The notes under the pieces are model-generated. The model was not told where the DNA came from and searched no databases. It was given only the letters and a program-made list of their open reading frames with translations. Positions 1-64,000 of a DNA stretch of 64,000 nucleotides are shown here, piece after piece. Numbering within the stretch: position 1 is the stretch's first letter; every line of letters starts with the position of its first letter. This DNA is from Adineta vaga (taxonomy: Eukaryota > Animalia > Rotifera). Both the position numbers and the translations under genes were made by a program. The stretch is taken from positions 13,020,001 to 13,084,000 of the forward strand of contig CP075497.1 in the NCBI GenBank assembly GCA_021613535.1. The letters are read 5' to 3'.

Positions 1-1896
1 CGTTTTTATCACGAAGCTCTTACGATTCTAGAGAAATCTTATTAATCCTGTGATGCTTATGTAGCTATCACTCATAACTATATTGGAAACGTTCTACGAA
101 TTCAAAACAAAATCGGTCAAACTAATATTTCGTACAATCAAGCTCTGACAATACTTGAAAACTACTATTTATCTGACCGCATTGAAGTAACTGCAACTTT
201 ACTCAAAACTGGCTATATTTTATCGAACCAAGACAAGTTTGACGAGATAATTGCGTTCTATCAACGAGTTTCAAGAATACGGAAAAGAAAGCATTCATCG
301 AAATATATCGATTTAGTGGCCATTTTTAATAACAATGCATCTGATCAAAGAAGATCTGATGAAGCTCTTGCTCTTTGCCTACAAATTTTAACATTATCAC
401 ACAGTGATCATTTATCAGATTATATCAACATTGCACATAGTTTCATTCACATAGAAAACTTAGCAAAAGATAAGGAAAACGTTGATAAAGTCATTGAACT
501 CTATCAACAAGCACTTATGATTCAAAAGAAATATTTCTCTTGTAATCATTCTTGTATTCTTGTTACACTTAATTCTATTGGTAATAGTTATCTCTATCAA
601 CACAAATATAACCAAGCCTTTACGTATTATCAACAAGAATTAGAAATACGAAGAAAAATACATCAATTTAACAAAAGAAGAATGATCGATAATTTAAATA
701 AAATTGGAGACGTTCTGAGGAAACAAGAAAAGTATGATGAAGCGTTAGATTATCTTGAGCAAGCATTTGAAATCGGAGAAAAGCATAATTGTTCTGATCT
801 TATCGAGATTCGATTTACTCTTTTATATATTGGAAACGTTCTATATGATCGACAAAAATATACTGAAGCAACATATTATGAGCGAGCGATGGGTGTGGGT
901 GAAAAATACTATCCATTTGATCATATTGATATGGCTACTATTTACTACAATGTTGGTAAGGTTCTTTATAGACGAGGCCTATATAACGCAGCTTTAAGGT
1001 ATCATCAGCAAGCTTTGGCAATTCAGGAAGAATACGGTGATTCATCCGCTCGTATTCAGGTAGCTGATACTTTGCTTTATATAGGTCACATACAATATAC
1101 TACAAGCAGGTCGGGTTGCGAGCTTCGTTCTTATGAAGAATCACTAAAAATCTGAGAGACATGGGATTCATACAATTATGCGGCTATTGCTACTACTCTT
1201 AATACCATTTCTGATGTTTTCTATGAAATAAGGGTTTATGCTGATGCACTTAAGTATCAAGAACGAGTATTAGCGATTCGAGAAAAACATTACACAATTT
1301 CCCACATCACCATTATTGCGAGTCTCATGAGTATTGGTCGGATCAAATTTAAACAACTGGATTGGAATAGAACAATTGATTATTATTCACGAGCAGAAGT
1401 TTTACTGCGAGAATTTCATCCTACTAAGTATGATCAAATCGATACATGTCTGTATTTGATTTCAAAGAGTTGTTATCAAAAAGGATCTGTTGATTACCAA
1501 TGTAAACATCTCGAAAAATGTTTATTAATTAGGGAAGCAAATCTTGCTCCGGAACATTCATCTATTGTTCGTATTCTTTCGAAACTTAGTGAAGCACAAG
1601 CAGATCGAAATCAGCATAGGTTAGCTCTGACATATGAAATGCAATGTTATTTAATACGTGAAAAAGTTTTACCACCAGACGATTCGGATATTGCTTTCAG
1701 TTTATCGTGCATCGGTGAAAGTTATGAGCATCTCAATGAACTAAAACTGGCACTTGAATATTATAAACGAGCATTAATTATTTATCAACAGCAAGAATAT
1801 ATACATATATTCAAAGATTCTATAGAAGAGATGCAAACAAAAATCAAAGAAATTTCAACAAAAATAATTAATAAACCTACGGGACACTTTGTGTAA
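1..1896 (+). pseudogene. TPR-repeat protein, 3' part, with in-frame stops (5' end outside window)
   Basis: Frame 1 reads TPR repeats continuously from base 1 to 1896 (ORFs 316-1155 and 1327-1896 share the frame). It is broken by TAA at 43-45 and TGA at 1153-1155, with TPR-like sequence on both sides of each stop. Confidence 0.75.
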
Positions 1897-2259
1897 TCAT
1901 TAGAACGATATGAGAATATGAGTGCAGCTTGTTTTTACAGTATGATAATACATAAATATAGGAAAGAAATCGAATGCAAAATAAAGTACATTTGATTACC
2001 ACAGAAAGATACTAGTATTATATTTAAGAATGAAAGTTCCTACATGCCGATTTATCAACTTCGAACATCTGAACACATTGATTCGACATATCGATAACAT
2101 ATAAATTACCATTTCGATTCAACGCTATATCAAACGGTTCACTGAGTTAATCAGGTCCATTATCTGAACCATCTTCTCCAATAACTACTCTACACTCATT
2201 TGCTTCCTTTTAAATATCAGTCACGTACACAGAGTCAATCAATTTCGTCAACAACAACC

Positions 2260-2340
2260 ATCTTGAGGGTGTGGGTGTGGGCGTTGATTATTGCATTAAA
2301 CCTTCACCCACACCCTCAGCCATCTCCACGTCCTCAAGAT
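2260..2340. repeat. Telomere-repeat hairpin element
   Basis: ATCTTGAGGGTGTGGGTGTGGG...CACCCACACCCTCA...CCTCAAGAT. Confidence 0.85.
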
Positions 2341-3190
2341 CCCAACCCACTCCACTTCGATTCGATCGTTAATTGACTGGAGGTCAAAATTTCTTTCGAC
2401 TGCTGTATTATCGCATTTTCCCTTACTTACGATCTCAATCCGACTCTAAACAAATGAGTAAGAACTATAATAGTGTTCATGATAGCAGATTATTTAACGA
2501 CTGATATTTAAATGTAAAGTAATTTTAAATAAATATTTAGTAAATATTTGAATTTTGTTTAGTCTTTCATATTCCAAACTGAATATCTTTGAATTAATCA
2601 AAAATCTTATTGGTTATCTATAGTCGGGAGAGTGAAAGAAATTTATACTTAAACATCCTACGATAAGAATAAGTGGATATATTCGCACATGACTGAAGAG
2701 CGATAGAGAAAATATAGATAGTCATCATACAGGTATAAAAACTTTGGCTTGACACACTAGAATTACTTTGTATTTATAATAAATTACTTGATAATGAAAG
2801 TTTTTACTTTGCAAATATAGTTTATTACAATAATTTTAATTTATTAACTTAGTGTTAAAATATTTTAGTGAATATATTGTTGTCTTATTTAACTAATTAA
2901 AATGTCGATAATGATCTATAGAAGAGAGATAGTGGATGCAAAGTTTATAGTGCAGATTATCTACATTTGACATTCTTTTCGAAGTCCTGACACTATGATC
3001 TATAAATCCGATAAAGAAAATAAAATATATTTTTTAATATTTAATCCGAATGAAAATCTTGAAAATAAATTATATTTAGAATTTTTAATTAAAAATATGT
3101 CATCATTAGGTTGACGTTGTCTCTTTACTTTGAAACTTAAAAACATTAGGTGATTTTTCTCATTTCTAGAATAAGAAAAAAAAGGTAAAA

Positions 3191-4240
3191 ATGCTTAACA
3201 ATTCCAATGAAACAGTCGAAAACAACAACATTGACTCTTTTACAGTTGATAAATTATTACGATTAAAATTCAGTATTTTAATGTCAATTGAAATTCCTTC
3301 AATTCTTTGTACTTTATTAATATTTTATTATTTCATTCGATCATCTGAATTAAGAGCAAAACAAAACAATCACGTGTAAGTAAAATTTAAAAATAAAATA
3401 CATAATAAATCTATTATTTTTAGTCTTATTTGTTTATTAATCAGTAATTTTCTCACTGCAACAACCGAAGTACCAATTTCTCTTATTTATCTTTATAACA
3501 ATCAACATATTCCATCATCTAATCTTGTTTGTTTTATTTGGATCTTCTCAAATTATATTCTATTTGGATCAAGTTTTTGGATAATGGTAATTGCATCTAT
3601 TCAACGATATATTCTCATATTTCATAAACATTTTCTCAATACAAAATTCAAATATTATATACCTATTTTCTTACCACCCATATTTTTCATTCTATGGTAT
3701 ATAATTCTTATTTGTTTTTATCCATGTGAACAACAATTTGATTATAATCAATTGTGGTGTTCTGGTGCATGTTATGGATATCAAGTATTACTTAGTAGTA
3801 TTGATTGGATTATTAGTTCATTACTACCTGTTTTAATTATTATTACAATTAATATTCTTTTAATTAGAAATGTAGTTCATCAAAAATATCGAATGCAACG
3901 TGCTCGAACTTGGCGTACTACTCGAAAACTTATTATTCAACTTCTCCCGATTTCTTTTGTGTATTTTATTATCTATGTGCCTATTAATATTCTTGCATTG
4001 ATTCGACTTTGGTTCGATCCATATTTTCTTCTGGATTTCTATATGAATACATTTGCTTATTTTAATTATCTTGGACCATTATTAATACCATTTGTTTGTT
4101 TAATTGGTATTCCAGAAGTTATGGTACAGATAAAGAAATTATATTGCTTTGGCAATAGAGTACAACCGCAACAACTTCCGTTAGCACCATTTACGAGACG
4201 AATTTCACCGCACGCGAACAGATTAATGACACTGTCTTGA
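3191..4240 (+). CDS. Rhodopsin-like (class A) GPCR, 2 exons
   Basis: Intron 3376-3423 joins ORFs 3191 and 3584 in frame. Seven hydrophobic segments; ASIQRY (DRY-like) motif. Confidence 0.85.
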
Positions 4241-4383
4241 GGGTATGCGTTCTCACTGAGAAAAAGATTTCGTTGGAATCACTTCTAATTTTCTATATCT
4301 TTTATGTAGTAAAATAATGATTTCTGACCCTTCAACATCAGTTTATTCCTCTTTACAAAAATAAAAATCTTAAACTGTATAGT

Positions 4384-4446
4384 TCTTGAGGGTGTGGGTG
4401 GATGAGTGTGAATATCTCCTCTTCTTTCACACCCACACCCTCAAGA
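4384..4446. repeat. Telomere-repeat hairpin element (perfect 17-bp stem)
   Basis: TCTTGAGGGTGTGGGTG (4384-4400) pairs with CACCCACACCCTCAAGA (4430-4446); lies between convergent stop codons. Confidence 0.92.
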
Positions 4447-4459
4447 TATGTTAATGTTT

Positions 4460-6088
4460 TTATTTTGAATTATATGAAATTGATTGAGCAAAACCGACTT
4501 GATTATTGACGATATCAAATATTGCATAGTATCGATAAAGAAAATAATCGCCTAAGATCCAAATACTATTGCCATAAGAATCTTGTTGATCTTTTGGAGT
4601 GAAAACACTATAACATACGTAATTGTTTGATGTATCGCCATACATGATTAGATATTGTAAAGGTGTTAATGTAAATAGTGTGTCACCAATGTTGAAAGTG
4701 ACATTAGGAAATGATGAAATTGGATTCATTGAACAATCAACAGTATACTAAACGTAAAAGAGAAATTTTGAAATAATACTTTATAGATAGAACAAAAGAC
4801 AAAGTCGTACCATTCCGCTAGATGAATCATAAGTGCCACCTAAAGCATTATTTAATGCTTCTATTTGTGTTACAGGTCCAGTAATTAATGTTGTACCTGT
4901 ATCAGCAATAGCATACAATGATGAACTTATCAGAGTAGATCCAACATTCACACTATTTATGTTCACACAGAATCAATTGTAAATAATAAGAAAAAGATTA
5001 TCGTTTCATCCTAGAATTACCTTGTCATTTGAAATTCCCAATATCCTGCTATGACAACAGGAACATAAGTAATAGTACCGATAAATTTACTCGAATCAAC
5101 ACCACCAAATATAAGTTCACCACTGGTACCGGAATTTGTATCACTAAAAAAGAAAGGAAATTCGACATCAATGATTGATCTATAAATTTTGATAATTGTA
5201 GTTACGGATTCAGATAAAACGAAAATATTGGTTGTGGTACAAGACCTTGATACCACATATTATAGAAAAGTGGTTTTTCACCATCGGTTGTCAAAGATGG
5301 ATAAGCAAGACCAAGAATACCATCAAATATATCATTATTCATGCCATTGATAGATGTACATTCGGCAAATCGTTGTCTTTCAACAGTAATACCATTGATC
5401 TGAACAATAATCAATGAAAACCACCAATTGAATTGGTCATTATCACTTACCATTACACTATCAATACTAAAATATCCACTAGCAGAAGAACCATCTCCAT
5501 ATGTGATGGAAAAGAGATCTCCATTAGACACATATGTTAAAGAATCAGCTGCTCTATACTTATGAAAACGTTCTAAAACAAACGAATAAAATTTTATTCT
5601 AATCAGACAAATATGAACAACATACCACAATTAGAAGAACATTGATTTGACGGTATCCATAGGTCAGAGGAACCTGTATCAAAATTGATAAGAAATATTT
5701 GACCAGGTGTACCAATGGAGATCGTTCCGATAAAATAACTCTGTAAATGTAAAGAGTTATTCAATTCAATTCAATAGCTAAAACATCTGATTTTGTGAAA
5801 CTTACATCAGCTTCGTTAATTAGACGTTCATAAATCGAAGATTTCTCAACAAGTACGTTGCCAAAAGTGCGTGATAACATTTGACATACTGTACCATTTG
5901 TTGGTGATATTGTACAGTTTAGTTTTCTATACAAATGCGGCCGAATTCGATTGATATGAATTCTAAAAAGATTCAATATGCGTTATATTACGATATACGA
6001 TTCTGACATACCGAAACAGATCACCATTAATTATTTTAAAATAGAAGATGATCATGAGACATATTGAAGTTATTCTTTTTGGGATCAT
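4460..6088 (-). CDS. Pepsin/cathepsin D-like aspartic protease (family A1), multi-exon
   Basis: Signal peptide; both catalytic motifs (FDTGSSDLW near 5660-5690; ADTGTTLI); YGDGS flap, [15 protein letters not shown]; short GT-AG introns. Confidence 0.92.
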
Positions 6089-6393
6089 TTTCTTCTTTGT
6101 TTCAATGCAAAAGTCAAGCCGTTTAAATAGGTATGATGATGAAGATTCCTCAAGGACAAACAAATTATTTATCATTCATCTTATTTACATGTTTTTGATT
6201 ATCATATAATGACTAAAAGTATAGAGAAACGCCTTTATTAACAGGATCTGTACTAAGAAATGTATGTTAGTAAACAAAAAAACAATGTGTCAATCTTTAG
6301 TCACCTGAAGTGACAACGCCCAACAACAGAAAAATAGACCTTATCGTATCTTTCCTTTACTTCATCGTACGAGTGTAAGTGAGGATTTTACGA

Positions 6394-8127
6394 TCATAGA
6401 TTTTTAATTGTTCTTGAATGAAATGATATAGTTAAAGAATATTGATCTTGTTCAAAAGTAAACTTTTCTTGTTTAAATGTTAACCATTCAATAAGTTCCA
6501 TCCAAATCATTGGTAGTGGATAATAATGAAGAAATTTAAAATTTTCTACATTTTGAATTCGTTGAATAATCCATTTCATAAAATCTAAATCATCTGTTTT
6601 TATTTTCAATTGATTTATACGAATATTTAATCCAGTAAATATTTTATCTATCATAGTTTTCAAACAACCATATCTATAACAGATTCCCAATGAATGAAAA
6701 TATGTTGATATACAAAGTAAACTTTGAATAGCTTCAATACAATTAAATTCATAACCATCGATTACAATCCAAATATTATGTACGAAGTTAAAAATATTTG
6801 ATATCGTCAAAAAATACTTCAATGACTGAATCGATGAAATCTCATCAATTTGCAATGCCAACTCCGCTATGTTGTTTACAAATGGAGATAACCTTGATTT
6901 ATACTAAATCAAAAAAAAAGAAGGTACGATATCTATAAGTATGTCGATGTTTGGTTAAAAACATACCCATTCTATACCATAATGAAATGCATTATGATTG
7001 GCAGTAAGAAAAACATTCCATAACGTTATTTGATTATTATAACTCATTGTTGATGTTGAACAAAAGATTGTTTTATAATTACAATGATGTGGAAAAAATG
7101 TTTGAACATTTGTTGATGAATAAATTGTTAATTCTGACCATTGAGACCAATTATAAACTTCACAAATGATTGGCCAAGATTTTTCTTCTAACCAAAATGA
7201 TGAACGAAATGCATTGATTAATGTTTCAATATGATTAATATGAAAATCTTCACAAGTTAGAGAAAACTGAAATTTATAAAGATAAACTAAATTTTTTTGA
7301 ATAAAATTTTCCCATTGAGATAATCGTTGAAAACAATCAAATCGACTTTTCGAATTTCTTATATAAAGATGTGTTAATAATGGTGTAAAATATAAAATAA
7401 ATTCAAGTTGATCAATTGTTAATTTTGTTTGATAAAATGTTAAATGAGTTAATGAATTAGAAATAAAATTATGTTCCATTGAATTCATTTGACAATCATA
7501 TAATGATAATCGACGAAGATTTGGACAATTATTAATTATGGAAATCAATTGTTTATCAGTACAAATGTTTAGATGAATTATTTCTAAAGAAGATGATGAA
7601 AACTCTTGTTTAATATTAAACATTAATCGAACAGAACGAAGTGAAGATTGTAAAAATAATTTGAAAAGAAGATTCAATATTTCATCGGATATATTGATTT
7701 GTTGTAAAGAATAAATTGAAAATGATCGAAGATGACATGTTGTTACTAAATGAGATAAAATTTGTTTTAAATAAAATTCATCAAGATTCCAAATTGTTAA
7801 GAATTCAAGTTGAAGAAATTCTTTGATTTCAAATAATGAAAAAAATGATTCAATTAAATTTTGATTTATACACCAAAGATGTAAAGATATAACATTTTCT
7901 GGTCGAATGATTTGAACAATATGATTGAATTCATAATCTAATATTGTATTTAAATGAAGTTTATATCGATTATAATGATTTGTTATTCGATAAAAATCTC
8001 GACAAACATAACGAAATGAAAAGATAATTGTTTTTATATCCAAATAATCACATATTTGACAAAGAAGTTCAACAGGTAATTGAAGAAATAATGATTTTTG
8101 TTCGACACAATAAGCCATATTTACCAT
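6394..8127 (-). CDS. F-box/LRR-like protein, 2 exons
   Basis: F-box motif FLQLPVELLCQICDYL; degenerate LRRs (CPNLRRLSL); intron 6966-6904. Confidence 0.85.
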
Positions 8128-8197
8128 GTGAATATAATCATGAGAAGAAAAAAAAACAACTTTCTTTTTTTCTTTCTGTTCTTTCGTAATCTATTTT

Positions 8198-8240
8198 TTG
8201 AGGGTGTGGGTGTAAGTCGTAAGAAACACATCCTCAAGAT
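8198..8240. repeat. Telomere-repeat hairpin element
   Basis: TTGAGGGTGTGGGTGT...ACACATCCTCAAGAT, about 70 bp upstream of the F-box ATG. Confidence 0.8.
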
Positions 8241-8486
8241 CAAATCTTCTCGTTCACATAAAAATACTTCAACTTTCTTTTCGAAGGATGGATAAAATAA
8301 ATCTTTATTTCTATTTCGATTTATATGAATTCTGTCTCCTCTCCAATCTGGTGTCTTATTTATCTAACTGGTTTCAATTGAAAATATATTTTATTGTATA
8401 TGATGGAGATCATTTAGTCAACGACAATTGGGAGAAAACAATTTGCTTTATTTACGTTTTATTCTTTTCTTTGATTCTTTAAACAG

Positions 8487-8646
8487 ACACTTACCACATT
8501 CTCCATCGGATGCAATCAAATAGGAGGTTGTGACTTTGCATTTATGCGTATTACATCAGATACTAACTATACTTGGACCTCTTTATAATAATCTGATGAG
8601 AGACGGAGGAATTCAGTTACTGAATGATGCTTTACAAAGAAACACG
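8487..8646 (+). pseudogene. Degenerate RNI/NLRC3-type LRR exon remnant
   Basis: TLTTFSIGCNQIGG after an AG acceptor and QLLNDALQRNT before a GT donor; frame is disrupted. Confidence 0.35.
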
Positions 8647-8914
8647 GTCAGTTGATAAAGTTCTTCTAAATCAATTTCATGATTTTCTATTTTTGGGGAT
8701 CAAACAGAAATTTACTATACCGTATCAATGGTTGTGGATGTGAAAGAAGAAGGGATACACTCACACCCATATTCACAGCCATTTATTATTTTGTCAAATA
8801 GAAAAACTAGAAACTGATATTGTCATCACTACGATCAACACTAAACAAGTTATTCATTCTATAATACTAGTCAATAAAGAAAAATATTTATTTTGTTATT
8901 TATTCAAGTTAGAC

Positions 8915-9320
8915 GGTCTTGAGGGTGGGTGTGGTGTTGATGGGATTGATGAGTAAATATGCCACTCACCCACATCCTCAAGACCCGTTGCTTTGCTCAT
9001 TGACCGGGCCTTCGCAGCACCCTCACTCTGTGCTTGAATCTAGGATTGGACTTAGTTAGTTTTGGGGGTAACGGAATTGATATCTTGAGGATGTGGGTGT
9101 ATGGCATATTTACTCATCAATCCCATCAACACTATACCCACCCACTCACAAAAATCAAAGAATGTACGTGAGTTATAATTGTCAATGAATGTAGGACTGA
9201 CATGATTGTTTTATTTTTGATGATTTGAACCACTATATTGTACACTTGCAATGAGAGTATCGGTGTACATGAGGCTATGCTCTTAACCCACACCCTCACA
9301 CACACCCACACCCTCAAGAT
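8915..9320. repeat. Cluster of three telomere-repeat hairpins (8915-8985, 9082-9148, 9252-9320)
   Basis: All have GAGGGTGTGGG-type arms; the first two are inverted copies of each other, loop included. Confidence 0.85.
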
Positions 9321-10589
9321 GCTACTCCTCCAAACGAATTTGTACCTTCCTGTGTAACTAATTGGTAATTCGGGAAAGATGGAGAATTTCTTATTGATTT
9401 ACTTCCTATTTCGGTTAGAATACATATCTGTAGAGAGTAATTAGCTATAAGTTCATCGATATCAGCAATATGACTATTTAATGAATGGACATTATATACT
9501 AGGAAGAGAAGATTATTATTCTTGATATCGGGTCTGTCTTTTCTCCATTTTTTACATAGATCAGTCAAACATACTTTATTGTTCCATTCTGCAATAATTT
9601 GTTTTAATTCTAAAATGTCTTTTTTCGGTCCACTGAAGTTGTCAGTTATATTTTCATTAATTGTCGGCGGATAATATCTGAATTCGTTAATATTCATTGT
9701 TTTCATTTGCTTGTTTAATAACTTCCAGTAATTTTACCGTAATATCATCTATCAGTGGTTTGTAAGTGGAAAAGAGTTTGTCCAATGACAATTTTTGTTC
9801 ATTATATGGAATTAAAGATAAATTTTTTGCCATTTCAATATTTTGTGTATCACCTGATTTCGATAACATAAAACACAGACCTTCATTTGTCATTCGTTGA
9901 TAATCAATACATTCATTTATTGTTTCATTTTGTTTTTGTACTATTGAAGAAAAGCATGAGATTAGTGTTTGTACTCTGCTAATGCTTGATTTTAATTGAT
10001 TTTTAATTTCCATGTGCATTTTCTCGTATTCCATTTTTGCAATATAACAAGAATTTTCCATTTGATTTACTTTTAATTGTAAGTTGCTAATCATATCGGG
10101 AGATTTTGTGTACGAATTTGTTTTTGCTGGTGACGGAAGTTTTGGCCACTCACTATATGAATTTGTATTATATTGATAATTTGTAGTCGGTTGAGTTTTA
10201 CTGTTTCCAATTACTTTAACACCTTTCATACGATATTGAGAAGGAATAAATATTTGTATATCATCAGGTAGTGATTCCGGGTGTTGTTGTATTACTTGTA
10301 TTAGTTCACTACGATACCTTTTCACCGAAGGGCAATTAAAATCAGTTGATATGTGATCACCTTCACAGTTATGACATTTAATTTCACAGTCATTATGTTC
10401 TTCATTCTTCCTCTCTCCACCACATCTTCTACATCGATCGAATGATAAGGAGCATTGTTTTCTAATATGACCAGGTTCGTTACATTTCGAGCAGAAGAGT
10501 ATTTTTGGTGCAGCAAAATATTCCACAATATGAAGTGATTGACCTTCTATGCATATTATACACGAACATAATATTTCTTTTGAACACAC
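9314..10589 (-). mobile_element. Truncated non-LTR retrotransposon: gag-like ORF1 (9687-10589) plus start of the APE endonuclease ORF2 (9314-9706)
   Basis: Three zinc knuckles (CSKCNEPGHIRKQC, CRRC..H..C, CHNCEGDH..C). Overlapping ORF2 has APE motifs VYNVHSL, ICILTE and GGVA; no RT domain. Confidence 0.85.
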
Positions 10590-10704
10590 ATACTCGACTA
10601 GGATGATGATTCAGAGTCAACACTGTTCGCATGTGCTCGTATCTACTTCCTAGTCATTTTGAATGCATGAGTCAACGGTGTCTATGGAAACAGGAGAGTA
10701 CAGG

Positions 10705-10926
10705 CGAGTGTGAATATACACTCACCTTCAAGATAGTAAATCACTAGAAGTTTTCGAGGATGTGGGTGTAGGTGTTTAAATACCAATGCTTTCACACCGT
10801 CGCCCACATCCACGGTCACCCACCCTCGCATCCACACCCTCAATTATGTTGAAACGTTCAGAAGATTATTATCTTGAGGGTGTGGGTGTTAGTATTAGTA
10901 TCTCTTCATCCACACCCATACCCTCA
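10705..10926. repeat. Cluster of telomere-repeat hairpins (best copy 10871-10926)
   Basis: ATCTTGAGGGTGTGGGTGT...ACACCCATACCCTCA; further copies at 10755-10843 and 10705-10733. Confidence 0.8.
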
Positions 10927-11154
10927 TGCGCTGTCATAAAACAAAATCATAGTCTTGCCCCCGCTGTGTGTATCACTTGAATAAGTTCATTTAATACTTT
11001 TAAATCTTCTTATTGAAAATTGAAGTTCTAAAAGAAGATGAAACTTTTTTTATTAATGGTTCTTTATAATAGAGAGTTGATAAATAAAAATGTAAGAAAT
11101 CACGAGAGAAAATGATTAAAATCCAAAAGATAAAAAAATCAAGTTGATACTTTT

Positions 11155-12909
11155 TTAAATGTCGATATTATTTTTCATCCATATTTGAATTGATCGATGA
11201 TCGTCTGTTACTGAGAATTTTCGTTCTTTTCTCTTCAGCCAATTAATTACTTCTTTCCAAGTTCTTGATGAACTCCATTCACATATAAATGTAATAGTGG
11301 ATAAATGTTGAACATGTTCGGCAATGACTTTCATGTTAGTAATATCTGGCGATCGTATTATAAGGTGTTCGATTTGACGAGATAGTGCAGCACATTCATT
11401 TTCTGGATTATCTCGTAAACTACCATTGTTCTTTACTCCAAAAGTTCGAACATTAGTTGCTTTTTCAAGTATAGTATTGACATGACTTGCTTGAAAAGTT
11501 TGTTTGTTTGATAATAAGAAGTAAATTTCTTTCAATTGTGAAAGATTAACCAATTTTGAAAGAAGTTCAAATGAAGAAGATTCCTGCCAACGATCATAAT
11601 GATCAATATCAAGTCCAAGTTGAATGACATTATCAAACAAATAATACTTCGGAATTGTAAACTAACAACAACAACAACAAAAGAGTTTTACTATCTGATA
11701 ATCAATAGTAATACGTACCCGACGAGAACGGATAGCTTCTGTCACTTCTGGTAAATTAATAATAACATTCCATGTATTATGCATATTTGGCCCATCATCA
11801 TCTTTTCTAGTAGAAGTACAATATGATATGAAACCATTTTGGAAATTTTGAAAGATATTCACATGTCCATTGATAGAAGAATTAATAATAAATTGAGCTC
11901 CTTCATTATTAATGACGTAGTTAAATCGCATATACCAACATTTATATTGAAGCCAAAATGGTGTTCGAAATGCAGCAATAATCGATTTAATATTTGTTAA
12001 ATCTTGATAATGAGATATTCGAGTAGAAATTCGAAAATGAAAATTTTCAAGTCGAGGTAATTTCTCACCAATAAAATATTCCCATTGGGAGAAACGTCGG
12101 AGATTTTCGAATGAAGACATTATGTTTAACGTTAAATTGACGTGAATAAGTGATGGATAAGATGAAAGCAACTTTTCCAGTTGATCAATCGGAACTTGAA
12201 TGTTATTCAATGTCAATGAAGTGAGTTGTGGATAGGTGATAAAAACAACATGTTTGGCGATATTATTCATGTCAAGATCTGTTATAGAAGCTGTTCGAAG
12301 ATTTGGTGAATGATGAAGAATATTGCACCATTGTTGATAAGAACATTTATTTAAGGTCAGTTCCTGAATCGTATTATGATTTGACCATGAGATTGCATCG
12401 GTAATTCGAGTACTGATGTCGAAATCGAGTTTTCGAAAACTTTTTAGTGCGATAACATTTGAAAGAAGAATAATAATATCATCTTTTAGAATTCGTCGAT
12501 CAAAGATTGATAATGATTCCAATGTAGAAAGAGTCGTGAGATGACGTATGATCGTACGAAAATCGTTTTCATACATACTATGAAGATATACAGAACGAAG
12601 TCGAGTAAATCGATGAATATCATTAAATGAAAAAAAATAATCAATATTATTTAATTCATTGTTGAAATAAGATTTTCGAAGAATCAATGTTTCGACGTTT
12701 TCTGGTGAAAGAATTCGATACAAACGATGAATACGAGTTTCCGATATATGATTAGAAATTTCGAGTGTTAATCGATTGTAAATGTTACTAATAGAGTAAA
12801 ACGTTTTGCAAGTATGACGAAATGAAAATAGAATATCTTTAATATTGAGATAATCCAAAATACGATGGATAATTTCAACAGGAAGTCGTAGAAGAAATGA
12901 ACTTTCCAT
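11155..12909 (-). CDS. F-box/LRR-like protein, 2 exons
   Basis: LLRLPVEIIHRILDYL F-box; LRRs; intron 11718-11662; paralog of the 6394-8127 gene (shared RLSQWE/RFSQWE, AFRSSFW/AFRTPFW). Confidence 0.85.
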
Positions 12910-14121
12910 CGGAAAAATCTAAGAAAATATTCAGCACTACGTTTGTTTATTTTATTGGTGATTAATATTCAAAATGGATTTGTTGTTCTTCTATGAAAAG
13001 ATAATTCGATTCGATAAAAGAATAAACAAATGGTAAGTTATAGAAAAATTTGGAACTTGTCCAATGTATGTATAAGTTTTCTTTTCTCTGTAAATCTAAA
13101 TGTACGCAACATAAAATAAAATCTTAGAAATTGATATTTTCATTATATTATAGTTAAAATCGTAATAAAATCCATAATTAATTATCATAAACAACACTAT
13201 ATCGATTATTAATAAGAGTAAATGAATAAAGATGAAGTGATTCAGTTGAATATAATAGTATCGATCGAATGGTTTTGTTTGATTATTATCGTCATCAAGT
13301 AAACATACAACCAAGAATGATATAATCATTTCCAGGCCAATACAATGGATCCCAATTTTCTTCAGCGATTCGAATAGTATTCGGTAAAACATCAATAATT
13401 ATAGTAACATGTTCATATAAGATTTCAATGCTTGAACGACTATAAAGAAGTAAAGATTCGTTTATTGGTGGATAAGAAGAACCATTTACATATTTTTTAA
13501 AAGAAAAAGGATATGAATTTACAGCTGATTGTTTAACATTAATGAGTAAATATTATCAAGAGAATAATAACTTTGAAGACTTCTGCTATCATATGACGAT
13601 GTGGGGTAACGTGATGGATGTGACTATGAGTTTAATTGCAGAAGAAATACTCTCACCATTCACACATTACCCATCTAATTCTTTTACACGTTCTAAACAA
13701 AAATAGTATGAAGAAACGAAATACAGATGAAACCTGAATAGAGGAAAAATGCCATGCGTCTGTTTTCTCTCTCTGTACACATATAATATCATAAACCAAC
13801 GTTAATACAAGTTTTATTACCAAGAAAATAAACATTTTATCACGTATTTTCTTTTTCTCAACATATGAAACGAGTAGTAAACATACTAAAGCAAAAATTA
13901 AATCAATAGATACATGGAAATAAACGAAAAACTGAATCACAAAGAGATAAATTTCACCAGCTGCCATAAAAAACGCGTTGAGATTTTTCCCACTATTAGT
14001 ATCATACTGATATAAATAACACTGCGGTATACATCTCCATATAGTCAAATTATCACCCTTCAAGTTACAATAGCAAACTATTTTGTACGAACCTTAAATT
14101 TAAGAATAAAATATAATTAGA

Positions 14122-16545
14122 ATGCAAAGCAATATGGATGATCTTAAGAATAAATTATCAACAATAACAATTCCATCTAATAATATTCGTTTTAGACGAC
14201 ATCCTATTCAAGGTTACATGTTGATTTGGCTTGATACAAAGATAGATAAATCAAATGACGATTTTAAAGATATTTTGGCACAATTGCAAAACATTGTTAA
14301 TATTGTCAATATGTTTACCGAAGTGGATCAATGTATAGATTTTCTCAATGAAATCAAAAGTATGAAAGCTTTCTTAATTGTAAACGGTAATATTGATGAA
14401 GAAACAGTATCTTTGATTCATGATCATCCTCAACTTCAAGCCATTTACATCCTGTGTGAAGCGATATCTTATCACGAAGAATGGACGAAACAATTGCCCA
14501 AAATTCAAGGTCTATATTCAGAAATACAATCTCTTTACGAGACATTACAGTTAATGGTGAAACAATATAATGCCGATTCTATTGCCATGAGTTTTGTTTC
14601 GGTAGATGAAGAAGTGTCTAATAAAAGTTTGAATCAACTGGAACCATCATTTATGTACACTCAAATATTTAAAGAAATTCTTCTCGAAATGAAACATGAA
14701 ACACATACTATTGATAATTTTGCTCTTTACTTGCGTGAACTCTACAAGAATAACATGATTCAACTAGGAATTATTGATGAATTTGAATGTGATTATCATT
14801 CAGAAAAGTCTATCTGGTGGTATACACGAACATCTTTTATCTATGAAACATTAAATCAAGCACTTCGTCATCTGGAAGGTGATACAATTATTAATATGGG
14901 TTTCTTCATTCATGATTTACATCACGAAATTGAAAAGTTACACAAAGAGCAGTTGAAAACTTATCATCAAGAACCATTCGTATTATATCGAGGACAAAGT
15001 TTACGTGTTTTTGACTTTAAAAAGTTTCAAAAATCGCAGGGTGGACTCATATCCTTCAACAATTTCTTATCTACTAGTAAAAATCGAGATATTTCTCTGC
15101 TTTTTGCTGAAAGTGCCTTGAATATATCTGATACAATTGGTGTTCTCTTTCAAATATACATTGATCCTTCTGTTACATCAACTCCATATGCTGATATTCG
15201 AACTAATAGTTATTTTGAAACAGAGGAAGAAATTCTCTTTTCCATGCATAGCGTATTTCGTATTGGTGAAATCAATAAACTCAATGAAAGCAATTTACTC
15301 TACCAAATCAATCTTCAATTGACAGCTGATGATGATGTACAACTCCGTACTCTTACTAAACGTATTCAAAAGGAAACAGAACATGAAAGAGGACTAGAAC
15401 GAATGGGTGTATTACTGTTAAGTATAGGTCAGTTTAATAAGGCCGAAGATTTTTATAATATTCTACTCGAACGAACATCTGATCAAAATACTAAAGCACA
15501 TTATTATAATCAACTTGGATATGTTAAAGATGAACAAGGTGATTATAAAAATGCCATTGAATATTACGAAAAAGCAATTGAAATCAGAGTAAAAACTTTG
15601 CCAGAAAATGCTTCTCTTTTGGCTACTTCTTACAATAACATCGGTGTTACATTTCGAAGTATGGAAGATTATTCAAAAGCGCTTTTATTTGCCAATAAAG
15701 CATTTGAAATTCGAGAAGAACTTTTTCCACCGAATCATCATGAGATAGCCCAATCTTACAACAATATTGGCACAATATATGAATCAAAAGGAGAATATTC
15801 GGAAGCGCTTTTATTTTACGAAAAAGCGCTGAAAATTCGAGAGGAAATCTTCCCTTCAAACCATCCTGAAATAGCTGCTTCTTACAACAACATTGCCGGA
15901 ATACATGAACTTAAAGGACAATATTCAAATGCACTTTTATATCAACAAAAAGCCTGTGAAATATTTGAGAAAACTCTGCCTACAGATCATCCTTCGTGTG
16001 CTATTTTTTATAACAATATCGGTGAATTGTATCGAAAAATGGAAGATTATTCGAAAGCACTTTTGTATCATCAAAAAGCGATGACAATTCGAAAAAAGAT
16101 TCTCTCTCCACATCATGCGGATATGGCTCAATCCTATAAAAATATTGCCATGGTGTATTCCGAATTGTCAGAGTTCTCAAATGCATTGTTATATCTCCAA
16201 CAGGCATGTAAAATCTTCGAAGAGAACTATACGAATTCTCTTCAATTATCTGTATGTTATAACAACTTTGGACAAATATATCGAAACATGAAAAGTTATT
16301 CCGAAGCACTTTCATTCTCTGAAAGAGCACTGACAATGTTCAATAAAACTAATTCTTCAAATCAAGTTATATTTGCTTCTATCTATAATAACATTGGTTT
16401 GGTATATTATGAAACAAATGAATATTCAAAAGCTCTCACCTATCTTACGCCTGCATTTGATATTTTTCAAAATTCATTATCTCCTACTAGTGATCGTCTA
16501 CAATGTTTGCAAAAAACTATTGAAATCATAAAAGGTAGTATATGA
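14122..16545 (+). CDS. Receiver-like domain + arginine-type ADP-ribosyltransferase + TPR repeats
   Basis: R-S-E ART motifs LYRGQ, FLSTS, ETEEEILF; C-terminal 42-aa TPR array. Confidence 0.9.
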   Translation: MQSNMDDLKNKLSTITIPSNNIRFRRHPIQGYMLIWLDTKIDKSNDDFKDILAQLQNIVNIVNMFTEVDQCIDFLNEIKSMKAFLIVNGNIDEETVSLIHDHPQLQAIYILCEAISYHEEWTKQLPKIQGLYSEIQSLYETLQLMVKQYNADSIAMSFVSVDEEVSNKSLNQLEPSFMYTQIFKEILLEMKHETHTIDNFALYLRELYKNNMIQLGIIDEFECDYHSEKSIWWYTRTSFIYETLNQALRHLEGDTIINMGFFIHDLHHEIEKLHKEQLKTYHQEPFVLYRGQSLRVFDFKKFQKSQGGLISFNNFLSTSKNRDISLLFAESALNISDTIGVLFQIYIDPSVTSTPYADIRTNSYFETEEEILFSMHSVFRIGEINKLNESNLLYQINLQLTADDDVQLRTLTKRIQKETEHERGLERMGVLLLSIGQFNKAEDFYNILLERTSDQNTKAHYYNQLGYVKDEQGDYKNAIEYYEKAIEIRVKTLPENASLLATSYNNIGVTFRSMEDYSKALLFANKAFEIREELFPPNHHEIAQSYNNIGTIYESKGEYSEALLFYEKALKIREEIFPSNHPEIAASYNNIAGIHELKGQYSNALLYQQKACEIFEKTLPTDHPSCAIFYNNIGELYRKMEDYSKALLYHQKAMTIRKKILSPHHADMAQSYKNIAMVYSELSEFSNALLYLQQACKIFEENYTNSLQLSVCYNNFGQIYRNMKSYSEALSFSERALTMFNKTNSSNQVIFASIYNNIGLVYYETNEYSKALTYLTPAFDIFQNSLSPTSDRLQCLQKTIEIIKGSI

Positions 16546-16619
16546 AATAAAGTTTCGTAAATAAAAAAATCGTAAATATAATTTACCTTTTAGTAATGCT
16601 TTAACTAATAGAAAAAAAA

Positions 16620-16670
16620 GGGTGTAAATATGGGTCTCTTGTATTCATCGTCACCAACACCCTCAAAGAT
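16620..16670. repeat. Degenerate telomere-repeat hairpin
   Basis: GGGTGTAAATATGGGT...CACCAACACCCTCAAAGAT between convergent ART-TPR genes. Confidence 0.6.
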
Positions 16671-16925
16671 AAAAGTTTCTTGCTAACCCAATAATTTTAT
16701 TTTAAATGACGCTCGAATGCAGATACAGACCAAAAAAGATTTACATGAAACGAGGAAACCTAATTATTTATTACTGGATATTAAAATATATTCAACGTTT
16801 GTTTCGAGATTATGTCAGACTTAGTTCGATTCATTTTCATTGGTGAAAAAGTGTCTTCGGTTGGGTCTGTCTACAGTTATTTGTTGCCACTAAATAACGC
16901 TTCCTTTCTATTTGTAAAACATTAT

Positions 16926-19853
16926 TCATATTTTTTTCTTTGCAAATTCAATGTTGTTCTCCAAAACCTTAATGTTATGATGATTTGCGGGCAGTGAGCA
17001 GCGTAAAATTTTGAGGGCGCACTCCAAAAATGGAAGTGCATTTGAGTAGGCGCCCATCTTTCCATACACTTCTCCAATGTTATTGTAAGATGCAGCCACA
17101 TCGGGATGATTTGAGGGAAGACTTTTTTGACAGATGGCAAGACTCTTTTCAAAATGGAAAAGTGCTTTGGAATATTCACCTATACTGATAAATACCGAGC
17201 CAATATTGTTGTAAGTAGTCATTAAATGAGGATGATTTTCAGGAAGACATTTTTGTCGAATTTCAAGCGATTTCTCATAATACGAAAGTGCTTTCGAGTA
17301 TTCTGCCATTTTGAAATACAACATGCCGATATTGTTATAAGACGTAGCCACATTGGAATGATTTGAAGCAAGGTTTTTTTGACAGATTTCGAGATCTTTT
17401 ATATAGAATTCAAGTGCTTTTTTATAATCAGTCATACTATCAAACACCAAACCAATGTTCACGTAAGAAGTAGCTAAATGTGGATGATTTTCAGGAAGAG
17501 CGTTTTGCCGAATCTGCAGGGCTTTGTAATAATACGAAAGTGCCTTCAAATATTCATTAGTTTTGAAATAAACTAAACCAATGCTAGTATATGAGGTAGC
17601 CAAATCAGGATGGTTTTCAGGGAGCGTTTGTTGTCGAATTTCTAGAGCTTTTTCGTAGTATGTTAGCGCTTTGCTATACTGTTCCGTATTGTAATATACA
17701 GTACTGATATTGCTGTACGAAGAAGCCAAATCAGGATGATTAGTAACAAGAGATTGTTGTTGAATTGTAAGAGCTTTTTCATAATACGAAAGTGCTTTCG
17801 CAGACTCATCCATATTATAATATATCATGCCAATATTGTTATATAAAGAAGCTAAATTAGGATGATTCGGAGGAAGCGATTGTTGTTGAATCTGAAGCGC
17901 TTTTTCGAGAAACGAACTTGATTTCGAGTAGTTACCCATACTGTTATATAGTAAGCCAATATTGTTATAGGATTGAGCTATGTTGGGATGATTACAAGGA
18001 AGCGTTTTTTGTCGAATTTCAAGTGCTCTTTCGTGAGAACTAAGTGCTCTAGGATAATCTTTCATGTTTTCACAAACTGAACCGATATTATTATATGAGA
18101 TAGCTAAAGCAGGGTGATTTACAGGTAGAGTTTGAAGTTGAATTTCAAGCGAGTTTTGGTAATACAATAGTGCTTTCGAATATTCACCCATTTGATTATA
18201 CAGCTCTCCGATGTTATTGTGAGATTTAGCTAACGCGGAGTGATTTTTAGGAAGTAATGTTTGTTGAATTTCAAGCGCTTTTTGATAAAAATTGAGTGCG
18301 TTTGAATAGTGACTCATGTTCTGATACACTTGTCCAACGTTGTTGTACAGACTAGCGAACCATGGATTAGTCACAGGAAGAGTCGTCTCAGTAGTTTCAA
18401 GCGCTTTTTTATAGAAAAAGATCGCCTGACTATAGTCGCCTTGAGCATTTTTGATCACGCCAAGCTCACAATATGTGTGTATCTTCTCAAAATCATCGGA
18501 TGTCTGACCAAGGAGCATCGTATAAACTTGTTGAGCCTTGTCAAATTCACCTAGTTTATGTAGCAAGATGCCCAGACGATGCCATCCTTTTAGGCCTAGA
18601 AATGTCTCCTCTCTCATTCGTTCGGTTAGAACATAAAGTGATTGATCATTGTCACTAGTCAGTGTAAGTTCAACTTTCCATAATCGATTTGTATTAGTGA
18701 GTTGTTGAATATTTCCAATACGAAAAACAGTGTGCATAGAGAATAGAATTTCTTTTTCTGAATTAAAACAGCTGATATTATCTAGAGATGCGAAAGGAGT
18801 CGGCACCAATGACGGATTAATAGTAATTTGAAATAGAATCCCTATAGAATGGACATCGGTTTGAATATTTTCAAGAAAATGAAGAGATACGTTTTGATCT
18901 AGACTTGTTGACAAGAAGTTATTGAACGACATCAGCCCACCATAAGTCTGTCTTATTTTATCGAATTCTGTCATACATAAGTTTTGACCGCGATAGACAA
19001 TAAATGGTTGTACATGATCGCAATTAAACTGTGTCGAATGTAGATATTTGATATGTTCATGAAGATCTCGAATAAAAAAGCCCATTTTAATAATTGTATC
19101 AATTTCCAATGTACGTAGAGCACGATTAAGCATGGAATATAGAAAACATGAAGAAGTATACCACCATATGGGCGAATATTGGTGATATTCTCTTTCAAAC
19201 TTAGCTATATCCTTTAACATGGCATGATTATCAGCGTATTGTTGACGACAGTACGTAAGAAATTCATTTATGTGTTCTTGATCAAAGTTGATAGTAAGTA
19301 GTATTTCTTTTAATAGTTGCGTATACATAAACGATTGATCAAGTTGATCCAAGTGTTTATTTGGCGTATCATTCGTTGAAGTAAAACTAAGTGAAATAGA
19401 ATTTTGATCACATTGTCGAACAGCTTGTTCGAGTGACTCGCAAATCTGAGTGATTTCGATAAAAACACCATTTATTTTAGACCAATCTTTTGCCCATTGT
19501 TGATGAATTGATTTATTTTCACAAAAAATATAAATTGAATCGATTTGTGATAAATTATGTATAAAGGGTAGAAGGCGTTGACCGAGTGAACCAGATATAA
19601 TCAAAAATATTTTTTCATGATTAATATCAGTAATGAAATCTATACATTCGTCAACGTTCGTAAATGTGTTAAGAATATTTACAAAACATTGTAATCGAAT
19701 GAATGAATTAAGAAAATCATTACTTGATTCATCGATGGCACAATCTAACCACACAAGCATAAAATTTTGAACAATATGCCGCTTTTTGTTTTCGCAATCA
19801 AGTTGTTTTGTTGAAAGGATATTTGTATCTATACAAGCGTCTAATAAAATCAT
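16926..19853 (-). CDS. Receiver-like domain + ADP-ribosyltransferase + TPR repeats
   Basis: VYRGQ, FLSTS, NSEKEILF; long array of 42-aa HPxLAxSYNNIG TPR units. Confidence 0.92.
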   Translation of the reverse strand: MILLDACIDTNILSTKQLDCENKKRHIVQNFMLVWLDCAIDESSNDFLNSFIRLQCFVNILNTFTNVDECIDFITDINHEKIFLIISGSLGQRLLPFIHNLSQIDSIYIFCENKSIHQQWAKDWSKINGVFIEITQICESLEQAVRQCDQNSISLSFTSTNDTPNKHLDQLDQSFMYTQLLKEILLTINFDQEHINEFLTYCRQQYADNHAMLKDIAKFEREYHQYSPIWWYTSSCFLYSMLNRALRTLEIDTIIKMGFFIRDLHEHIKYLHSTQFNCDHVQPFIVYRGQNLCMTEFDKIRQTYGGLMSFNNFLSTSLDQNVSLHFLENIQTDVHSIGILFQITINPSLVPTPFASLDNISCFNSEKEILFSMHTVFRIGNIQQLTNTNRLWKVELTLTSDNDQSLYVLTERMREETFLGLKGWHRLGILLHKLGEFDKAQQVYTMLLGQTSDDFEKIHTYCELGVIKNAQGDYSQAIFFYKKALETTETTLPVTNPWFASLYNNVGQVYQNMSHYSNALNFYQKALEIQQTLLPKNHSALAKSHNNIGELYNQMGEYSKALLYYQNSLEIQLQTLPVNHPALAISYNNIGSVCENMKDYPRALSSHERALEIRQKTLPCNHPNIAQSYNNIGLLYNSMGNYSKSSSFLEKALQIQQQSLPPNHPNLASLYNNIGMIYYNMDESAKALSYYEKALTIQQQSLVTNHPDLASSYSNISTVYYNTEQYSKALTYYEKALEIRQQTLPENHPDLATSYTSIGLVYFKTNEYLKALSYYYKALQIRQNALPENHPHLATSYVNIGLVFDSMTDYKKALEFYIKDLEICQKNLASNHSNVATSYNNIGMLYFKMAEYSKALSYYEKSLEIRQKCLPENHPHLMTTYNNIGSVFISIGEYSKALFHFEKSLAICQKSLPSNHPDVAASYNNIGEVYGKMGAYSNALPFLECALKILRCSLPANHHNIKVLENNIEFAKKKI

Positions 19854-19971
19854 TCACAATTAAATGGTATATAAAAGGCGATGTATTTACCTGAATTTTG
19901 TGTTTTACCTTTGGGTTTATGAAGAATGACTAAGGAAAACAACAAAATTTATTATTCAAATTAAAAATTTA

Positions 19972-21203
19972 TTAATTTTTACTTGGATGAATAAAATCTG
20001 ATAAACCAAAACTATCCCAATGAATAGTGCCATTTTTATCTGCTATGACACATGCAAGTCTTGGCGTATCCGATGTATGTTCAGCAGAATGAAGATCATG
20101 GACCGTAGTTGCGGGAAGTGAATAAAAAATTTTATCGTTTCTTTTAACAAATCGACTTGGAATAAGATCGCACATTCTTAATGGTAATCTAAATAGTAAA
20201 GATATAACATATCTTGTAATACACTACAATATAGTTATATACTTAAAAGTGCCATTTTTCATCAACATTGATCGCTCAATATCCAAATACAGTGGATTTA
20301 GAGGTTCAATATCTGTTCCATTATTGTCAGGTAAAAATCCTTTCAGTTTGTGCAAACGCCAAGTTATTTGACCATCATTCAGTTCTTCGAGAACAACAGC
20401 AATAAGAAGTTTGAATCGGTCTTGCTGTAAGAAGTGTGTTGGCAACTGGCAAGAACAAATTAATAGGTAGGATCCCGCTCCATTACTAACTGTTAAAAAC
20501 TTACTTTAATTTCAGGTAGAACACTCATATATCTCTCATCGTAATTATTTTTGACACCTTGTACACGTCTGACATAACTTCCTTTTGTGAATTTTCTTTT
20601 TCCTTCATCACAAATAATACTTTTTGAATAATGATCTTTTTCATATGGAATAACATCACGAACAAAGACTATATGTTTTACTGGCCGACAATCATCTTGT
20701 AAAGTCAACTGAATATCATCGGATAAATTCGAAGAATGATCAGGAAGCCAGGAATCCATATCATTATTGGTAGTACTGGATGTTTGATGATCCATTGGAG
20801 AAGTACTAATCGGACTTGTTACTGATTCATTGAATGACGATGGCATATCATCATCTATCAAGAAAAACAAACATTATTACCCGATGAAAACTTTTTTTAG
20901 TTGAAACTCACTCATTGTATCAAAATCGTCCTCTGTATCACTTGCTGTTGATAGTACAACTTTAGCTTGAAGTGTTTGTTGATGTGTTTGAGGTAACCTT
21001 TGACGAAGTTCTTTATCGTAATCATCATCAAAATCAACAAATAGTCGAATTTGTTCATCATAAATTTGAAGATTAAATGAATTTTCGATCAGATTAAAAT
21101 GAGCAGTAATTTGTTGAATAGTTTCGTTTAGAGACTTTTGCGGATGAACAGTTAGAGTATATACTCGATGAGCGAACATAACAATCAGATTATATGATGC
21201 CAT
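19972..21203 (-). CDS. Protein with N-terminal ubiquitin/PB1-like region and putative Rel-homology-like domain, 4 exons
   Basis: ORF pieces 20877, 20493, 20224 and 19972 are separated by short introns. Clear paralogy to the 22405 gene; domain call is by motif resemblance only. Confidence 0.6.
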
Positions 21204-21521
21204 ATCATAAGAATACAATTTTATCGTTTGTAATCGTCGATATTTTTCGAACTAAACATACAGATAAAAAAGAAATTATTGCAAATGTGAAGCATAAAAA
21301 CTACCAAAGCTAAGTAAAACATGTGCGATATTTCTTAACAAATCTGTTTTCTTTCTTTTTTATCCGTTCTGTTAATAAATAAATAAAAGAAGGTGTGTCA
21401 TATTTTTCCGACACTATGGTTGAAAAATTTGTACTCGTGAAAAAGAATTCATCTTTTACTTGTATTGGGCAGCTTTTCTTTGTTCGTTCTGTTGATTATG
21501 GTGAAATACAATAAGTGTAAA

Positions 21522-21880
21522 TCGAAATTTCCAACTTAAGCCGGAAGACCTTATCTTCGAAAAAATAAAAGGATACAGATGCTAAATTACAGGGAAGCAG
21601 ATTTCAAGAAAGTCATCGAAGGTAGGATTTTTCCATTTGAAATTCTTAGTCTTGTATGATCATAAGATGTTCCTGAAATCGAGTAGACAATATCAATGTG
21701 ACGATTGTGACGAGATCAAAAGGCTAAGTATTATTTTTTAGATTCGTTGGGAAAACAAAAATTTCCGACATGCTTTTCCTCTTAACTCTCTCAGTTTAAA
21801 ACTACTTCCATACATTTTGCTAATGAGAAAAGATGAAAACGATGATTCATGGGCATCCGGTCGGAAGTTGGAAATTTCGA
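21522..21880. promoter_or_regulatory. Perfect 16-bp inverted motif pair (kB/NFAT-like) in the divergent promoter region
   Basis: TCGAAATTTCCAACTT (21522-21537) and AAGTTGGAAATTTCGA (21865-21880). Confidence 0.5.
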
Positions 21881-22404
21881 ACTGAATGCAGATGCGTGAA
21901 TATAATCACATAACATGTGAAAACAATCGTATAATCATTTATGTAATATAGAAACTAATTCATTTGCGGAAATTGATTGGAATAATTGGACAAATCATTC
22001 ACTGATTCTTGTCTATATAACAAATGAATCATTATACAGTTGAAATAAGACAAAAATTGTACAAAAAATCGTGATCTCTAAAGATTCAATGTCAAATTGT
22101 TTATCGCGGCATAAGTCATTCTTCCTTTTCTACTATTGTAGATGAAAACCTATAACCATAGTTAGTCATGGTTTCATTCTAATCGCTAAAACACATTGGC
22201 AAGTATTTTCAAAATCTTAAATTATAATTTACTTGCAATGTTATTATTACCGTTCTATAGTTCTAACTATTTGGCGACAACATTAATCAAGAAAAAGCGA
22301 CGGAACATCATTTTTCAACGGTATCTGCAAACTACCAACACTTCAAAAAAAAGTAGTTTGCAGAGAATCTCGTAAAAACAAAGTGAATTCCTTGTACATT
22401 TACA

Positions 22405-24173
22405 ATGATGGAACCAGTTACTATATTAATTTATAAAAATGGAACTAGAAAAGCCAGAAAGAGGGTCAATTGGTTCAACGCTGACACTCTTATTGAAGGA
22501 TTCTATCAACGAATATCAGATGAAATGGGATTTAAATTATTTGAACTCAAAATCAATGATCCATATGGTGGTTTTGTTGATTTCGATAAGGGTTATCTGA
22601 AGAATTTTCGTCCATATGCTACTAATCTTCAAACAGAACATGTTGGGCCACAACCGACAACCTCGACTGTACCAACAATTGAGTTAAAAATTGTCAACAT
22701 ATCTGGTAAAAACTATTTACTTAAGTTGATAATTTTTATTTTTGTATACAAATAGATCATAAACATAATTCAACTGTAGAAAGCCAACGAAAATTAAGCA
22801 AGAAATCTTCGAATATTGCTTGCCAATTGTCGCTACGTATGACAATCACAAAATTGCTCGAATTATTTTGATAATTTTTATTACTTTGTAGCGGATTCGA
22901 TCGCTGAACAACCTGAGACTGAACGCGAATGCGTATCTTCACAAACACGTTCATCTTTCATATGCGCTCCCGATTCTATCTTGCTCGATAAGGATAAACA
23001 AGTCATGGAATTCAAAAATGATCTGAACGAAATTCAACGAGATCTATACAAAAGTGAGAAACCAGTTAGCATGCAAGCTGATAAAAGTAGATTGATAGGA
23101 AAAGCTGTGAATAAATCTGTTTTGCCAAAGTTGAAAGTGAGTCCATATGGTATTTGAAAACGTAAAATTTCACAAAGTCTCTATTCAAAAGATTAAGGAA
23201 GGTACAATTCCAGAGGAGGATAAATCCACTTACAATGTGGTCAGTTCTCTTGTACTTGAAGTCTGTGAAGATGGAAAGCGTACACTTTATCATCATCCAG
23301 AAAGAGAATTATCTGCTGAAAAGAATGAAAAATTAAATGAATCCGTTCCATCAGTTGGCGACATCAGATGTACTTTTTCTAGAAATGAAGCAAAACAGGG
23401 ACACGTTACTATTCCTTTCAACAATGAGATGAACAGTGTAGAAGGATACGAGTAACATAGTTATCTCACTTATCTTCTTGTTGATTTCACACTATTTACA
23501 GGATGAAATGGAAAGTAATAGTGATTCCTCATACGAAAATCTACACAAAACGTCATCCCGATCAGCAGAAGCACTTGTTTTGTTCGTTACAAAATCAGCA
23601 TCCTAAGGGTACGAACTATCAAACAACTCGATTGGCTGTTTTACTTGAACAGGACAGAAACTTGTTATGGGACCAACTTGTTCTATCAAAAGCCATTGTT
23701 TTCAGCAGTAAAACTTTCTCCATTGAATTTTTATTATCTTTCGTAATTTTGTTTCTCAGAATCCAAGGACAAAGTTATCTATATTATCATCAAGGATAAT
23801 GATGGTAGAATCATCGAACGAATACCCAAACTAGAAGAAACACCGAAAAGCGGTAAAACTTTAGTTGTCTTCATGTATTGTTGATTATAACACTTTGTGC
23901 TATTTATCATCAATAATAGGTACAAGTACTACAAAGAGCAAAAAATTCAAATCATCAAATACGGGAACAACAACTTTGGAAATTGATCAGCAAACATTAC
24001 CAGTAACAAAAATGAATATTAATTGTAATACAACCTTGTGCATATTACCATTGACAACGACCATGGATTGTATACAACAACAGCATGGTGACAATCAATT
24101 AGCTGAATCAATAGTACTCAATGTACCATCGATTGCTCTGACTTCGTCATCAATGGATTACTCGGTTTGTTGA
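22405..24173 (+). CDS. Paralog with ubiquitin/PB1-like N-terminus and putative Rel-homology-like domain, multi-exon (3' end uncertain)
   Basis: Spliced reading ...FKNDLNEIQRDLYKSE...RLIG...SVLPKLK|...LVLEV...YHHP...TRLAVLL...LSKAI; GT-AG introns keep the frame. Confidence 0.6.
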
Positions 24174-24988
24174 TTTAATCTTAATCATGTATGATACTCA
24201 GCTATTAAATTTCAAAAATGAATATTTCCTAACTGTTGAGCTATGTAACGATAAAACCTAAGTGCAATTATTGATTTTCTCCGTTGATAGTTTCACATTA
24301 TAAACATTTCCTTCTAATGCTTCTATTTGCCGTCTAGTTATACGCTACCCTCATCCACACATCCTGACAAGCTTCTAAAATTATCTTATTCCTATTAGAT
24401 GAACTATAACACCTATTTTATGCTTTTCAACAAGGAATAAACTAATAGAGTAATTAATACATGAAACATCTCTTTCATACAAGTTGTATACATAGGGAAT
24501 GGTGATAGCAGACCCAGAGTATGTTTTCAATTGGTCGGATACGCAAACTTCACAAACTGATCATCTTCACAATTGCTCACAACGAATGTTGCAAGATAAT
24601 GTATGCGAAGCTGAATATACGCCTACCATTAATATTTTACCACAGGTGCGTTGATTTATATTAAACAGGAAAATATAACTAATTGCACCGACTATAAATA
24701 CAGTTATAATATAGAATGTTGAGGCATTCTAACATTATTCGAGTAATATTAATCAAGAAAGATAAAATATGGTGATAATAAACAAAATCAAAAGCTAACA
24801 TTAACCTTTTTATTATATTTTTAAAATATGACTGATTAAAATCAGGTTCTTTTATAATTAATAAATTGAAATCCTTTTCAAAATATCGACAGTTCATATT
24901 AATTATCATCAATTTGTTCCCATATACAAATGATTTAAGTTCATAGTCAGACGGGTTAATTAGAGCTGTGAGCGACAGAACTACAGTA

Positions 24989-25047
24989 TTGAGGGTGGGT
25001 GAGGGTGAAGAAATCATAATACTCACACCCACACCCACTTGCAAGAT
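24989..25047. repeat. Telomere-repeat hairpin element
   Basis: TTGAGGGTGGGTGAGGGTGA...TCACACCCACACCCACTTGCAAGAT. Confidence 0.8.
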
Positions 25048-25153
25048 GGTTTTTCTTCAAAGATTAATTTTATGTTAAAATTAGAAATGATATCGTTAAA
25101 AAGAGAGAGGATATTGAAGAAGAATGACATGACTGTCAATTCGACCCAATAGA

Positions 25154-27410
25154 TTAGATGTTTAATTTCGTTTTAACACTGATCAAATTTTGCTGAAGTT
25201 CAACGCGATGAGAATGTGTACGTGGCAGAGAAATACGGTAAATCTGATCGGCTTTGAGATAGTTCTCAAGAGCTAGCTTTAGTTCGTTTGTACTTTCATA
25301 AACTAAGCCAAGATTATGATAACCAATACCTAAAGTACCGTGAGTAGCTGGTAGAGAAATGAGCTTCTTCGCTAAACTTTTTTCAAAATAGTTTAATGCA
25401 TCACTATACGCTTTTAATTTATAGTGAGTGAATCCAATATTTGACAAGGTATTTGCAATCTCAGGATGGTTCGGTGGAAGATGTTTCTCCTGTATTTGGA
25501 GTGCATCGTTGTACTGCATTAATGCATCACTGTATTTTTCTTGACCATCGTACGCACAGCCCATATTAAGATATGTTGATGCGACTCTGATGCTGTCACT
25601 ACCATAAATTTTCTTTTCGATCTTCAGACATTTTTCATTGTATTCTGAGGCATTTTCAAAATCATTTTTTTCCACGTAGGCAATAGCAAGGTTATGATAA
25701 TTACTCGCTATTCTTTGATCATTTTCTGGCTGATTTAAATCAACTTTAAGTGCCATTTGATGATAATGAATAGCTAAATCGTAATCACCTCTCTCATGAG
25801 CCACATTTCCAAGACCTCGGTAACAACCACTAATTTCCATCGAGTTTTTGTTTTTCAGTTGATCGACTCGGTGTTGATAACATTTCTCTGACTTTTCATA
25901 TTCTCCCATTTGACATAAGAGCACACCAAGTGAAGTTAGAGTCGGAGTGAATTTTTGCATTTCAGTCCGAAGATAAGATGAAAGTTCCTTTAGATCAGAT
26001 GCATTTTCATCAGCCAAGGAAAGCTTCACTGTAGTAGATTGTTCAAAAACAACTTCTTCGATCTTAAAAATAATTCCTAACATGAATAGGACTTCTTTTT
26101 CTACCTGAAAATAACTTTGTGAAGATATGTCGGCAAAAGGTTTTGCACCTCGTAACGATGGATCTATTGTAATTTCTAAAAGTATTGGTTCTAATTCACT
26201 GTAGATTACACTAGTCGTTGATGAGAGTAAGGCAGTTGCATAATTTTGATCAAGTGTAGTTGATAGAAAACTGTTCATTGAAATATATTTCCCAACTGAT
26301 GATTTTATACGGTCTAATTCCTCCTTTGAAATGAGCTGGAATCGGTAAACTTTCGTTATAGATGTAGAAGTGGTATTTCCTTGCAAGTATTTCAGTTCAG
26401 CATGTAAGTCAGTAACAAAGGAACGAAAAGCAATAAGAGTATCAAAATCTTTGCAGCGTAATGCTTTGTTCAACATTCGATAAAAACAGCTTTCTCTGGT
26501 GTACCAACTGAGAGCATTTCCTGTCCTACAATTTTGCTGAAATTCCTCGATAAGTTGCAACTGCTGGATATTTCCAGCTTGTGCCTTCCGACAAAGTTCT
26601 AGCAAATCGTGTCGATCAGAATTTGTATGATTCATTTGAACGATTATTTCAATGAGTAACTGAAACCACATAAATTCTGCATTCAGATTCGAAGAGGACT
26701 CTTCACCTGTCACCGAAGAAGTGGATGAATTATACACAGTTATTGGTAGAGCTGAGATATCTTCTAAATGGTCCAGTTCTCTTTGATAAGATTTGACAGT
26801 ATCCACGAGAATTTTCGTCTCTTCAGCGAGCAAATAAATCTGAACAAAATTAAAATAAACGTTTAGTAGCTCTAATCAATAGTTTTAAGAATATCTTATT
26901 TTTCTCTACCTTTCCAAACTTTTTTGACCAATCCTTAGCCGTAGTTAAGTTAGTGCCGAATACATAAATTGCAACTAACTGTGAATAATCGTGAATTTTA
27001 AGTAAAACTTCTTCGCTTAGTTGACCAGAAATAATGAGAATGACTTTCTCCATATCTCTTTTACACCGATAATCGAGCCAGATTAGAAATAGTTCAACGC
27101 TATCGAACACTCGAATATAGTCGAACACTTCTCGAAGTTTGTCTTGGATTTCTATATTATTTTGTGCTTTCTTGCTATCAACATCTAGCCATATAAGAGC
27201 AAATGATTCATAGTTTTTATCGTTGACATCTATTGCTGCAGAAATAGTTCCAGATTTGATTTGCACTGGAACGTTATCAGACGTTGACGTGGCCATTGAT
27301 GAACAAATATTAGTAACTGAAGCATGGTTTACCGTCAAACTCTTCATTATCGAAGGTTCTTTAGAGAGCAACTCCTTCTCAAAGCTTGAAGATTTGTGTT
27401 TGTTCGACAT
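25154..27410 (-). CDS. Receiver-like domain + ADP-ribosyltransferase + TPR repeats, 2 exons
   Basis: Intron 26909-26840; LIWLD domain, VYRFQ, FLSTT, QVEKEVLF, TPRs. Confidence 0.88.
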
Positions 27411-27904
27411 CACTTGAACTTGAGATCAAATCGATTACGAATCGTTGGGCGTTTTACTGAAATTAAAAAATTGTTATTCTCACTATGTCAAAACATGATT
27501 AAGATCCCTGTCCCCGTGGAAAAAAACAGCTTTCAGGAGAAGTTGACCTTTTCAAATAATTATAAAATAATAATGCCCCAAGCGCCTACTCCGAAAATTC
27601 ACGATAATCACTTTCAATTCCAAGAACACCCTCAGCGTCAGAATATACTATGGATTCTCTAGAGCTCCTCAATTATAATGTTAATATTAAAAAAATATTT
27701 ACGCATTTTTCTTGAAACTAATTTTGCCGATATTCTAGGACTCTGAACAAATTTTTTTCAAAAAAGAGTTCGTTCTAAGAAAAGACGATCTTTTATTTGG
27801 CACTTAATATCATAGAAATCGTAGGCTTTAAAAAAAACTTCTCTATACTTTTCATTACTCGAAAGTTTTGGGATTGACCAAAATGAATATCTATATCGTT
27901 CTAT

Positions 27905-28177
27905 TCACGTTAGATTGTTCGTCGATGAACGTTGAATTTTTTCGCCACTGCTCTTAACGAAATTACAATTCGAGTGATTCACCAGTCGTTTTAGACGTAT
28001 TCGCTGACTACTCGAAATTCTTCTTGGACTACCACTTCTCGGTTTATCACCAATGATACTATAGATAGTTTCAAGTATAATATTTTCAGTCAAGAAGTGA
28101 TTTACAGAAGGAAAAAGTGGCGGAAGTATATATGTAAAAAATGAACGAACATGTTTGTACGAAGACTTTAGCGCCAT
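27905..28177 (-). mobile_element. Decayed Tc1/mariner-type transposase N-terminal (HTH) fragment
   Basis: VNHFLTENI..TIYSII, KPRSGSPRRI, LKRLVNH; no DDE domain. Confidence 0.55.
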
Positions 28178-29115
28178 AGGTTATGTATCTTCACGCATTT
28201 TGGATCTACTATGCCATAGATTGATTTCTGAGGGGGCCTTATAATACACATTTCGTTTTATGTTGGTTTTTTCCCTGTTCTAACACGATAACATAGGCCT
28301 CTCCTTCGATCAGAAAAAGATTAATACTAATAAACACATTCCTCTTCTTTCTATATTGCATATGAGATACCTTAATATGCCGTTCTTTATTTTTTTGTTC
28401 TGATAAAAATACCATTCCTTAGTAATATAATTCTTTTTTTCTCTCCCACTGCTTCAACTATATATGTCTCTTTTTATTTTTGTTTCTATAATAATATATG
28501 TCAAAGATACTCTTATGATAGTCTGTTCTTCGGCAGTAACAAACAGTATTTCAGCATGCACATCACGTTCTCTTTTTCGTTTCTTCTAGAGAATCAGCAG
28601 ATAAAATTGTGATTGTGATATTTTTTTAGCGATTTGGAGTGTGGAACATAGCTAACATAATTATAGTTTAACATTAGTTAAGAGGATCCATGGATATCTT
28701 CGACTTTCGTGATTAAAAATCAACAAAAATCCTAGAATATAACCGTTGCAAAATGATCTGTATAACGAAGACATAAACCATTTTGCTAATCTTAGCTCTT
28801 GCTTTGTCATCTCTAAATAAGTTCAAATACAGTAGATAATGTGTTTTTAATTTAAAACAAATGCAAAGTTATTGCTTTCCGACACGTTTTGTATATTTAT
28901 TTGAAAATGAAAAACACTAATCAGGACTATATATAAAAAAGACAAAGAAAAGCTCGGGTAACGAAAAATATAAGATGATAAGTGTTCTGATGATGCGAGT
29001 CAAAGATGCAACTAAGACTATAACATTAACCGTGTGATAGACCTTTGTTGAAAGGCTTAAAAGTTGATGAGAAAATGATCGAAAATAAAGTAAAGACATC
29101 TAACAGATTAACAAA

Positions 29116-29176
29116 GGGTGAGGGTGAATGAGAGTCTTCTTATAATTTATACTTCCGTCCTTACCCACAGCATCAA
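29116..29176. repeat. Degenerate telomere-repeat hairpin
   Basis: GGGTGAGGGTGA...TTACCCACAGCATCAA. Confidence 0.45.
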
Positions 29177-29810
29177 TTTTGAATTTTGTTGTAATCAATC
29201 ATATCAATGACTCCATCAATCTCTTATTATACATGAATTTGTCTATCATGATGTGTTTTTGTATCAAATATCAAAAAATGAAACATTTGTTGCTAATCTA
29301 TTTTCGGCTATGTTCTTTATTCTTGGCGCTGTTCGACAAGGATAAAAAGCACAACTTAACAAGAATGTAAAATCAGATATTCGTTAACAAGTCGCTGAAC
29401 ATGAACAGTTGATTATTAGTCCGACATCGACAGATTTACTTTTGTATGATCAATACCTCGTTTGATCATTTCATTACTGTCAGAATGTATCAATGCCTCA
29501 CAAAATGTATGGATTTATACATGAAAACATTCAATGAATCTATTACTAAACGACGACGACAACGACAACGAACCTATCAATAATCCATATTGTTATTTGC
29601 TAAAATAACTGTATATTGACATAAGAGTAACTTTAATCTCAAAGTTTTGTTATCTCTTCAACTAATATCATACAATCTAATATAAACTTTTCAAATAAAA
29701 TATCCATTTATTTTAATTATCATTGTCGCTCTTGTTAAGAATTAGATGATGGTAATACTTTCAAATCTCACTCTTATCCACAACTTTTATTGAGTTGAAA
29801 AAATTTCCAT

Positions 29811-30949
29811 TTAAAAATTATCATTTTTATACAATTCAGGTTTTCGAGCAAAAAAAAAGAATAACGACGTAAATATATCAAGTTTACGAGCACGTAAGAA
29901 ACTTGTAACTGATTTTTGACACATTCCACTTATTGATGTACTACCTTTAGGAGCTAAATGAATCTTTTCTGTGACCCAAATCATATAATGTCCTAGCCGT
30001 CGAGCAAGAGGACCTGTACGATGACGATTGATTGAAAAGAACGATTTATTCTTATCAAATGGTTGATAATCAGGAATATCACCTTCAGGTATTATTCGAT
30101 TTTCTTCAACAGTAAATCCAACGGTTTCAAGATCTACAACGAATTCAGCAGTTGATTTTAATTCTGGTAAAGCAAAGTTTGCTTCCATTGAACGTCTTAA
30201 TTCGACATGTTCAGGATTTTGATGATCATATTTATCAGTTAAACAAGCATCATAACCAACAAATGAACCACCTGGTTTAAGTACACGAAAAACTTCAGTA
30301 AAACATTTCGACTAAATAATTGTAGAGAGAAAAGAAAATATTTTTGTTTTTTGAAAGAATAAAAACAATAATACATACCTTGTCTGGTGCATGACATACA
30401 GATTCAATAGCATAAACATAATCAAAACTATTGTCTTCAAATGGTAAGTTCATGAAATCACCATGAATAAATTCACAATTGTCCGGTACACCTGAAATAA
30501 AGTTCGAATTCATACTGAAGATTTGTTTGTAAAAAAAATGAATAGAATAATTTCTTACCGATTTCTCGTGCTCGTTGAACTTGATATTGACTAATCGTTA
30601 TACCAGTAATGTGTGCTCCGGTTAACCGTGCAATACGTCTTAATGGTCCTCCAACACCACAACCAATATCAAGTACTTTATCTCCTGGTTTAAGTTGCAT
30701 TCTTAATCCTAAATAAGATTCATGTCGTTGAATTGATTCTGCAAATGTTTCACCACGAAATCGATTAGCACAATGAAAACTTCCACCCCAAGTTAATTCA
30801 TATAAATCTGTTGTTAAACTATAATAATTTGATACTAATGTTGAATATTGATCTTTTCGTGTATTAATATCTTGATGTATTTCATTGAAAGATGAAATAT
30901 CTTGTTTAATAGCATTCTTGGGACGTCGTAGTATCTTTTTTTCCGTCAT
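29811..30949 (-). CDS. SMT1: Sterol 24-C-methyltransferase (SMT/ERG6 family), 3 exons
   Basis: [10 protein letters not shown] (region I), [30 protein letters not shown]; introns 30558-30492 and 30378-30312. Confidence 0.92.
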
Positions 30950-31919
30950 AATTTTTCTTCAGTAACACAAACGAACAATTATTTTTCAATTAAAAACGTA
31001 TGAATATGTGATGTTTAGATATGATCATGAAACAACAAATAAATACAGAAAAATATGAATTGATATGCATCAATAAAATTTCTTTTCTTTCTGTTTGCTT
31101 TTTCTCCTCATACGTCATGTATATCAATAACATTGACGTGATGTATTGTTCTGTATTAGTCATAAAAATCACCGTATACTTTGTATTCATTTAGTTATTT
31201 ATAATTGCGAGAAAAAAGAAATAATATGCACTAGAAAACATGTCTTCTATATTTCAGAGCATGGATGAGAATAATCATCGTTCAATTAAAAAATGTTGTC
31301 ATCCGTGTCAATATGTATGCAGATAGAGCGTCACTTTGTGTTCGTAATAATATGTCCGTGACATTCTATCCTATAGTGTCAAAAAAGATGCGCCATGTTT
31401 CGAAATATAAACTGGTTTATTCATGAGCATAAACTCAAAGAACAATGTGGGTAAATATCATTTACAAATCTATGTAGATGGTAATTTTCACACTGATAAA
31501 CAAGTCAGATAAAAAAAAGTGTCTTTGTACTATAATAACAATATAGTATGTTACGTTGTAGATAAGAAGTTTTGTGGTTTTTTTTAAAAAGAAAAGTACA
31601 AAAGATAGTCCGTTACTTTATTTAACTGTTATTTCTATAGTGAAATATTGTAAATATGCGCGTAAGTCGTCAATTAAAAACTTATGAATCGGTTAAATCC
31701 TTCGTTCCAAAAACGACTTGGTTGCGAACGGCAAGAGATGTGAAAGAGGCTTCTTCCAATTTACAGAATATGTTAATCTTTATTACAAAGAAATTATTTT
31801 CTTTTTCATAAAATATCTTTATTTTAGGAAAGCATCTACAAGAACATCTCAATATTACGGGACTGGAAGAAAACGTTGGCGAGATGAGTAAGTTTCAGAT
31901 TTATTAGTTTGTATCAAGT

Positions 31920-34900
31920 GTGATTCCAGATAAAAATGGAAGTCTGAGATATTCATGTAATCATCTATCTTCTTCATTTAGTTCGCCATCAACAGTCGTA
32001 CCGGGTTCAACACCAAGTCGTACTCCATTTGAATTATTTAAAAAAATCGATCAAATAGATAGGTCTGAGAAAGAAAAAGATGATATGATTTCGATGCAAA
32101 TTATGGTAATCTCACCAATTATTCTTCAATCGATCAAAGTGAAAACTATTTCTTGTCAAGCAACACTTACTTTTCAACAGTTAGTAAGACAACAACTCTA
32201 TCCAGATATTGAAGACGAGATGCAGTGCGACTATATCGTAACTATTCTTGTTGGTAACACAATTGTAACAGATTTTGATCAACAGCTTGGTAATACTGCA
32301 GCCATCGAAGATGATATAGTAGTTTACATTCTTTTCATGCCTCTCTATGAAATACAATGTACAAATATCCCTAAAATAGTTCTTAAGCCCTACTTTAACA
32401 GTTTAACACGATATGGTCGTCAAGCCATCAACTTTTTTGTACATTATCAGTGTCCAATCAACAGCAGTAGTAATAGAAATGAAAGAATAGAAACAGTATG
32501 GGAAGAAACCACTCGTTATTGGGAACAAATACCTTTTTCATATCGGTTAGAAAAAATTCCAAAAAGAATCAATAGAAAAACGAATAATAAATGTTATTTA
32601 TATCATAATGGGAATAGAATTTCACTTCAAAATAAGAAAAATAAATTACCTCAAACGATCAACGAAGAATTCAACAAGTTCGGAGGATGTGATCTACTTC
32701 TATTCGATGTTGTTCGGTAAGAACTAAGAATGTAGAGAATACATCTCAGTTACAAACTTTTTGCAATTTTTAGCGATGGTGAAATACAAGATATTCATGC
32801 GACAACTGCATGTACTCACGATAGTCGATATGATTACACAGCGTTTCTTCAATTAATTCGTCTTCGACTCGAAACGATCATCTGGGCAGCAAGTTCCGAG
32901 AAGATTTTTTCTCGATTCATAGACTTTTGCGATAAAGACAAACTCGGTGAATTAAATACTCGTGAGTCACGTACCGCTATACTTACCATTATTCGACTGT
33001 TGCGAGACGAAGACATTCAGCAAATAACGCATGATACAGTGTTCGATATCAGAACCGATTGGGATGATCATGAACCAACGAAATGTGCTCAGTACCTTCT
33101 ACCTATTCCTGAAAATGCTGTTTCCGTCGATATTCATGTCTTTCGTGCCATGCTCGTCGATGCCCTTGTTCATTACATAAAGGTATTGTATATCATTTCG
33201 TAGATAAATCTATAAAAACAATTATAAGAATTTTCATTCTCTTTAGATAACTACGCTCAAGTTCATTCGACGACATGATGAAACAAATATGACATTGCCT
33301 ATGGGAAATATTTGGCTTGAATGTGTCGAACCTTTCCTAGCAAAGATTAAAACAACTATCACTGATAAACTAGTGGAGCTGAATCGAAAAATGAAGATTC
33401 TTTCTACATCAGAACATATTGTTAAGTTTACGAAGAATTATATGATAGAAATGCTCATTCTTCCAGTCACTGTGTACAAAATGGTCTATGGATATTTAAG
33501 AAAGAAGAGGAATCAATCACAATCAATTGCAATTTCTGTACTTATTTCGTTTCTAATGACAGTATGGATATTGATTACTTTAATGAATGTTGTTCTCTAT
33601 TATCATCATTCGAAACAACTTAAGGATAATGAAGGAAATGAAGTCATGACAATTGAGGTATATTTTCCTTTAATGTTACTGATCTATACGATTCTACTTG
33701 ATTATGTGGCTCGAATGTTTCAATCAGTTGCAAATACGCGTAAAAAACTTCTTTCAGTAGGAAATTCTTATCGTGCAGCTGTATATGATCTTATACGTTA
33801 TCAAGCGCGTCCAATTATTATTAATCGTTTACCAAATGAAGACGAGAATGTAACTTTTACTGTTAATCTAGATCCAAACTTAGAACGAGAGAATATTTCA
33901 ATATCGAAATCAACTCGCTTTCGAAAACTATTTCGAATAGAAGTAGATCGTCGAAATATAATTGTCGGACTTATAATTTTTCTTCTAGCCTCTATTCATG
34001 CTTGTACACCACTTATTGCACGTGAAATTGTTAAAAAGAAAGATATTGATAAAAGGAATCCATATCCATGGTATGCACAATTCATTGTCAACTCTTATTA
34101 CATTATTGGTTTTGTACCGTTCCTATTTTTCCTGATAATGATGTTCAGAGCATTCGAATGCTTTAGAAACTTATATAACAAATGTTATCAAACATTGAGC
34201 AGTGGCTATATAGAGGAACGTCAAATTAAACAAAGCGAAACTTATATGGAATATTTAAATATTAAGAAACCATACAATCTTGAATATTTTCTTACAAAAT
34301 TAAAACGAATTTTAGATCGTAGTAAAACAACTCGTATGCATATTCATTTATTTACAGTTACTTTTGGATTTACAATTTGTATGATATTCGTACTTATCTC
34401 GGTCATTCAAGTATTCAGTGGTATTCCTTTACGTGAATTTCAACGAGATCCACAATCTATTGTTATACTAGTCGATTTGATAATCATGGCATTACCAGTC
34501 ATTGCTATTCTTGTTGTTGTTGCTAACACTAATCACATATCAATGAAAAGACTCTTTCAATTACTACGACGTACACATGTTGAGACAGTTCGCGACGAGG
34601 AATTATACATGGAAGGTGATAACGATGGTAGTGATACCTTTGGAGAAGTATTAGCCAATACTGGAAATGCTTTGAATTTTTTACAAAGTACAGCATCATA
34701 TGTTAGAGACGTTTTTGAAATATATCAAATTCGACTTTATGGTGTATTTGTCGTAGACCGATCTCTTGTGATGAAAATTATATTTCTGGCACTCTCCGTT
34801 GCTGGTTCGAAAGCATTCAAGTTACTTCAAGAAAAATTTGTCATAGAACCAAGCAGTGTGGATGAGGATATCTTTTCTTTTATCAAGAATCTTCAACATC

Positions 34901-34923
34901 CATGTCTGCATCTTAAAGAATAA
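31920..34923 (+). CDS. Large multi-pass membrane protein with soluble N-terminal region (5' exons uncertain)
   Basis: Introns at about 32717-32773 and 33183-33246 join the ORFs in frame. About 7 hydrophobic helices; C-terminal IRLYGVFVVDRSLV. Confidence 0.7.
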
Positions 34924-35030
34924 AAAATCAGGATAGTTGACGCTATTTTTCATGTGTTCTTTTAATTATAAAATCAATTTAAAATAAAATTGTGATCTTT
35001 ATCTATAAGTTTGATCAATACTATATGTGA

Positions 35031-35206
35031 TTGAGAGTGTGGATGTGATCACTTCTCTCTCTCACCCACACCCTTCTACCATTTAACCTTCTGAATATCA
35101 AGAACATTTTTTCGTTCTGTTGAATACAGAAAAAAAAAAAGATGGTGAATCATTTTCTCGAGCGAGGGTTAGGGTGTCTTTCTTTTATCCTTACCCACAC
35201 CCTCAA
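35031..35206. repeat. Two telomere-repeat hairpins (35031-35074, 35157-35206)
   Basis: TTGAGAGTGTGGATGTGA...TCACCCACACCCT; GAGGGTTAGGGTG...ACCCACACCCTCAA. Confidence 0.75.
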
Positions 35207-35355
35207 AAAATCTCAATTAAAAGTTTGAAAGACACAAATGAAATTCGATAGAATTTTTATTTGTTAAATAATTTGTCATATGTTAATAAAGGAATAGAAA
35301 CAGAAAAAAATAGACATGTATATGTATGAATGAATGTTAATCTAATTTCAATCTA

Positions 35356-35973
35356 TTAATATTGTGATTTAGGTCGATTCTTGAGATATTTAGCAATTTT
35401 TGGATGTTTTTCAACTTCTGCACGATTATGTTTTAACCATGAATGATTATCTAATACTTTTTCATCTACTCCAAGAATAGTTTCACCAAATGAATGGAAA
35501 AGTAAATCTGCCCATGTTAATTGATTATCCACAAAATATGCACCACCTTTTCCATATAATTTACCAAGAATTTCAAGATTTTGTAAATGTTTTGGTAATT
35601 GTTCAGCAAAGAATTTTTTTGTTAATTCTTGTTTTTTTGATTCATCTTGTTCTTGTACAATAGGTGAAAATGCTTTTAATATATCATAAATTGTATCAAC
35701 AACAGCATCGACTTTTGCTTGTTCAAAATCATCTTTACCGGCAAGATGAAATCTTTTAGCAAGAAAACGAGCAATTGCTGCTGATTGTGGTAGTTGAACA
35801 CCATCAACTTCCAGAACAGGCATTTGACCTAAAGGCATTTCACTTTTATGTGCTGGCCATTGATCTCGTTCATAACGAATATCTTCATATTTTTGTTCAG
35901 CAGCAGCAAAAATTAAACGCGATACTTCAGCAGCACCGCGTAGATTAAAATAATAAAGTTTGTATGTCGACAT
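35356..35973 (-). CDS. GST: Glutathione S-transferase, sigma class
   Basis: YKLYYFNLRGAAE, PLGQMPVLEVDG, QSAAIARFLA, LTWADL; intronless, 205 aa. Confidence 0.95.
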   Translation of the reverse strand: MSTYKLYYFNLRGAAEVSRLIFAAAEQKYEDIRYERDQWPAHKSEMPLGQMPVLEVDGVQLPQSAAIARFLAKRFHLAGKDDFEQAKVDAVVDTIYDILKAFSPIVQEQDESKKQELTKKFFAEQLPKHLQNLEILGKLYGKGGAYFVDNQLTWADLLFHSFGETILGVDEKVLDNHSWLKHNRAEVEKHPKIAKYLKNRPKSQY

Positions 35974-36951
35974 GAATAATATTTGAGAATAAATGTAACT
36001 TATTCAAGGCAAGGAATGATATTTATATGTGTGGAAAGAGAATCACACGATGCATATTTTTTGCTTTGTCACCATGATCACATCCTACATACAACACGTA
36101 TAAGAGAAAAAATAATGCAGACAAATGATGACACAGCATTTTTTTATTTATGTTATCAAAATATACTTTTGCAGGCATCAGAAAATTTAATAAATGAAGA
36201 ATCAGGAAAAAATAGTTGTAAAGCCAAAAGTATAGAACTTACCATCGGTGATTTATTATATTCTAAACGTCATCTAGGATATATTGAATCACCAATTAGA
36301 TAGTTATCAACAGTACCTATTCATAGAAAGATTTTGAACGTTACCGACGTTCTTATCGTTCGAACACGTCATTGATTCTTTTTTTTTATCATATCTCTCG
36401 ATATACATACATCTGATTTGAATAAAGGAGGAAAAGGTCGTCATCAACTACGACATCATTTAACGCTTATTATATTCACTTTCTATGAAATGAATAAATG
36501 ATAACATCATCAATCCTAACCTTCTAAGTCCAGACAATATAAATTTATATTCTTAGATCTTAGAAGATAAGTAAGAGAATATATTTCTAAATAATATTCT
36601 TATCGAATTGAAGTAAATATATAATTTATTCTTTCTTTATAAGTGTATAGACTATTTAATAACAAGCCATTACAAACGTACGTATAATTTGCATTTCTGT
36701 GGTTTAAATATGAATAAATTTTTGCATTCTATCATCTATCAAAAAGTTTTTATTTATATTATAAAAAATCTCTCGGTATTTCGTACAGGGAATAAATTAT
36801 CTCTTACTTAACTCAATACTTTACAGAAAAAAAACAATTTCAATAATGCTGACATCGTCATCATATTTGATATAAAAAAAAACTATAATAACGAGCAGAC
36901 TGAATATTTAAGAAAAGAAAAAAAAAGTAATTGAAGTTCTCTTTCATTTGA

Positions 36952-37772
36952 TCAAATAATTCTTTCAATAATAATTAAAATCATAAATATCATTAAACTT
37001 AAATTGATATTATTAATTTGACTCTTACTATATGATGTTCTTAATGCAGTACCACTACAATATCCAACAGTATTATCCACAAGTGTAAGATAAGAACTAT
37101 CTTGACTGAGTATGACACGAAGTGTTTGTCCATACCATGTAAATCCTAATGCAAAATTAGTTGGCATTGTTACAGCATAAGAAACGACATTTGATGAACC
37201 AACACATCGACCTGAAAGAGTTCCATTTAATTGTAATAAACTGGAACTTGTTGTTGTTAATAAGATTTGATTTGTAAAACAACAACATGTACTTGTATCA
37301 CATGAACTATCAATTTGATATGTTCCAACCCAATTTGGTGTCGAAGAAGTTTCACCTCGAACTAGAAAAGGATTTTTGTTTTCAATGAAAATATGTTAGA
37401 TAATATTTATATTTACCGAATGGAGGTGTTGGTCGTTTAATCAGACCAAGTGGGATTGCAACTGCAGCAGCAATAATTATACCAATTGTCAAACCAAGAA
37501 GAAGACCAAGGACACATGCTTTCGAACAACAAGTACGAGATTTACTAAAATATTCGAATAATATATAAGAAAAATCCTTGAGAATTTTATATTTACGGTG
37601 GAGGAGTTGATTGTTTGTTATTATATCTTCGTTCGTGTTGTGGATAATCTTCATTGTATGGCCTTGGTCTTAAAGATGAAACTCGTAATTCTTCGGGATC
37701 CATATCGTTTATTTCATAATTATTTCTTCTAGGTGGATCATTACGAATGATATAACGAGTTGATGAAGTCAT
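36952..37772 (-). CDS. Small membrane protein: cytosolic N-tail, TM helix, Cys-rich ectodomain, hydrophobic C-tail, 3 exons
   Basis: Spliced reading MTSSTRY...ACVLGLLLGLTIGIIIAAAVAIPLGL...WVGTYQIDSSCDTSTCCCF...NLSLMIFMILIIIERII*. Confidence 0.7.
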
Positions 37773-38947
37773 TATAGTTCAATATACTAAAATGAAATTT
37801 ACAGAAGAAAAGAAAACAATCTGATAGATCATTATGAGTAAAATATATTCATTCCATAAGTTTTGTTTTTATAATAAAAAAAACCGCATCGTTTTTTTTT
37901 TTTTCTTTTTTTCTTTCTAGTCAAAGAAAAAGAAACGATCGAACTTCTATATTATTCTCTCTTTGTTTGCTTGATTGCACAGGAAGCACAAAACTACATG
38001 GGTTCGATGTTAAAACTCGCAAATAGTACATTTCATTACTGCCGCAAATAAAATAACTATTTACTGTATCTAGACAACAAACATATACTTAACCATGAAA
38101 ACCATTAGAATCATTGATCGAATTACTTTTTCATATATTTTCAACCGATGAAATTACTTATGGTCGTTCTTTTTTCAAAGTTTAAATTTTGACTCTCGTT
38201 TCTTGTCTTTTCTTTCAATTATTTCGGTAGTGCTCAAATACAACTCTTTTATCGATACAAGGACACTTAGAAAGAATGTAAACATAAAGTGTATTCATAT
38301 TGACACTTTCATAATCAGTATGTCATCATATTCTCAGCAGATATCTCTAATAGTCTGACGTTTTGCTTGTAAAATTGTTAGTTATATGACAACATCAATG
38401 GACTGCCCGAAATTGATCCACTATGAGATATTAAGTGTTACATTAAAACTCGGCTATACATTCATACAAATAAAAAGAAAATCACCATCTTATATGTGTA
38501 ATCGTCACAACTATCGGAGAGGAGAGACACTTATTGATTAAAGAACGGAAAGAAGAAAAAAAAAAGAAATCCGATAGAATCATTGAGTATGTTACATGTT
38601 TCTTGTTCACCTCGAACATAACACAACGCATAGTAATGAGTTCATTCAATGTTAAGGATGACAGTCTGTGAATATAGATCATTATGTTGATGTTTTTCTT
38701 TAATCAACTGAATAAATCTTCAATGTCACTTGTAATTGATTGAAAATAAACAATCAATTCTTTTTTTTCTTTCAATCCTTAGAAATAAAACATAAGAAAA
38801 TGTAATTAACAACTGAAGAGAAATATAATGGATTTATCGTAACATTTATTTGATCAAAATCAAATGGAATAAAAAAAAATTTAACTATTCGACGGAATGA
38901 AATTGGAAATGAAAAGAGAATGTGATTAATTTTTAATAAGTTTATCT

Positions 38948-41585
38948 TTATTCTTCTAAAAATCCATGTAATAAATAAAATATAAAGAAAGGAATTAGTA
39001 GATTATTAATTGTATTTATTCTTCTTGCTAAATTAATTTCGAGATAAACTGAAACTGTTTCATCATTTTCATAAGAATATTGTCCCGTTTGATTATCTTG
39101 TATTGACACTGCAAAGATAACTAAATCTGTTGTGAATTTTTCTTGATTATATTCTTGTAATGTAATTGTATTTGTTCCTGATGTTTCATTAATAAATGTT
39201 AATTCTTGTTCAATACCATCAGAACCCATTAATTTTAAAATATCATAGATTTGTAAACGTAAAGTAACTTTTTCTTTTGAAGTACTTCGAATTGTATAAT
39301 TCATTTGAATTGTTTCACCTTCTGATACAATATATGGTTGATCAATTAATTCAATTGAAAAAATTGTTGGTGAAATTAATTGTTTTTCAATACGTTGAAC
39401 TTTTTCATTATTAGATAAAGAAAGAATTGTTTGAATTCGAAATGATTTATTTGGTACACGAATTCGTGTTAAAATTCCAAGTTGATCTGATTGATATGGT
39501 GTATAATTCGTTAAAATATTTCCTATTTGATCAATTAAAGATATTTGTACAGTTACAGGTTGAACATTTTCACATGTTGTTAATATAAGTAAATCACTAT
39601 CGATCAATGGTTCAGTAGTTAATTGAGTATAACCATTACTATCCACATTAAGATCAATTTCTTTTTGTAAACTTGATGTACAAATCAAACTAGTTTTGCC
39701 TTGAATTTGAACATCATGATTAAATATATTCGACAAATTCAATGTTGTTAAACGCCATATACCTACACTCGGTTGGATGATCTTCCACATATAAAGATGT
39801 TTTGTACGAATAAAATTTTGAGTTAATAAATATATTGTATTATCAGGTTTTCTTAATTCAATTTGATTAATATTATTAATTTCACCCATTGATGAAATAT
39901 CTAAATGTAATTCATTAATAGATGAATCAATATAAAATATTCCTGATGTTGATTTTGCTTTATACATAAATATGGATTGTAATCGAGTCCATTCTAATCT
40001 TCGAAGAATAAATTCTGCAATAACTGATCGATCTTCAATCGTTATTGGATAAGTTAATCCACCACTAATCGATGCTAAATCATTTCCATTCAATGGATCA
40101 ATTAAGTCTTGTTGAATTCTTGAAGATAATAATAATAATGATCGTTTTTTCATTTGTTCACCCATAAATGAATAAATAACAACATGTTTACTTCGAATTA
40201 AAGCACGTGCTTGATGTTTTAAATAAGCATCACGAGCTGATGAATCAGTAAATGTATAAATAATCGAACCATATTCACATTGTTTTAAACCTTCAATTAA
40301 ACTATGATAATATAATTCACCATTCGTTGTATTTTGTTGTTGACATGGAATTAGATTTTCAATTGCATTTATTAAATCATTTGGATTAAGAGAATTCACT
40401 ACTACTTCAGCAATCGTATCTGTAAATATGATTAGAATATAATTATGTGGTGCAAATTCTAATTGTTCATATTGATTAACAATATTCAAGGAAATATTCT
40501 TAGCTAAATCAACATAATTAGTTCTGGAACATGAAATATCAATAGAAATAACTAGACTATTTAAATTCTTTTTTAAAGTTAAAAATAAAGCAAATGCATC
40601 ATCACCAATTTGATTTCGAAATTCTTGAAGAATTTTAACTGTTCCTTGATAAGCCATATTTGCTGCTTGATAATGTAAATGACCATGAACAGAATCTAAT
40701 TTATCTTTATTAATTCCACCAATAGGTTCATCTGTTGATGAACCATCAAATGTTCCACCATGTGAACATTTTCCTATGGGTTTTTTTCCTAAAATAAGAC
40801 TCAAACCTTTCGGTATAAAATAACCTGTTGTTAAAATTTTCTTTTTCAAAATATTTTCATCTAAATTATCTTGTGTTTGACATGCTGAGCCCGTACAACT
40901 AATACATGTTCGCATTTCCGTTGGCGCATATTCAGTTTTTTCAAATATTCGTTGACCAAGAACATCATTTGGTGATGTTAAATTAAGTTCAATATAATTC
41001 GAATGACTATAAAAATCCTTTTATAAAACAGAACGAAAAAAAAAATTCAAATGAGATGAAGAGAAATCAATTTACTTGTAATGTATGTAACATTTCTCCA
41101 AAGGTTTTTCGTGCTTGATCATAATTATCTGCATTTTGAATACTATCAATCGATGCTTGATATCGTTTGAGAAGTAATTGTGAACCACCAACGAATCGTT
41201 CACTATCAAAATGACTCTCTGATTTAAACATTTCTTTTAAATCTGTTTTGGTATTCGATGAAGCAATAATTCGTATGGTTGTGATATATTGCCATGGATT
41301 AATACCAGATTGTTGATTTGCTTGTAAAAAACTAACGATATCTTTAACAATATTACTTTGACATTGACCATTTGTTTCATTAAATTTCCTTTCGAGATAA
41401 GAAGTATCAATATTTGATAAAGATCGTAAATAATCAATCGTTACACGACAAAGAGCACAGATAGTAATACTATAATGTGTGGTATCTTTTAATACACGAG
41501 TGGATTTTAATTCAAGAAAACCAGCATCAAATGCATATGTAATAGTCAATGTTAATAAAAATAAGAAAAAAATCGTTGACGACAT
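38948..41585 (-). CDS. VWA7: VWA7-like secreted/anchored protein (HET-C-like domain + vWA), 2 exons
   Basis: Signal peptide; HFDSE and GEMLHTLQ|DFYSHSNY (intron 41075-41018); KCSHGG..D, GGINKD; vWA DISCS and FTD; hydrophobic C-terminus. Confidence 0.85.
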
Positions 41586-42473
41586 GATTTGTTGACGAAA
41601 ATGAATGTGTTGTTCTCTTATACGAATACTTGTATTATTCATCATATGACTGCAGGAAAAAGAATTACTTACTTGTATGAAAGAAAAACAAAATTCCGTC
41701 GTTACTTGAGACCTGTTCGAATGCCGTTAATTACGAACTGTTGAGGAATCCTGTGTCCAATAAACTCAGAGAATATACGAAGATGACTTTCTAACAAACA
41801 CCAAGTTCAAGTAATGAATTTCCAGTGTTAATTGTCATTGAAACAGAACTTAATCCATGTCGAATATCATTTACATATAATTTTTCTCCATTATCCAATG
41901 AATAATTTGTTGTAACATGCGGCCATGCGAAAAGAGGAACAATCGAACCTACAATTGGTTTATAACTGTTATTCCAATTATTAATTGCTATTGCTCCAAA
42001 TATAGTTAATCCTATAATTAGTAAACACTATACATTGATTGATCACCAACTAAAAAACTACTAAAACTTATAATTGTACCACCAAAACTATTTATTGAAT
42101 GGAAATCGTATAAGGCCATGCATTTATTCCTAACCTTATTAATCCAGTTCTTTGAATATATACAATGATAAAATTGAAAGAGTTATTACTTGATTACTTC
42201 GTTCCGATGAACTATAAGTGTAAATCACTCCTGTTTCATTATTCGATAGAGGTTCACACTATATCAAAAAGATTATTTTTGGCATACGTTGAGGATAATC
42301 ATAAATAAATGCGTGTATGTTTTTGTCGTGGTCAAAAGGGTAAAAAAATTATTAGGTCGTTTAGAATGAATAATGAAAATATTGTTTTGCTTTAGTTTTA
42401 TTCATATCGTATTAGAATTAAAAGCTGAAGTTATTAAGAAAAGAAAAATAATCGTTTTGTCATATCCTAACGA

Positions 42474-45400
42474 TTACAAAGAAGGAGAATGTTCTGGAAC
42501 AGTTCTATTTGGAAAACGTCGCAAGAAATATTGACCAATATTCATTATGAGAGGAGCAATGATTTTGAGTGCAACAGGTAATCCGCCATAAAAACCAATG
42601 ATTGTTACTATAATATACAAGACATCAGAACGTTCTTGAATTAAATATCGACATGAATGAGGTGAACAAGTATGATAATAATTTTCATAAGAAATATTGA
42701 ATTTCCATTCATTAATCAACAAACGATCAACAAGATTTTGGACAGTTTCATTTGAAGAAGAAAGACTTGTATTCAATGGTGAAACAATAACATCTTGTAC
42801 AGAATAAAAATATTTCAATAGATTGATGCAACTAATATCATAAAGACATTCTAAAGTTGATTGAAGAAGAGAATCAATCACATAACAACCAATTCGAAAG
42901 CCAGGTATTGATGAATTTGCAATCTTTGCTGGTGAACTACACGTTGAATCTGTTGCACAAGAACAGTTGTTATTATTGCCATATGAACGTGGTTTTGTCC
43001 ACAAGAATGCCAAATCTTCTTTTCTTAATGTTTGAAAATACCAATTCGAATAAATCGATGAAAGAATTCCATTTCCTTGGCTCACCTCGCGAATAAAATT
43101 AAGTGTTAAAACAAATATTTTACATATTGATGAACGAAATCGTAAGATTGCATTTTCAGTTTGAGATTGAACGATTTCATAGGATTGAATTTGTTTATTT
43201 ATCAAAGTCTTTGAACTAAATCGAATTAAGTTATTTGTCACGATTGTCTTCACAGTATCACATAATGAAGATAATGTACGAAATTGTGGCAAAGCAAATA
43301 GACGATAATCATCATAAGTATGTTCATCATCGATCCCATACGAATAGAGTACGCTTGTCCAATTTGAATTCGGATCGGTAAAATCACTCGAACAAAGTTG
43401 ATGAAAATGAGGTTGAATTGAAATAAATGAGCTGTATGAAATAGTTATTTGTTGACAAAAACATTCTAATGTTGGAGAGATTCGAGAATCTAATCGAAGA
43501 CTATCAAATATCGATTGAGATGGATAATTAATTGTGATAAATTTAGTTTGAAGTGAAAATGAAGTGAAAATAAGAAGAATAAACACATTGCATAATAAAA
43601 GAAGAAAATAAATCCGAGTAGTTCTGATTTCTTTTTGACGACGTTGTTCATTTTGCCACGTTAATTCACTTTCAAAAATATTATATTCTTTCAGTTTTCT
43701 TTTCATTTTATTCAATATTTGACAGAAATGTTGACGACGACTTTGCTCATCAAAATCTAAATATAAAATACTTCGGACATATATACATATATATATTCTT
43801 TTCTAATCAGTTACTCGATGGATGAAGATTTGGTCGAGATCGATTTCGAACCCATCGAACAAGAAATGAAGTAAGAATTTTTAATGTGATTGAAACACCA
43901 CCAAATAAAGCAATTACAGATGTAATAATATAGACAAGATCACTATGTTTTGTAGTTGTAAAGACACAAGATATAGGAGCACATTTTTCATAATAACGAT
44001 CGAATTCAATTTTCTCACCCCATTTTTCAAGCATCAAGTCATTAAATATGAGTTCGATGGATGAATTGAGCGCATGTCGAGTTTGACTTTGATTGAGAGG
44101 AATCGTGTGAATAGATCGATTAGAATGAATCATTGTTTGAATCATATCTAAACAAGTTTCATTGTAGAAACATTCAAATGATGATTGAAGAACTGATTGG
44201 ACAGAGAAACAACCAACGAATAATCCCGGAATATTGAATAAGAGGTTTTTTGGATAATAAGAAGGTGGATTAGGATATTCATAGAATGCCACTGGAATAA
44301 TACAATCATCACTTAATGCACATGAACACTCATTCCATGTCATTGGAAGATAATGAAAATCAATATAAGGCTCCGAAGTATTCAATGATTTATAAGAAAC
44401 AGAATCTGCATTTGCCATAGCAACAGCGACTGTATTCATTGTATGCAAACTAATCATATTCAGGTTTTGCTTAAAGTTAGCAATAGTATCCAACTGAAAC
44501 TTATTTATTATTTCTTGAATCTGTTCGATCATTTCACCTTTAGATAATACCATTTCTGTAACATATAAAGAGTGTTTAAAATTCAACAAAGAATTTCTTA
44601 TTATTATTTCAGCATATGAGCATAAAGTTGCAATCACTTTGAAAATGACTTGACCAACTATTCGAAAATCATCGATGTCAAAGTAATAATCCTGCCAATT
44701 TAAAAATGACAATGAGAGTAACCAATCGAAAGATATGAATGAACTTGAACAGACTGGATGATATTCCGGTGAGAAAAATAAAAAATGTTCGTATGAAATG
44801 ATTGACTGTTTACATGGACATTTGACTCGATCTGAATATTCTATATGTAACTTTTCGAATGTAGTCTGCGATGGCTGAGAAATAGTAAAAGTTTGTGTAC
44901 GAACAGCTACGGATTCATAAATGATCAAAATACACATTGTTAAAACAAAAAGAATGATATAAATACGAGTAGCTATTCGTGCTGTTTGCAAGTCATAAGG
45001 ATTATTATGTGTAGCATCATATTTTTTAAACAAATTCATTTGTTTCAGTTTACCAGCAATTGAATGACTCAAGTTTCGGAGATAGTCGATGAAACGAGTT
45101 TCTAATATAAGAAAAAAAAGGAGAGTTTAGAGAATATTTCTTGAGAATGAGGAGAGGCGATGTCATTTTGTCAAGATATTCTGGAATTCAAGGAACTGCT
45201 TATAAAATGTCCAACACTGTGGAACAGGTGACTGTTTGAAACCAAGTCATTTCTAATGAGGGAAGGTCACCAATTTGAAAATTGCTTTCATGCCAAAACT
45301 TAGTGTGCTGTAGGCAATTGAAAACAACATTTGAAAATTTTTGGTGTTTTGGAAGCCTGGTTTTGAGAGAACCGGTCCTTTGGGATAGCATTAGCCGTCG

Positions 45401-46905
45401 AGACTATGATATTTGGATTCAGCATGGTCGATTACCTACAGCGTACTAAGTTTTGGCTCGAAATGGATTTTCAAGTTGGTGATCTTTCCTCGTAAGTAGA
45501 GACAAAACACTCGTACATAACTCAATCTTTTTGCTTCGACTATTGATACACAAACGTACATCTATTGAAAGATCAGTTAATCAAACTTACGATTATGAAT
45601 ATGATCTGTTGATGTATCATTTCGAATACACTTATAGAGTTTCATGAGAATCCGAGGAATGCAGAAACGAAGTACAATAACTAATCCACCATAAAATCCT
45701 AAGATTCGTGTTACAACATAAAGTATGTCGGCATATTGAACAAATGTATATGTGCATAGAACAGGTGCACATATACTATAATAACTCGAAAACGAAGTAT
45801 TGATTGCCCATTCTTCAATAAATAAGTTGTCGACAAGTGTACTAATAAGGGCATCAACTGAATATTTTGTTTTGTTTTTATTCAAATAGGTGATATTACT
45901 TGTATTGTTATGAGAAAAGAAATTGAGTATAAGATTTAAACATTGTAAGTCATAGAAACATTCAAGTGATGATTGAAGAAGTGATTCAAGTGCATAACAT
46001 CCAACAACAAATCCTGGTACTTTTGTTATTAATGATTGTGAAGATGTATAACCGATGAAATAGTCGGGTTCATAAGCTGATAAATTAAAAAAGCCAGAAA
46101 ACGATGACGAACAAGTAGATTCAATACCGCAATAGCAAATAGTATTATTTTGACCAGAAAAAAGATTCCAGGCCATAAGTGTAAATAGCAACTCAGCTTG
46201 AAGCACATATATTGAGCGCCTTGCTGAAGTTTGCATAGTGTCTTGTAACGTATTAGCAAAAGTTGTCCCACGAATTAATTGTAACAATTGAAGAAAATTA
46301 TTGCTTGTGGATGTTCGAATAAATGAACTTTGTAATTGACTTTGACCATCAAGTAAATCTGGTGAAAGAACAATTGGTGAAATAAAAGCATCGGACAGTA
46401 AATCTCGAATTTTTTCATTGAGAAATTCTTTTGAAAGTGAACATAATGATGAAAGAATTTGAAATTGTCCCATTGCTGATGATCGAAAATCAAGCGGATA
46501 ATAATAACTCATATTATAATTAAATAAAAGATTAATCCAATCATCACTAACAAATACACTTGAACAAATGGGATGATATTCAAGTGTTATATCAAGAAAT
46601 GATTCATATAAAATTGATATTTGTTGACATGGACATGTCAAAGTATGTGGGTATTGTTTGAGAAGAGTAGTAAAGTCTGATTGTGATGGATTTTGAATAA
46701 TAACAATACGATTTTGACCTTGAAATGCCAAATAAATAATAAGAATTGTTAAAAGTTTTGAGAAAATGATAATATAAATTCTTGTTGCTAGTTTTGCTTT
46801 GTTTTGATCAAAATTTTTTAAACGAATTATTTCTAATTCGAAGAAATTCAATTCACTTAATTTTTGTTTGATTTGACGAACAAAATTCATCATTACTTTC
46901 GTCAT
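42474..46905 (-). CDS. 1294-aa protein with three tandem TM/Cys-rich ectodomain/TM repeats, 3 exons
   Basis: Exons 46905-45591, 45101-43815 and 43756-42474 (3885 nt) are joined by two phase-1 GT-AG introns. Each repeat has TRIY-TM1, C.C, CSS, D(F/Y)R, PG...GC, LQS.(L/F)EC.Y, C.P..C and GG-TM2. Confidence 0.85.
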
Positions 46906-49530
46906 CTAACTAAACAACAATGAAAGAAAAACTTTCTTTTTCTTTTTAATTGAAGAACTATGTAGTTAACGCATGGTGTTTGATTTTGAAAAACTGGAAA
47001 CACACTTTCTAATTACTTGATGTCAGAACTAATGCTACAGCATGAAGCAATTCAAGTAAAGTGATGGAAGTCAGGAGTATTTTCTTAGACTACATATATG
47101 AAATAACAGAAGGACATGCAAGCATTATAATCACTTCATGAAATAGTTTGCAAAAAAAAAAGAAAAAGAAAAAGTTGGTTATAGTGGGTATAGAATGATG
47201 ATAAATAAAATCAAGAAAGTGGATGTTCGACGAGGAAGTATCAGGAAAAAAGAATATAGAATGTTTTATTGAAATTACTGTGATTTCTATCATAGCAGAG
47301 AAAACTTCTTGTACAAATGAATTATTAGATTTTGTCATTGATTTATATGCAGTAGAAAGTTTTAATCAATAATTCATTGAATCTGATGACACGATTAGGT
47401 TTAACTACCCAGGTCCAACAAAACGGCGTCGTAAAATGCCTTAGACGGTGAAAAATCGGTGATATAATACGTCGCTGCAATCCATTAACCCAGAAATTTA
47501 TAAACATATGGTGTAGAAAGGGTGTGGGTAATGGTTTCTTCGATGGACTTTCCATATGAAATGGCTGAACTCTATTTTGACGTTGTGCCATTGATAGATA
47601 GAAATTTAGTCAAACAAAAACATATTATGAAACTCTTCTAGTTGATGAAGAATAGTACGTGCTCAAAGCGTATTTGTTTTGTTTGAATGACAAACTTATG
47701 ATGATTTACTTTCTCTATCGAAACAGACAACATCACTTTGAACACGTTGGCTAACAAAATAAAGCACTAATAAAACAGGTAGTTCTACGTTCTTTCTTCT
47801 ATATAGATAACAATGCAATTCATGACAATTAAATCCAAATTTTGACTATACTAAAGAAAAAACAAACTGAAAGTTATATAGATCCAAAGAAATTTCAATG
47901 GATAGGATAGGCAAGATTGTAGTACAATAAGCGTACTTATGATGCTATAAAAATGTGCTCGTGATTACAGGGCGAAAGGGCCAGTTTACTGCCGTATAGA
48001 TACTGTTTTGTTACAATTTACACTCCGAAAACGCAGTGTACACGACTCCGTTTTGATCCATCTGGGATAACTCAGTTTTCTTTGTTATTTCATTCCTGTT
48101 TCAACTTTGTTGCCGGTGCCGCATCGCACAGATGAGCGTGGGAATAGAGTGTTATTGCATCCGCTGAAATAACCAGAAGTAGGACTTGTCTGAGGATTTC
48201 CTCACCTGTTTGTCAAAGTAATCATGTTTCTAAACTATGACGAAACTATCAATCTATAAAATTTAAAAAGAAAACACGTCATTTCGAGTTGTGCGACTAC
48301 GATTAAGTTTAGCTAAGTTTGATGGAAAATAGAGCTTGCACCGCCCACACTCTTTATTGATATAATCTCTTTTAATAAAAGCTTTTCATACTAAATTAAT
48401 TCTTTTCTGAAAAACTGATTTAGAACCCACAGATAATTATGAGGTGGTATTGTAGGTTTTAAAATTTTTGTAAGGCATTGCCATACCGCCGATCAAATCC
48501 TAGCTACACCACTACTTACATCAAGTTATTTCCTCATAATAGAGTACAGAGAAGTAGACAGATAATTCCGCCGGTTTGAAAACTGTAAGGTCTGAATGAT
48601 TCCATATTTTGAAAAAAGAGCTCATTCTCAAGAATGTTGCCTGGAATAATGCTAATGATATGTCGTGACTTTAGCCACATCGTCGAACTTGGATGACAAA
48701 CCAAAACATCCAAAAGACATTGAGTTCCGTTTTCTTGAATATTGTTATCATTGGATTCATATAAATAAAACATTTTGCTAACCGATTTTCAGTAGTAATA
48801 TTTCGTAGTTTTTCTATACAACTTCCTACTTAATCTTTAGGAAGAACATCATAAAGGAGTTTATGTCATGGAGAAATGAACTGAAATTATAATTAACATT
48901 TATCTAGAAATTATAGATGTTTTGTTTCCATTTTGATACAATCTAGAAGGCTGTGTCACATGATATAATCAAAACAAGAGTTATTTTCCAAGATAATCGT
49001 ATTTATATATTTTTTTTCAAAAAGGGCCAGCAAATCTCTAGGATGGGCGGCATAGTGGGGTTATCGATTAAAACGACTAGATGTTAGTTTGAGACGTTTG
49101 CTGTGAATAAATCGAGTCAAAGAAAAACACTTTTAAAGAAATAGCTAATTGATTCGGTTCAAGAACTCGACGAGGTCTGTATTTTATTCTAAGATAGATG
49201 ACCAACGTGACCACATCCTTTCAGTAAATGATCGGTGGAAGTGCGCCGCGTTACTATTCATATTTTCTGTTCTTTTTAAATTGTTTATTTGATTTGCATA
49301 TATAACAAGTGGGATGAAAATCCGACGCAATTTATCATATTGCTAGCAAAAAACTAAAAACTGCAGTTCTTCTTAGGCAACGTTTTATAACTGCAATTGT
49401 AATTGGATATGTTCTAGATCTCAAAATTGTTATTATGTCTGGAGGACGATAATACCTTAAGTTTTCTTACATAAGAGCTTGTTAACTTTTCTGAATATAT
49501 AATATGAACTTCAACGTTTTTTTAAACCTA

Positions 49531-49618
49531 TTGAGGGTGTGGGTGTGGGTGTGTGGGTGTAGATGCCTTCTCTTCGTTCTCAAAGACATCTACACCCGCA
49601 CCCACCCATATCTCGAGA
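49531..49618. repeat. Telomere-repeat hairpin element, long stem
   Basis: TTGAGGGTGTGGGTGTGGGTGTGTGGGTGTAGATG...CATCTACACCCGCACCCACCCATATCTCGAGA. Confidence 0.85.
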
Positions 49619-50021
49619 GAGACATATATGTTGACTTATATTCATGTACTGACAGCACACTCTTGGCGTGCAAGATAAGGTAGAACGAAAAGAGAGAATA
49701 CTGAAAAAAGAAAGAAAAAAAGACGTATTGAGTGAGATGTTGGCTTTGATCTTAATTCAGTAGAATACAGATATCGAAGAGCGTACTTCCGATGAGTTTC
49801 TTTGTTTACTGGCATTCATCTTCTCGAGTCAATATGCCTAAGAGTGGTCAGAGCTTATTTTACTAATATCAACGACAAAATCTTTGAAATATTCATTTTG
49901 CCTGTCAGCACTGTTATCTCTCCTTCTTTCTCTGTGTATGTTTATGTCAGCCAAGGACATAATAAAACACGTTAGTTTGATATCACACCGTTTTTTCTGA
50001 AGATAGATTAGTCTATTCCAA

Positions 50022-53000
50022 ATGGATACTTTGTCGACGCTCATCTTGAACGAGCGTTTTTGGTTGCCAGCAAATACGACTTGGAAAGACTTTGCTCGAC
50101 TTGAGCAAGAAGAAAACATTAAGTTAACAAAGTCAAGCGATCTTCTGTATGCCTTTCCATTGGCCGGTGTAGTTTATTTGATACGCGTGCTTTTCGAACG
50201 GTAAACAAACGGAACATTCTATTTTTACTTCCATACTAAATTAAAGGTTTTTTTCCTAGATATATTGCTAAACCGATCGGTCGATCACTTGGTATTCGTG
50301 ATCGATATGCAAGAAAAACAACGACAGATAGGGAAACAATACCCACAAATGTAAAGCAAACGTATAAACAACAACACGTAGCCAGTAGTAGTAGCTCATC
50401 ATCATCCAGAGGTCGCTATACACCTGTCGGCCCACTGGTTAAATTTAGTGAATCTTGTTGGCGTTTGGTCTTCTATCTAAGTGTATTCATTTACGGTGTT
50501 GTCATACTTCAAAACGTGAGTGTATAAATGTGTGTGTATGTGCGTCTCTATTCCTTGTGTTTCCAGAAACTGTGGACTTGGGACACACGCCATTGTTGGT
50601 TGAATTATCCCAATCAACCTCTAACGGCCGATATCTTTTGGTACTATATGATTGAGCTTGCTTTCTACTGGTCACTTTTATTTTCTCAGTTTATCGACGT
50701 TAAACGAAAAGTAAAGAAAACAAAATTTTATAGCGAGAAATGAATTTTTGTAATCTTCTTTTGGTAGGACTTTTGGGAAATGTTTGTTCATCATATTGCG
50801 ACTATCATTCTGCTCTCCTTTTCGTACATTGCCAATTTTGTGCGTGTCGGTTCACTAGTACTCGTCATACATGATTGTGCCGACTATTGGCTCGAGGTTT
50901 ACATTTTTTTGAAACAAAAATCTGTCTTTTTCTCTCTCTAATCGATTAACTTTATTATTAGGGAGCCAAATTGGCCATCTATTGCCGATCGAAATGGCTT
51001 AGTGACACTCTGTTTGTGATATTTGCCATCGTCTGGTTTGTCACACGTATCTGCTATTATCCCTATAAGTAACTTAAACAAGGGGGAAACAGCAGACTTT
51101 TGTACTTCAAGTAACTTTACGCTACTTTGAGCTACTTTAAAGTACTTTAGCGCTACTTCAAAGTACTTTGCGCTACTTTAAGTTACTTTGAAATACTTTA
51201 GACTACTTTGAAGTACTTTCAGCCACTTCAAGTACTTTGAGTCACTTCGAAGTATTTTAAAGCACTTCAGTATTCCTTAATATAACCGCAAATACATATT
51301 ATTTATATTAAGCTATACGTCGTTTTGTTTTTACTAATAAGTAATATAACAAGGAACGCAAAATACACAAGGAAAAACAACAGAAGTTATAGTATTACAT
51401 AAATATTTCATGTTTATTTAAAAAGAGACAAAAATGAGAAACATGAGCGATCATAAACGAGTTCAAATGAGCTAAAATAGAGAAGACAAAAATTTTTATA
51501 TTCGAATTCGTTTTAATCGATGATGATGTTGGATAGTTCCACTGTAAATCTCCCGCCATTACGGTGATCTTCACCGGCCAGGCTGAAACTTTCAGCAATA
51601 TGAGGTGTCACTATCCTAAGAATAATGGTAAAAAAATTCCACGAACGTTCAGTCGGCATCATAGTTTTTTCAAACGACAAAATATCACTTTTCGGCCTAT
51701 AAAGTCATTTTCATCATTTTTCACGATTTTGCGGTATTGACTTTTCTTATAACAGTAATCCGTAATTGCAATTTTATATATAGTCATACAGTACTAAGTT
51801 AGTAGATTATGGACAACATTATATCAACTCATTCATATGACACATATATGAAATAAACCGAGTTGACATTATGCAAAAATGAAAAAACAGCAACAAATAG
51901 CCTATTTTCAAGCGTTCCGTTTACTATCATACTGAAATGGTTAACTATCAATTTTAGTGATTCTGAATACCTACGTGTAATGTCTATCCAAAAATATAAT
52001 AACCATAGATTCAGAGTCTTTCTATTAGTAGATAAGGTTATATATTCGGTGACCCTATGGTCCCTTATATTGAAAATATGACTTATTGTGGTCAAGATTT
52101 CTCCCGTATGCAGAATTTGGGAACAAATCGGAGAGTGGTATGATGAAGTACTAACATTACTCCATCAACCAGTATGGTCAATTCGCTCCGCGTTTTCCAG
52201 TCAGAATACCCTAAAAAATTGATTTTTGATGGATTTGGTTATTTCACTGCCTAAAGTATTCTGACCATATCTCAGTGAAAACAAAAGCTTTTTTGAAATT
52301 TTTCTTTATCGAAATACTTAGAATTGAAAAGCTCTACAAACTCAGTGGCTCTTTGCGTATCTATATTTGAGGCATTATTCAGCAGCCGACATCAAAGTTG
52401 ACCTTTTGCCCCTATCCGATCTCAGGAAACTGGAAAACGCGGAGCGAATTGACCATACTGGCTGATGGAGTAATGTTAGTACTTCATCATACCACTCTCC
52501 GATTTGTTCCCAAATTCTGCATACGGGAGAAATCTTGACCACAATAAATCACTTTTTCGATACAGGGTGTTGCAAAACCATTACGCTCACCTCTACAACT
52601 TGTGGTATAAATTATATCATCAAATATTTTATACCCATCGATAGAGCTCGTCGAGCTCTACAAAAATGTATATATGAAAAATTTTTAGGCCCCCTTTTCT
52701 GAGATGAAAAGTTCAAAAAACAACTTGAAAAATCTCGAAAAACGTTTAAAAAGCTCTTTGTTTCAAATCGAAGAAAAATGCCCCATTTATTCAATGAAAA
52801 TAGCCTTTTCCATTACTTTTATTACCTCAAACGTCTCGAAATATACTCATCAGACGCAGCTTTTCACGCTGCATTGAAAGAGTATATTTTGAAACGTCTA
52901 AGGTAGCATAAGTAATGGAAAAAGCTCATTCTATTGGAAAATCGAGTGTTTTTCATCCATATGAAAAAAATGAGTTTTTTAACATTTTTCAGGTCGTTTT

Positions 53001-54521
53001 TTAAATTTTTTATCTCAAAAAGGTGGCTCAACTTCTTTTTGATATATACAGTTTTGTAGAGCCCGACGAGCTCTATGGAACCATGTACAAATATCCAAGA
53101 AAAAAGTTTTACTCCATTTCTGAATTACTGGCACCTTAATTTTCTACACCAAAAAAATATGAAATTTCTGAAAATGTTTTAAGTTCGACATTAAAAGGTC
53201 CCATAACCTCTACTATTTCGTATCAATAAATCCAGTTTTTGACGTGCTTTAATTTTGTATAAAATGCATTTGTGATATCATTGATACTTTAAGTTGTAGA
53301 GGGGGCGTAATGGTTTTGCAACACCCTGTAGAATGTGCGGGTGTTCGGAAAGGGTGAGACGAAACGTAATTCACTTGATTAACTATTCTTTACTATCAAC
53401 AGATAACACCGATGAAGAGTTTTGATTGGATGAAGAGAATGATGATAATCATTGTGTGACTTATGCACAAAACGGATCTAATGATGAAACTCTATATAAT
53501 TGTCAAAACGACGACCTTAGTGATAATTATGAGGAAATATTTAATTGAACAAAATCTGATTTTGATGGAATAAGAATAGTCGATAGTATTAACCCAGATT
53601 TAAGACAGTAGTATTTCAAGGTCAAAATAAATGACAAAATTAAATATCTGCACAAACAAACAGCCTGCTGGTTGCTTTCAAAGAATATAAAGAAACTCTC
53701 AAGTGATCGTTTATCTCGTGTTATGCAACAAACAGCTGATAATAATAAATAAGCTATGCGCGCGTGTGTTTATCTTTTACCGCTTAGTAATTCTTCTCTT
53801 TTTAATACTAAATAAAGTGATCGTTCACATTTTTCCAACGTGATTTAGTTTGCTCCATACACTTTCAGATCTTTAACGACACTTTAAAGTACTTAAACAT
53901 AATTCAAAGTACTTTAGTGTAATTTCCAAATACTTTGACATAATTTAAAGTACTTTAACGTAATTTCCAGGTACTTCTGTGTACTTAAATGTAGTTTTTG
54001 GTACTTTGAGCTACTTCCACATACTTTGAACTAATTATAAGTACTTTGCACTACTTCAAGTACTTTGAAGTACTTTTGTACTTTGCGGCACTTTTACTAC
54101 TTGAAGTCTGCTATTTCCCCTTTGAACTTAAATCAGCCTATTCATCCATTCATTCATTCACTCTCACTTTTAGAATACTCTACACGACAACATTCGAAGG
54201 AGTATCTATTCTTGGATCATGTCCTGCTTATTATGTTTTCAATGGACTTCTATTGCTTCTTTATGTTCTTCACTATATTTGGTTTTATTTCATCTGTAAA
54301 GTGGCAATTACCGCTTTAAAAACCGGCGAAGTATGTTGATCCATCTTCTTTTTCTTGTCATCGAAATTTGAGAGAGAAAGAAAATTTTTATTCACTGGTC
54401 TAAAATAGAAGTTTAAAACGAATTGATTTTGCTATTGCAGGTGACGGACGAACGAAGCGACGATGAAGAAAGCAACAATGAACAGAATGCTGGTAGCGAT
54501 AATGACAACAAAGACGAGTGA
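50022..54521 (+). CDS. CERS: Ceramide synthase (TLC/Lag1 domain), 7 exons
   Basis: [17 protein letters not shown], Lag1 motif [11 protein letters not shown]...[13 protein letters not shown] tail; 3.1-kb intron 51069-54173. Confidence 0.92.
52083..52547. mobile_element. MITE with about 120-bp TIRs (nested)
   Basis: 52083-52201 is a near-perfect reverse complement of about 52429-52547. Confidence 0.85.
52563..53328. mobile_element. Tc1/mariner-type MITE (nested)
   Basis: TA|CAGGGTGTTGCAAAACCATTACG...CGTAATGGTTTTGCAACACCCTG|TA; additional internal inverted repeats. Confidence 0.88.
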
Positions 54522-54621
54522 TTTCGTTCTGTTGGTATAAAATGGACTGCACCAGTTTAAGATATTATTTTTTTTGTTTTTGGATTTTCCGTTAAGAATA
54601 ATCAGTTACTGTATTAGTTAA

Positions 54622-54673
54622 AGAGTGTGACTGTGGGTTTGGGTGTTCCTCTTGATTCTAACACTCACACCCT
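54622..54673. repeat. Degenerate telomere-repeat hairpin 3' of ceramide synthase
   Basis: GTGGGTTTGGGTGTT...AACACTCACACCC. Confidence 0.55.
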
Positions 54674-55300
54674 GTGAATTCAGGACCATAAATCAATAGC
54701 TGAACCAACATCAACATATGGCAGAAAATTTTATTGATGCATAGATCAATTATGCAAATATGTAATTCATTAATAAAAATGACTACCATCCTTTTTTCCA
54801 CTTATGTTACCTTTTTAACGATTCGAAGAGACTCTTGGAGTGGATCGAGTGGAAGCTTGAACTTACAGTTTCCCTAATATTCGTTTTATGAGTTACATTG
54901 TGTTTGACATTTTAATTCTGAAAGGAATTGCGCTAAGAACTCACTCGGCAGATCGATAAATCGCATTTATCCTTTTGAACAGATTTGTTTGTGCGGTCGT
55001 TTTCAAAAGGAAAAATAGAATTTCGGTTTTTCGAAGAATCTTTGAATGTGTATTGGATCTGTTCGTACCACAAATGTGAATGGTAATACTGAAGTATTCC
55101 AGTGAGACATTGAGTAGATCCAGATCATTATTATACCTACTCTGTGATAAAGATTTTCTTCGCCTGAATATATCGATCTCCGTTATACACCGGAAGCACA
55201 TCCTCACAACAAGGTACAAAATAACTTCATTAGAATAGAGAGCGATGCTCATTAATCTAATCAATCATAGTGAAGATATACAGTGCAGATCTTCTCAGGC

Positions 55301-55342
55301 GGGGTGTGGGTGTCTCTTTTTATCGTTCACACCCACCCTCAA
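55301..55342. repeat. Telomere-repeat hairpin element
   Basis: GGGGTGTGGGTGT...ACACCCACCCTCAA. Confidence 0.75.
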
Positions 55343-55368
55343 ACATATCACTCATCTTCAGAAACATA

Positions 55369-56297
55369 CTTAGGGTAATCCAAAAGTAGTGAGGGAGGTA
55401 CCTTATTTCCTCAAGCAGAGGTCTAAAAAAATTTCTTTTTTTACCAATAGATAGAGCGTCTTTCCCTCTATTTTTCTATGCTATTTGATCACCATTTAAA
55501 TGGTATCATACTAATAAAATTTCGATAAGAACTTTTTTTGTGTCACTCGAGCTGGTATCAATACTGCATATTATCATTCATGCGTGTTTTCATCATTTAA
55601 TAGGTTTTATCAAAAAACAAAATACACCACAAGGTGCAGCGTGAAAAGTCCTACAATTTACAAGAAACAGTTTATTTTAATTACGTGTTTTTTGCTTTCA
55701 AAAAATCAAAATTCTGTGCGACCAGCTTTCGCCGTTGGGAAAAAATCCTTTTTTTTCTACACAAACGAGAAATCTCTTCTTTCTTCTTTCATTTTTTATC
55801 ATCTAATACGTTTCATTAAAAGCGAGATATACTACATGATGCAGCGTAAAAAGCTCTACTATTTGCACAGTAAAGCTTATTGCAGTGGTTTTTAAAAAAC
55901 ACAAAATGCTGTGCTACCAATTTTCGCACGGTCAAAATTTGGTCGCTCAAAGTTTTGCCCATTTATAAAGCAAAAAGTGTGACTATAAAAAAAGGTGGCC
56001 GTATGTGGATTGTAGAGCTTTTCACGCTGCACCTTGTGGCGTATTTTGTTTTTTGATAAAACCTATTAAATGATGAAAACACGCATGAATGATAATATGC
56101 AGTATTGATACCAGCTCGAGTGACACAAAAAAAGTTCTTATCGAAATTTTATTAGTATGATACCATTTAAATGGTGATCAAATAGCATAGAAAAATAGAG
56201 GGAAAGACGCTCTATCTATTGGTAAAAAAAGAAATTTTTTTAGACCTCTGCTTGAGGAAATAAGGTACCTCCCTCACTACTTTTGGATTGCCCTAAG
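55369..56297. mobile_element. Foldback-like MITE with about 290-bp TIRs and TA TSD
   Basis: TA|CTTAGGGTAATCCAAAAGTAG...CTACTTTTGGATTGCCCTAAG|TA; arms are nearly identical. Confidence 0.9.
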
Positions 56298-56325
56298 TAT
56301 TATCTTTATAGATTGAAAAAACGAA

Positions 56326-56730
56326 ATGTCAATCGAACCTCATTGGACAATTACACATGGTCATGCAAATCGTACTGGTTGGAGTTGTCGAGAATGTCGT
56401 AGTGTCATCGATCAAGGTGAATCAATTGTCATACGTGATGGACGTAAGCTTCGTTTAATGTATCATAAACATTGCTATAGCGGTGGTTCAGATCCACGTA
56501 CACAAACTAGTAGTTCTTATTATGATCAGAAATGGACAAATGCTCAATCTATTCAAGAAAAAGCACCACCTGTCAAAGGATATGGTAAATGGAGTTGTAG
56601 TGACTATGGATACAAAGGTGATTTGTATATGACATCTTCCACTTCCCATATGAAAAATACAAGATCATCAACATCACTGTCACCTGTTCGAAACTCTGTA
56701 AATGCAAACTCATCTAAGAAAAGTAGCTAG
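56326..56730 (+). CDS. Small protein with a PARP-type zinc-finger-like motif
   Basis: W...H......W.CREC...I..GE....R......YHKHC (CxxC...HxxC); intronless, 134 aa. Confidence 0.65.
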   Translation: MSIEPHWTITHGHANRTGWSCRECRSVIDQGESIVIRDGRKLRLMYHKHCYSGGSDPRTQTSSSYYDQKWTNAQSIQEKAPPVKGYGKWSCSDYGYKGDLYMTSSTSHMKNTRSSTSLSPVRNSVNANSSKKSS

Positions 56731-57283
56731 TATATATAGTATATCAATCAAGCAAGTGGTCGTAACATACAACAGATTTCAATTAATTATAATTCAAGTA
56801 CTATGCTAGAGAGAGACTACATCCACTAATAAAACCCGTATCAATTAAATCGTTCTTCATTATTACTTATGCATTGGTTCAGAGCTTTCAGAAAGTTCGA
56901 TAAAAAAGATCTAGTCAATTTAAAGTTAGTATCGTGAATTGAAATATACTGAGTACAATTGATGAGAACATATTGCATTTCATTTAATGAACAGACTGAA
57001 AGATATATCGAAGAATTAGGGCAAAATGCACTTAAATCTAGGAGAGAATGGCCGATAATTTAAAACTGACTGTATAATGATTTTACAGTGACCAATGATT
57101 AATTTTATTTTTAGTAAAGTATATTTCTCAGTTAATATAGTATAATTACTCAGAAATCTTTACCTTTTATCAATGAATGTTAGATTTGAACAGATCATAA
57201 CGAGGTGCAGTAAAAGCGAAATTACGAGGCAACAGATGATCGATAAAATATTAGAACAATTAAAGTTAGCCTCTTAGACACCA

Positions 57284-58665
57284 CCCAGGTCGACCAATCC
57301 CAGACTCGGAACCGATAGGATCCGATCGGAATCCGATCGGAAAGCATCGGATTTTACCGGATCCTGTGGGTTCCTATAGGATTTGATCGGATTCCTGGTG
57401 ACGGAATCGCATTGGAATCCGTCGGATCAACAGATCCCATCGGATCCTACTAACTATGTCCGATGGTATCCAGTATCAAGGAATCGATCGGATCCTACTA
57501 GCGTGAACACATGATTTCCAACGATTTCCACCACGCTCCGACAAAATCCGATGATTTCCACCATATTCCGACAAAATCCAACAAATTCCGACATAAATCT
57601 TAAAATGAATATTATAAACAACCAAAAAGACGCATTAGATCAACCTGAAACACGATATTTAAACTATTTCACGCTATTTATGAATATACATTACCTAACT
57701 CTCGGTAAAATTATTATTTTTAAACAGTTCACACTTTAAGAAGACTGTATTTTTCTTATTTCATGCTTCATCAATCAATCAGAGAGTATCATAAGCAAGA
57801 ATCTACGGTATCCACAACCTGGACAAACATAGCTAAGGCAACAGCCAGCGTTTTCCAAAAACCTACGCATAGCACACCAACAGATGTCCCCCTTTGTGAA
57901 ATTCGAAAACCACAAATTCTCACGAAAAACATGTACTTATAGCTAAAACAACAACCAGCTTCGTGCTTTCCACAAACAAAACCGACCTACAGATATAAAA
58001 GCAATGCTTATGAAAATAACTAATGCCGCAAGGCATCCCCAACAACTCAAAAAGACATACCTAAAAGAAACGCAAACATCAACTCACAACTACACCTATA
58101 TCCTCCGAAAACTGTTTAGTTCTCACCGCAGCACTCGATTAATTCTTGAGAAAACGACTTTGACACTGACATTCTTCCATATATTCCATCTCATCTGACT
58201 CTCACACCCACAAAAAAATCACATTCCTCCACTGATTCATTTAATCCATCCCTTTCTTAAGCCACTACACAATCTCCATAATTAGCATCCCCTCCTAAAC
58301 CAATCAAAACGAATCAAACTCTCATCAAGCATATAGAAAATATACGTAAAGGATTTTAAATTCAGAAACAATCCAAAGTAATCCTATGTGATACATATGA
58401 AGTGGATAGGTAATGGATTTTTAATTCAGAAACTATCCAGAAAAATCGTACGAGATGGATATCAAGTGAATAATTAAAGGATTTTTAATTCGAGAAAATA
58501 CAAAGAAATTAGGTGGTTTCAGATCATTTTTAATTCATCGGATATTATCGGAAGTGTAGTGGATTCTGACAGTCGGATTCCAATTCGATTCCGTCACCAG
58601 GAATCCTATAGGATGCTGTCGGATCATCGGATCCGATCATCCGATATCGGATTGGTTGACCTGGG
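57284..58665. mobile_element. Non-autonomous EnSpm/CACTA-type DNA transposon
   Basis: TIR CCCAGGTC(G/A)ACCAATCC; 2-bp TSD CA; palindromic subterminal repeats TCCGATCGGA/GGATCC at both ends. Confidence 0.8.
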
Positions 58666-59090
58666 CAACTGAGTCTTGTGTTCTATACGAACATGGAGAA
58701 AAATTGGAAATATAGTGCATGGTAGTGTTTTTATCAATTTCCATCGATTGACAAAACTATGGAGTTCTAACTTTGTCATTTTTAATTAATAAGCAGGTGA
58801 AATAATCTGCGAAAGTTTCATACAGTTTGCTTTTTTTAAATGCGAGAACATATGAAACACTCTGTATCTATATGTGTCATTTGAATCTATATGCACACTC
58901 AATACTTTTTCCTACCTATTTTTCTTATTGCATTCGTAAGCCATCTTCATAATATAACGACGTGTTTTTATACGAGACGTACGCTATCGTACTTTAGTTA
59001 CGTATGTGACGCACTTTCACCTTTTCATTGCACAACGCATTATGTGGTTGATAAAGAGATATATAAAGCATTTTTCCTCTCATTCTGATC

Positions 59091-60110
59091 ATGAATATGT
59101 CATCAAGTAAAGAACGTGTGTTTGTGACTGCAGCAACTGGAAACATCGGCATTGGTGTTGTTCGTGGTCTCATCAAAAAAGGAATCGACACGACAGCGTA
59201 TGTAAGAGACGAACAGAAAGCCAAAGATCTATTCAAAGATGAGCTTAAGAGTGGTCATCTCAAGTTTGTTGTTGGTACCTATGAGTCTATCGATGTATTT
59301 ACAAAAGCAGTTCAAGGACATACTCGTCTCTTTCTTCTTGTTGCTGCTGATGCTGGAAGTAAACCAACATTGATGAGTCAGATCAAAGGAACTTTTGGCA
59401 AAATCGCTTTCGAGCAAGGTGTTCATCAAATTGTCGATCTCTCTTCAGCTTTTGTTAGCAGTTTTGGTAAGAAAGGCATCATTGGGTATATGCATACGAT
59501 AGCTGAAGAAAAGCTGTGGACACTTGCTGATGAAAATCCGGAGCAACGTTCACTTGTTGTACTTCGCCCTGGAGCGTTCATGTCCAATCAGTTTAGGAGC
59601 GATGTTCATCATATCAAACACTCAAAAAAAATTGTCTCTTGTGGATCGTCTTCGTCGACAGTCACTTGGATCGATACAAAAGGTGAGTAGAAAAGAAGTG
59701 AAAAAAAAATGTTGCATGTCGTTTGAACTCTAGCATGAGATATATTTACATGTTTTCTTTTTTCGTTGATAGATATCTCTGAATGTGCTGTGGTCGTTTT
59801 AAGTGAACCAGTAGAAAAACATGATCGTAATGTCTACGAAATGGGCGGTGAAAGCTTAACTGAAGAACAACGAGCAGCTGTTTTTTCCAAAGTACTGGGT
59901 AAACCTATCAAATGTGAACAACAATCGATAGAAGACTTCTACAAGGCACTTATTGGTTTCGGCATGTCTCATTCATTTGCATACAATTTTGTACTGATGA
60001 CTTCGAAACACATTTGCGAGACTACCACTCCACAAATAGCTATTATTATTGGTCGACCATTACGTACACTCGAAGACTGGCTAAAAGAGAACGTCAAAGC
60101 ATTTGAATAG
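59091..60110 (+). CDS. NmrA-like atypical short-chain dehydrogenase/reductase, 2 exons
   Basis: VFVTAATGNIG nucleotide-binding motif, VLRPGAFMSN, WIDTK|DI (intron 59683-59772), GRPLRTLEDW. Confidence 0.88.
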
Positions 60111-60419
60111 AAAACTTTTATAACATTGTATTAATGACATAGTATTCTTTTTATTTCTATAAAAATAAAATTCCAATTGCATGCTTACATTGATTGCCTA
60201 GCAGGCAGTTTTGACATTTATTTCATCGATATGATATGCACTCCCTTTCAGGTCGCGTTGCACAAAAATAGTAAAATATGAATTCTGGACTTCAGTTTGG
60301 CTGACGTCAATTCTGATTCACTTCAGACGATCATATTTTAAATAACTTAATGTATTCTTAATATTCATTTTTTTCGATCAGTTATTCTATTATCAGGAGT
60401 TTAAACAAAATGGAGTCCA

Positions 60420-61008
60420 GCAGCTACCGGGAATTATTTTTTTGAGATTTATTCGGATTTATTAAAAATGCTCTATACATTTTGAAATAAATTCCACAGA
60501 ACCTCGCAAGTGATGATATCACGAAATCTTGGCACAGTTAACAAAGTCTTCATAAATAAATAATTTCTTTGAAGTAGTTTAACGTTAGCAGAGTTATAAT
60601 TTCACCAATCGTGCGAAGAGTTCTTAACCAAAATACATGTCATAATATGGATTTTGTGAAAGAATTGATGCAATTCTCTAAAAGAATTAATTGACCCTCT
60701 TTTATGAAAAAATCCAAACAGAAAATTTACAGATATAATCTTTCTCAGCAGCTTCCAGGACTTATTTTTATGGGATTTATTAGGATTTTATAATCAATCT
60801 CTACGTTTATCAGGATAAGTCTCACATCATTTCTCTCTCCATACATACATCCCAGAATGTGGGTGCATTGAAGTATTGATTTCATCCCGTTCCTCCTGTA
60901 ATATACATGCATACCTACAGTATGGGTGTGCGGAAATATTGACTCAATTAATAAATCCTAATAAGTCCTGTAGACAAATAAATCACAAAAAAATAAGTCC
61001 CAGTAGCC
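60420..61008. mobile_element. Old degenerate inverted-repeat element
   Basis: GCTACCGGGAATTATTTTTTTGAGATTT near 60423 versus AAATCACAAAAAAATAAGTCCCAGTAGC ending near 61007; a related copy near 60750. Confidence 0.4.
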
Positions 61009-63775
61009 CCTCGCGACGTGTTCACTGAAATTCGTGTATGAGTGTACGTAAGAAGAACTCATCTTCATTTGAATAGCTTCATGGGCTCTGATCGTTTTGC
61101 ACAACTTTCTTTTCTATTTCATGATAAATCACTTTTTATATCTGCAGTTTTCTCAAGTATTCAAAACATTTTTTGTCTTGAAAAATAAATGACTAATTCT
61201 ACTAGTCTAAAGACGTCCTTTGTGTTTACATGAAGCATAACAAGAATAGGCTAGAACTGTTTGCATCTGAATGAAGTCCACCTTCGGTAAAATCCTATCT
61301 ATAAGTCTACACGTGACATCCAACTTGAATTTTGTTATTAGCCTAATAATATTGGAAATCGAATGTACTTACGTGATAAAAGATGTTGGGATATACGAGT
61401 TGTTTTTGTATGCTCGAAATTTATTTTGCTGCGTATTTATCGTTAATGGAACTAGTGGATTTTTTTTGTCCAACTTTCTAACACGCTGCAAGTGATGTCA
61501 CGTACTACGAATGTGAGATGAATCCATCTATATGCTTGTTATGTTTATTTTTGTACATAGACATTTTCTTAAGTAAAACTATTTCTTTCTCTCTTTCTTT
61601 CTATCAGCCATTCTTTCTTCGTATTACTCTCGTTCTTTTTTCTTTTTTCTTTTCGCTGTTGAATCTAATTCCTCAGGTGTATTCGAAGTGTATTAAAATG
61701 TATCTTTAATATTTCATCCTTTTCATGATCTTGCATATAAACAATAGTGTAATATTCGTAACGTGAATTCAACTATTCAAATATTCAAGTATTACACATA
61801 TAAAAAATTTCATACAATCGTATATAATTCTTCTCCATAGTTATCGTTTATGTTAGACCGTTCCAGATGTTGATATTCTGGAAAAACTAGATCTATTTCA
61901 CCGAAATTCTTTCCAATTAGACCTGTCATATACATACTCATATGGATAAAATTTCTCAATCTATTTCTATATACTACTGTAATAAAAAAATATTTATTAG
62001 TTTTTTTTAAATCAACTATCGTCTAACTATATTTCTATCTAAATATATCATGACTGCATACTCATATATAAAGAAAAGTATAGATCCCTATATCACTGTA
62101 TAGTGTCAAACGATATTATAAAAATATAAATTTGTACGACAGAAGTAATTTTATTAATGATTTTCTTTTCTCATACGATGCTATAAAACAATACTCGTTC
62201 GAACAAAACGAGTAAATTATCACATAACTATATCACTTGGGTGACCACAAAAAAAAGATATGTGAATTAAAATAATAAACTTCTGTATGATTACATTCTC
62301 TTCAATAATACTATAAAGAACATTCATTTATCTTAAATAAGTAAAACCTCATGCGATTATATTCTGCTCGTAAATAGCATAAAAGTAGTTCATTCGCATC
62401 AAATGAATAAACTTTCATAACATTATACTCTATTCGAGAATGGCATAAAAATAATTCATTGTGACGGATTCCATAAATTGCCACATGAATATATTCTTCT
62501 TGCAGATACTATAAGACAATTCACTTAAATAAGCTAAACAAAGTTTTATATACTTATATTCTCTTCAACACCAGTATAGAAGAAATATTTACTTAAAAAA
62601 AATAAATCAAAATTCATTTTACCATGTTCTTTTCATCAATAATAAAAATACTTTGTTTACATGAAATAAATACACTTCCACATCATTATGTTCTTTCCAA
62701 ACGTACCATATAATAATCCACATCAGTATGAACAAAATAAAATCCTGAATTATTATATTATCTCTGACGGTGCTGCAAAGAAAACCCGTTTCAATAATGA
62801 ATAACATTACAAACGAATGTATTGTCCTCGAAGACGCTATTAAAACATTTATTTAAAGTAAATACAAAACTTCCATATTATCAAATTCTCTCCAACCACA
62901 ACCTACAAAAATATCCATTTAAATGGAATAAATACAACTTCGTATTATCATCTTCTATCGATGAATACCATCAAATAATGCTTATCAATAACAAGTAAAT
63001 GAAAGGAAATATCATCGCATCGTATCCAACGATACTACGGGAAACAAAACCGTTTGAGTGCAGAAAATAAAGTTTGGTACAATAAAATCAACTTTTCCAA
63101 TAGCGTACAACTATTAATTTTAATCCAATAACTAATATTTTCTCCAACTATACTCTCTCCAACGACTCTAGAAAAGAAGCATTATTCGAACTCAATAAAG
63201 AAACCTAAGACAAAACTTCAATACTATCAACCTTCTGCATCATACTACTGAAATACTTATTCCAAATCATTATATGTAAACATATCATTCGAACTATACC
63301 AATTTCAAGGTAGATTACTCCCATAACGTATGAAACAACATCTATACAACAAATGCAAGTTATCGATTTCGTCAGCACATTTGATCTTACACTCAAATAA
63401 CCGATTCATATTCCACGCACTGTTTAACAAATACGGAAAAAGTGAGGGATCTATGTATCCACTGATGCATGTTTCGCCCTACCCCACACTGAGCGATATG
63501 AATAGTTGAATTCAAGTTTCAAGTATTACACATGTGCATATGGAGAGAAAAAATATGTGTTTGAATATAAGAAGCATTCTTTTTCAAACTATATCTGAAA
63601 AACCCAATCCGTAGTCAAATCGTTAAAATTTTTGTGAAACCAATCGATTTTCTGTATGAATTGCTTTTAGCCATTTCGGTTTATCTCCAGCTGTCATTTT
63701 GATTCATCTAACAGGATTTTTCTATGAATCAGTTTAATTGAAGAAACAAAAACAAATAATATTATGTGCGGAATA

Positions 63776-63820
63776 GGGTGTGGGTGAAGATGTCCTATAT
63801 TGACTCACACTCACCCTTGA
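63776..63820. repeat. Telomere-repeat hairpin element
   Basis: AGGGTGTGGGTGA...TCACACTCACCCTTGA. Confidence 0.7.
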
Positions 63821-64000
63821 TGTGCCGTTCTGTGACGGAATGTCATGGCCACTGTCAATAGATCAATATGAGTTAGACTCTGGATGCAGTCCTACATGTT
63901 TCATGTTGAAAAGTAGATATTTTTCTGTAAAGCCTTCAGTAATATCCCCAAAAATGTCCGTTCGAATGTTACAAATATATTACATTAATATATTCGTTTG

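Follow-up and report, generated by a model that had tools for sequence, protein, structure and literature searches.

The window analyzed here, a 64,000-nt stretch of the genome of the bdelloid rotifer Adineta vaga, contains short palindromes in which a G-rich arm of telomere-repeat sequence is followed by a loop and a C-rich arm, and the question is how they arose. The earlier note put forward three options: (i) paired sites for a telomere-repeat-binding protein, (ii) scars of telomerase-assisted break healing and rejoining, and (iii) a REP/attC-like hairpin system. The second option best fits the polarity of the palindromes, the independence of their arms, their graded outer edge and their position at the ends of segments. 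Each palindrome consists of two inward-facing runs of telomere repeats, and we consider it probable that they mark joins of two telomere-tailed broken ends.

Extent and genomic setting of the palindromes

The window is located on contig 6, approximately 0.8 Mb short of its right end, in a genome composed of six contigs (100.8 Mb). The arm 14-mer TGAGGGTGTGGGTG, with up to two mismatches, has 28 matches in the window, compared with 0.05 expected from shuffled sequences. The 18 palindromes listed in the earlier note proved to be real, all 18 starts showing the G-rich arm first and the C-rich arm after it (those at 8198, 9252, 10705, 16620 and 29116 are degenerate), and one further copy was distinguished (Table 1). 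Throughout the genome, the inverted arm pair was found at 37 exact and 182 one-mismatch sites, clearly in excess of the reversed control (0 sites). As single-stranded DNA, six copies fold with energies of -13 to -20 kcal/mol (z-scores -3 to -6).

Table 1. Hairpins distinguished in the window, with their arms, loops and neighboring features.
Feature	Coordinates	Strand	Description
Hairpin	2260..2340	.	G arm ATCTTGAGGGTGTGGGTGTGGGCG; loop 21 nt (2284-2304), unique genome-wide; C arm to 2318; second, degenerate C-type edge closing with TCAAGAT at 2340
Hairpin	4384..4446	.	Outer TCTTGA edge on both sides; ATATC-pyrimidine loop of recurrent type; placed where the 3' ends of a 7TM gene and of a minus-strand gene converge
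Hairpin	8198..8241	.	G arm perfect; C arm degenerate, ending TCAAGAT; immediately upstream of F-box gene 6955-8127 (-)
Decayed hairpin, not in first list	8735..8781	.	Weak arms; AAAGAAGAAGGGATA loop
Hairpin	8913..8988	.	Palindrome reaches out to GGTCTTGA..TCAAGACC; loop type also at L007:6381 and L011:9076
Hairpin	9082..9150	.	93% inverted copy of the 8923-8983 hairpin, loop included
Hairpin	9252..9321	.	Degenerate G arm; CATGAGGCTATGCTCTTAA loop of recurrent type; long C arm ending CCCTCAAGATG; abutted by open frame 9317-9706 (-), whose stop codon is the TGA of the arm (9314-9316)
Very short, weak copy	10705..10734	.	GAGTGTG..CACTCACCTTCAAGAT; weakest member
Hairpin	10755..10842	.	Loop long, in part C-rich
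Hairpin	10871..10928	.	G side carries ATCTTGA edge
Decayed hairpin	16619..16670	.	Amid convergent 3' ends of ART-TPR genes 14122-16545 (+) and 16926-19853 (-)
Hairpin	24989..25046	.	Immediately downstream of ART-TPR gene 25154-26833 (-)
Hairpin	29116..29175	.	C arm degenerate
Hairpin	35031..35076	.	First of a pair; pair amid convergent 3' ends, 34923 (+) and GST gene 35356 (-)
Hairpin	35157..35205	.	Second of the pair; loop pyrimidine-rich
Hairpin	49531..49610	.	G tract 27 nt; loop itself palindromic (TAGATG..CATCTA)
Short decayed hairpin	54622..54672	.	
Short hairpin	55301..55341	.	Inverted 380-bp duplication (55366-55743 vs 55921-56300) begins 28 bp past its C arm
Short hairpin	63773..63818	.	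Close to window end

Comparison of the arms with the telomere of the species showed that they are runs of TGTGGG and TGAGGG, i.e., the species' own telomere repeat: TGTGGG is the reported repeat of A. vaga, present at every AV20 scaffold end (PMC8494291, PMC7943196). The rule that the G-rich arm comes first was upheld when all neighboring tracts not more than 80 bp apart were counted in the window and the adjacent 200 kb (39 G-to-C pairs versus 4 C-to-G; the remaining pairs were C-C, 3, and G-G, 0). Two 3' ends growing toward each other have this polarity, which fits the healing and rejoining of breaks.

The palindromes are intergenic, as had been claimed: long open frames hold just 12 of the 70 arm clusters despite a coverage of 45%, and the clusters are nearer to the 3' ends of such frames in 23 cases and to the 5' ends in 10. 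This avoidance of coding sequence and proximity to gene ends speak for host-selected functional cis-elements (sites for telomere-repeat-binding proteins, gene-end boundaries or terminators, or attC-like recombination sites), as does the conservation of the arms between species while the adjacent genes diverge. Arms and outer edge are present also in A. ricciae, A. steineri and rotifer contigs from a moss metagenome, the last of which share one matching gene segment that is just 73-75% identical to G000. However, any tolerated scar would be expected to avoid coding sequence, and a conserved template that is copied again and again would explain the conservation of the arms equally well. Many copies are in decay, the truncation points beside the arms are arbitrary, compensatory variation between arms is absent, and no integrase-like gene was seen among the open reading frames (ORFs) scanned. 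Selection as cis-elements is thus a very improbable origin, and the paired putative protein-binding sites of the first option would at most be a consequence of the sequence, not its origin.

Arms and outer edge

The two arms of a hairpin are statistically independent, with no covariation between them: complementarity is 0.711 within an element and 0.713 across elements (permutation p 0.56), and the lengths of paired arms, which range from 11 to 77 nt, are uncorrelated (rho 0.22). The absence of excess complementarity within elements, and hence of a compensatory stem, is a failure of the attC/REP reading, which also lacks precise cassette edges and a recombinase among the scanned ORFs. Pfam analysis of 40 long, unspliced ORFs in 264 kb (at least 120 codons in the window and at least 300 in the flank) identified TPR-ART, F-box, GST, P450-CDPS and other genes, and no integrase or RAYT-like protein. 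The rotifer hairpins share with integron attC sites and bacterial REP sequences the form of imperfect intergenic palindromes with conserved outer parts and variable centers; they differ in showing no structural covariation, cassette edge or recombinase, and in that their sequence is the telomere repeat.

TGAGGG occupies the outermost hexamer position in 72 of 112 arms (64%), but one repeat further inward it is found in only about 12%. Toward the outside, at the edge (CC)ATCTTGA|GGG, conservation drops stepwise (A 64%, G 63%, T 60%, T 41% and on), the outer ATCTTGA motif being present, with at most one mismatch, in 24 of 112 arms, about one arm in five. The exact edge ...CCCTCAAGAT occurs at 159 sites, compared with 0 in the control; among the first 50 of these 159 rows, G follows it 27 times (hand count), which lengthens the motif to CCATCTTGA, and beyond ATCTTGA the motif goes on as G, G at declining frequency. 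Such an outer edge behaves like variable entry into one template.

The same edge bears on the possibility that the hairpin is a tiny mobile unit inserting whole at many sites, either foldback/MITE-like DNA or a hairpin RNA that a retroelement enzyme copies. Its termini are graded, not sharp and complete (TCTTGA in 24/112 arms), and no target-site duplication (TSD) flanks it, in agreement with the earlier note: the longest word common to the left and right flanks measures 3.81 within an element, compared with 3.89 in permuted pairs. On both points the MITE reading fails. The unequal arms fit their own partners no better than they fit the arms of other hairpins. MITEs and foldback elements are likewise dispersed short sequences whose terminal inverted repeats enclose a variable middle; unlike them, the hairpins have no TSD, have graded ends and independent arms of very unequal length, and are situated at homology breakpoints instead of being clean insertions.

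Loops

The loops had been described as mutually unrelated, and this holds in part. Most loops of the window differ from one another, and one of them, in a perfect-armed copy, is found nowhere else in the genome, which is difficult to reconcile with a mobile unit; several types do, however, recur, so that of the two arguments raised against an ordinary MITE, the missing TSD stands and the unrelated loops stand only partly. In the window region, a significant partner exists for only 4 of 36 loops, and ATATC followed by a pyrimidine run is present in 5 of 37, compared with 0.18 expected. Most of the 37 perfect-armed copies in the genome bear a AAAGAAGAGAAGATAT-like loop (rows read by eye), and there are at least four further recurrent loop types. 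That perfect-armed copies have one loop type in common, and that loop types are found again at unrelated loci and in other genera (several recur in A. steineri and Rotaria), favors a mobile unit. Polar loop types that recur from Adineta to Rotaria are not what random filler would give, and the joining of telomere-tailed ends accounts for them only if a second short template, or read-through beyond the template, is assumed in addition.

Junctions and duplicated segments

Four cases were resolved to the base, and in each the hairpin is placed exactly where a duplicated segment begins or is cut off. At L012:5512, a copy is cut short relative to two longer paralogues and is followed by a full hairpin and then by unrelated DNA. 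At L013:4598-5048, a 451-bp copy of L011:3090-3540 breaks off at a hairpin. At L014:7407, homology with L012:4280 starts directly after ...TCAAGAT, with a 2-nt overlap, and a 4.8-kb duplication begins within a G tract that is 25 nt long in one copy and 77 nt in the other. In three of the resolved cases, the motif shares one to three bases with the cut end, and measured against intact paralogous copies the truncations fall at arbitrary points. Within the window, the open frame 9317-9706 (-) is likewise clipped where it runs into an arm, whose own TGA stops it. Duplication edges are found at 7 of 70 clusters, compared with 2.3 expected (p 0.011), a modest, approximately threefold excess, and the GC jump across hairpins is 0.043, compared with 0.035 (p 0.014). 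A junction could be demonstrated for only a handful of hairpins because most have no paralogue or allele for comparison.

In the paralogue cases resolved to the base, the flanks of the hairpin are not contiguous, contrary to what insertion of a whole unit would leave. In the comparison of empty sites in A. steineri, the whole unit is present in L056 and L057 and missing in L055 and L058, with colinear flanks. In this polymorphism, the one found, the unit seems to have been cleanly gained or lost, as a mobile element would also give; it lies within the G tract of another hairpin and may be a deletion. Weighing these observations together, we regard a mobile unit as improbable.

Relation to Athena/Terminon retroelements

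Athena/Terminon elements are endonuclease (EN)-deficient Penelope-like elements that share with the hairpins a subtelomeric habitat and the healing of exposed ends (PMC6431247, PMC8557442, PMC3846280). At their 3' ends, C-rich reverse-complement telomere repeats meet the flank via the CCCTCAAGAT edge, as in the hairpins, and the edge ...CACCCACACCCTCAAGAT|flank also closes genuine hammerhead-bearing 3' ends. The edge is common to both, which shows it to be part of the telomere tract that a healed end receives. The hairpins could be by-products of these retroelements rather than of telomerase: the C arm and loop would be cDNA of the short piece of element RNA 3' of the hammerhead (tail and C-rich repeats), with a G-tailed end as the primer and a second end joined on afterwards. 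Approximately 40 hammerhead-type 3' ends occur in the genome (54 pattern matches versus 5 in the control, several overlapping), each followed by a tail of 12-22 nt and C repeats; among the rows listed, several close with the CCCTCAAGAT edge. Some loops, read toward the C arm, resemble such tails in starting with (A/G)TGG and continuing with ..CTAT.. and then a pyrimidine run, and several retroelement families could explain several loop types.

The likeness of loops and tails is a judgement made solely by eye, which weakens it, and the commonest loop stands behind no hammerhead (62 matches versus 23 in the control, all low-complexity noise). In 264 kb with about 60-70 hairpin sites, no hammerhead, Rfam match or reverse transcriptase was found. 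Rfam analysis at the gathering score gave nothing in the window or in L006-L020, and the hammerhead pattern had no match in any locus examined, whereas genuine ends elsewhere do carry the hammerhead. A 5'-truncated Athena copy is, moreover, normally capped by repeats of the same orientation, while the second telomere tract of the hairpins is inverted (39 of 43 close pairs). An origin as retroelement by-products is therefore unlikely.

Proposed origin

In line with the joining of telomere-tailed ends, deletion breakpoints in A. vaga lines carry telomeric repeats and Athena fragments (PMC13564844), and EN-deficient Penelope-like elements prime on exposed ends or breaks (PMC3846280). The polarity, the independent arms, the graded outer edge, the placement at segment ends, the missing TSD and the occurrence of the arms in other species are observed; which enzyme acted, in what order the steps took place and where the loops came from we infer as follows. 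A reverse transcriptase, with telomerase and an Athena-type enzyme as the candidates, would copy one RNA template and so add the bdelloid telomere repeat to each of two DNA 3' ends, either both sides of one break or the ends of different fragments. Synthesis would enter the template at or near ...CCATCTTGA, proceed through GGG and continue with TGTGGG repeats; the template region of the telomerase RNA or Athena RNA would yield ATCTTGAGGGTGTGGG. The tails would face each other, so that G-rich sequence precedes C-rich sequence on one strand, and would be joined head to head via a short filler, the loop. Part of this filler may be copied from a few short recurring templates, giving the recurring loop types, the remainder being unique. 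The seams would afterwards be inherited, duplicated together with their flanks and slowly decay, and recombination or copying begun in telomere tracts would turn them into boundaries of duplicated blocks. A more specific proposal, offered only tentatively, is that arms and graded edge are print-outs of a putative bdelloid telomerase RNA, with a candidate template of about 5'-CACCCACACCCUCAAGAUGG-3', and that the commonest loop is read-through just 5' of the template.

Head-to-head interstitial telomeric sequences derived from telomere fusion (e.g., human 2q13) similarly consist of the species' own repeat in an intrachromosomal, G-rich-then-C-rich arrangement linked to break repair. Compared with known interstitial telomeric sequences, the arms described here are tiny, the hairpins have an estimated number in the thousands, each outer edge carries a fixed entry motif that is not telomeric, and the short spacer falls into recurring types. 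Short interstitial telomeric repeats are inserted by telomerase at repaired breaks (PMC6410037); those of vertebrates are runs of a single orientation, whereas the rotifer hairpins are inverted pairs.

On the tentative proposal of telomerase RNA print-outs, bdelloid subtelomeres would be composed of gene-sized pieces, native or foreign, telomere-tailed at both ends and stitched together head to head, and the hairpins would be the seams of entry for horizontally acquired genes. If the palindromes are indeed joins of telomere-tailed ends, they record the patching together of the chromosome ends of this rotifer.

Genomic setting and abundance of the hairpins

The Adineta vaga genome assembly comprises six contigs (100.8 Mb in total), and the window (contig 6, 13,020,001-13,084,000) is situated ~0.8 Mb short of the right end of its contig (13,893,210). 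Its G+C content is ~31%, and its gene content (ADP-ribosyltransferase-TPR, F-box/LRR, GST, 7TM and VWA) is typical of a bdelloid subtelomere. In the AV20 assembly of A. vaga, every scaffold end carries TGTGGG repeats (PMC8494291).

The 14-mer of the hairpin arm, with up to two mismatches, matches the window 28 times (0.05 expected). All starts listed in the earlier note show a G-rich arm (TGTGGG/TGAGGG), a spacer (loop) and a C-rich arm, in this order, and an additional decayed hairpin was absent from that list (see table). Single-stranded DNA folding of six copies gave values of -13 to -20 kcal/mol. Within 264 kb, composed of the window and the adjoining 200 kb (consecutive pieces L006-L025), we distinguished 56 G tracts and 60 C tracts. 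Neighbouring tracts at most 80 bp apart are arranged G to C in 39 cases, C to G in 4, C to C in 3 and G to G in none, and a decayed partner is present at most seemingly single arms. The arms form 70 clusters (median spacing 2.5 kb), 12 of which lie inside long open frames, vs. 45% of the sequence covered by such frames; clusters closer to the 3' ends of long frames (23) outnumber those closer to the 5' ends (10).

A whole-genome (G000) pattern search for perfect 13-nt arms separated by at most 30 nt found 37 sites; allowing one mismatch raised the count to 182, and the reversed control gave 0. On contigs 1 and 3, all sites among the matches listed fall in the outer few Mb. By extrapolation, the genome would contain several thousand seams, i.e., hairpins read as joins of two telomere-tailed DNA ends; genome-wide statements outside the 264 kb rest on pattern-search rows read by eye. 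One open frame of the 264 kb (L020) combines the C-terminal part of a cytochrome P450 with a cyclodipeptide synthase domain, and this gene is likely horizontally acquired and biosynthetic.

Coordinates of the hairpins, junctions and neighbouring features discussed in the text
Feature	Location	Description
Perfect-armed hairpin	window 2265	loop unique in the whole genome
Decayed hairpin	window 8735-8781	
CCHC gag-like frame	window 9317-10589 (-)	multi-copy rotifer family
Arm-stopped frame	window 9317-9706 (-)	TGA of the arm at 9314-9316
ADP-ribosyltransferase-TPR gene cluster	window 14122-27413	one convergent pair with a hairpin between the 3' ends
Inverted ~380-bp duplication	window 55366-55743 / 55921-56300	90% identity; starts 28 bp past the C arm of the 55301 hairpin
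~700-bp element	L009:3134-3844 (contig 6, ~13,117,134-13,117,844)	~45-bp terminal inverted repeats (TIRs)
Hairpin of the ~700-bp element	L009:3551-3640	mid-element
Case A	L012:5512	paralogues L014:8769 and L015:3106
Case B	L013:4598-5048	95% copy of L011:3090-3540; right edge L013:5048
Case C	L014:7363-7407	hairpin; homology to L012:4280
Case D	L011:5529 to L012:271 / L013:8396 to L014:3157	4.8-kb duplication, 94.8% identity, ~23 kb apart
Larger palindrome	L014:3897-4221	94-bp arms, 90% complementary; spacer ~140 bp; arms open with GGGTGAGGGTGTGAG-type tracts
P450/cyclodipeptide synthase frame	L020:2595-4103 (+)	single open frame
Sites sharing 35 nt	G000 contig 1: 556885; contig 3: 18552933	upstream of CACCCACACCCTCAAGAT
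A. steineri insertion/deletion	L055:19469-19628 vs. L056	159 bp, CT-rich, flanking direct repeat AGTATCT; beside a hairpin cluster
A. steineri scaffold joins	L057:5966; L058:3389	single N

Arms and their outer edge

Readings of the hairpin as a MITE, an attC/REP-like element or a protelomerase site each fail one defining test. No direct repeat was found between the flanks (longest shared word 3.81 for same-element vs. 3.89 for permuted pairs), as the earlier note had stated for target site duplications. The REP/attC-like hairpin system that it offered as one option finds no support in the stem, which lacks compensatory change: arm complementarity is 0.711 within the same hairpin vs. 0.713 between different hairpins (p 0.56). 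An arm is therefore not copied from its partner, and this independence rules out snap-back copying; arm lengths (11-77 nt) are likewise uncorrelated within a hairpin. A protelomerase-type site was rejected, as the centre is not palindromic.

The outer edge of the arms is graded. Outward from the first GGG, the preferred bases are A (64%), G (63%), T (60%) and T (41%), with values near background beyond and no sharp end, and 24 of 112 arms carry TCTTGA with at most one mismatch. Exact sites ending in CCCTCAAGAT number 159 genome-wide (control 0), and in 27 of the first 50 of these 159 rows (counted by eye) the next base is G, often followed by a second G. Given this graded extension of CCCTCAAGAT, the motif is therefore CCATCTTGA adjoining GGG, with falling penetrance, which is expected if a 3' end pairs variably along one template. 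TGAGGG is the outermost hexamer in 64% of the arms, vs. ~12% one repeat inward, and the repeats were therefore made in a fixed order. A result on the phase of arm ends was biased by the detection cores and is left out of the evidence.

Loops and their relation to Athena/Terminon elements

The loops had been described as mutually unrelated, which is half right: most of them differ in this region, where the match to another loop exceeds the 99th percentile of shuffled loops in only 4 of 36, but several types recur. Of 37 loops, 5 (0.18 expected) contain ATATC with a pyrimidine run after it, and a AAAGAAGAGAAGATAT-like loop, located beside the C arm, is present in most perfect-armed copies genome-wide (rows read by eye), as well as in A. 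steineri and a Rotaria species. Other recurrent types, found at unrelated loci and, in the genome-wide rows, assigned by eye, are (i) CATGAGGCTAT.CTCTTAA, (ii) GTT(A/G)GATAGATG.., (iii) GATGGGATTGATG.GTAAATATGC and (iv) TAGATGTGAGTGAAGAAGATATA.

A pattern of a hammerhead core and C repeats gave 32 matches in the genome (1 in the control), and a looser form gave 54 (5 in the control), corresponding to ~40 sites composed of a hammerhead, GTC, a 12-22-nt tail and C repeats. These elements are described from individual observed copies. Several of the listed rows show CCCTCAAGAT as the end of the C repeats, immediately before the flank. Given this common ending, the C arm and edge of the hairpin are therefore the structure joining Athena/Terminon to healed ends, and the edge motif accordingly belongs to the telomere tract put on the end. 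The hairpin loops themselves could, as a rival or partial explanation, be tails of Athena/Terminon retroelements, since some of them, read toward the C arm, look by eye like hammerhead-site tails. However, a pattern combining a hammerhead with the commonest loop behind it returned noise alone (62 matches vs. 23 in the control), and hammerhead, Rfam match and reverse transcriptase are all absent from the 264 kb; because of these two results we keep this explanation short of established. Two sites of contigs 1 and 3 share the same 35 nt, with differing downstream sequence and no G arm (rows only), and may represent the 3' terminus of a further element family that attaches to ends but lacks the hammerhead pattern applied here.

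Junctions and duplications

Self-comparison of the 264 kb gave four junctions resolved to the base. In case A, the sequence stops short of two longer paralogues, and beyond the stop there is a complete hairpin and then unrelated DNA. In case B, the left edge of the copy lies within a G tract in both copies, and at the right edge the copy breaks off where the source continues, and a hairpin that ends in CCCTCAAGAT comes next. In case C, homology starts right after ...TCAAGAT, with AT overlapping. In these three cases, the cut end and the motif overlap by 1-3 bases. The case D duplication starts inside a telomere-like G tract and contains two hairpins in each copy; the copies have the loop, C arm and right flank in common, while their left flanks differ and their G tracts measure 25 vs. 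77 nt. A frame downstream in the CCHC gag-like region of the window reaches a hairpin arm and is stopped by it. Duplication edges (at least 200 bp) coincide with 7 of 70 clusters (2.3 expected, p 0.011), and 1-kb flanks differ in G+C by 0.043 at hairpins vs. 0.035 at random intergenic points (p 0.014), both modest effects.

No empty sites were found through paralogues of window genes, whose matches at other loci cover coding sequence only, at 64-72% identity, and an exact-protein look-up of the GST gene gave no match. In other Adineta species, the nearest ADP-ribosyltransferase-TPR proteins show only about 50-60% identity. The best orthologue of the ADP-ribosyltransferase-TPR gene reached 61%, and orthologous intergenic DNA is therefore lacking.

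One seam (L009) is an internal site of a DNA transposon derivative that spread afterwards. This TIR element has at least 12 copies genome-wide, 89-93% identical to the L009 copy, some of them in chromosome cores. Its hairpin shows that two parts of a single locus can become joined by a seam, and its spread explains occasional hairpins far from chromosome ends. A MULE transposase considered around L009:3551 had no Pfam support.

Hairpins in other rotifers

The hairpin family is also present in A. ricciae (L037, L038), A. steineri (L040, L041, L055-L062) and Rotaria (L039, L052). Perfect-armed hairpins were found in 11 metagenome contigs, 9 of which have a rotifer-like G+C content and several an ATCTT edge running into GAGGG; one matches the A. 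vaga genome only in a gene segment (73-75% identity). Perfect arms despite diverging genes favour a conserved template on which arms have been made repeatedly.

Two A. steineri assemblies differ in arm lengths and in the presence of a whole unit (G tract, pyrimidine loop and C tract). Where present, this unit lies within the G tract of another hairpin, and apart from it the flanks are colinear (98% identity). The difference is consistent with an old seam that broke again and was re-healed, and equally with a deletion between two G tracts. In L057 and L058, what looked like rearrangement junctions proved to be scaffold joins of the public assemblies and were rejected. At one gene-dense core locus of ten Rotaria socialis assemblies there was no hairpin polymorphism and a single lone C-rich tract.

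Proposed origin and significance

We consider it moderately probable that two 3' ends were both extended from the same template entry point and were joined head to head via a short filler. This preferred reading corresponds to an option of the earlier note, telomerase-assisted healing and rejoining of double-strand breaks; the enzyme would be telomerase or an Athena-type reverse transcriptase. A 3' end would pair at variable positions with a single template, so that its tail would begin partway through CCATCTTGA and continue as GGGTGTGGG; both tailed ends would then fuse head to head, the loop being the short filler. Among the sites with the template-like 18-mer, no one candidate for the telomerase RNA gene stood out in the 80-letter rows. 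Binding by telomere proteins, proposed previously as paired sites, may follow from the hairpin sequence itself.

Bdelloid rotifers withstand massive DNA breakage, and an unusually large number of foreign genes is found close to their chromosome ends. The literature examined reports Athena elements and short stretches of telomere repeat from these regions, but no organised head-to-head unit with an entry motif and recurring spacers. If the hairpins are seams of telomere-tailed ends, each would be a dated record of one joining event, and the fixed entry motif would provide a concrete sequence for finding the telomerase RNA.
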